Positions 1 through 64,000 of a DNA stretch of 64,000 bases are shown piece by piece. Where the stretch lies: the NCBI GenBank assembly GCA_020137815.1, contig CM035362.1:4464001-4528000 (forward strand). Direction: 5' to 3'. Positions within the stretch are counted from its first letter, which is position 1, and each line of letters starts with the position of its first letter. This DNA comes from Hormiphora californensis. Its lineage: Eukaryota; Animalia; Ctenophora. The notes under the pieces were generated by a model. That model ran no database searches, was not told where the DNA came from, and worked only from the letters and a program-made list of their open reading frames with translations. Made by a program: the position numbers and the translations under genes.

Positions 1-33
1 TAATAAATTAATTAAATTATTAAAAGTACCCAC

Positions 34-2360
34 CTTATATCTGGCACCATACTGTACTTCTTCATTGAGATAAGAAAGTAGCTGAGAGCAGTGATAAATT
101 TAACTTTGGATAACAGCTGTCGAACTTTTGGCTTTTTAGTTAGCCACTCCCTGTGTGTGATTAGGAGGTAATTAGAAGGTAATTAGTAGGTAATTAGGAG
201 TCAATTGTGATGTTATTATGAGGTAATCATGATGTCATTAAAATTGGGAAGTACAGTAGGACCCCGATTTACCGGAACCCCGATTTACCGGGAGGATAAA
301 CTTCCCCCGATATAGGAAATTAACGGTATTTGACCCCGATATACCGGGCACCCCGATTTACCGGGCAAAACCCTTTCCCCCGAGCATCCCGGTAAATCGG
401 GGTCCGACTGTACTTCCCAATTTTAATGACATCATGATTACCTCATAATAAGAAGTGGGATACTGAATCATTTTACCTGACAGAGGCCCTTTGAGATTGC
501 AGCCAGCAGGTTAAAGGTTGATGTGTATCACCCGCTAGCTTATCAAGCCCTTCCCTGTAAAATATTAATTAACTTGTTAATAGTAATTAGTAATTATACT
601 GTTAATTGTGCTTGTTAGTGCTCTAGGTACAGAAGATTTCTGGAGTACAAACGAAACAAAAATACTTGTTTCGTTTGTAGTTAATTATGCAATTAATTAA
701 TAATTATGTAATAATAACAATAATTAATATTCAATTAACTAACCGTGTGAATGATGTTATATCATGTTGAATTGAGAAGGCAATCAAGTTCTTGTGCTGC
801 TGAGCCTCCTTTACACTACACAACATTAGCAATCCAATACTATCCAATATCTGGGAGGATACATAAATTAGGTCATAAAAAGGCCATATTTGAGAGGATA
901 CAAAAAATGATAAAAACAGAATCAGAGCTGTTAACCTCATTCTATATAGACTTTAGAGAGGGTCTAGCAACTAGCAACTTACCAGGAACCGACCGAATCA
1001 AGAAATACTAGTCCCTGATTGGCTGATAACCAGTCACGTGACCTAAATAACGAGTTCTGATTGGTTGTTTACTTGTTTCGGTCGGTTCCTACAACTTACC
1101 TCCTTGCTGATCCTCTTGCACTCTTCTACGTCATCACCCTCTTCTCCCTCTCCATAGAAGCCACCCCAGTGAGGGTCATTGTGAAAATCGTACATTCCAT
1201 AATCCTGGGACCAGAAAGTAGGACTAAATTAGGAGGGAAAAAAGGAAATCCATAATCATTGGGTCAGGATTGATTTGCAACGAAGGGATTTATTCCGAAC
1301 TGTGGATCATGATCATTGGCTGGTAAGTGACGGTGTGTGGGACAAATAAAAGTGTGACTTCAAAGTAAATAAGGTTCTGCCAAATACCTTGAATATGGCT
1401 TGTTTGTCAACCCGAGTCTCTGGCTGGCCATCTTTATTTACATTCATGAGATCAGTCCACCGTTCTGTAAACTTTTGCCGCCGCTCCCTTCCAATATGGG
1501 CACCGTGCCAAAGACCCTGAAAAATATGTACTAATTAAGTAACTAATTACTAACTAGGTAATTAATTACTAATTGGTTAATTTTTTTTAATTCGAGTTCT
1601 GCCGTGTTCTACGCCGTGCGTAAAGAAAATAGGTAACAATCAGATAATGGCATCTTATGCAGTAAAGCCCAATTACATCTAGCAGCTAAAAAAGTGTTTT
1701 TCGCAACCCACCTTCATAAAATAATCCAGCTCCAGCATGGTCTGAGCAACGTGAGTGTCAATGTACGCTGGAGGGATGTCCACAAAGGTTCCCCGATCAA
1801 ACTTGGGCCGAAGGGAAACACTTGGTAGTTGTTCAAACACATTGATACCCACGGTAAGCTCTCGAATTATTTGTTGTATTTCTCTGAGATCGAAACTTTC
1901 GTCCTTTTTCCGGTTCTGTTTGGAAGAAAGATTAAACTTTTGGAAGAGAGAGAGAAAGCGAGTTTCTTGATATATTTGAAAAATCAAATTGTGTTCCAGC
2001 TTTATTGTCACGTACAAGAAGTGGGTCCTTTTCCACTAGAATCACATAATTTGTTAGATTTTCCAGTGTCGGGTTCGCTATGTTGGTTAAAAGTCCATTG
2101 CTCAATTCTGATGCCTGAAAGAGAGGGTTAGATATCAACTAGTGATTACTAAAAATAGTTCAAATTTATTGGTTTCAGGAGCCAATAATTAGCTCGCAAT
2201 AAAAGTTAATATTTTCACCTTTTCATCGACAATATTCTGGGCAAATAGCCAATCATGTGGTTTCGTTGAAAGCAGCTCCTGGAGCTCATCCTTCTCGAAC
2301 TTGTCAAAGAAAACGGTCGCTAGGGAGGGCGTACTCAGACTCTCCGGGGATTCCATTCAT
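34..2360 (-). CDS. ANKAR: Ankyrin and armadillo repeat-containing protein, 5' part (multi-exon, continues beyond window start)
   Basis: Spliced exons (~2360-2219, 2114-2016, 1915-1712, 1517-1389, 1204-1100, ~855-744, ~555-477, ~150-34) give MNG..SDRFFDKFEKDELQELLSTKPHDWLFAQ..FDLREIQQIIRELTVGINVFEQLPSVSL..IPPAYIDTHVAQTMLELDYFMK|GLWHGAHIGRERRQKFTERW..NKDGQPET. This is collinear with the ANKAR N-terminus as I recall it (FFEKYDRSEIQELL..DYREVHQMIRELAIGI..PPAYYDTRIGQIL..ALWHG). GT-AG junctions are in phase. Confidence 0.88.
254..410. mobile_element. Tc1/mariner-type MITE (CAG..CTG TIRs, TA TSD), family A
   Basis: TA|CAGTAGGACCCCGATTTACCGG...CCGGTAAATCGGGGTCCGACTG|TA; related copies at 19516, 24579, 27038, 37978, 41772, 63101. 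Confidence 0.85.
983..1091. mobile_element. hAT-like MITE family B (109 bp, 8-bp TSD CAACTTAC)
   Basis: TIR CAGGAACCGACCGAA..TTCGGTCGGTTCCTA flanked by CAACTTAC at 975-982 and 1092-1099. Confidence 0.88.
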
Positions 2361-2818
2361 GAGACCGGGCTAACGATGGTTAATGGTATTTATAACGAAA
2401 TAATACAGCTGTATTTAGGTATCAAGCAGACTGCATAAGTTGGCAGAATCACAGTCCGGGGGACTCTTGTCTTTTTAATTTTTTTTGTCCGGGGGACTTT
2501 TTAGAAACTTAAGGAAATTTTTTTAAACTTAAAAAAAGTTTGGAAGTGAAATTCTCAGCTGAGAAGTTACGCCGCGCGCATCACAAGGCAGTGTGGGAGA
2601 TGCGCGCCAGTAATTTGCAGCGCAATGTCAAATTCCAAGCGGCATACCACCGGAAGTGAAAGATCTCAAAAGCAAAAGAAAGATCGAAGATCATTCAGTC
2701 ACCAGTGGTCTGTTCATCTGATATAACCGAACGATGGTGATGATTAGGAAATCAAAACTCCAATTTATTTTCTTGCCCAGATTCACTTTGAGGGAATCGG
2801 AGTCGAACAAGTCCAACG

Positions 2819-3028
2819 TTGTCTGGCGCCGCGACCCATCTGAGCGCACTGTCGCCAATTTGATTGACATGTTCCTTGTCTGTCAGCTCTCACACCGGGC
2901 CGAAGGCCCGGTGTGAGCTTACGCGAGCCCGAAGGGCGAGCGTAAGCGAGGCGCTTAAGTGCCGATAGACAGACTGCGTAGCATGGCAACAATTTGAGAA
3001 TCAAATGGGGTATGGCGCCGCCATACAG
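2819..3028. mobile_element. Non-autonomous element family C (YTGT..ACAG ends, 8-bp TSD GTCCAACG) with internal multi-hairpin
   Basis: TSD at 2811-2818 and 3029-3036; same ends as copies at 51715 and 56151. Confidence 0.8.
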
Positions 3029-3334
3029 GTCCAACGGGAAACAACTTATAATTAAACAAGTTAATTTTTGTCATAAATGAAATAAATTACCGCTTCATAT
3101 CCGTGTGTGTAAAAACTCAGATAGTTACATAGCCCCTTGCAGGTCAACAACAAAAGTTATCAGTCCCTCTAAAAAACATATTCCTAATGTTCTCTCATTC
3201 CCTCCCGCTCTAGTAGACTATTTAGGACACTAAGGGGTCAACAACCAAAAACAACAACTCCCGATTTATCATCTTGATGTCTGCTGTGTCCGGGGGGTTA
3301 TCAAAAGAGGGGGAGAGAACGTCTTTAGTCTTTA

Positions 3335-6300
3335 TCACTGGTACTTTTTATGGTGCTTGATTCGGAACAGGTACTCGTTAACAGTCAGAACTGATCGGCA
3401 TGATGCAATCTGAAGAGAGAGTTAGATTTATTGAAAATGTTCACCCCTTTGTTGAGTGGAATACATCTATATCAACACGTCCCCCGGGATTTCGGTTAGT
3501 TTAGTTAATTAATAAACTAGTTACTAAATTAGTTACTAAATCCTATAACCCACATGAAGGTTGATTGCGTTGTAGACTTTTCTAACCAGATCAGTTTCCC
3601 TTGCCAGCGCAGAGAAATACACCTCAACCAACACGTCACACCACTGGACCACCTGATGGAATAAGTTTGGTGAACAACCCGGGACTGGGAGGGGGACAGG
3701 AACCGACCGAATCAGGAAATACTGGTCCCTGATTGCCTGATAACCAATCACGTGACCTAAATAACGGGTTCTGATTCGGTCGGTTCCGGGACTGGGAGTT
3801 AATGATATTGGGTAACAACCTGAGGGGGGGGGGGACGGTGCTGGGCACGGTGACCTACCAGCCCTGTGACCTAATCCTGTAAAACCTAGTTAGGGGACCA
3901 GAGGGTGAATCCTGGGCACAGGGTAGGTAACAAGATACATTCTGCACAAGGGGTATTATAACGGGATAGCACAAAAAGGAATGAGGTGGGTCATGCAAGT
4001 CAGTATTGTCAAATGTTCCCCTCTTACCTGAGAGAGGGTGAGTTTCCAACTTTTTACCGGAGCATTCTTTATAAACTTCTCCCCAATAACAATCATGAGA
4101 TCCTTCCCCAAACTTGGAGGGACAATCTTTAGACTCCGCTTCATGGTTGAAGGGTCAAAGGGAAGCGAGAGAAGTAGGGAGAGGATGGAGTCTAGTGTCT
4201 CCTTCTCTGTTCCGTCACAGGATGAGGAGCTGTAGAGTGGGTCACTGAGTAGGACAGAGAGGGGTGTTAGTAAATAGCTGATCCCTTTGTCTGTTGTTCT
4301 GTTTGTTTGTGTCAGTCTGTTTGTCTGTCAGTCTGTTTGTCTGTTTGCGTTAGTTTGTCTGTTCAGTTTACCTAATAATTGTGTACACTAGATCGACCAG
4401 GTGTTTCTCGTTGCAGGATCGAGAACAAGATATCAGTAGTTTGAAGGAAACTAAATCTCGACAAGCAACCAGGATTGATCCGACGGAGGCTATATTACTG
4501 AGAGAATATAAAGGTGTATTAATTCGTTAATCAGAATTAATTAGAGTTAATTGATAATTGATTAGAGTAAGTTAATTGATTTTGATGTTTAAACGCACCT
4601 GGAAGAGAGTTGCCGTGTTTTAATGAGTTTGTCCAGGATTTCCATACACCAGATACTCTCGCGATTATCCACCATTAATCGGACCACTTCGTTGATGAAA
4701 AACTTGGAAAACCGAGCTAAATGGGAAATTTTGAACTTGAAAATTGAAGAAGAAATTCTGGAAAAAAAAACTTGTTATGTTCTCATTCTCCTTATATTAA
4801 CATTTTATTTGTGGGGAAAAAGACAAAGTTATCTGCCTTCTTACAACTTTAAAAGTGGTTCCTTACCTTTCACTGTATCTTCATTCCGTTTCCTCTTCAC
4901 TCCTGTGATGTGAGATGACTTTGTTTTGGGACAAATTTGATGTTTCATGCTCCGTTTGACTAGCTTCGTGGACACCACACTTTTGACAGGCATGGCTGGT
5001 GCAGATGACGGGGCTGGGGTTGGACCTGCAGACGGAATTAAACTTGGGTCATCTGGGATAGAAAGTTGAAAGGCGAATTAGGATTATAATTACTCCCCCG
5101 ACAACTATTTCCGAACGAGAGATTATTTCAAGATGAAGTTTTACTTACATTGATGGACAAGGGCGGCCTCGTGAAAATCATTAAAATGCTGAACAAAGCG
5201 CCTCTTGCTCTTCAGGACTTTTGGAGATTGAAGTTTCTCAAGCGCTCCCCTCTCCAGCTCTGTGTAGGAGACACACCTATTCTTGTTCTTTTTCATTTCT
5301 TTTCTTTTGTGACTCCATGATAGCTTGCTGCTTCTCTCGGGAACTGCCTGTAAACTGTAAACAGAGGATTTTAGTTGTAGTTGAGTAATGTTAGTTAGGG
5401 ACAGACATGTTCACACAAATCGAGGGCTTGGTAAGGGGGAGGTAATGCTCACTGCCCACATGTTACTTTCTAAAGAGATTACAACTAAGGGATGGGGAGT
5501 GAAAATATATTACCTTCTGCATCCTACAAAGTTTGCAAGAGGAATTGAATTGTCGGGGTCATCTGGGTCAGATGGAATTACAGGTTCTTCCAGTGACTTT
5601 TCCTTTCGTACAAATTCTACTTTTAGTTGGTCCTGAAACAAATTGATATGGATGGACGATATTTTCGATTTGACAAACATGAGACAGTCGATAATTTCTT
5701 GATCTCTTGCCAGCACTGGTCTGCGCGCACACTAGGTTGTGTGTGCTCGCGCGCGAGTGTTGTTCTCTCACAGCGAGAAGGGGACAGCGCGTTACAAATT
5801 TAAAGTTAGGGTTGTGTGACTTGGACTGGGACAGGACGTGTGTACGTGACGAAATAGTCAAGCAGTCTTAGGAGAATTTCATCGGGTTCTCAAGTCACAT
5901 TACCCAACTAAGCTCAAATTTTGAAAACCAAATTCCCACATTTTGAAGATAATATCTATTGAGCATTGTGTACTGTGTAGCAACAGAGAGTGTCACTTCA
6001 GCACTGTCACTTTTTCGCTATGGACGTCATAGGAACCTGAGATATGTCGCATCACCCCTCACCTTGGCTATAATGGTACAAGTACATGCGGGCTTTGGTG
6101 TCACACTGACATAGCAATATATAATTATTATTATTATTATCTAACTAACCGATTGTGGAGGTGTAACAGCAATATAGAAACTAACCGATTGTGGAGGTGT
6201 AACAGCAATATAGAAACTAACCGATTGGGGAGGTGTAACAGGTAACATAAACTCCTCTTCAGGAAGGGTTGAATCAACAAGTCCAACTACCTCCACATCC

Positions 6301-6839
6301 CCCTTACTGGGCTGATCGGCCGCTGTAAATTGTGTGTTTAGTTTAGGAGTGAAATAATAATTTAATAAAATGTTGTAGTTTTTGTTTGTAAGCATTTCTG
6401 ATTTATTTGGTGCAAGGTATACTACCAAGTAGATAATCGACTATTAATTTGCCTAGCTAGACTCTGTTTCGGAGGGTTGGAACAAAACAACTATCAATTA
6501 CCTGTCTTCTTTCTCTTCTTCTTAGGGCCACTTGGAATGTTATTTGTTTCGTTCTCTTTCAGTGATGAATTCAGTGGATCAAGGCCCTTAGCTCGGCGAC
6601 TTTTCTGAGGAAAGCGGGGATGATTAGTTTTCTAGAAACCAGGGATTCTGTACAATATAAACATGTGCAGAACTATAAATACGTTTCTCAAATTCTCTCC
6701 AAATCTAAAGTAAACAACCAATCCGAACTCGTTATTTAGGTCACGTGACCGGTTATCAGCCAATTAGGGACCAGTATTTCCGGATTCGGTCGGTTCCTGT
6801 ACTTACCCTAACTGGAGTTGGTGGCACAATATCGATCAT
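3335..6839 (-). CDS. NOL11/Utp8-like nucleolar protein (low-complexity basic N-terminus, NOL11-like C-terminal domain), multi-exon
   Basis: In-phase exons start MIDIVPPTPVR|KSRRAKG..PKKKRKKT|..LPVTPPQS|. The C-terminus LDSILSLLSLPFDPSTMKRSLKIVPP..KLTLSQ|VVQWCDVLVEVYFSALARETDLVRKVYNAINLH|IASCRSVL..YQ* resembles NOL11 (PTLNQIMDWICLLLDANF..LLINLYKLV) by recall only. Confidence 0.6.
3697..3789. mobile_element. MITE family B copy (internally deleted)
   Basis: CAGGAACCGACCGAATCAGGAAATACTGGTCC...TTCGGTCGGTTCCGG; GACTGGGA present on both sides. Confidence 0.8.
6141..6240 (-). repeat. 36-bp tandem repeat (~3x) spanning a 5' splice site
   Basis: Unit (minus) TGTTACACCTCCACAATCG|GTTAGTTTCTATATTGC; donors after 6222, 6186, 6150. 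Confidence 0.85.
6708..6799. mobile_element. MITE family B copy (one end truncated), directly behind a splice donor
   Basis: Reverse-oriented family B sequence ending TTCGGTCGGTTCCTG next to TACTTAC (minus strand GTAAGTA donor). Confidence 0.8.
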
Positions 6840-7139
6840 TTCGTGAGTGTTAAATCATGACCTTATGCTACCGGGGGAAGGATATTGTTAGTTTGGAAAC
6901 ATTGTATGCCTTACACAAAATCTGACTCTGTGATGAGAATTGAGAGGAAAGATACAAAAATAAATGAAAAGGAAAAACAATTTGTTCTAAGTAAAATGAA
7001 TACATACATAGTAATGACATAAGTAAAATGTGCACACTGATCCGAGGGGAGATCGGGCTGACAAACGATGAGGTCAACAGATGAGTGGTTCTTGAGGAAT
7101 TGTATAGTTTGTGACAGGTAACAGGGTTTTTTTTCTAAA

Positions 7140-8640
7140 ACAAGTTAACCTCAAATATATATGTTCGCAAAAGGCAAGCTTCCCCTCGTCCGACCCGAAG
7201 TTGGAATCATATGGGCTTAGTTTGTCGAACCGGCAAGTTGCTAACATGTTTCAAATCTTCACTACTTCTCAAATGATCCCATACTTTCAGTCTAATCCCA
7301 AAATCCTAGTAAAAATAGAGACAAAAATAACGGCACCAAACTGTGAAATGCCCTTGCATTAGTGCGAGTAGAATAAAATCAATTTTCTATCTAAAGGCCG
7401 AGTTTATAGCAAGAAAGGACTATTTTACAACGAATTCTCTGGTTAGTATGGTAACCAACTCCGTTGTCATGGTAAATCAATCGAACTCTATCGAGTTCTA
7501 TCGCCAGCAACTGGATGAAAATTTATCCATTTCATTATGCACAATTCACAGGCTTTGGTTACGAAGTTACCCCTTGCCAGCGTGTGCACGCGAATTGGGG
7601 GCAAATTGTGCAGGGGCCACCCCAAAATTAATCTCTAAGTAATTAATTAATTAATTTTGACTATTCCCACTTTCTGTAGATTATATTATATGTTTTATGC
7701 ATGAAGAACATTCCTAGAAAGTTTCAAGTCGATATTTTAAGCAGAACGGAAAATATAATTTAGTGCATGGGCAAACAAAATGGTGCAAGGGCACATGTTC
7801 AGGGGAAATTTGCACAAATTGTGCAGGGGCAAATTTTAATTAATTTGCCTATAATTAATTACCTAATTGATATATTAATCATACGGCTCTTCTAGTACTC
7901 GTAGTTATGCTACTAGAACATGCATAGAAAGTTTCGTGTCAAAATATTAAACGGTGTGGACACAGTTCGATCATAAAATTGGTGCAAGGGCTGCCCTTGC
8001 ACCATTTGCCCTTGCACATTGCCTGCCCCTGCACCAAATTCCATTTTTTGCACGGCTCTAACTAACTAATTAATTAATTTTGACTATTCCCACTTTTCGA
8101 ACATCATCTTTTATGATTGAAGAACATTCCTACAAAGTTTCAAGTCGATATTTTAAGCAGAACGGAAAATAGAATTTGGTGCAAGGGCGCGGTGCAAGGG
8201 ACAGAACACGCAATGTGCAGGGGCACGGTGCCCTTGCACCGTTTTTAATTACCTATAATTAATTAATTAATTAAAAATTCAAAAATCCGCCAACGTCATG
8301 ACACAAAGGAATACTACAAGAACATGCCTACAAAATTTCAAGTCGATATCTCAAACGGTGTGGCCACAATCGTTGACATGTTTTTTGCCCCCCCCCCCAA
8401 AAAAGACCTTTCTTTGTTCTTAATAGGGCCGGCATTTTTGGGTTTTTGTGCAGGGGCAAAAAAATTTTTTTCTTTTTTTGCTGTTTTCTTCGGGTCGGAG
8501 GTGCCTGCCGGCACCTAAATGTAAACAGTAAAATCCCATGATAATATGTATAACTTGGTATCAAATTTGACCCCTCAAGTATGAAGTATTGCGGTTCATG
8601 AATTAATAAGGTTTACGCTAGAATTTAGCCCCCGTTTAGC
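7140..8640. mobile_element. Non-autonomous DNA element with internal ~400-bp duplication and TGCAAGGGC/TGCAGGGGC subrepeats (Helentron/HINE-like, tentative)
   Basis: Duplicated blocks 7640-7790 / 8060-8190 (TAATTTTGACTATTCCCACTTT..AAAGTTTCAAGTCGATATTTTAAGCAGAACGG) and many direct/inverted GTGCAAGGGC motifs; no credible ORF. Confidence 0.45.
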
Positions 8641-8843
8641 TAATCCCAATTTTAATCTAAAAGGTACACACAAAACAGCTGGCGAGCATCTCATTTGGCT
8701 CTTCGAGGCGGACCATATTATTCAAAAGTTTTTATTTAGAAACTAATAATGTTCTTTCCCGTTACGATAGTCTAAGTGAATAATCCTCTGATGGCGCTTG
8801 AGAGAAAACGATCACTGCTCACATTTATAGGGCTGTTCTCTGA

Positions 8844-10750
8844 TCACCGGAGTCTGGTGTGGGACCTAATGTGACTTTGAAGGTGACTAGAAGTTTTACA
8901 GCCTTTTCCACAATCCTTACATTTGTAGGGCCGCTCTCCAGTATGGGTCATCATATGATATTTAAGAGAACTTGTATTAGTAAAGCCTTTTCCACACTCC
9001 TTACATTTGTAGGGCCGCTCTCCAGTATGGATCATCATATGATATTTAAGAGTACTTGTATTATTAAAGCCTTTTCCACACTCCTTACATTTACAGGGCC
9101 GTTCTCCGGTATGGATCCTCATGTGAACATTTAGATTACCCTTTGTGTTAAACCCTCGCCCACATTCCTTACATTTGAAAGGCTGGTCTTCAGTGTGAAT
9201 CCTCATGTGTTTTTTCAGAGCACGAGCTTCATTAAATCCCTCTTTACACTCTTTACATGTGTAGGGCCGAATTCCATTATGAATCGTCATGTGACGATTA
9301 AGGTCACTAGACTGGTGGAATGCCGTTTTACACTCCTTACATTTGTAGGGCCGCTCCCCAGTATGGTATCTCATATGAGATTTAAGACCACTTATATTAG
9401 TAAAGCCTTTCCCACAATCCTTACATTTATAGGGCTGTTCTCTAGTATGGGTCATCATATGATATTTAAGTTTAGTTGAAGTAGTTAACCCTTTATCACA
9501 TTCCTTACATTTATAGTGCCGTTCTCTAGTATGGGTCATCATATGACTTTGAAGGTGACTAGAAGATTTAAAGCCTTTATCACATTCCTTACATTTGTAG
9601 GGCCACTCTCCAGTATGGGTCATCATATGATATTTAAGAGTACTTGGATAAATAAAGCCTTTTCCACACTCCTTACATTTACAGGGCCGTTCTCCGGTAT
9701 GGATCCTCATGTGAACTGTTAGATTACCCGATTTATTGAACACTTTCCCACATTCCTTACATTTGAACGGCTGGTGTCCAGTATGGATCCTCATATGAAC
9801 TGTTAGATTACCCTTTTCCTTAAACTCTTTTCCACACTCCTTACATTTGAAAGGCTGGTCTCCAGTGTGTGTATTCATGTGTTTTTTCAGATCACGAAAA
9901 TTAAATCCCATTTTACACTCTCTACATTTATAGGGCCAAACTCCAGTATGATGAATCATGTGACGATCAAGTTCACTAGACTGGTGGAATGCCATTTTAC
10001 ACTCCTTACATTTGTAGGGACCTTCTTCGATATGCGTCCTCATATGATCTTTAAACTGACTCGAAGTAGTAAACGCTTTTCCGCAATCCTTACATTTGAA
10101 GGGCCGATCTCCAGTATGGATCCTCATGTGCAATTTAAGGGTACTAGAATGCCTAAAACCTTTTTCACACACATCACACACGTATGGACGTTGAGGAGAG
10201 ACAATAATTTCACTGGGGACAGCCGTTAGTTCAGTTTCACAATCATCTGTACCGTAATCGTCCTTTTCTCCAGAGTCCGTCAAGATTTCTGCTGGTATTT
10301 CACCTGAGAAGGAAAATTAAATGTTAGAAAATCAAATTGCAAACGACTTGGACAACTAGAAAAGATTAAAATATAATCAGTGAGACTGGATAACTCACCA
10401 ATTTGTGGAAGTGATGAAGCAGGTGTGTCAGAATTATCAAGGAAGGAAGAAAACTCAACTGGCTCCGTTTTAACAGGTCCACAATCGAACAACGACTTGA
10501 TATGAACCGATTCAACTGGTTCAGTTTTAATATTCAACAAATCAGGATCCTCTTTACACGAAACTTCCTCTTCACATTTGATAAAGCCACACTTCACATC
10601 TTCATTGTCTGCTTGTTCTGTTTTCACTGGTGGTTGTTCGTTAACAAGGATCTGCTCTGTTTTTAGGAAAGGTCGTGGAGAAAATACGATACCAGTCTGA
10701 TCTCCCCACTGTATGGTATCGGCTGCAGGTGGAGTCCCGGTAGTGCTCAT
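8844..10750 (-). CDS. Tandem C2H2 zinc-finger protein (16 fingers, ~603 aa, 2 exons)
   Basis: Exon 10750-10399 (ATTG|gtgagt) joins in phase to exon 10303-8844 (ttctcag|GTGAAA); 16 CxxC-x11/12-HxxxH fingers with TGE(R)PYKC linkers. Confidence 0.92.
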
Positions 10751-11037
10751 TTGTTACATAAGACACTGCTAAACGGGGAGGGGGGGGGTAAGCAAGATGA
10801 TAATCCGGGTTTATAAGTGAGTTTTGAAATCGGACACAATATTGAGAAGTGTGGAATAAAATCAATAGCTTATCAGAGATAGATATAAAGTCGGATTCCC
10901 GTCGGATTTTTGAAAATGACAGTTGTCACACACATGTGATATCCATCAACTGAGCTTGAGAAGCCATAATCATTTCGGTATCTAGGGACAATACAAAAAA
11001 GACAAAAAGGCACAATAATTTATTTTAAGTAAAATAA

Positions 11038-13209
11038 CTTTCGCTATCAAATTAGCTACGGAAGTAGTTAATCCTCTTCACCTTTCGGCATACGTTGCAT
11101 CTAGACTTGTCCCTCTGAGCAAAAAACCATCTGGAATCCGCCCAATCGGGATTGGTGAAGTCTTACGCCGGCTAGTCGGCAAGGTGATTACCCGCTCACT
11201 GAAACCTAATATTGTTGAATCTACCGCCCCGATACAGCTATGTGCTGGGCTGGAGAGCGGAGTAGAGGCTGCCGTGCATGCAGCGAGAGAACTGTTTGAA
11301 TCCGGGAAATGTGAGTGTGTGCTATTAATTGATGCAAGTAATGCTTTTAATTCCTTAAATCGAAATGCTGCTCTAAATAATATTAAATACATTTGCCCTG
11401 AGTTTGAGCATTATTTAAAAAATACATATGGTTTAACATCTAACTTATTCCTATGCGATGGAACTAATCATGAAATTATTAAATCTGCTGAAGGGACGAC
11501 CCAGGGTGATACTGCGGCCATGTTTATGTACGCCAGCTGCCTTATGCCCCTTGTAATTTCATTGAAGGACATTGAACAGGTTACCCAGATATTTTATGCC
11601 GATGATGGCCTGGGCGGAGGGACTTTGGCTTCTGTAAATCAGTGGTGGGATAAAATCAAACTGAAGGGACCTGAATACGGCTACCTACCCAATCCAGGAA
11701 AATCTTGGTTGATTGTTAAACCTCACCTGGAGGACGAGGCAAAAGCCCTTTTCCCTGATGTTAACATTACCACCGAAGGGCAACGTTACCTGGGATCGTA
11801 TATCGGAACTAAGGAAGGTCAGGACAAGTTTGTTCAGAAAGAGGTAGATAAGTGGGCTGCAGAAATAACATCACTTGCGGAGATTGCAAACAGTGAGCCT
11901 CAGCTTGCTTATACAGCCTACACCATGGGAGTATCTAAACGGTGGTCGTATCTTATGAGAACGACTCCAGGCATTTCTGATCAGTTGGGCCCGATTGAGG
12001 ATTCAATTCTGCAGCAACTCATCCCTTCTATGACTGGACAACCTGTTATCAACGAGAGACTTCGATCAGTTTTCTCTCTTCCAGCGAGATTTGGAGGACT
12101 CGGGATTCAAAACCCTGTCGCTACATCGGATAGCGAGTACTATTTCTCCAAACTCATGACTGAAAATCTGTCCGCAGCTGTGCTGAACCAGGAAGATACG
12201 TTTACTGCAGATGATGTCAAAAACTCAGAGAACAAACTCATTGTGCGTCGAACGAAAAACGAACAACATCAGACGGCAATCGATCAAATAAAATCAAAAT
12301 CGACACCAGAAGAGAAGAGGACCCTCGATCTCCTGGCCGAAAAGGGTGCATCCTCCTGGCTAACTTGTCTCCCACTAGAATCTCTTAACTTCACTCTAAA
12401 CCGACAGGAATGGTTCGACGCTATCTCGGCTAGGTACAATCTCCCCCTTGTTGGCGAACCTCTACCAGATCAGTGTACATGCGGAGAAGCTAACAGTATC
12501 GATCATGCTATCTCCTGCAAGCTTGGAGGATTTGTTAACTTCAGGCACGACAACGTGAGAGACTTTATTGCGAAAGAGCTTAGCACTGTCGGCCTCGATA
12601 CCAAGGTCGAACCTCACCTTCTCAACGTTCGGGGGACGTCCCTTCCAGCTGGGACCATCACAGCAGACGGGGCTCGCCTTGACATCAGAACCCGTGGACT
12701 CTGGTCAAGCTTAGACTGTACCTATTTTGACGTAAGGATTTTTAATCCAAGGGTAAAGTCTAATGCCAACCAGAGTATACAGAAGACCTATGAGAAGCAT
12801 GAAACTGAGAAGAAGAAAGCTTATCTGCAACGAGTTCTCCAGGTTGAGAAGGCGGTGTTCACTCCGCTTGTCATGTCAACATCAGGCGGACTTGGTAGAG
12901 AATTTCAGAACACACTGAAACAGTTGGCCCACCGAAAATCTTCAAAAACTGGATATGAGCGCCAGGACTGTATTCGGTATCTTAGACTGTGCTTATCATT
13001 TGCGATGGTTCGCTCAATAACTGTATCGATTAGGGGATATCGGGGCAGGGGCAAGGCAGCTGCAAGTGACGCTGATGAATATTTATATCGTATGGACTAA
13101 TTCCACAATAATTTATTGATTCCATTTATTTCTACTGTATAATTTATTATATTTTAAGGCCGATATTGGCCGCCCCCCCCCCCAGTAAAATCAAACCATA
13201 ATAAAACAC
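11038..13209 (+). mobile_element. 5'-truncated CRE-clade non-LTR retrotransposon (RT + CCHC + restriction-like endonuclease); ORF open ~11040-13100
   Basis: RPIGIGEVLRRL, DASNAFNS, QGD, YADD RT motifs; CTCG..DHAISC, RHD, ARLDI..DV..HETEKKKAY REL domain; imperfect TSD TATTTT(C)TAAGTAAAAT at ~11021 and ~13210. Confidence 0.9.
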
Positions 13210-13367
13210 TATTTTCTAAGTAAAATTAATAATGGAAACTCCGTTAAAATTAGAGTTGTAATAAGTATAAGGGCTATCATTATCTCCCACTATTAGAGTG
13301 AGGTAGTCACGTGACACGATAATTGGGAGAGAGACCGGTAGACAACGCATTTCCGTGTGTTGCCATA

Positions 13368-13373
<6 letters not shown>

Positions 13374-13460
<87 letters not shown>
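13374..13460. repeat. (GA)n microsatellite
   Basis: Pure GA run. Similar GA/CT runs at 24769-25037, 29548-29650, 30776-30930, 32118-32216, 40181-40256, 48925-48972, 49190-49272, 50716-50810, 51301-51372. Confidence 0.95.
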
Positions 13461-13462
<2 letters not shown>

Positions 13463-13565
13463 TTCTATCCGCTTGTATCATTTCATTTTAGAGAACTCTA
13501 GTATAACAGTCTATGTAGCTTCTTTAGTTTGTATGATGTCTCTGGTTGATTCCCCCGTATAAACC

Positions 13566-13805
13566 ATAGTTAATAACAGTTAACTAACAGTGCAACTAAC
13601 AGTTAACTAACAGTGCAACTAACAGTGCAACTAACAGTTAACTAACAGTGCAACTAACAGTTAACTAACAGTGCAACCAACAGTTAACTAACAGTGCAAC
13701 TAACAGTTAACTAACAGTGCAACTAACAGTGCAACTAACAGTGCAACTAACAGTGCAACTAACAGTGCAACTAACAGTTAACTAACAGTGCAACCAACAG
13801 TGCAA
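13566..13805 (+). repeat. 11/12-bp minisatellite (CTAACAGTTAA / CTAACAGTGCAA) ending at the acceptor before an ATG
   Basis: Last unit CAACAG|TGCAATGAGG leads into the ORF MRKGDELLDWGK. Confidence 0.85.
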
Positions 13806-16800
13806 TGAGGAAGGGTGATGAGTTGCTAGACTGGGGAAAATATGACCATGTACCCCCAACTCATTACAACATTTACAGGTAAATAAATCCCCCCTATTTA
13901 TTATTTTAGCTGAAATTTATCTATTGTTCCCCAATAAATCACTGCATTTTCAAACGGAAAGAAACTCATTTTATCTTTTCCAGTGACGTGTTACTTCGAC
14001 CTGAACCCTCTGATTCACGTCTTCAAAAAAGGAGGGCGCTGGCACGGGACTTGGAGGAGAATTCGCCCCCACCTGTACCTTCTAAAACAACCGTGACACT
14101 GAGACCACAACGCGTCGCAGAGTTAAGAGGTAGGTAACAGGAACCGACCGAATCAGGAAATACTGGTCCCTGATTGGCCGATAACCAGTCACGTGACCTA
14201 AATAACGAGTTCTGATTGGCTGTTTACTTGTTTCGGTCGGTTCCTGGTAGGTAATGAGAACCTGTTAGATTCGCCTTCAATAACTAAAGAAGTTAGCCCA
14301 CCATCAATGATCAACTAATGGATATCTGTAGGCTCGGGTAGACTTGATATTTCTTATTTCTTGCTCCCTTTTATGTAAAACATTGAGTATTGACCATTAC
14401 ACAGCCAATCTGGGTGTTTTACAGTAGTTTAGTAATTGGGTTAAAACACCAAGGTGCAGGAATGTGCGTGTGTGTGAGTGTGAGTGTAACTTCAATACAA
14501 TATAGGTATCTCCCCCCCCCATGATATAATCCATTCTACAGCAAAGATATACGGTGGCCCGGTGAAGGATAGAGAGCTCTGTGATTACATTGCAGTATGG
14601 AAGGATGGAAAGGACATGAAACTAACTTTCAGGTAACAACACACTTTACTACACACACACACACTAATTTTTACTTTTAGATACTTTAAACTTACTCTTT
14701 CACAAAATCCCTAGAAGTTATTTATTATTTAATCATCCAGACATTCTGTTACCCCTCCTCCCGTCATATCACCCCTAGCTATAACACTCAGATCGTCCCC
14801 TAGGCCCCTATTCACCTCCCCCAGCCCTCGGGCCTCTCCTACTTACCCTCTCCCTACTTATACTCTCCTCCCCCTAATTCACCCTTTCCTCCCCGTCAGA
14901 TCGCCTCCTAGTTACCCTCTCCCCATCCCCGTTAGGTTCAGACCGCACTTAGTTTTTAATAGTTCCCTCTCCTCCCCCTAGTTACCCCTCCTCCCCGTCA
15001 GATCGCCGGAGCAGCTCGTCTACAATGAAGCAGCAATGATGCGACAATATGATAGAGCCATGGGAGGACACATATCTCACGAGAACGGTGAGAAAATAAA
15101 TCGGTATAAACAGTACCACAAGATTCGCTTTAAATTCTAATAACCCCATTAGTTGTCACATATGGAGACGACCTCCAAGAAGAAGAAGATACGTACCTAT
15201 GTTTATAGTAGAACCCCCTTCTCCTACCCCGAACCCCCTGGACTTCTCCCTAAAACTTATTTGTAAATCTAAAAGTGTACACATGTTTCAGATGTGAATG
15301 GTGTGTTTGATAAGACGACCCAGACAATAAAACCAACACTAACCCGCCGCCGACCTAAACAAGCAAAAACCCTTCACTCCCAACTGTACTTCTACAGGTA
15401 CATGCAGTATCTTGCTGGTGGAGCATTCGTGGGCCTCGTTTAACCGCGCTTCGCACGGGAGTAGTATCTTGCTCGCCCTCTCTCATCTCCCGTCTTTCGT
15501 ATAAGTGGCTCCCTAGTTATTATTGTAAGGCCCCGGTACTAGTACTAGCCATGTATCCCTTGCAGAAGTGGTTAACTGTCCCCCTTTCCCAGATACCTAA
15601 CAGCTCAGCCATACACCTCCCTACCAAAACCGCCCTAGAAACACCCCTGAACTGTCCCCCTTTTTCCAGATACCTATTACCTAACAGCTCAGCCATACAT
15701 CTCCCTACCAAAACCGCCCTAGAAACACCCCTGAACTGTCCCCCTTTTTCCAGATACCTATTACCTAACAGCTCAGCCATACATCTCCCTACCAAAACCG
15801 CCCTAGAAACACCCCTGAACTGTCCCCTTTTTCCAGATACCTATTACCTAACAGCTCAGCCATACACCTCCTTACCAAAACCGCCCTAGAAACACCCCTG
15901 AACTGTACCCCTTTTTCCAGATACCTATTACCTAACAGCTCAGCCATACATCTCCCTACCAAAACCGCCCTAGAAACACCCCTGAACTGTCCCCTTTTTC
16001 CAGATACCTATTACCTAACAGCTCAGCCATACACCTCCTTACCAAAACCGCCCTAGAAACACCCCTGAACTGTACCCCTTTTTACAGACGGCAGACACCT
16101 AACAATATTCATGTAACTCCCAGATACCTAACAATATTCTTGTAACTCCCAGATACCTAACAATATTCTTGTAACTCCCAGATACCTAACAATATTCTTG
16201 TAACTCCCAGATACCTAACAATATTCTTGTAACTCCCAGACACCTAACAATATTCTTGTAACTCCCAGATACCTAACAACATTCTTGTAACTCCCAGACA
16301 CCTAACAATATTCTTGTAACTCCCAGACACCTAACAATATTCTTGTAACTCCCAGATACCTAACAATATTCTTGTAACTCCCAGACACCTAACAATATTC
16401 TTGTAACTCCCAGATACCTAACAATATTCTTGTAACTCCCAGATACCTAACAATATTCTTGTAACTCCCAGACACCTAACAATATTCTTGTAACTCCCAG
16501 ACACCTAACAATATTCTTGTAACTCCCAGACACCTAACAATATTCTTGTAACTCCCAGATACCTAACAATATTCTTGTAACTCCCAGATACCTAACAATA
16601 TTCTTGTAACTCCCAGACACCTAACAATATTCTTGTAACTCCCAGACACCTAACAATATTCTTGTAACTCCCAGACACCTAACAATATTCTTGTAACTCC
16701 CAGACACCTAACAATATTCTTGTAACTCCCAGATACCTAACATCCCAGCGGATATCAGAGATCTCAGAGTGCAGGTACCTGAGGACCAGAGCGGGAACTA

Positions 16801-16940
16801 CTAAACCCGTCCTTGAACCCAAGACAAGGGCCCTGGTTGAAAACAAGACCCTCATTCCAAACCAGCTACCGCCACTGAAACCTCACAAAAGTGGCTCTCT
16901 TAGGAGGCAGCAGATGAAAAACATGTTCAATATGCAGTGA
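13805..16940 (+). CDS. Uncharacterised multi-exon protein
   Basis: In-phase exons 13805-13878, 13984-14129, 14542-14632, 15002-15088, (15153-? optional), 15292-15397, 16733-16940: MRKGDELLDWGKYDHVPPTHYNIY|SDVLLRPE..ELR|AKIYGGPVK..LTF|RSPEQLVYN..|DVNGVFDK..YFY|RYLTSQRISEISECRYLRTR..MFNMQ*. Confidence 0.7.
14138..14246. mobile_element. MITE family B copy, perfect TSD GTAGGTAA = intron +1..+8
   Basis: TSD 14130-14137 and 14247-14254. Confidence 0.9.
15575..16090 (+). repeat. 83/84-bp minisatellite (~6 units), each with a CCCTTTTTCCAG|ATACCT acceptor copy
   Basis: AGs end at 15592, 15669, 15753, 15836, 15920, 16003, 16087. Confidence 0.9.
16092..16741 (+). repeat. 29-bp minisatellite (~22 units) ending in the inferred true acceptor
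   Basis: Unit AATATTCTTGTAACTCCCAG|AYACCTAAC; the final copy opens the last exon at 16733. Confidence 0.92.
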
Positions 16941-17226
16941 TTATTATCGTTATTAATAATTCTGTATAACCTCCCAATTTGAGATATAATGGAGAATTAG
17001 TTTGAAATCAACAGTAAAGTTTACGAGTTTAAGAAGATAACGGATGAATAAATTATGATGTCATTCAAATTATGATGTTATTCAACTGTTCACCCCCAAA
17101 CTTGTGACATTTATCTTTTTTCGTTAATTCGAATCCAAGCCGGACTTTTAGCCATGAAGACGCTCCTGGTTCAGTGTTGAGGGCTATAAGACGCTGACCG
17201 TAACTGTCCATCGATATTCGATGTGA

Positions 17227-17376
17227 AGTCCATTTTTATCCAACTGTTCACCCCTCAACTCGTGTGCGTGCGATATTTTAATTTACGCTGTGCGCGCTAC
17301 ATGTTAACATGTGATAAACGCGCAAAACAATTCCGCGCACGACTTTGGGGGGTGAACAGTTGAAAAAAAATGGAGT
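17227..17376. mobile_element. MITE family D (AGTCCATTTT..AAAATGGACT TIR), degenerate copy
   Basis: Matches 18685-18835 and 54159-54486. Confidence 0.7.
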
Positions 17377-17740
17377 ATATGGATAAGCTTGTAATCTGCT
17401 AGAAACCTGTAACCTGGTTTTGGTGGCTAACTCACACTCAGCAATCTTCTCCGAAACTCAATTGTTACATTTGTTGTCCTACACTGACTGTACACCGCGC
17501 AACCGAGGTGCACAGTCCTACCCCAAACATTGGTTTAGCACGCGCAAAGATGAAACGAGGCGCGTTAAACACGGTTTGAACTCTTCAAAATCATTCATTC
17601 TTGTAAAAAAGAGCTCTCGCGACGTTCCCACGGTCCGTGGGAAAAGCGAGAGACGCGCTCAGACTATAGAGAGAGAAGAGTTGGCGCTGTTAGCACTTGC
17701 TGTGCGCGGCGCGTTGCAGATTCAAGAAGACCCTTTGACG

Positions 17741-17826
17741 TGAGACCCTCCTCGCTACGCGAGGCCGCTACGCGGCCTCACGTAGCCGCACTGGGCCTTC
17801 GGCCCAGTGCGAAGAGGAGGGTCTCA
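17741..17826. repeat. Branched (T/Y-shaped) GC-rich DNA hairpin
   Basis: Stem TGAGACCCTCCTC/GAGGAGGGTCTCA encloses arms GCTACGCGAGGCCGCTACGCGGCCTCACGTAGC and CGCACTGGGCCTTCGGCCCAGTGCG. Confidence 0.8.
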
Positions 17827-18289
17827 TATGAGACAATACATTTGATACCCCGCAAGTTGACTCAATATAGTTAAGAGATAAACGCAAAAACAGAGAAAAA
17901 AAGCTCATGATTAAAAGGGCTCTGTCTAGTCGAGCGACCACTGCATGATTTCTTTAGATTAAATTAAAGATTTCTTTAGAGTTTGGACGGTAAGTGATTG
18001 GCTAACGGTTCAGTGCATAATCTGAAGTGGGTGAAGCATGGTTCGCAGTTTCGACAGGGTTGTCCAAACTCCAATCCTATTCCGCCCATTTCGACCGGGA
18101 GCTTTGCAAATGCTGGCAGCTGAAAACTCAAGAGCCCCAACACCCATTGGCGTCACTATTCAACAGTCGGAGAGACGCTGCATGCAGACTGGAAGCACTT
18201 TTCAAACCGGGGGCCAGCGCTTTTCAATTCACTAACCCCAACACCGATTGGCATCACTTTCCAACAGCCGAAGAGAAGCTACCAAAGAA

Positions 18290-19077
18290 GGAACCATAAT
18301 AAAGTTCAAGAGCCTCCAAGAGCGCACCAAGTCCAAGAGCACACCAGGACCAGGAGAGCACCCCATCCAAAAGAGACCGTGCGCAAGGGATACCACGCGC
18401 AGAAGAGTCCGCACGCGCAAATACAACGCCGCGCTGGTCTCTTCTGCGCATGGTGTCCCCTGCGCGTGGTATCTTCTGGATGGGGAGCTCTCTTTGATGT
18501 GGTGCGCTCTTGGAGTGGTCTCTTCTGGATGTGGTACGCTCTTGGTTGTGGTCTCTTTTGGGTGTGGTGCGCTCTCAGGTGTGGTCTCTCTTCGATAGGG
18601 TGCGCTCTCAGGTGTGGTCTCTCTTCGATGGGGTGCGCTCTTGGGTGCTCTTGGAGGCTCTTGAACTTTATTATGGTTCCTTAAAGTCCATTTTTTTTCA
18701 ACTGTTCACCCAAAAACTGAAATTTAATAAAAATTAGAATTTTGGTGGCGCGCGCTACACGTTAACATGTGATAAACGCGCAAAACAATTCCGCGCACGA
18801 CTTTGGGGGGTGAACAGTTGGAAAAAAAATGGACTTTAAAGTGCGTTTCAAACGACTTGACCTGAGATTCCTGGAAATTCAGGATTTCCCCTTTGTAAAT
18901 ACACGCGCAATGCGCCAAATTCCAAGAATTACGGGTCAAGTCGCTTGAAACGGACTTTAAAGTGCGTTTCAAACGACTTGACCTGAGATTCCTGGAAATT
19001 CAGGATTTCCCCTTTGTAAATACACGCGCAATGCGCCAAATTCCAAGAATTTCGGGTCAAGTCGCTTGAAACGGACT
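18290..19077. mobile_element. Chain of four TTAA-joined MITEs (Kolobok/piggyBac-type target)
   Basis: Foldback GGAACCATAAT..ATTATGGTTCC 18290-18680 |TTAA| family D 18685-18835 |TTAA| family E 18840-18956 |TTAA| family E 18961-19077. Confidence 0.8.
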
Positions 19078-19304
19078 TTAGAGAGAAAAGCATTTTTTTA
19101 AAAAAAGACAATAAAAATTATAATAAACTAGAAAACCCGTTGAAGTAAAGCGTAACTGTGAACTGAATACGACACGGGCATGTACTATAATAATATACCC
19201 ACTATAGAACGCCATGAACACTGCACCCTGAACACTCTGAACACTCTAAACACCCTGAACACCACGAACACTGCACCCTAAACACCCTAAATACTCTATT
19301 TACA

Positions 19305-19827
19305 GATCCGTGAATTAAAGGAGAATGTTGAATACATGTTTGGATACACCCTCTCGTGCCCCGAGGACTCACAGTTCTCTCTTGTATCTCTCTATGCTGA
19401 ATCACCAACTCACAATCTTCTCTTCAAGAAGTTAGTATGGATCGAGTTAGTTACTTATTATATTTTCTCACAAAACTTAGTGGATGAACGGGGAGTTAAT
19501 CAACAAAGAGTAATGCAGTCGGACCCTGATATAACCTCCCCCGCCCCCATATATAGGAAATTAACAGTATTTGACCCTGATTCACTGGGCTCCCTGATTT
19601 AACGAGCTCACGATTATTAAAATTTCAAAATTCCCTACTAAATTAATTTATTAAATTCGTTTTCTTTGGTTTTCGTATTAAATCCCGATATTAATTATGT
19701 TTCTCCTCCAGGTGCGAGGGAGCATTCCAATTGGTGGAGACGAAATACACCAGTTCCATTGACATGCAGGCCCACTTGTCAAAGTTTACACAACACAGAT
19801 CATTGCCACTCTTCCTGTGCGATGTAG
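19305..19827 (+). CDS. Last two exons of an uncharacterised gene (upstream exons not identified)
   Basis: tttacag|IRELKENVEYMFGYTLSCPEDSQFSLVSLYAESPTHNLLFKKLVWIE spliced in phase (GA|gttagt..ctccag|G) to ECEGAFQLVETKY..HSSCAM*; AATAAA ~19888. Confidence 0.55.
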
Positions 19828-21026
19828 CCTCCGATCTGTATCACCGCAGAACCATCATGGACTGATGGATTACTGGAAAGACTCTGGAATAAAGACATTA
19901 TAAAAGAGAACCGAGACAATTTGTCAATCGGTTTGCTTTTGAAAGAGAAGTTGAGACAGACATATCCTAAGTTTTAACCCTGAATTTTATACTTGTTTCA
20001 CATTTATTTACTTGCCCCATTAAATTTATGTTTTTTACTTTTGTGATAAACACAGAAGCGCTCTGATTTCTCGCCCCATTTTGGCCCACTTTGCTCGATA
20101 CATGTCGGGAACGCGCGATGACCACACGCAGTGAGTGAATATTGCGCGCAAACTTGGTACCTTCAGTTCAACCGGACAAATTAAATGTGGCACGCGTCTT
20201 TTTGTAGTTAACGGTGCAAACAACTGCCGCGCGCTCGCGATTTCTTTGCATTTTATTTGGAAACAATTTATTTAAAAAAATTCGCACCTTTTTGAAACTT
20301 TTTGCGTTTCGTGTTGACCATGAATTAATTTATTATATAAGAACTCCGGTCAGTTCTCATCTTGCCAATCCGTTTTCCGGGAACCCCTGGCCAAAGGACA
20401 TTAAAATTCACATAACGACCAAGTTTCATATCGATTGGATAAGATTTTGGGTGGCTACGGTGAAAAATATCGTATTTTTGGCATTTTTAACTTTCCCGAC
20501 GCGATTTACGACCCTTAAACATTGAGTTACGGCAAATCGCTATCATGTAAAATGAAGTTCAAACGATTCTCTTTCCCCACTATTGCGTTAGTTTTTTGAT
20601 TTAGAGCCGTTTTCAGGGTCTTAGAAGCGTTTGAAAAATGTAAGTCTTTTTGTCGCAATGACGTCACCCCGTGACGTCACTGCTGTAAAGATCGGATCAA
20701 AAATCTGAGCCCGTACTTACATCCGCCTTGGTCCAAGGTACCAGTGTACAAATTTTCAGGGGTCTAGCTCAAAAACTGTGGGAGGAGTTTGAAAAACCAA
20801 TTAACGGACAGTCTGACTAACAATTAACATTATGGAATTTATTATATGGATTACCCACACACCTTCATACTCTCATTCTCCCTCTCTCTGCTCACTTATC
20901 TCGAAAATCTACATCTTCCACACTGACTTTTTTTCTAAAAGGGGGTTAAAATGGTATTAGATAACAATATCAATATGAAAATACCGGTCTCCCATGGGGG
21001 AGAAGATTAATAAATTACTGCATTGA

Positions 21027-21776
21027 TTAAAATTGATTAAATTTGGTAGAATTAAAAGTATTATATAATAAGTTAATGTCATTGAGTTCGCTCTTATACT
21101 GCCTCGTTTTGGTCAACTTATTGCCTCTATGCCCTCTCAAGCTAATGACAGTTGTTCTGAGCAGGGTGAAAGACAACCGCTGCCTAATGTAACGGATGGT
21201 GTCAGAGTAAGCCTGGTGCGTTTTGTCAGCAAGCAGCTTGGCAAGGCGCCTGTAGAATTTTTCTGCCTCGTTGCCCAGGGCACCAGTTACTGAAAACACG
21301 AGTGGGCAAAAACAACTCTGTTCAACCTCAAGGACACGTTCGTTATAGCAGCGTTTTTTCTCGTCCTCGTGTCGTTTCAGAGCTGTATCAAGAGGAATGG
21401 CACAGTTTGTAGGAGCCAATGGGTTGAAGATGCGCACATCTGTGTAAATTTTGTCCATGGGAAGCCAAAAATCCCTGGCAGCAACATCAAGGCGAGCATC
21501 ATTTGCAGTGTTAGCTGATTTTAGCCGGAAGGTTTCGCCAGTGATTGGGAGAAGATGGGGTTCCACACTGACTCGGACAATCCTTCTCTTTGTGCCCCGA
21601 AGCGCAACAAGTGTTGATCTTAGCAAACTGAATCGTGTCTTTTCTCGGATGAAGGACACTGTTTCAGCGTAACACTCCTTGTGCTTGTCGCAAATCCTAC
21701 TGGCCGCTTTGTCCAAAACCTTCCCAACCTCTGCAGCGGAAAACGTTAAAATCTGGGTGCCTTCCATTGCTAACAT
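21027..21776 (-). mobile_element. CRE-clade retroelement 3' fragment(s) (REL endonuclease)
   Basis: EPHLLP..ANDARLDVAARDFW..DVRIFNP..RHEDEKKRCY..LSFTLLR, homologous to the C-terminus of 11184-13100. Confidence 0.85.
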
Positions 21777-22662
21777 TTCATCGATTTTGGCGTTCGAGAC
21801 GGGTTAGGGCTGTTGTTAGGGTTGGGTTAGGGTTCTGTTTGGGGTTATCGGTTAGGGCTATCGATTCTCTATCAGATACCGTTTAGTTTACTCAAATCGG
21901 CCATGTGGTTGCGTGGCTATAGCCGTTTGAAAAAAGTCGGTCTAAGTGGTTTCAGGTGTACTTTTTTTGGCAGCGTGCACCTGTAAACACGCTGCAAGGC
22001 ACCCAGATTATAATCGCGCCCCTCTGCAGCGCTTTTCAGAGTTTTTGGTTGGCAAACGTTGCTGGCCCCCGCAGCGCGGGATAAGGCAGCGCTTTTCAAA
22101 GTTTTTGGCAACTTTTGTCGCTGCGAAAAATAAAAATGCCGTATCGCAACGCGCGGCGCAGTCAACAGGGACGCGCAAAACCAAAATTAACGCCGCGCAC
22201 ACCGTTTTTTCGCTTGAAATGCTGTTTTTTCCAAATTCAACCTTTTGAAAAAGGCGACTTTCTGGAACCATTTTTTAAAACTCACCAAAGTCCAAAATAC
22301 TTGATAAGTAGCGAGAGGAAACGTCCAGAAACACAATAGTGAACCATAATAAAGTTCATGAGCGTCCAAGAGCGCACCCCATCCAAAAGAGACCAAAATC
22401 AAGAGCGCACCACAATCAAGAGAGCTCCCCATGCAGAAGATACCAGATGTGGTGCGCTCTTGAATTTGGTCTCTCTTGATTGTGGTGCACTCTTGAGTTG
22501 GTCTCTCTTGATTGTGGTGCGCTCTTGATTTTGGTATTTCTTGGACAGCCGAAAAGGTCGGCCAAATACATCATCAGACATCAGTATTCTATCTTTTAGC
22601 ATTCTAAGCTCGGTCTTTGGTGGTCTCTAATCGTTGACCTTTAATTAGCGGACTCCTAAAAA

Positions 22663-24022
22663 ATGTCGACTTACTTCTCTGCCAACCAGGTACATGCTGA
22701 CACACTTGAGAAATTTTATATTAGAGAGGGCGCCGTTACGATCTGGGTGTTTCGTGGCCTGTTTACAGGTGCACGCTTCCAAAAAGTTGATTGACTAAAA
22801 TGGCTCTAAATGGCTAATTCAAATTTTATTTGGTAGGAAATGTCAAGGCCTAACCCCAACCCAAACCCCGATCCTAACCCTAACCCTACTTTTCAATTCA
22901 AATAATTTGCGCACAAATACACAGGATATTTAAAAAAATAAACCTCCTCATTAGTCATTAATAACACACCAGCTCAGCAACAAACAACATTCATCAAGAT
23001 TGGAATTGATCAGGACGCCACTGCAGGATAGAGTTGTTGTTCGATTGAGATGGATACCCGATAATAGCCCTAACCCTAAAAAACCGTTTGTCAGCACTCA
23101 CGAAACACCCAGATTTTATGGCTAGCCCATTAGAGAGTGCACTGTCACCATTTTTTATTTAAATTTATTATTTATTCACTATTGAGTGGGATAAGTGCAT
23201 AATTTACATTTACACAAGTGAAATGAGCATAATTGTAGAACATCAATCACTGAAGAGTTGCATCCCTCTATCTACATCTATTTGTGTACATTGAACCCCT
23301 CACTGCTTCGGACACCTCCTATCTCCATAAAACCCTCACTGATTCGACCATAAACCCTCTCTTTTTTCAGTATGAGGATGCCTATCGAACAATCAGGCTA
23401 CAGAATTACCAGCTACCTGCTCACACTAGCTCCCATCATACGTTCAAAGAGGTTAGTTGTTTATGTCCAGTGAATAACAATCGTCACTCAACCGGTCCTC
23501 TAGTCTGTCCAGTGAATTGTTTAAAAACGTTTTCCTGTTAACACTTGATCTGAAATTAATCGAAATCGAACAAGATATTATTCCTAGAGGCCTAGTACCC
23601 GTGTTGGTGCTACAAGGATCATCTCTAATGACAGAGGGACATATAATTGAGCCTCTACGGAGATCTCAGGAGTCACCGTGGGGAACTTTCTTAGGAACTT
23701 GGGACATGGAACGAACCAAAACGAGGACGTCACTTGTGAGTTACTCAGTTAGGTACCATTGAGTTATCATTGAGGGCTTACTTCTCAATGAAAAATGAAG
23801 ACTTGTCCCGGGTCTTGATTTAACCTAATAATATGAAAGTCTTGATTTACAATTTACAACAACAAGATTTATATAAATGAGATCATGGACTAACCTCAGG
23901 AGAGGACTAAATCTCCAGTGAAGACGGAGGCCGAAGTACAAACCGGGACACCCCCTAAACTGTCACACACCCCGCCCCGAACTGCGAGCCCTGCTAAATC
24001 ACCTGGTAAACTATTCTACTAA
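22663..24022 (+). CDS. CFAP126: Flattop / cilia- and flagella-associated protein 126 (apparent 1-bp frameshift ~23637)
   Basis: MSTYFSANQ|YEDAYRTIRLQNYQ..|RPSTRVGATRIISNDRG(fs)HIIEPLRRSQESPWGTFLGTWDM matches the Flattop hallmark MATNYSANQYEKAF..IIANDRGHLL..PWGSFMGTW; exons 22663-22689, 23371-23451, 23588-23735, ~23900-24022. Confidence 0.88.
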
Positions 24023-24261
24023 CACTACTTGTTTTGTTCAAACTCATTTTGGGTCGAACAAGGAAAACTACATACTACACCGCACACACACATTAATAAT
24101 AAGTGTTGTTTAAATTGTGAAAATGGGCACTTTAGAAAGACAGGAACTGGGCATATATTTTATTTTTAAATAACGCTCAACGTCACCAAATATTCAAATA
24201 AAATTTAACACATTTTTCAAAGTTCACACACACACAGTTTTAAAGCAAATTCTATAACTCT

Positions 24262-25467
<1,206 letters not shown>

Positions 25468-26397
25468 AATTATGTAAAACTGGATCTAACACACGAATAA
25501 CAGAGGAAAAGGAGATGGGTGGGATAGTGGCCGGTGGTAAAAGTCTCCAGTGGGGCAGTAGTGAGAAGCAGAGAGAGAGGCCGGGGGAACTTGAGGGCGT
25601 GGCGGGAGAGATCTGTGAGATATGACCGTGGGAAAATAAATGCTACATTGGGTTTCCATAATTAATTAATTAATCTTATTTCTGTTTCAGTTGCCGCTGT
25701 TGAGAAAGAGCTGGAACTGTGCTGATGATAGTTCGGCAATTAACGATACACATTTTAACCCATTACCACTACTGGACTGTTTAAAGTATTTACCCCTATT
25801 GATCATTCATTCAACGGACACTTGATACGTTGTATGTCGTGTGTTTCCATGGTTCTTTATTGAATTTATGTAGCTGGTCCCAATGAGAACGAATTTGAAA
25901 GTTGGAACCCTCCCAAGATTCCAAATATGAATATTTCCATTTGTGTGAAAATGATGTGTTATTGTACTGTTTACTGTTTATTGTTATCAAATACAGATAA
26001 GCTTGTGGATACTACACTTTACAATTTAAACAAGTGAAACTAAACGTGTGGCTTGTTCCTAAACTTGGACAAATTAGCGTCCATTTTGAAGAAAAGTCCA
26101 TGTCTGTGGGCGGCGAAGACAACACCATGAAGATAAACGCGCGTTGCCATACCAACGTGGTCAAACGAACGCCGCGCAACGCACGCGCAAAACAATAACG
26201 CGCCGCGCTAACACGGTTGTGAGCTTGAAAATTCAAAAATGTCTGAAATTTAGAAATTGTCAAGTTCGAAAAACTTTTTTACCAGTTTTCTCTTCTTTTC
26301 GTTAAATTCTTCTAAGCGTGGATCTTATACAGATGCTTAGCGGACCAAGTAACTCTCCACGGGAGTCTTTATGTAACGATTAAACCTGGAGAAAGGC

Positions 26398-41499
<15,102 letters not shown>

Positions 41500-41771
41500 G
41501 GGCATACAAAAAACGGTTTTGAATTCTTTTTATACTTTTTTCTGTAAATACTTTTTTATCTTTTTTTAAAGAGCCTGAATTCTGATCTGTGTTTGCTAGG
41601 GGGATCAGTTACTTGATAAAACGGACATTTTTTCACAGGATAGCGAAAATAAATTGAGTTGAAAGAGGAAGTAACATTATTACTCAGATCTCTTTATTTA
41701 GAAGTGTTTTTGAAAGTATTGAATACTGTAAGATGCCATGGTTTGCTAGGAAGGTGAAGGATTTGAGGGTA

Positions 41772-41902
41772 CAGTCGGACCCCGATTTACCGGGATACTC
41801 GGGGGAAAGGGTTTTGCCCGGTATAAATTGGGGTCAAATACTGTTAGTTTCTTATATCGGGGGAAAAGAAGTTTATCCTCCCGGTAAATCGGGGTCCGAC
41901 TG
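41772..41902. mobile_element. MITE family A copy
   Basis: TA-flanked TIRs as above. Confidence 0.88.
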
Positions 41903-42087
41903 TATATTATTGGGAAGCAAAGATATGAATTTTTGTTCGGTACTAAAATAGTAAAATAAGAAGTTGCAAACTCAGTTTAAACCCGTTATATTCTTGTATT
42001 TTTATTTGTTCCATATCGAGATGCTTGTTAGTACAGGCTGGAAAACCTGCTACATAGTACATGCTTGACCCCGCTTTACCGGGAGTC

Positions 42088-42413
42088 CTGACGGTGTATA
42101 AGGTTCAAATGAGGCACGGAGTTTTTCTGAATCAGCTTTTCAAGACGAATCCAACGCAATCGGAATTAGCTTTCTATCTTATCGGGAAGGTGTGGTTCAC
42201 TTTTTTCATCTTTAGCCGCGCGAGCCAATCAGAGGGCTGGATTTCGAAATTCTGGCCTCTGATTGGCTCGCGCGGCAAAAATGACTAAAAATGAGCGTGA
42301 GTGAACCGAACCTTCCCGATAAGATAGAAAGCTAATTCCGGTTGCGTTGGATTCGTCTTGAAAAGCTGATTCAGAAAAGCTCCGTGCCTCATTTGGACCT
42401 TATACACCGTCAG
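42088..42413. mobile_element. Foldback element (~115-bp arms, central CCAAT palindrome)
   Basis: CTGACGGTGTATAAGG..GGTTCACT inverted at 42300-42413. Confidence 0.8.
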
Positions 42414-42699
42414 ACTCAGTCCGGCTGTATAATATGCATGACCAGAGATTCACCATGTATCCCATTAGAGAATGAGTCCCCCCCCCCCCGAGAATTAGGG
42501 CAGCTTGTAATTCATGGGATCATTATGTTCTGGAAAATGGGCTTCTTTTAAAATCTCTCCGCTGTTCACAAAACGTAACTTGTTTTGTACAAACAGGGTG
42601 GAACAAGGCAAAACGTATAACAAAACGGTTTTGTATGAAAACAAAAATCAACAAATGCACATTAATAATTTCCTAGTCTCAAATAATATTTCTCTTCAA

Positions 42700-43091
42700 G
42701 GGTCACCACACACAAAAGTTAAAATTAAAATTAATTTGACGTTTTTGGTCATAACTCTGCCATTTCTTGGTAAAATTGCTTCATTTTGGGCTTGTTGGAA
42801 AGAGGGCATCGAGCCCGTTCTGAACAGCCCAAGAAACTTGAAATCGGCGCAAAGTTCGCGGCGTTAAGGCGCATAATGCGCGCGTTAAAATTTTAAAATT
42901 TTAACACACACATTTTGCACTGTAACGCCGCGCACTTTGCGCCGATTTCAAGTTTCTTGGGCTGTTTAGAACGGGCTTGATGCCCTCTTTCCAACAAGCC
43001 CAAAATGAAGCAATTTTGCCAAGAAATGGCAGAGTTATGACCAAAAACGTCAAATTTTAATTTTAATTTTAACTTTGGTGTGTGGTGACCC
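42700..43091. mobile_element. PIF/Harbinger-like foldback MITE (GGG..CCC ends, 3-bp TSD CAA)
   Basis: CAA|GGGTCACCACACAC..GTGTGTGGTGACCC|CAA with ~170-bp arms. Confidence 0.78.
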
Positions 43092-43327
43092 CAAGTGTCA
43101 ATGACAGCGTAAAAAACAGCGGAATTTAAATTCTCAATTATTGTAAACTTCTTCAGGGCCAATATACCCTTCCTATCCTGCAGCTGTAGCTCAAAATATA
43201 TCAACCCCCTTATCAAATTTAGTCAATTTCAGTTCAATTTAGTCCCTTCCTCATATTATTGTTATTAAACCCATTCAGTTGAGTCTGAACCGGTCATCTG
43301 TTAAAATCCAAATCATATCCCTCGCGA

Positions 43328-46287
43328 TCATCCGTCATAGTCTGGTGGTTTATCAACCGCTGTAGTTAATCTAACTGCTAATTCTGTGGGGGGAGGGGGT
43401 TCATTTATCATCACGATGCGGATAAAAAACATTTTATTTATACTGTTGCACAACTTAGTGGATTAGTATTACTTTGATTGCTGCAAAACTTTATTTGAAC
43501 CATGACTATATAACTACCGAGAATAAGGATCGGTTGATTGCTTATTAGCCGCATAATCAGTGAATAAATCTTGATTTCTCCTTCCAGTTGGAGAAATCAA
43601 GATAATTTATTCACTATATAACTATTAACTATACCTGTAGGGGGAGGCGAGGAGGAGTTCCTAGATCTTCTAATTCTCCGGGATACCTTGTACATAATAA
43701 ATAGGAGAAGTATCAACCCCGTCAATCCACCCACACCTGCAGGAATAATTAGTAATTTAGTATCAATTAGTGTAAAAAGTGGGTTACAAATTCAAAAAAT
43801 CTGAATTTAGACCTCCATTTCTTATTACTACATTACACCTGCACTATAGGTACATAATTCTATACAGTATAGAACATATTATATAAATTCAGATATTATT
43901 ATTCTGATAATATTTTCAGATATTATTATTATTCTGATAATATTCTCGGTGGGAGGTACTAGCTAGGTACACTTGTGACGTCAATGATCACTATATAGAT
44001 CTGACAGATGGCTGTGAGAATGGACCATAGAGGAAGGCTACTGCATGGTGACATTGCACACTGAAATGTCGCTTATACATATGTATATTTAACGGTCAGC
44101 CTTCAAATAGTATTATATTTTCTAACAGAGCTGCTTCAAGGTCTTCTATATCTTTTATACTCGGCCAGTCTCCAGAAGACTTATAATTTATATTCTCAGA
44201 GCCACACATTATAGGACTACAGCTGAGTCACTCAGTATAAATAACATAAAATGTGATGACACACACACATACCGATAGCGATAAGTCGCAGGAGGTAATT
44301 TTGAAACTGTTCTCTTTTCTCATCGGGTGACTCAAAATCGTGTTCCCCGTCTGATACTTTACCTGGGGGAAAATGGGTGAATTTAGTTAGTTAAGTACTT
44401 GAACATATTCGCACAATGAGTAGCACTATGACGTATCCTATAATAAAACATCGTAAATGTAGGACAAAGGGCCAGTACACGACTGGCTTAAATATATGAG
44501 TTGTCGTGTGCTGAACTGTCAGAGCATTGGCCTGACCCATTCTCGTTTCACGCGGAGCGCACGAGAACTGTGTTCAGAGCATTGGCCTGACAGCTACAGG
44601 TGCTGAATAATATCTGAACTCACTGTCGAAGAGAAGCAACAACAGGATAGTTACCCCACCCCCACCATCACCCCTCCACCCTAACCACCCCAACCTCCAC
44701 CCCTCCCGTCCCCCGTATAATTTAACTTACTGGCTTTGTAATCTCTGAAAGCTCCAGAACTACCGTATGCTCGACAACCAAACTTAACATTCGACATCTG
44801 AGGGATCAGAACTGTAATACAAGAATGCAGTATTGCAGTATTGGTGTCAGAATTTGTTGAATAAGGCGGGTGTGACTGTCAATAGTTGATAGAATCGAAA
44901 CCGGAATCAAAACGGGGTCTTGCACAGCGCCAGACAACTACACGGATCTGTGTACCTTGAGTATGGAGTAATCGTAGAGTGTGATGGAATTATGTCGTGT
45001 TACGAACTGTACATCAGTTCCAGCTATTTTGGAGGAGTTTTGACTTCCTCTCAGACTGTAGAGCTGTTCATCGTGGGAGATATAGAACTCGTATCTAGGG
45101 GGATATTTGTTGAGTAAGGGGTACTCAACAACAGATATGTTTGATTTTGCAGGCTTCTCTAACGATACTACTAACGATACTAGTACTACCCGGTACACGC
45201 ATGATCAGGGGACTGTAACACATGTCAATGGGCGAAATAATACCTGTTAACATGTGGTGATGTGATGCAGAGGTACCACAGAGTTGAGTTACAGGTTTTA
45301 GGAACGAATTCGTAGATGTGTGGTGGGGATAACTCCTTGAAGACCTGGGAAATACATGTTAGATAATGGGGTGGGGCAGGTGGGTGGGGTGGGCAGGGTG
45401 GGGTTAACTCCTTGCAATATGGGTGGGGGCGGGTGGGGGTCAAGGATCTAAAACAAATATAAAACTTTAAACCAGCACCTGTAGCACGTATGCATATGAA
45501 GGTTTCCGATCAGTGCCAGTCTGTTCATAACAGTAGTAATGTCCACTATCCCCCTCCTTAGCAGATCTGATCACTATCGTACTTCTCAGACAGATTCCTG
45601 GGTCGTTAACCTCAAATGAGTCACAATGCTGAGGGTTACCGCACCTAAAGCGAGAGAGAGGGTGAGAGAGAGGGTGAGGAGGGGTAGTTAAATCTGATTG
45701 TTGAGTAAGGGTTTACACAAACAATTGGACTATGACTATTCCCAAATTTCTCCCTTACATAATACATATCGGGACAAGAGAGGGAATTCACTTGCCTTGT
45801 TCGACCCACCCTGTTTGAACAAAACAAGATTTAACTGCGATTAACAGCTCCTACCTATTAGTGGTTGATATTTCATAATCGGGTGCCCTCAGATTCTCCC
45901 TCTTTTTCTCTCCCTCCTTATCCCCAGGTAAGACTCTGTACCATCCTATACTCTGGCCAGATGAGGTACAGTGTAACGTCACCGCATCACCAACTTGGGC
46001 TACCTGTGAGAGATTGTTACATTAACTAGAGAGAGATTGTTACATTAACTAGAGAGAGATTGTTACATTAACTAGAGAGAGATCGGTACATTAACTAGGG
46101 AGAGATTATTACATTGACTAGAGCGAGAGAGAGATTGTTACTTTAACTAGGGAGAGAGAGCAGAAGTGAGAAATCTGAGCTGTATAATAGGTACCTGGTA
46201 CTGATAAAATCCGGTTATAGCGTGAACACTACCGTCGTCAGATAAAAAGAATGATAACAACAGGGAGAGGAGTATTGTTTGGTGCAT
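43328..46287 (-). CDS. Type-I single-pass Ig-domain membrane protein with cytoplasmic PPxY (middle exons not fully resolved)
   Basis: MHQTILLSLLLSFFLS signal; VGDAVTLHC..IGWYRV..IVIRSAKEGDSGHYYC (V/I-set Ig); TM LLRLIAIGVGGLTGLILLLFIMY then KVSRRIRR; ends DKPPDYDG*. Confidence 0.72.
44516..44599. mobile_element. Micro-element family F (CTGT..ACAG, direct subterminal repeats, 8-bp TSD GTGCTGAA)
   Basis: TSD 44508-44515 / 44600-44607; related to 51886-51963 and 47371-47393. Confidence 0.75.
46004..46160 (-). repeat. 24-bp repeat TTAATGTAACAATCTCTCTCTAG ending in the true acceptor
   Basis: Final unit ..ATCTCTCACAG|GTAGCCCAAG; same motif at 53567-53650. Confidence 0.8.
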
Positions 46288-46388
46288 CACATTGCTATAG
46301 AACAGATTTAGAGAGATTGTTAGGGGAGAGGAATATTGTTTGGTGCATCACATTGCTAGAACAGATTTAGAGAGATTGTTAGGGGAGA
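46263..46388 (-). repeat. 61-bp duplication of acceptor + start-codon region
   Basis: TAG|CAATGTGATGCACCAAACAATA at 46355 and 46294. Confidence 0.85.
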
Positions 46389-48211
46389 ACAAGAGTGTTC
46401 CAGACTCAGAAGCTGACAGGACATAAAGCTTGCGTGAGAGTGCCCGAATACAGACCACAAACAGTTAGAATATCAGAGAAATTTTGTTTGATTTTGGTGT
46501 AATTTTGAGCGTGATATTTTAGCTACTATCTTTCATACAGACCACAGACTTTATGACAGGTTGCAACACCGTTCTGTCGTGCGGCAGAGTTTGGTACGCT
46601 ATAACCTAGAGCCACACACACACACACACACAAGAGTGAGATTGGTAGATTAACTAGGGAGAGTAAGAGTGAGATCGTTAGATCATATAAAGATGGACCA
46701 AATGTTAGTCGTGTAGAATAAACATGATCATAATATGAGTCCCAGGAGGCAAAATTAAAACTTCTAGTTTGTCAAGTTTCAGATTAAGACAGAACTTAAG
46801 GATTTAGTAAACAAGCAAACGAGTCTATCAACACATGTAACAAATCAACACATCATTTCAACACTGAAATTAGACACAATATGCTGCATGTAGATTATAA
46901 ATACAGCAGCCTTCGTAGGAGGCACAAATTACAAAATCAAAGTCTAAAGATTAAAATGCTAGACTAATATAATGCGCTGAATAAAAATACAGCAGCAGTG
47001 CTGGGGTTGAGATAAGAAGAAACAAATACTTTCTGCCTCACGGGGTAGTCGAACTGCACATGATGTTTTAACATGTTGGTAAAATGCAAAGTTTGATAGG
47101 AATAGATAGAAACAGAATGGTGCAGGGATTAACAAGATTAAAAAGATAATTGTTCTCATGAAGGGGACCAAGGATAGGGACCAAAATAACAACGATCTAT
47201 TATAATACTTCCCTCCGCCAATCTAGCAGGAGAATATTTATTGGAATATTTATTAAACTAACTTTCTTTTTTCTTTTTTTTAAACTTACGACCCTTCTGG
47301 TTAATTTTGCCCACCAAGCGATGAGCGACCGCCTGCGAAGGCGGGAGCGCGAACACAGACGTGCCCAAGGCTGTCAGGCCAATGCTCTGACAGGCCCAAT
47401 ACATGCACATCAAAGATTTTAGCCCAAAAGACTAATTAAATGTACAGGGGTCGTTTTATCAAATAGAATATAGTTTTTACCAGCTATAGTGGCACTCTAA
47501 AAGCACTCTAAAAGCTATTCGCTTTCCCCCAGTACATTATCCTCTTTCGGGAAATGTCTGCATTGCACTAAAAAGCGTTCACTCTTGTCTTTGTGAAAGC
47601 ACTACTTCGAACTCCTCATATTCAAACATTTTAATGAGTGGAGAAAACATTTCTTATTTGATAAAAAAGAAATCATGAAACGATCCAGAATCAGATAATT
47701 CTCCAGGATCCAGCAGAAAACAAGATAAAAACCATGAACCATATAAGAGAAAACCGTTCATTCTCTTATCTGATTTACTAGATCATCCATCACATATGTC
47801 TAATTGATCTAAAGTTTATTCTTCAGTATTGAACTCATTTTCTTCTGATTTTATCTCTGTTTTGAGAAAGAAAAAAGAAGAATTCTGTCAACAAATAATG
47901 TCAACACTGCCTGCGATCTGATTTCTCTTCTATATAATACCCTAGATCCAATCCTTCTATCAGGCACAATCGGACCAAATTCTCTCTCTGTCTTCCCGCC
48001 CGTCGGTATGATCTTCCCTTGACTTCTTCAGATTCCTACAATTGATCTTCCCTTCTGTCTACCAAGACGATCTTTCCGATGAGCGGATGCCGGATGTTTA
48101 TCCCCTGTCAATCTTTATCCTCCTAATGCCAATGTCCTTCCATCTCCCTCTCTTTCTATATTTCACTCACTCACTCTCTCTCTCTATCTCTCACTCACTC
48201 ACTCACTCTGA

Positions 48212-48243
<32 letters not shown>

Positions 48244-48363
48244 ACTCACTCTCTATCTCTCCCCGGTGATTAAGCCATTACAGCAAGCAATCGTGCAAGA
48301 TCTCTCTGGCAGGAGGATCTAGGAGAGACGTGGATTAGATAATTGGTTAATGACAGGTGGAGT

Positions 48364-48395
<32 letters not shown>

Positions 48396-48919
48396 TAGAG
48401 AGAGAGAGAGACAGAGAGACAGAGAGAGAGAGCGAGAGAGTGAAGCTTTGTGTCCGCCTGGCACATTCGTACGTTTTCTAGCAGGGAAACATATCGCTGA
48501 GAGAGATGGTTCATTATAAAGAAAGTAAGAGTGGAAGAAAGACAGATAATGACAGACAGATAGTGAAGAATTAGGGGTGTGGAGAAGATTCGAGCATCCA
48601 CATGACAGTGGTGTTATGTCTTTTGCTGGAAATTGATCCTATACAGAATGAAACACAGATAGCCATTGCTCGACCCTCTCTTTCCATGCCCCGAGTTTGA
48701 ACAAAACAAGCAAGCACACTACTACTGTCAGACCCCGATTTGATTATCATTGCGCTCGGATGGGGTCTGCGGCGCCAGACAGTTCAAGAACTGCAAGAGG
48801 AAATTTAGGCCAAAATAGTGACACATTCAGTATTCACCGTTCAAAAAGGTAAGGCTAAGGCAAGACATGATATGAAGCATTGGGTCAAAGGTAAACAAGT
48901 GCACACACAGCAGTGCAAA

Positions 48920-48976
<57 letters not shown>

Positions 48977-49185
48977 TAGAGAAAGATATTGAGAAAGAGA
49001 GTCAGTTCCTAGGAACTGTACTCGTCAAAATGCCCTCGTTCCAACACAGTAGTAGAAAACAACAACACAGTAGTAGAAAACACAGTAGCCAGTCAGGATC
49101 TGTGTCACAACGTCTAATAGGAGCGAGATAGTGCAATCAAAGACATTCCCTTTCTCTCTCTCTCGCTGTCTCTGTATCTCTCTCT

Positions 49186-49250
<65 letters not shown>

Positions 49251-50725
49251 TCTCTTTCTCTCTCTCTCTCTCTCCTTCCATCTCAGTACTTTACTCTTAA
49301 ACCATCTCTGTAGTACAGCTGCAGCACAGAGCCCACAAAAACTAATTCACCCGATTGCAGCTCGGCCACGCACCCCTCAATACCACGTGACCCACCGCAG
49401 CCAATCACAAACGAGGACCATTCCCTGTTGACCAATCAGAATCAAGGACCACTGTCACGTGACTACAGATGAACCAATCAGAGCTCACTTGGGAGATGCA
49501 CTAATACCATTGATCCCTCAAGTGTGTGCATTAGATGTCTGTAATCTAGCACTAGTGAAGCATGCTGTATTATCAATAGAACAAAGATATTTTATGACAA
49601 ACTTCATCGCAATATGCAATGACGATAGTAGGATAATTCCTTAAATTCTGGCGCCCGATTTTGTTGTATGACCCCTTCATAATTACCTGACAAGGAACGA
49701 GCTAGAGAATCAGGAGATTTAATGCATGTGAATTGGGATCTTTCCTTTCTCACACAACATAACAAGAAAATGAATGGTATGTATGTGTCAGGGGGCTGCA
49801 GCAGGGCGATCATCTAGAGTAAATGATTCTAGAGGGGGACCAGCAATCAATTTAGGGGCTGTCAGTCTGTACAGAGAGGGGCTTGATAGAGGAATAGAGA
49901 GACGATAGATAGAGAAAAAGGGAGAGAGAGAGGGATGGATAGAGGGAGTGAGATGTAGGTACTGTACTGCAGCGGGCTGGGTAAATGAAATTGGATAGCT
50001 AAACATGGTGCAAGAGCTGCTGATCATTATTATACATCTGTCTTGTGATGGGGGAGTTAGATGGGAGGCTAGATGGGAGAGATAGAGCTATAGATGGGGG
50101 AGAAGATATAAACCTAGTTGGGAGGCTAGATGGGAGAGCTACTTATACAACCTTGTGATATAGGGACAAATCACATTTTGATTAATTATGAGAATTTGAG
50201 AAACACTGTGGAATGTGCTGTAACCGAATGTTGAATTGTTAGTGAGATAGATTCATCTATTAATTTGTCAACATAAAGCAAATGATATCAAAGACCTCTG
50301 TAAAACTTTCAAAGAATCGTGGCCACGATTACAACCCACGCGTGGGTTGTAAATTGAGACAGACCATTCGAAACTATTAGACAATTATTGAGTCAACACA
50401 AGATACATTATGAAGTATCGTAATATGCTTTGTCTAGAAACTTCTTTGGTGTCTGAATAGAACCAAATTGTCTGAATAGAACCAAATTTTAGTTGTTAAA
50501 CTTTGAAGATTTCTATGTTGGAGAGATGGAGATCAGAGGAAAAAAAGAGAAAGTCTGAATTGTTTTATTATAAGAAGAGAGCGATGGAGCACGGGAAACA
50601 AAGAATGAAAAATGATTCACAGCAAACAATGGAATCTGGATCTGGTCCTTGCCGATTGAGGAATAATGCCAGTTTCTTATTTTATGAGTCAACAAAGAGG
50701 CAGATAGAAACAATCGAGAGAGAGA

Positions 50726-50803
<78 letters not shown>

Positions 50804-51298
50804 GATAGAGAGAAAGAGGAAAATGGGACACTTGAAACAGCTCGGAAGTTGGCATGTAAACGCATCTGTCAGCTGCAACACAATGTGAGAACACCGGTTA
50901 CCCCTAATTCAATTGAAGGGCTACATGCAGCAGTTTATAGCGACTGTACTGCAAATGGTGTCAAAACAGGACGTTTTTGTTTATGAAGGAGCAGCAATTT
51001 TCACACGTTCGGCACATTTAGTTCTTCACGTCCGACACATTCCATCAGTGACGTTATCTTTCAGCGTACTAACCAGCTGTTATTTTATACTATATGTGGA
51101 ACTACTAGTAAAAAAGAAGAAAAATGGGACGAAGATATCATTGAATGATGTTATCATTCATTATGAAACTGGATGATTAAAGGAACTAACTAAAGGATAG
51201 GAACTAAAGGCAGGCATATAATAGCACACAGGAGGGAAGCTTTGATCTACTGAATTACAGTTCGTTATTGAGGCATTTAGCCTGCCAACATGTTCACT

Positions 51299-51381
<83 letters not shown>

Positions 51382-51714
51382 TTTTCTTTTTTTCTCTCTA
51401 TCTCTCTCCACGTGCACCAAAGTACTTGTCCATAGTACACACATACAATGACGTCAGTTTATAACAATCATAGGATGTACCGGGTACCTATACCAAACTT
51501 GAAACTTGAATGGTCACAGTCTCTTGAGACGCAATGTCAAACGGATGTTAGATGCTCTTAGCAAGATTTGTTCAATCCCAAGCTGCTGACTCTACTGTGA
51601 ATCTACTGTGAGGGGTATCTGATTCCACTCATTCTGCAACACACTAAACTATGGGGCTATGAAAGAGAACGCTCTGAGAGCTCTGCATCTCAATTCTCAG
51701 ACAAGTATGACCAC

Positions 51715-51790
51715 CTGTCTGGCGCCGCGACCCCATCTGAGCGCACTGTCTCAGATTGCGAATCAAATGGGGTATGGCGCCGCCATACAG
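51715..51790. mobile_element. Family C short copy, TSD AT(G/A)ACCAC
   Basis: CTGTCTGGCGCCGCGACC..GTATGGCGCCGCCATACAG. Confidence 0.8.
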
Positions 51791-51885
51791 ATAACCACCA
51801 GCTTATTTAGAGTGGTTATAGTCCGAATGCTTATACAACCATTTAACTATAGTACTCTCCAGAAAAGGGTAAATTGCGATTTGTC

Positions 51886-51963
51886 CTGTCAGGCCATTGC
51901 TCTGACCACAGTTCTTGCGCGCTCGCGAGAAATGAGAATAGGGTCAGGCCAATGCTCTGACAG
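51886..51963. mobile_element. Family F copy, perfect TSD GATTTGTC
   Basis: CTGTCAGGCCATTGCTCTGACC..GTCAGGCCAATGCTCTGACAG. Confidence 0.82.
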
Positions 51964-52354
51964 GATTTGTCTGAAAACATATATATACTTTCCCGGACAG
52001 TTATACGGCGAGGAAACAGAGAAATCAATAAGAGGCGACTATAGGGCGACTATAAGGGGGGGGGGGTTGTTGAGTAACCCACCCCTTACTCGACAAGTGG
52101 AAATGGATACCTTTCACAGGAATTAGAGTTGAGTGAAAACTTTAAGAGATACTTGAAGATGGTAAATATTTTCTGTGCAATACAACTGTATTGAGAAGTC
52201 AGATCTGCAGATTATTATAGGGATGACATTATAATGTACTTTAATCTCTTAAATAGCCCTTTCTAACATATTCGATTACAAATTTTATTTAGTATGCATT
52301 TGTAATCACATTTATCCCGAAGACTAAGAGGCACAATTCGGGCCTCTAAATATA

Positions 52355-52994
52355 TCCAATCATACTATTATTAAAGCAAATAGGGAAATGATGGGTGATG
52401 GTTTTTTTACCAAATATGGCACAAAATTCCTGGAAATGGCCTTTTGCACGTGTTGTCCCTAGAGGGACCCTGGCAACCTGCCAGCTTGAGCCTTAAACTG
52501 CACGTGCATCCTTGATTCATCTCTCTGCCGGTTGTGTGATTGATCGTTTGCTCGATTTGATCTGTTCACCCCCTGTTCACCACGTTTCGTGAACATGACT
52601 ACTCAACTTCAACACAATCGCCAGCGAGTTTGGAGGAGCCATATGTCCCAAACTGGCGCTGACGCCTATAGACTACGTGATAGAATCCTACAAAAGAGGT
52701 GATTATTATTCAAAAAATGTTGTCAACACACGTAATAACAAAGTATCAATGGCACTAATAAGAAATGGCAGTAATACGTGAAAGTATTTTGCAAATTGTG
52801 CTCCTTCATAAAATACTTCAGGACCTGGCAAAAGAGGACCCGTGGTTTTTCTGTCGAAAGAATCGCTGTGGTTAATTTACCTGATAAATTTACTGATTTT
52901 AAAAATTTCAAATGATACTACACTATTTGCTTAGTTTACTGTATGACCATTGACCATCCCCGACATTCGCCCGTAGGGCGAGCGGGCTTACTAG
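52355..52994 (+). mobile_element. Non-autonomous Helitron
   Basis: 5' A|TC..ATACTATTATTAAAG; 3' hairpin TCGCCCGTAGGGCGA ~10 nt before terminal CTAG|T. Confidence 0.7.
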
Positions 52995-54158
52995 TATATT
53001 CAATGCTATAGTACACAAAACCAAGCGGCTCCATTCCTTAGTGGCTCGTGAGTATTTGATTACATTAAATCAACATAAAATATTCCAAATTCCATTATCA
53101 TGCCCTGACTCGGTAACCGAGTTCAGAATAATAAAGATGCTGGGAATTTCAGTAACTATAATATTTATCACCGCTAGAGTTATACTAATTCAAAAGTTCA
53201 TCAAATATAGTATCCTACAAAGAATTAAGAAACAGCGAACGATTACGGATCCCTGCAGATAGAAGCCCCAGGAAATAACCCTAGGAAAAGCCCCAGAAAT
53301 CCTGAGTAACAGATAGCAGTAGGTGTAACAGAAAAGATTGTCGCACGCGGCGCCAAGAACAATAGGGCTATTATAGTGAGTAAAGTAAGAGAACATTCAA
53401 AGGGAAATAATGATAGAGAGAGAGAGATGGATAGTGAGTGAGAGATTCAGAAAAGAGTGAGTGAGCGAGAGTGTGAGAGAGAAATTGATAGTGAGCAAGA
53501 GAGAGATGGGTAGTAAGAAAAGGGTGAGTGAGAAAGGAGCTGTGCACCATGGAGTGTAATCTCACTTTAGTTAATGTAACAATCTCTCTCCCCTATATGT
53601 TATTCTAACAATCTCTCTCCCTAGTTAATGTAACAATCTCTCTCCCCTATATGTTATTGTCTCAATAGTGTTGCAGGAAGTGGAAATTAACACACCTGGA
53701 TCATCGTGCAAAGAGAGAGGGAGAGAGAAAGATCAAAGAAATATATAGAGAGAGAGCTCGCCTAAATATATAATCTCCACCGAATTAACGCTGTCTCCTA
53801 GATTAATTATAATTTGCAATTTTAGGATTTTTTGGTACGACTGCATAACTGTAACAGGAACAAGATACAGGTCGGACAGCTTCCTTGGCCCTTATTACAC
53901 TTCAGCTTCAACTTCAACTTCACAATTATTTTACTTGGGCCCTCTGCGAAATTTCCCGTCCTCCTTCGGCCTCACACACAGTGTTACTGTACAGCAAAGT
54001 TTTGGCCATATATATAATAGGGGCCAGGGCGACAAAATGTTACATTGTCGTCGAACATGGTTTAACGCCATTTCTAACTGCTAACGACTAACATGTAAGC
54101 CGTTCGGAATGGCGTTTAACTGTTGAACGTACAGTGCCTTTTGTTTGATAATTAATAA

Positions 54159-54486
54159 AGTCCATTATTTCAACTGTTCACCCCGAACTTGTGCGTGTGT
54201 GATATTGTGGGCTGTGATACACACTCAAAAAATTAGGCATACGCCCCTCGAATGATATCGGCGTGTCTCCTGCTACGGGTTAGTGCCCCGTAATGGTCAG
54301 ATACCGTATTATTCAGATACCGTATTCCCACTACAAGCAGCACTGTAAAGTTGTCACCCCCCTTCTCGTGCACGGAATGTTTTTGCGCATCACATCACAT
54401 GTTAACGTGTGGTGCGCGGCTCAAAATTGATAAATTTCACGTTTTTTACGTTTGGGGGTGACATGACAACTTCAAAAAATCCGACT
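54159..54486. mobile_element. Family D-related MITE (longer copy)
   Basis: TAA|AGTCCATTATTTCAACTGTTCACCCC..GGGGGTGAC..CCGACT|TTAA. Confidence 0.6.
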
Positions 54487-56066
54487 TTAACCGCCAACGG
54501 CCAAACCACTTTGGCTAATCCAAAGTTTATCTGACGGGATCAAATGTCAAGCGCCAACCGCAACCGCAACCCCAGCCCGAACCCTAGAAAACCGTGAGCG
54601 CTGACACTCCAAACTGTGTCAAGGACGCCGGGAATATCGATGAACTCAAGGTTGTACTGGGAGGGTACCTCAGGGGCATTGCTGATACTGATAGACCACC
54701 AACGAGGGGGTACTCGTGTCTTCATGGGGTACTCGTGTGTTCATGGAAACTCCTTGTTGGACTATGCCCTGAACCGATGCACGGACTTCTAGTTGTAAAA
54801 CCGAATGAGTTCGGAGGCTGAAGCGTTTGTTTATAATGTGGATGTCTCGACATGACTGCTCAAACTATTTTGAAAATTTTTGAAGAAGAAACACCCAGAA
54901 TTAATACTTATTTTTTTAACGTTGGCCGATTTGAGTAAATTAAACGGAATCTGGTAGAGAATCAATAGCACTAACCAAAAACCCCTAACAACAGCCCTTA
55001 CCCGCCAAAATCGATGAAATAATAATAATAATAATAATAATATCGAACATTTTTATCCCGCTATCATGCGTTAAATATGATAGTCCACTACTCGTATTAC
55101 TCGAACTAATAGCTATAACTAAAAGAACACCGAGATTATCGTTAAGACTCTCACCGCGTCTATAGCGGCCATCTCAAAGCCAGAGTAAAGCCATAAATAA
55201 TGCTTACTTTGATTAAATTGATTAAAGATAGATAATTAGAGTAAAAAGATGATTAAATAATGAAATAAGTAGATTGGTATAAAATGAAGATGTAAATAAA
55301 AAGGGCTAAGTGAGGGACAATGTGCATGCTAACAGTTTGAACTAAATAAAAAGATAAAAAAGGGGGATGGTGGGGAAATGCGGTAAAGATAAGAAGGAGA
55401 TATATAAAAATAAATAAGACGCCCGAAGGACGGGGTCATGAGTCAGGTTGAGATGATACAGTTAAAAAATTAAAAGCATAGAAAATTGATTAAAAAATTA
55501 TTAAATTGATTGATTGGTTGATTGATTGAGATTAAAATAGAATTATGATAATGTATAGTGTGGTGATTATGGATGATGCCTTGTCTTTGGGTCTTGCCTT
55601 TGGTCTTGTCTTTGGATTCAGTTTAGGATGCATTATGGACAGGAAGGGTTTAGGATTCTAGTTTTCGTCCTCGGTGTTCCAGGCGCCTTTTTACAATCAG
55701 GATAGGAAGGCACCCAGATTTTAATTTTGCAAGAGAGAAAGAGAAACAGCAATCCGACACCGGGGTCTCAGATAATAAACGCACACCACGATCGGTCACA
55801 GAGTAAACCTGCAAAGTGGTACAACACCGAAGTGTCGAGAGTAACCCTCGTAAATCCATCATTTTAATTTTGCCCTTTTTTTGACGGAGCTCATCAGTTT
55901 TTTTTAAAAACTTGCTAGATTTGTAATTTTTCAAAAATTTTGGGTCCAACTTGCTCGGTTTTTAAACGCGCGCCACGCGCATCAAAACCGGCAATCAAAG
56001 TATGATTTTCCGCGCGTTACATCAATTTGGTCAACCTTGAGTTTGGTTTGGTCTCGAGCAAGGTAA

Positions 56067-56233
56067 AGTCCGTTTCAAGCGACTTGACCCGTAATTCTAG
56101 GAATTTGGCGCATTGCGCGTGTATTTACAAAGGGGAAATCCTGAATTTCCCTGTCTGGCGCCGCGAAATGGGGTATGGCGCCGCTCATACAGGAATTTCC
56201 AGGAATCTCAGGTCAAGTCGTTTGAAACGCACT
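56067..56233. mobile_element. Family E MITE carrying a 42-bp family C insert (56151-56192)
   Basis: Reverse complement of 18840-18956 with GAATTTCC duplicated around the insert. Confidence 0.85.
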
Positions 56234-56639
56234 TTAACGTCGCGTTTTGCCTCTGACAGATTCTTGAGTTTGGATTTGGAATGCGCTGCAGCCCCCTCAT
56301 GCGCGCACCCCCGCAACGAGGGGACTGAAGGGAATGCCGCGCGCGCGTTTGGCCTGAGCCCGGCTGGGTCGAAAATAACTTTGCGAGCGAAAAAACGGCG
56401 GTGCTTATAACTTTGGCCCCTGAAGTCCGTTTTGCTTGATTCTTTCACTAGCTGTTAGATCTGACAATTATCTACCTTGCTGTTTTTGAGACAAGTTAAT
56501 TGGACTTGAGGAGGCTGAGCAATAGCCGTTCAAAGATTGGTTGTTTTCAAAAAGTGACGTCACAGATCCCTGCAGGGACACTTTGTTTCAAATTTGAATT
56601 AAAATCTCGAACTTTTCAACACTACTTTAAACAAATTAA

Positions 56640-59600
56640 TTTGAGGCGCGCGCCCGTGCGTTTTCAAATATTCCACTGTAGTGTCTAGTATGGCAATGGA
56701 CCATGCTAATGACACAGATCCAGCCGTCTTTGCTGCTGTACTCTCTGAGCTGAAAGAGGATGCCAGAACACCGGTTAAGGAGGTTATTGAAGTTTATGAC
56801 CCTTCTCTGGACTATGAGGAAAACCTCAGCAAACTGGAGGCTATCCCAGCTAGTAATCTGGAGGCAACTGCTATCTTCCTTGGCCAAGAGGTTAGATGCG
56901 TGGCGTCTGGAGTGCAGAAATACCATTCAGTAACAACCCTGGCTGACTGGATCATCATGCGGATAGAGGGATTTGGTCCCCAAACATGCAGCGAGTGTAC
57001 CGAAAAGTATTCCGTGAAGAGAAATGAAAATCCCCCTGCTCGGTGCTTCATCTGTGGTGGCGGTCTGCACAACTGTGCAAAGATACGAGAAGAGGCCAGC
57101 AGCACTGCTATCAAAAGCCGAATTTGGGTGTGCTCCCCTTGCCTCGGTAAACAAACTCTGGAAAGGTTTACTAGCCATTTACCTGACGGTGGTCCAGATC
57201 CTAGTCATAACTCGACCAGACGTAGTTCAAACCGAGAGCAGATCCTGGGAAGGCACATCAGTAGAACTGCAGAGGAACGAGAGGACCTACCGGACCCAGC
57301 GGAACAGGGAGAGAGGGGTGTTCCAGGAAACGAAGTGTGTAGGTTTTATTTGCAAAGGAGGTGCAGACACGGGAGAGATGGGACGAAGCTAGTTAGTGGC
57401 AGATCTTGTCCCAAATCTCACCCTACACTGTGCAAAAAGTTTTGCAACTATGGATCTATGAGGAGCGTTGGATGCCAGAACACTGAATGTAACTTTTTCC
57501 ATCCTCCACTATGTAAGAATTCTGAGTTACGGCACCAGTGTTATAAACTGAGCTGTACCAAACATCACTTGAAGGACACCCTGAGGACTAGGCCTGGAGA
57601 AGGAACATCACGTGGGACTGGAAATGAGAGGAACCGCCGTGAAAGAATCCCTTCAGCCCAATCACGAACCACAGGTCAAAACCAAGCACCTGATACAGGA
57701 CCTTGGTCAAGTGAACCCAGTAGGGCGAGGGTGTCGAGTGGAGTACAATGGTCCCAGTCTCAGAATCAGAGACCTGGACCAGATGCTGCTTTTTTAGAGG
57801 CAGTCCTCGACCGGCTGAGGGACTCAATAGCCGGGATAGTGAGAACAGAGATGAGGAACCGTCCAGAGCCAGAACCAGCTCTACTTCCAGACCAGTTATA
57901 CTCCCAACACACCCAACCGGCTCAACTGCCGGCAGGAACAGGCTACACCTTCAGCCCTCATCAGCAGAGGGGGAGACGAACGTATTAGCGTTTGAGAAAC
58001 CCTCAGTTCCCAGCAACCTTTCCAAACTTATGCTGCTAAATGCTCGCAGTCTAAACCCGAGTGCAAGTAGCGAAACTAGGTACAAGCTGGAGAATCTTAA
58101 AGACACTATTTGCAACTCTGATATTCCTGCCATGGCCGTAGCCATTACTGAAACTTGGTGGCGGGCTGAATTTTCAGATGCCCAGGTGGGTATCCCCGGT
58201 TATTCTGTTATACGCAGTGATCGGGACGGCAGGGTGGGAGGTGGCTGTGCCCTTTATCTTCATTCATCCTTGTCCCCCTCTGATCAGGTTGCTTTCTCAG
58301 ATAACTGTAATAGTGTCGTTGCAGTCTACATTCCTAAATCAAACTTCGTTATTGCAACAGTTTACAGGGCCCCCACATCAAACCCACTCCAAGTTATCGG
58401 AATCCTGGAGGAGTTTATTCAACGCCATTCCTCCGGTGATTGTCCTCCTGAGGTTTTTGTGCTAGGTGACTTCAATATGCCCCATGTAAACTGGTCAAAT
58501 CTTCCAACCGACCAGAGTAACTCCCTGGTTGAATTTGCTGAGAAAAATTTTCTTACCCAACTAGTGACGGAGCCCACGAGAGGTAAGAGTATCTTGGACA
58601 TTGTTCTTACTAATAGAATGGACTATGTCCTCGACATGGATGTAACGGCGACCCAAATGTCTGACCACGCTCTCGTTTCTTGCATTCTGGGAGTTGGGCT
58701 GAAACAGGCAAAGTCAGACTGCAAACGAGCTGCTAGAGGGTTCAAGGCACTTGATTACCACAATGCTGACTTCACTGGAGCACGTGATGGAGCTAGAAGC
58801 TATCAACTGGGACGAACACTTAGCTCCATATGACATGGAAGATGGCGGCCACGCCTATGTCCAATGTATTACAGAGATTGTTCTAGGCGTGTTCGAAAAG
58901 CATTCTAAACGGAAGGTTTTTAGCAATTTAAAGAAGAGGGATCCCTATCTGAAACGATTGAAAAGGAGACAGAAAAAGTTGAACTCCCGGTTAAAACTTG
59001 CTAGGGAGAGATGTTCCTACCAGTCCCTGATTGATAAGCTTAACCGTAAAATTGAGAAGACTGGTGATAGGATAAAGGTTCACCTCCTTGGGCTTCTGGA
59101 AGGAAGAGAGAGAAAGGCTATTGACACTATCAAATGTAATCCACGGTTTTTCTGGTCATTTGTGAACAAGCATCGGAAAATCAAGTCTAGTGTGGCCCCA
59201 CTCCTAAGACCTGATGGCACAGTGACCGACGATCCCCTGGAGAAATCGAACATTCTTCAGTCACAGTATGTGGGGGTATTCAGCGATCCTGCTAAGTGTT
59301 CGGCCGAGGAGGCTACTAAGGATATTCCTTCTACGACCATCACACTGGACAATCTTGACTTTACTCCCGGCTGTATTGAGGATGCATTGGCTGAGTTAGA
59401 TCCTTACGCTGGAGCACCACCAGGGGACATACCAGCGGTTATACTGTCCAAGTGCCGGAAGCAGTTGGCATACCCCTTATGGTTACTTTGGGATTGTTCT
59501 TTCCATGAGGGTGTCGTACCAACATGCCTTAAACGCCAATTTATAACACCCGTGTTTAAGAAAGGATCCAAAATGGAGGCTAAAAATTATCGGCCTGTCG

Positions 59601-61130
59601 CACTCACCTCCCACATGATTAAAACATTTGAGAGAGTTGTAAGAAACAAAGTTGTCGATCATCTGGAGGGAAATGGGCTCTTCAACGATGGCCAGCATGG
59701 TTTCCGGAGGAACAGAAGCTGCTTGACTCAACTCTTAAACCACTACGATAATGTCATGAGAGAACTAAATAACGGACACGAAGTGGATGTTGTGTATTTA
59801 GACATGGAGAAGGCTTTTGACAAAGTCGATGTCAAGGTCTTGATGGCAAAATTGGAAAAATACGGTATTCGGGGACAGCTACACCGTTGGATCTACAACT
59901 TCCTTTCAGAAAGAGTACAAACAGTGATGGTAGATGGTGCTCAGTCTCGGGAGGAATTGGTCATCAGTGGTGTCCCACAGGGTACAGTTATTGGTCCCTT
60001 GTTGTTTTTAGTCTATATGATAGACATAGAGACACTTCTTTCTGGCACAGTCCTCACCTTCGCAGACGATTCCAAGCTGTGGAAGGCAATCAAGTCATTG
60101 GATGATAGAGAGGATCTCCAGAAAAGTTTAGCTGTGTTTGCACGTTGGGCGACAGATAACAACATGTCCCTACACCAGGACAAATTTGAAGTTATGAACT
60201 ATACTCTTCGCTCCACCCAACTGTTAAGAGAGCTGCCATTCTCCAATGAAAACTACTCCTACAGTGGGCCTGGAGGTGAAACGATATCCCCTAGCGAATC
60301 TGTCAAAGACCTAGGAGTCCTTGTTTCAACAAACTGTGCATGGTCGGAGCATATCGGCAGCATCACGACAAAGGCTCGTCGAATGAGTGGCTGGGCACTT
60401 AGTGTGTTTCGGGATAGATCGGATGACACCATGCTAACCCTACTCAAATCCATGGTCAGACCCCAGGTTGAATACTGTTGTCCCCTATGGAACCCTGTCA
60501 AAAAATCAGACATTGCCCTGGTTGAGGAGGCACAGAGACAATTCACCCGCAGGATCGCGAGCTGTTCGGGCATGAATTACTGGGACAGACTCCATCACCT
60601 CAAAATCCTGTCCCTTCAACGGCGCCGAGAGCGATATATAATTATCCACGTCTGGAAGGTCTTGCATAAGGTGGTACCAAACAGTACGAGTCTCTTGTTT
60701 ACAGAGCACCCACGCCTTGGCACCAGAGCGGTAATCCCTCGGTATAACTACTTGGCCCAAAAATCCATCTCTAGCCCCTATGACTCATCATTCGGCGTAA
60801 AAGGAGCTCAGTTGTGGAATGCAGTGCCTCGGGTAGTGAGATCTTCAGCTTCCCTACTCGAGCTAAAGCAGTCGCTCGGTAAATATCTGTCCACCATCCC
60901 TGACCAGCCACCGGTTCGGGGGTATAGTGTTCAGCACAGTAACTCCCTGTTGGATTGGAGAAACGATCCGAGTGTTTTCAGAGAGTAAATCATTCAGGGG
61001 TGTTTTGCTTTTCTATGTTGTTTGGCTGCCCATTAAAACCCGACTCCTTTTGGTGTCTGAGTGTTAGCTCCTTTTGAGCTGAAACTTTGTGTACAATGCT
61101 TAATTTATTTATGAATGTTTATGAATGTTT
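56640..61130 (+). mobile_element. CR1-group LINE: ORF1 (~56690-57988; PHD finger + CCCH fingers) and ORF2 APE-RT (~57750-60988, 1-bp frameshift ~58789)
   Basis: ORF1 CFICGGGLHNC..WVCSPC and CRFYLQRRCRHG..CPKSH; ORF2 LLNARSL, ITETW, GGGCALY, GDFN, SDH, NYRPVALTS, LDMEKAFDKV, SGVPQG, FADD; ends of element approximate. Confidence 0.92.
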
Positions 61131-61802
61131 AATTTTTTTATTTTACCGCACTCGATTTTGCGGAGTTTAGTTCATATCTCTTGTTCCTGATAAGATAGAG
61201 ACCTGAAACCGGTTGCATTTGAAAGCTGTTATCTTCCTCTTTCCAACGATACCAAAACGATTTCTGTACTTTATCTGGAACCGGAGATATGATTGATTAT
61301 GTATTCCCCCCCTAGCGCGGTATTCCCTCCAGGCCCCTTATATTATATTATAAGGGGCCTGCAACGTATGCCAAAGTTTGGATTGATCTGGAACAAGGTA
61401 ACGTTTTGCCTTTGAGAGTTTGAGAGTCTGGGGGGAGACACACTGAAGTTGGTCGCGCGCGTTCAACTCTCAACCTCGCGACACACACTGAAGTTTTGCG
61501 GTTTGAAGTTTCGCGGAAAAGTTCGAAGTCCACGACTCCACCACCCATTGCAATGTGTGATTTTACTGACTGACTTTTTATTTATAATATTTATTGTTTA
61601 TTTGAGTGAGTGATTTTAAGATTTATTTATTACTAACCCCAACACCGGGGGCAAATGATCGAACCCAATGTGAATGAGACTCATCGCGATTAACTCTTCA
61701 TACGGTTACCCCCTTTCTCTCTTCGGCAGCTTCTCTTCGGCTGTTGGAAAGTGATGCCAATCGGTGTTGGGGTTAGTGAATTTTAAAAGAAAAAAAAAAG
61801 AA

Positions 61803-62095
61803 AAGTTCGAAGTTTCGCGAAAACCCATTTTCGGCTGAGAAATCATTTGTAAGATGCTAGTTTATTTACTGGTACATCTCTCGAGGAGTCCTTTATCAAT
61901 ACCGGATCAATTTCACCGTTTTTAAAATTTTTGGTGAATTGGGACAGCTGTGACCGGATTAGCCAAAAATTTCAAAAACGGTGAAATTTACTCAGTATGG
62001 ATAAAGGACACCTCGAGAGATGTACCAGTAAATAAGTTAGCCTCTTACAAACGATTTTTCAGCCGAAATTGGGTTTTCGCAAGACTTCGAACTTC
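61803..62095. repeat. Long imperfect inverted repeat (foldback element)
   Basis: TTATTTACTGGTACATCTCTCGAGG..inverted at 62009-62035, with flanks also inverted. Confidence 0.75.
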
Positions 62096-62162
62096 GAACT
62101 TCAGTGTGTGTCGCGAGGTTGAGATTTGAACGAGCGCGCTCAACTTCAGTGTGTCTCCCCCC

Positions 62163-62440
62163 TATCTTGAGTTTGGTTTGATCTGGAACAAGGTAACGTT
62201 TTGTCGTTTTGCCTTTGAGAGTATCTTGAGTTTGGTTTGATCTGGAACAAGGTAACGTTTTGCCTCTGAGAGATTCTTGAGTTTGGTTTGATTTAGAACA
62301 AGGTAACGTTTTGCCTCTGAGAGTATCTTGAGTTTGGTTTGATTTGGAACAAGGTAACGTTTTGCCTTTGAGAGATTCTTGAGTTTGGTTTGATTTGGAA
62401 CAAGGTAACGTTTTGCCTTTGAGAGATTCTTGAGTTTGGG
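62163..62440. repeat. 51-bp minisatellite within a DNA element
   Basis: Unit TCTTGAGTTTGGTTTGATYTGGAACAAGGTAACGTTTTGCCTYTGAGAGWW; single copies at ~61378 and ~56243. Confidence 0.85.
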
Positions 62441-63100
62441 TCTGGAATCCCGATGTATAGGTACCGTGTTTTGAGTGGCCAATTACATTTAAAATATAAA
62501 CTGTACAATCTGTGAACAGACAATACGGACAGATGAATTTACAGCATTTTGATGAATGATTCGTACCGTTATGTTGTAAGCTCTTGCACGCGATAAGCAA
62601 CTTAGTGCACCAAAACACAACGATTGTCTCTGTAGTGTGCTGTTTAGCAATGTCCGCTATATTGGGAGTGGTGGGTGGGGAGGGCAGTTGTGGGTGGGAC
62701 GATGGATAATAATTATCGACCAAAATGCAGCTATAATTTAGTGATGAGACTAGGCCAGGCCCGAGACACTATTCAGTGGTAACTGGGAGGTCATGTGTGC
62801 TGGAAATGAGAACTTGAAACAGATTTGTGTTGCATTTTAGTGAGAAGAAGAGGCCTAATTGGTGTCTGAGACTAGCGAAAGTGAAACGAGTTACAATGCA
62901 ACAAGAGAGTAATCGAGTTTTTGTGTTATTAGTTGGTCAATTCAGTATTCAATGAAATATCAGTTTCAGAGAGGGTGGAGGGAGCTGCTGGCAGGGTTGA
63001 CCAAGAACCATGGCTGAGGCAATTTATCTGAGCAATTGTAAAATGAGTTGTAAAATATGAGGTTGAGGTGGATGAGACGCTCGCCACTGGCTATAATATA

Positions 63101-63271
63101 CAGTTGGACCCCGATTTAGGGACACCCTCGGGGGAAAGGTTCTTGTCCACTAAATCGGGGTGTCCACTAAATCGGGGTCAAATAAGGTTAATTTCCTATA
63201 TCGGGGGAAAAAATCCTGTCCCTAAATCGGGGTGCCACTAAATCGAGGGCCCCTAAATCGGGGTCCGACTG
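63101..63271. mobile_element. MITE family A copy
   Basis: TA-flanked TIRs. Confidence 0.88.
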
Positions 63272-63660
63272 TAATAGAAACGAGACAATGCAATAAAATC
63301 TTTTTTTAACAATGGAGCTGTAAAATTTCATTGTGGTTTGAATTTTAGTAAAGGCACTATGCAGCTTAGCTCTTCTAGAAGCACAAGACAAAAGAAAAGA
63401 AACAATAATATCAAAACAAAGTTTGTGATACGTACTAAAATTCAGCGTTATATTCTTTGTGAAGGCTTTACAAAGAATATAACGCTGATTTGCGATTGGA
63501 CATCAAAATTATACGTTGTTTTATTTTGACCAATCACAGCCCTCGGAAATTTTTGACTCTTGTACGCTCCCACAGTATATATAACAATTTATAAAAGCAT
63601 AAAATACTATAATTTCGATATTTGTGCATTATATAATGCGTCTTACTAGATGCATTCTAG

Positions 63661-64000
63661 CAATATTGTTTCGACTTATGGCTGGCAATGAATTTTATTC
63701 GAGGACCAAACCGCCCATGGTATTTCGAGAGCATACTGTCAACAAGCCTATCCTGGACTTCACCCTATACCCAGACACCGAATGTCAGGTTGTTGCTGAC
63801 CAGGAAAACTTCCTACGCATGGAATGCCAGGTAGATGGGAGTCCCTACACACAGTGCCCTTTCACCCCGGATCTCTATTATAGAATTCAGAGGGGATCGT
63901 GCACAAAGCAAACAATAATAAGCACGCCCTGCCCTGGTGATTGGAGTTCCTATCAAATGTGTGGACTCAGTGGATGTGTGAAGCAGACTAAGATAGTGTA
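63661..64000 (+). CDS. Cys-rich extracellular exon, open to window end (possibly the N-terminus of an LDLa/LRR GPCR)
   Basis: ttctag| then a stop-free frame ..MECQVDG..CPF..GSCTKQ..PCPGDWSSYQMCGLSGC; the CPxDxxxYQxCG pattern is recalled from ctenophore GPCR ectodomains (not verified). Confidence 0.5.

Follow-up and report, generated by a model that had tools for sequence, protein, structure and literature searches.

Tandem copies of exon-intron borders in a ctenophore genomic window resemble the mirages of amphioxus

Tandem duplications of intron-exon borders, named mirages, have been described in the amphioxus globins BflGb6 and BflGb9 (PMC3087553) and also in PGBD5, Adh3 and troponin C (PMC3902484; Canestro et al. 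2002 as cited there). In the portions of these two papers available to us, mirages vary between haplotypes, carry diverged edge units, leave splicing normal and are suggested to be general in cephalochordates; somatic length instability is described there for the Adh3 mirage. In the human F7 gene, according to the accessible part of PMC1557585, the first unit of a 37-bp VNTR in intron 7 spans the exon-intron border, and the pseudo-donors downstream are intact yet silent. In human segmental-duplication genes, internal tandem repeats found at exon-intron boundaries are variable and can offer alternative splice sites, as stated in the available text of PMC2812944. Subscription journals, for the most part, and supplements lay outside a literature search that found neither mirages reported from a ctenophore or from a trans-splice acceptor nor a test of their enrichment across a genome.

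Here we analyse a 64-kb stretch of Hormiphora californensis DNA (the window). An earlier note on this DNA had listed tandem arrays built from neighbouring splice junctions and knew of no description of this as a genome-wide pattern; in the parts of PMC3087553 and PMC3902484 that we could consult, the kind already bears the name mirages, and the window arrays are a real, dense further example of it. All the arrays named in the earlier note were recovered where it had put them, using a tandem-repeat finder (TRF; Table 1). Its relics fared unevenly: the one at 14749-15001, a 102-bp relic, is solid at 14887-15007, where it matches exactly over 13 + 6 nt across the junction, and those at ~850-905 (0 + 4 nt exact) and ~45400 are weak.

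Table 1 Arrays, relics and spliced-leader matches, in window positions.
Feature	Position (strand)	Context	Source
36-bp x2.8 array	6143-6241 (-)	donor, gene A1	TRF
11/12-bp x20 array	13574-13805 (+)	ahead of gene B first exon	TRF
relic copies, gene B exon-4 acceptor	14749..15007 (+)	at 14900 and 14792; real acceptor 15002	
84-bp x5.9 array	15594-16088, part drawn 15575..16088 (+)	gene B last-exon acceptor	TRF (15594-16088)
29-bp x22.4 array	16092-16742 (+)	gene B last exon; modelled real acceptor 16733	TRF
67-bp x2.3 array	24332-24484 (-)	last-exon acceptor, small secreted-type gene D	TRF
63-bp x5.6 array	32236-32589 (+)	exon 11, matrix metalloproteinase gene	TRF
59/61-bp x2.1 duplication	46263-46388 (-)	across first-exon acceptor 46294, Ig-like gene	TRF
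23-bp x6 array	46008-46160 (-)	abuts exon-2 acceptor 46003, Ig-like gene	TRF
degenerate 9/50-bp repeat	19207..19298 (+)	stops 7 nt short of acceptor, non-spanning; absent from the earlier note's list	
weak relic	850..905 (-)	acceptor 39 nt upstream; AG lost (at 889)	
weak relic	45335..45430 (-)	exon start copied alone, without acceptor copy	
spliced-leader match, exact 36 nt	37469-37504 (-)		
second spliced-leader match, exact 36 nt	56610-56645 (+)		

Junctions were taken from nine hand-built gene models (A1, A2, a zinc-finger gene, B, two MAD1-like 3' exons, a Flattop-like gene, D, a matrix metalloproteinase gene and an Ig-like gene), which yield 111 junctions (59 acceptors, 52 donors) and a median intron of 200 nt, or 183 nt once repeats are collapsed. 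The models carry long open frames, the Flattop-like gene excepted, where the frame shifts once by 1 nt. RNA contigs confirm four consecutive A1 introns and set two A1 acceptors at 5025 and 4716, away from the initial models; since RNA moved these first guesses, the remaining RNA-free models may hold errors. Pfam searches with six exons gave Peptidase_M10 for one, which backs the matrix metalloproteinase label, a weak sub-cut-off match for another and nothing for four; the single exon scanned from the Ig-domain-like gene had no Pfam match. The MAD1-, Flattop- and Ig-like labels reflect what we presume to be resemblances to those proteins. One A2 exon has 74 relatives, the best of which supports the 2016/1915 intron, and none of the 10 looked up carried a name. 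Single-exon protein searches with the last exon of gene B and exon 10 of the metalloproteinase gene found no homologue that would fix the copy used. The window also encodes a retroelement protein, whose best named relative is from Mnemiopsis leidyi (47%).

Seven arrays in five of these models copy six junctions, five acceptors and one donor; the 'at least seven independent arrays' of the earlier note hold as arrays and reduce to six junctions, since one junction is shared by the 84- and 29-bp arrays. The older relic at exon 4 of gene B is a seventh copied junction. Spanning copies on the intron side are present at 6/59 acceptors and 1/52 donors, and head-to-tail units across an exon-intron border, which characterise mirages, occur at 7 of the 111 modelled junctions, with RNA-supported borders in A1 only. 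The 36-bp unit joins 20 nt of exon end to 16 nt of intron start, the 29-bp unit 19 nt of intron end to 10 nt of exon start, and the 63-bp unit 25 nt of intron to 38 nt of exon; the outermost 84-bp copy matches the real junction over 6 + 10 nt, and the 12-bp array repeats a branch-like motif plus AG, with the gene B ATG at +5. GT or AG is kept in all listed copies of the 36-, 12-, 84-, 29-, 67-, 63- and 61-bp arrays, the splice dinucleotide being gone only in the weak relic at 889. In the 36-, 63-, 67- and 84-bp arrays the outer copies have diverged from near-identical inner ones. The units, previously called unrelated, are not all so: self-comparison of the window found no match among junction arrays beyond short common words, with 13 nt shared by the 61- and 23-bp units and 11 nt by the 84- and 29-bp units.

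Several other readings of these repeats were rejected. The arrays are locus-specific tandem copies, with no single dispersed element supplying splice sites, which argues against an introner or transposon-made intron. Their common geometry is uninformative on mechanism: whenever a tandem duplication crosses a junction, a single copy stays attached to the exon and the others come to lie towards the intron. A 33-bp pair at 30255 lies within an intron, and the 51- and 121-bp arrays match dispersed elements, so none of these is a junction array. A lean of unit lengths towards keeping the frame (36, 63, 84 and 102 versus 29 and 67) is too small to read, and the 84- and 102-bp units carry stops.

Two of the copied junctions are first-exon acceptors. 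Matches to the 36-nt Hormiphora californensis spliced leader, taken as printed in PMC8527503 (section 37), occur in the window (Table 1) and in none of 100 shuffles; leader trans-splicing is common in the ctenophore, with 56% of Iso-Seq reads (PMC8527503). The leader copies and the Mnemiopsis relative of the retroelement protein both fit a ctenophore source. The first ATG lies 3-19 nt past an acceptor-like AG in all six first exons. These leader copies and spacings, together with the published frequency, suggest that the first-exon acceptors at the 12- and 61-bp arrays are likely trans-splice sites.

We then compared junction crossing with chance placement. An ungapped scan gave 38 local repeat clusters, or 35 after two coding zinc-finger clusters were dropped and two rows merged; 17 transposon-free clusters within 1-46,700 were kept, leaving out 11 that were transposon-internal and seven beyond the last modelled gene. 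The transposon mask was drawn by hand, and under the null each unit was placed uniformly on the collapsed sequence. Seven of the 17 clusters span a junction and ten do not; the expectation was 3.2 with transposons masked (P = 0.02), 1.9 unmasked, the laxest null (P = 0.0009), and 4.4 in introns with masking (P = 0.10). All 35 non-coding clusters gave 7 against 3.4 (P = 0.042), and clusters within modelled introns 5/13 against 3.2 (P = 0.18) or 2.3 (P = 0.051). Leaving out first-exon acceptors gave 5/15 against 2.9-3.9 (P = 0.13-0.35), and with frame-supported junctions alone (4/14 against 2.6-3.5) the excess vanishes. Clusters with at least three copies and a unit of at least 20 nt, a subset picked after seeing the data, gave 4/5 against 1.3 (P = 0.015). 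P thus spans 0.001 to 0.49 depending on the null, with observed above expected under each null tried. In these short introns, arrays are not clearly commoner than chance, and an about two-fold junction excess is possible but unproven. The earlier proposal of a mutational process anchored at junctions is not demonstrated: the transposon-masked excess over uniform placement is ~1.6-2.2-fold, non-significant in introns and absent for frame-supported junctions. Splice-anchored mutagenesis is unproven, and this window can be explained without it.

The arrays probably represent ordinary short duplications that often cross junctions because introns are short, are filtered by selection and are then re-amplified. 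Slippage or unequal crossover would first duplicate 12-100 nt, and placement alone would bring 5-55% of such duplications across a junction. Those lying wholly within exons would be purged, and junction-crossing ones would be neutral when the exon-proximal site wins, a choice for which RNA at one donor gives indirect evidence and which is presumed for acceptors. The doubled unit would then be re-amplified and homogenised like any minisatellite, as the diverged outer and identical inner copies suggest, so that its length may come to differ between individuals or species, as seen at two loci.

A second explanation, which we regard as possible though rather doubtful, is a sequence-driven bias to intron 3' ends, in which pyrimidine tracts and CTAAC-type motifs provide exon homologies that seed slippage, with an acceptor-like 23-bp repeat adding to the effect. 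Six acceptors and one donor are copied and two further arrays abut acceptors; the branch-like motif is repeated in the exon part of the 29-bp unit, and a short pyrimidine match lies at either edge of the 61-bp unit. However, the acceptor excess is non-significant for spanning arrays alone (P = 0.12), reaching 8 to 1 when abutting arrays are counted (P = 0.035), and the edge homologies were judged by eye, without a null, in one 64-kb window. The acceptor lean is one lead left, and uniform placement does not predict it. As for the 23-bp array, the earlier note took it for a 24-bp, acceptor-only array built from its junction; its unit is 23 bp, holds no exon bases and recurs at 46636, 53568 and 53622, and we rejected it as a copy of the adjacent junction. 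In DNA runs X1, X5 and X9 its contig depth exceeds that of nearby exons some tens- to hundred-fold, as a rough guide. This recurrence and high depth indicate a dispersed family whose position against an acceptor is coincidental.

The window further holds six copies of a 110-bp element that bears CAGG at its ends and is flanked by 8-bp target duplications, features from which we take it to be hAT-like. Four of the six fall at donors, within intron bases +1 to +9, and in three of these the 8-bp duplication starts at intron base +1; only 14 of the 109 GTRRGT sites in the window are modelled donors. Two copies outside the window (L001 and L002), read by eye, appear to lie away from donors. A 24-mer of the element matched two short metagenome contigs, a 40-mer none, and the element had no match in prokaryote genomes or viral contigs. 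The small transposon at four donors is a lead that keeps the anchored idea alive. Conceivably, junctions are germline mutation hot spots: duplications would start preferentially at cis- and trans-splice acceptors, donors would attract a high-copy hAT-like element, and each process would leave spare sites on the intron side. We consider this unlikely. Quite unlikely, too, is the proposal that splicing-coupled breaks or R-loops seed both the duplications and the transposon insertions. It would account for a junction excess over all nulls and for the element at donors, but the excess is small and null-dependent, nothing ties the events to transcription, the two outside copies of the element appear to be off donors, and the matches at donors could reflect a preference for certain target sequences.

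At the 36-bp donor array, RNA contigs cover 106 nt (run X8, RNA) and 102 nt (run X7, probably RNA) of the exon bin, and the bin holding the outermost spare donor has zero contig cover in both. Exon 6222-6322 measures 101 nt with the proximal donor (after 6222), and the spare donors would give 137 or 173 nt. This extent comes from bin cover arithmetic, which gives the expected 45 nt for a neighbouring A1 exon; the joint at 6222 itself is absent from the match list (85% likeness), and the animals in the environmental samples that yielded the RNA may not carry the array. The covered 106 and 102 nt fit splicing at the exon-proximal donor (101 nt plus shared edge letters) and do not fit 137 or 173 nt. 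In the RNA run X8 the exons of the Ig-like gene have no cover, which is uninformative on splicing.

For acceptors the evidence comes from reading frames, which suggest exon-proximal use at some arrays. All seven upstream acceptors tried in the 29- and 84-bp arrays truncate the protein, as do both acceptors of the gene B exon-4 relic and six of six sites in the 23-bp array. The 67-bp array leaves a short open tail from each of its three copies, so the frame fits any, and of the five 63-bp spare acceptors four keep the frame, each lengthening the protein by units of 21 residues, and the outermost shifts the frame. The 12- and 61-bp arrays precede the predicted start codon, so that the reading frame cannot discriminate between their copies. 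The claim that the exon-proximal copy completes the ORF therefore holds at 16733 and 46003 and does not extend to the 67-, 63-, 12- and 61-bp arrays; tolerance through the exon-proximal site, as proposed earlier, fits these two frames and the RNA at 6222.

That spare sites are instead used, tuning protein length or dosage, we judge very unlikely. The spare 36-bp donors, like most 63-bp acceptors, would lengthen the protein without stops (by 36 or 72 nt, in frame), and border repeats in human paralogues give alternative transcripts (PMC2812944, in the part available), but the RNA contigs fit the proximal donor only, the sites of the 29-, 84- and 23-bp arrays and of the relic truncate the protein, and both arrays that were compared differ between individuals or species.

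This variation was seen in public runs that contain organism A, conspecific with the source of the window and present in two samples, and organism B, a relative. In X5, a second individual, a contig that extends out of the exon lacks 67 nt of the 23-bp array. The same run has zero cover at 46298-46323, its bin depth of 131.8 equalling that of the one listed record alone, and in organism B the exon and first 61-bp copy are covered and the second copy is uncovered (46324-46394); the absence of the second copy in both is deduced from these contig holes. X1 DNA contigs, in turn, give extra cover at 46253-46323 beyond the single listed record (79.8 vs 31.4), and a 61-bp duplication present in some haplotypes only fits these observations. 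In the comparison of haplotypes and species that the earlier note had proposed, length differs at the 23- and 61-bp arrays, the two of eight that were examined; both follow the amphioxus pattern of copy-number variation between individuals or haplotypes. As both differ in a second individual or related species, they are unlikely to be artefacts. An origin of the arrays in assembly is highly improbable, for although the 12-, 29-, 63- and 84-bp arrays are known from the assembly alone and the 1-nt frameshift in one gene may be an assembly error, array copies bear their own substitutions and indels, collapsed reads cannot yield old diverged relics, X1 gives extra cover at the 61-bp duplication and three DNA runs are rich in the 23-bp unit.

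If the arrays are ordinary duplications, mirages extend to a ctenophore and perhaps to trans-splice acceptors, with no new mechanism. The arrays are also natural tests of acceptor choice, with as many as 28 intact spare acceptors preceding a single exon. Were junctions mutational hot spots, polymorphic arrays across the genome would serve as a natural experiment for studying acceptor choice and splicing-coupled mutagenesis, and a real genome-wide enrichment, together with a donor-targeting element, would bear on intron growth and duplication-based intron gain.

Set beside the described systems, as far as the available portions of those papers go, the window arrays are closest to amphioxus mirages. 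Both have units that span a 5' or a 3' border, with lengths unrelated to one another (10-160 bp in amphioxus, 12-102 bp here), spare AG or GT kept, copy-number differences, outer units outside homogenisation and several arrays per gene. Splicing is normal in amphioxus where tested; in the window, RNA contig depth gives indirect support at one donor. The window differs in its ctenophore host, in having seven copied junctions in about 46 kb and in two arrays at likely trans-splice acceptors. The human segmental-duplication repeats stand further off, since many create new introns or alternative transcripts and no such use was seen in the window. The F7 VNTR, a single donor locus at which mutant constructs were tested, uses the exon-proximal donor, as the 36-bp array appears to do; the window arrays are mostly acceptor-side, where the used copy would be last in transcript order, whereas in F7 it is the first.

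Splice donors lie within 9 nt of four of the six window copies of a high-copy 110-bp element that has CAGG at its ends and an 8-bp target duplication; in three of these donor-associated copies the duplicated bases are those of the donor itself, beginning with intron base +1. Of the 109 GTRRGT sites in the window, just 14 are donors in our hand-built gene models. Outside the window, apparently neither of two copies (L001 and L002) is located at a donor. A second small inverted-repeat element targets TA, with one of its six copies placed inside the TA of a donor GTA. A further dispersed element, palindromic and tiny, has high depth in three DNA runs.

Positions of repeats, retroelements and neighbouring features in the window.
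Feature	Positions	Strand or detail
110-bp element, donor-associated copies	983-1090, 6708-6799, 14138-14246, 31722-31830	
110-bp element, remaining copies	3697-3785, 29819-29927	
Second small inverted-repeat element	37976-38136; others 252-412, 24577, 27036, 41770, 63099	
~40-bp palindromic element	45792-45827, 24020-24065	
23-bp repeat family and related 33-bp pair	46008-46160, 46636-46656, 53568-53660, 30255-30317	
L2/CR1-type retroelement	32668-37650	minus; ORFs 33164-35590, 35539-36204, 36087-37367
Spliced-leader copies	37469-37504, 56610-56645	-, +
Retroelement first open frames	36087-37367, 56645-57988	-, +
61-bp duplication	46263-46388	
Flattop-like gene	22650-24030	+
MAD1-like 3' exons	19306-19900	+
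X-box-like motif	13358-13372	upstream of gene B

The 23-bp repeat family, which is plentiful in DNA runs of both H. californensis and a relative, resembles a branch point followed by a pyrimidine tract and AG; a related 33-bp pair is found in antisense within a metalloproteinase intron. The L2/CR1-type retroelement lies within a metalloproteinase intron, with the two arms of a 139-bp inverted repeat on either side of it. The ctenophore spliced-leader sequence occurs at two sites in the window, each immediately 5' of a retroelement first open frame; these copies may represent leader capture by non-LTR elements or leader-like signals within them.

Among the neighbouring genes, a putative Flattop-like gene carries a 1-nt frameshift in a G run near 23640, reflecting either an assembly error or a null allele. 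Two 3' exons seem to resemble MAD1; a search nearby found no upstream exons, and a long intron may enclose genes A1, A2, B and the zinc-finger gene. Upstream of gene B, a putative X-box-like motif suggests a ciliary gene.

The two copies of the 61-bp duplication are distinguished by a 2-nt indel, which may also separate single-copy alleles in the public sequencing run X5; if so, the duplication would be consistent with an origin in unequal crossing-over of two alleles.

What the first reader, a model, noticed from the sequence alone, without database searches (positions are those of the whole stretch)
15398..16741. One intron with ~29 decoy acceptors from two different minisatellites
Both an 84-bp array (7 AG copies) and a 29-bp array (~22 copies) contain CAG|AYACCT, the start of the last exon. 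In the 29-mer the exon's own first bases (ATACCTAAC) supply a CTAAC branch-point consensus ~20 nt before the next CAG, so each unit is a complete 3' splice signal. Any upstream 29-mer gives an in-frame TAA after 6 codons (A TAC CTA ACA ATA TTC TTG TAA). Only the last copy yields the 68-codon C-terminus. This conflicts with simple first-AG scanning.
Basis: partly seen in the sequence, partly recalled or inferred. Interest (0 to 1): 0.8.

Follow-up and report, generated by a model that had tools for sequence, protein, structure and literature searches.

The report
Stacked splice-acceptor repeats in comb jelly
The last intron of a comb-jelly gene holds 28 dead copies of the start of its final exon in two repeat arrays, a repeat type already known from lancelets ("mirages") and one human gene, and splicing likely skips them all because only the last copy is followed by real exon sequence.

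Summary
Intron 15398-16732 has 29 CAG|AYACC sites: 6 in an 84-bp array, 23 in a 29-bp array, the last one live. One public RNA contig joins the donor to the last site. All 14 relatives, one cluster holding a Mnemiopsis protein, keep the C-terminus that only this site gives. That RNA is from another allele whose intron is unseen, so skipping on this allele is inferred. The live site scores weaker than the first decoy (5.7 vs 11.9 bits). The decoys are not hidden by structure, and only the live site has exon-like sequence behind it. Selection is therefore likely from the exon side. This does not conflict with branch-point-to-AG scanning; it departs from the nearest-acceptor rule. The class is known: amphioxus mirages and human CBS 844ins68. 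Two more cases lie in this window, and this scan reported the pattern before on other DNA of this genome. One twist: the 29-bp unit looks built from the exon's own first 16 bases. Ordinary in kind, useful as a test substrate.

The parts
13805..13878 (+). coding exon 1 of an uncharacterised ctenophore gene (start codon inferred)
   Evidence: open frame across six exons; weakly aligned to relatives at the N-terminus
13984..14129 (+). coding exon 2
   Evidence: GT/AG ends and frame; weak tblastn hit of P0005
14542..14632 (+). coding exon 3
   Evidence: RNA joint 14628-14998 (GT..AG, cut +4) in run X1, only 22 letters on the short side
15002..15087 (+). coding exon 4
   Evidence: RNA joint 15086-15291 in runs X1 and X2
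15292..15397 (+). coding exon 5, ending at the donor of the repeat-filled intron
   Evidence: contig of run X2 covers 15291-15395 with 3 other letters
15398..16732 (+). intron 5, 1335 bp, GT..AG
   Evidence: joint 15395-16731 (cut +2) in one contig of run X2, depth 2.6, 35 letters on the distal side with 0 differences
15572..15609 (+). first decoy acceptor (G at 15592) with TTAAC at -18 and a strong pyrimidine tract, followed by a 10-17-nt copy of the exon start; likely the older acceptor
   Evidence: PWM 11.9 bits, highest in the intron; comparison with the exon
15593..16087 (+). 84-bp array (units of 77, 84, 83, 84, 83, 84 bp); five more CAG|ATACCT decoys and an AG at 16087
   Evidence: an 83-nt head-to-tail unit also appears in run X3
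16095..16732 (+). 29-bp array, 22 units = 10 exon bases + 19 bases ending in CAG; CTAAC branch A at -22; the last unit forms the live acceptor
16733..16940 (+). last coding exon, 68 whole codons plus stop; conserved C-terminus; G-rich
17047..17052 (+). only AATAAA between 15398 and 17400; likely poly(A) signal
   Evidence: use not shown

Best explanation
This is a 'mirage': the intron/exon border was duplicated in two rounds and amplified into two minisatellites, and the spliceosome likely ignores all copies but the last because it defines this terminal exon from the exon side. Shown: the arrays, the reading frames, the conserved tail behind the last site, and one spliced RNA (another allele) that uses it. 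Shown by computation: the 21 decoys 16123-16703 have the same or nearly the same 29 upstream bases as the live site, are not buried in structure, and differ from it only from base +11 on, where the live site has G-rich exon-like sequence. Inferred: enhancers in that exon and coupling to the poly(A) site pick the last acceptor, so the copies are tolerated and can expand by slippage or unequal exchange. Inferred origin: the 29-mer likely began as slippage between the TCCCAG at the old intron end and the TCCCAG at exon bases 11-16, plus a 13-base insertion that put the exon's CTAAC at a usable distance from the AG. The 84-mer is likely an earlier event, possibly from another allele. No function of the arrays is claimed, except that the last unit would supply the live branch point.
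For: RNA joint donor 15397 to acceptor 16732, distal 35 letters identical, 25 of them unique to the true exon. phmmer hit of the last exon, E 5.6e-4, 47% identity. All 14 relatives in 5 clusters carry the junction motif and the C-terminal motif. PWM from the 39 other acceptors: live 5.7, 84-mer sites 9.7-11.9; leave-one-out median of true acceptors 7.3. Exon-likeness of +11..+60: live 0.16 (G 0.30), 29-mer decoys -0.24 to -0.09, 84-mer decoys -0.03 to 0.02 (G 0.08-0.14). The arrays fold no better than shuffles (z 1.60 and -0.47). Same layout, with the last copy continuing the open frame, at 32237-32551 (MMP gene) and 24476-24342 (minus strand). Precedent: mirages do not disturb splicing by RT-PCR (PMC3087553); in CBS 844ins68 the distal of two identical acceptors is chosen (PMC1802585). 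The 29-mer's last 10 bases match exon bases 6-16 with one gap, the best own-exon match of 40 introns, reached by 14 of 1560 cross pairs (noticed after the fact).
Against: The RNA support is a single contig at depth 2.6 from a run only guessed to be RNA. It differs from the window at 7 of 194 letters in exons 4-5, so it is another allele or close species whose intron may lack the arrays. Introns here are short (median 249 bp of 40). Under intron definition the strong site at 15592, 195 bases from the donor, would be favoured (PMC9225289). The live AG is predicted less accessible (0.10) than most decoys (0.41-0.68). CBS 844ins68 works through G runs between the two sites, and these arrays are G-poor, so that mechanism does not carry over. 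The PWM and 3-mer models rest on 39 hand-annotated introns. Junction copies are not clearly enriched in this window: 3 of 40 acceptors against 116 of 3438 background YAG sites, and 0 of 40 donors.
Confidence: 0.7

Rival explanations
1. This allele is leaky or mis-spliced. The strong first acceptor (15592) or others take a large share, giving short wrong tails, and the allele persists because the other allele suffices or the gene matters little.
For: 15592 has the best acceptor score and a branch motif at -18, and would make a 195-bp intron, near the local median. No junction follows this exon in the annotated frame, so junction-dependent decay would not clear such RNAs (textbook inference). 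An oligo-dT run holds an 83-nt array unit at depth 6.5, which could come from such transcripts.
Against: The last exon is intact and conserved. The arrays carry unit variants and a higher-order period, so they have persisted. The X3 contig can equally be DNA or unspliced RNA. No joint to an upstream site was seen in 4 runs, though only one contig crosses this intron.
Confidence: 0.2
2. The arrays are a regulated device. Upstream acceptors make alternative C-termini or switch the gene off in some tissues, with copy number as a dial.
For: Many usable acceptors; 84-mer sites give tails of up to 73 aa. In human 6-16 and CBS IVS13 the nearest pseudo-donors are used (PMC1557585).
Against: The alternative tails are translations of repeat DNA, and none of the 14 relatives ends in them. 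The same layout occurs in unrelated genes in the window. Unit order differs between animals.
Confidence: 0.06
3. The arrays are an assembly artefact of a repetitive or heterozygous region.
For: No DNA reads of this animal were available; no whole genome is held; the 29-mer was not found in JGI metagenomes.
Against: Units carry patterned variants (11 T and 12 C at one site, alternating 83/84 units). A head-to-tail 83-nt unit with the exon-start copy is present in an unrelated 2024 run.
Confidence: 0.04

Closest known systems
Amphioxus 'mirage' minisatellites: Adh3, globin BflGb6 (PMC3087553, passages read); PGBD5 and troponin C (PMC3902484, one passage). The original Adh3 paper is not held.
   Same: Tandem units made of an intron 3' end plus an exon start (BflGb6); many units with AG; normal mRNA by RT-PCR; copy number differs between haplotypes; boundary units escape homogenisation.
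   Different: Here a ctenophore; two unrelated unit types stacked on one acceptor; 28 decoys against 3-6 in BflGb6; a terminal exon; the first copy of each array is preceded by sequence unlike the unit's intron part.
Human CBS 844ins68 (PMC1802585 and PMC1334203, passages read; Romano 2002 seen only as a citation)
   Same: Duplicated 3' splice site; the distal copy is selected and mostly normal mRNA results.
   Different: One extra site, not 28; selection there depends on G runs between the sites, which these G-poor arrays lack.
Human donor-spanning VNTRs: F7 IVS7, CBS IVS13, IFI6 (6-16), LMNB2, PDGF (PMC1557585, passages read)
   Same: Minisatellite reiterates a splice site many times; the copy attached to the full exon is the main one used.
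   Different: Those are 5' splice sites; here 3' splice sites, with a branch motif taken from exon bases.

Membership tests
mirage minisatellite | Tandem unit spans an exon/intron boundary | tested here: met
   Both units hold CAG plus 7-17 exon bases
mirage minisatellite | Units keep splice signals that could act as cryptic sites | tested here: met
   PWM 5.3-11.9 bits for 27 of the 28 decoys, 3.1 for 16094; CTAAC at -22 in the 29-mer
mirage minisatellite | Normal mRNA is still made | tested here: inconclusive
   One contig uses the last site, but from another allele with unseen intron
mirage minisatellite | Length or unit polymorphism between haplotypes | tested here: inconclusive
   Run X3 holds an 83-nt unit in an order not present in the window; copy number not measurable
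mirage minisatellite | Somatic instability (reported for Adh3) | not testable with these tools
   No reads from single animals
CBS 844ins68-type distal selection | G runs between the duplicated acceptors drive distal choice | tested here: not met
   G fraction 0.06-0.14 behind decoys against 0.30 behind the live site; works like it in outcome, not in this element
recursive splicing | AG immediately followed by GT, so that a donor is regenerated | tested here: not met
   All 29 sites read AG|AT or AG|AC
exon-definition selection of a terminal exon | Exonic enhancers or poly(A) coupling required for choice of the site | not testable with these tools
   Only composition and a single AATAAA at 17047 point that way

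The most novel reading that the evidence does not exclude
The live acceptor was born from the exon itself: its branch point is exon bases 5-9 and its AG is exon bases 15-16, brought to working distance by a 13-base insertion. It then displaced an older and stronger acceptor that still sits 1140 bases upstream. The intron is a layered record of acceptor turnover, and shows that comb jellies, despite short introns, choose 3' splice sites by exon content strongly enough to override both site strength and distance.
Probability: 0.25. Interest if true: 0.55.

Novelty: new member of a known kind. Interest (0 to 1): 0.3.

Why it matters
If this allele splices cleanly, it is a natural experiment: 22 near-identical acceptors and 6 stronger ones lose to a site that differs only in what follows it. 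That isolates the exon-side signal in one of the earliest-branching animal groups, where introns are short. As a class it is known from lancelets and humans. No paper on such repeats in ctenophores turned up in searches, which cover only the open-licence library. Earlier notes of this scan already describe the pattern in this genome.

Tried and rejected
No whole genome was held, so there is no genome-wide count and no check for the 84-mer elsewhere; within the window neither unit has a match longer than 15 bases outside the arrays. Word-based homolog search with the last exon found nothing; the full HMMER search found 1 hit. No Pfam family for 5 proteins and no usable Atlas hit, so the protein's function is open. 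JGI metagenomes gave no locus by protein or by the 29-mer, so no second genomic allele was seen. Run X4 laid nothing. No contig of X1-X3 lies on the 29-mer array, nor on unique intron DNA; for contigs this is no proof of absence, although X3 may lack that array. A guessed exon near 15150-15190 is rejected: X1 and X2 join across it. Structural masking of decoys is not supported. Recursive splicing is excluded by sequence. The idea that copies keep other alleles' codons was tested and left open: the first 84-mer copy reads Ala where the live exon reads Ser, as do 11 of 14 relatives (4 of 5 clusters), and the C variant of the 29-mer reads His, as do 4 of 14 (1 cluster); but the extra match is 5 of 7 bases, reached by 1% of window positions. 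Of the X2 allele's 7 differences only 3 were listed: 2 silent, 1 Arg to Leu, too few to show selection. One search had exon 4 one base off; one search is the corrected one. For the 40-intron set I left out the junctions I could not place with GT/AG ends and an open frame (3 in gene B, 2 in gene G of those tried).

Full report
Observation. The interval is intron 5 of a six-exon gene on the + strand (13805-16940, 236 codons). TRF finds an 84-bp array and a 29-bp array. There are 29 CAG|AYACC sites: six in the first array, 23 in the second, the last at 16732. All 22 upstream 29-mer sites stop after six further codons. The 84-mer sites give unrelated tails of 15-73 aa. Only 16732 gives the 69-aa tail.

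The gene is real and its end lies behind the last site. The last exon alone found one relative among 1.8 billion representatives (E 5.6e-4, 47% identity). That protein found four more, and their clusters gave 14 sequences in all. One cluster holds a hypothetical protein of Mnemiopsis leidyi, so the window is very likely a ctenophore; earlier scan notes call it Pleurobrachia, which I did not check. All 14 carry the motif that spans this junction and the C-terminal motif. No Pfam family or Atlas hit names the protein.

RNA. Three runs hold small parts of the stretch. One contig of run X2 joins 15395 to 16731 (GT..AG at cut +2), with 35 letters and no difference on the distal side; 25 of these are unique to the true exon. 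Two upstream introns are also joined. Limits: one contig, depth 2.6, a run only guessed to be RNA, and 7 differences in 194 letters of exons 4-5. It is another allele or a close species, and its intron is unseen. Run X3 (oligo-dT) holds a 113-letter contig on the 84-bp array. With its two listed differences applied, its first and last 30 letters are equal, as expected for a collapsed head-to-tail 83-nt unit, and that unit order is not in the window. So a version of this array exists in another animal. The contig cannot tell DNA, unspliced RNA and a mis-spliced transcript apart.

What tells the live site from the decoys. I annotated 40 introns by hand in the window (median 249 bp). It is the only such motif for the live site. 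A weight matrix from the other 39 acceptors scores the live site 5.7, the same as its decoys, and the 84-mer sites 9.7-11.9. The best is the very first site, 15592, which also has TTAAC at -18. The arrays fold no better than shuffles, and the live AG is predicted less accessible than most decoys. The one clear difference is downstream: from +11 the live site has exon-like, G-rich sequence (0.16 bits per 3-mer, G 0.30), while the decoys do not (0.02 or less, G 0.06-0.14). If this allele uses the last site, the signal must be exon content or position. Terminal-exon definition is the likely route; the only AATAAA nearby is at 17047. This is inference. The models are small.

Scanning. There is no conflict with branch-point-to-AG scanning, because each 29-mer has its own branch motif. 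The rule at stake is that the acceptor nearest the donor wins. PMC9225289 (passages and section 9 read) reports that this preference is strong under intron definition and reduced under exon definition. That cuts both ways: in a short-intron genome, site 15592 should be a real competitor, so I give a leaky allele 0.2. That short exon stubs shift choice to the outer site in duplicated-site experiments (Reed and Maniatis 1986) is recalled, not read.

Origin. A plain tandem duplication would put the unit's intron part in front of the first copy too. It is not there in either array, nor in the two other arrays of the window. For the 29-mer, the last 10 bases match exon bases 6-16 with one gap. This is the best own-exon match of 40 introns, and 14 of 1560 cross pairs reach it (noticed after the fact). 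The old acceptor and exon bases 11-16 both end in TCCCAG. Slippage between them plus a 13-base insertion would give the unit, with branch motif and AG both taken from the exon. For the 84-mer, 41 bases have no source in the window. Exchange between divergent alleles is a candidate: the related Hormiphora genome has about 3.2% heterozygosity with many non-coding indels (PMC8527503, passages), and earlier scan notes argue the same. My own test of it was inconclusive.

Context. Three of 40 acceptors in the window have copies in their intron (this one, an MMP gene at 32237-32551, a small gene at 24342-24476), and 0 of 40 donors. Background YAG sites have a local copy in 116 of 3438 cases, so this window alone shows no clear enrichment. 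In both other cases the last copy continues the open frame; no RNA was laid on them.

Comparison. Amphioxus mirages are tandem repeats across exon/intron borders that keep AG/GT signals and leave the mRNA normal (PMC3087553, passages; PMC3902484, passage). I took this lead from earlier scan notes and checked it in the papers. Human CBS 844ins68 duplicates one acceptor and the distal copy wins (PMC1802585, PMC1334203, passages), but through G runs that are absent here. Donor-side minisatellites with up to 25 pseudo-sites are listed in PMC1557585 (passages). I read no supplements; those of PMC3087553 show unit alignments that may include stacked or chimeric units. Searches found no ctenophore report.

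Verdict. A real and well-formed mirage at a terminal exon, extreme in decoy number and with a possibly exon-born acceptor. New member of a known kind, already noted elsewhere in this genome by this scan. Interest 0.3.

Noticed in passing
window 14138-14249, 31722-31832, 983-1090, 6708-6799, 29819-29927, 3697-3776: Six copies of a 109-112-bp MITE-like element. Three start 9-10 bases behind an annotated donor, flanked by a short direct repeat that copies the donor; a fourth lies behind a probable donor on the minus strand near 6808. An earlier scan note (e1-10649239) reports the same.
   Followed up: partly
window 32237-32551 (+): 63-bp acceptor mirage in a matrix metalloproteinase gene (26677 to about 41300). 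Five decoys; the copies differ from the live exon at two silent positions; the first copy has a different acceptor in front of it.
   Followed up: partly
window 24342-24476 (-): 67-bp acceptor mirage before the last exon of a small acidic protein with a signal-peptide-like start (about 24262-25465). Two decoys, again 10 exon bases copied.
   Followed up: partly
window 13574-13805 (+): AAC-rich 12/23/35-bp array ends exactly at the inferred start codon of the focal gene and holds many CTAAC and CAG motifs; it could be the region of a trans-splice acceptor (speculation).
   Followed up: no
window 8800-10750 (-): C2H2 zinc-finger gene with a long array of fingers; its 84-bp period is unrelated to the 84-bp array of the finding.
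   Followed up: no
window 32700-37650 (-), 56700-61000 (+), 11040-13100 (+): Retrotransposon-like reading frames, one filling the 5.2-kb intron right after the MMP mirage exon (read by eye; not searched).
   Followed up: no
window 46008-46160 and 53568-53660: The same 23-29-bp minisatellite occurs at two distant places; at 46008 it abuts an acceptor of an Ig-domain-like gene without crossing into the exon.
   Followed up: no
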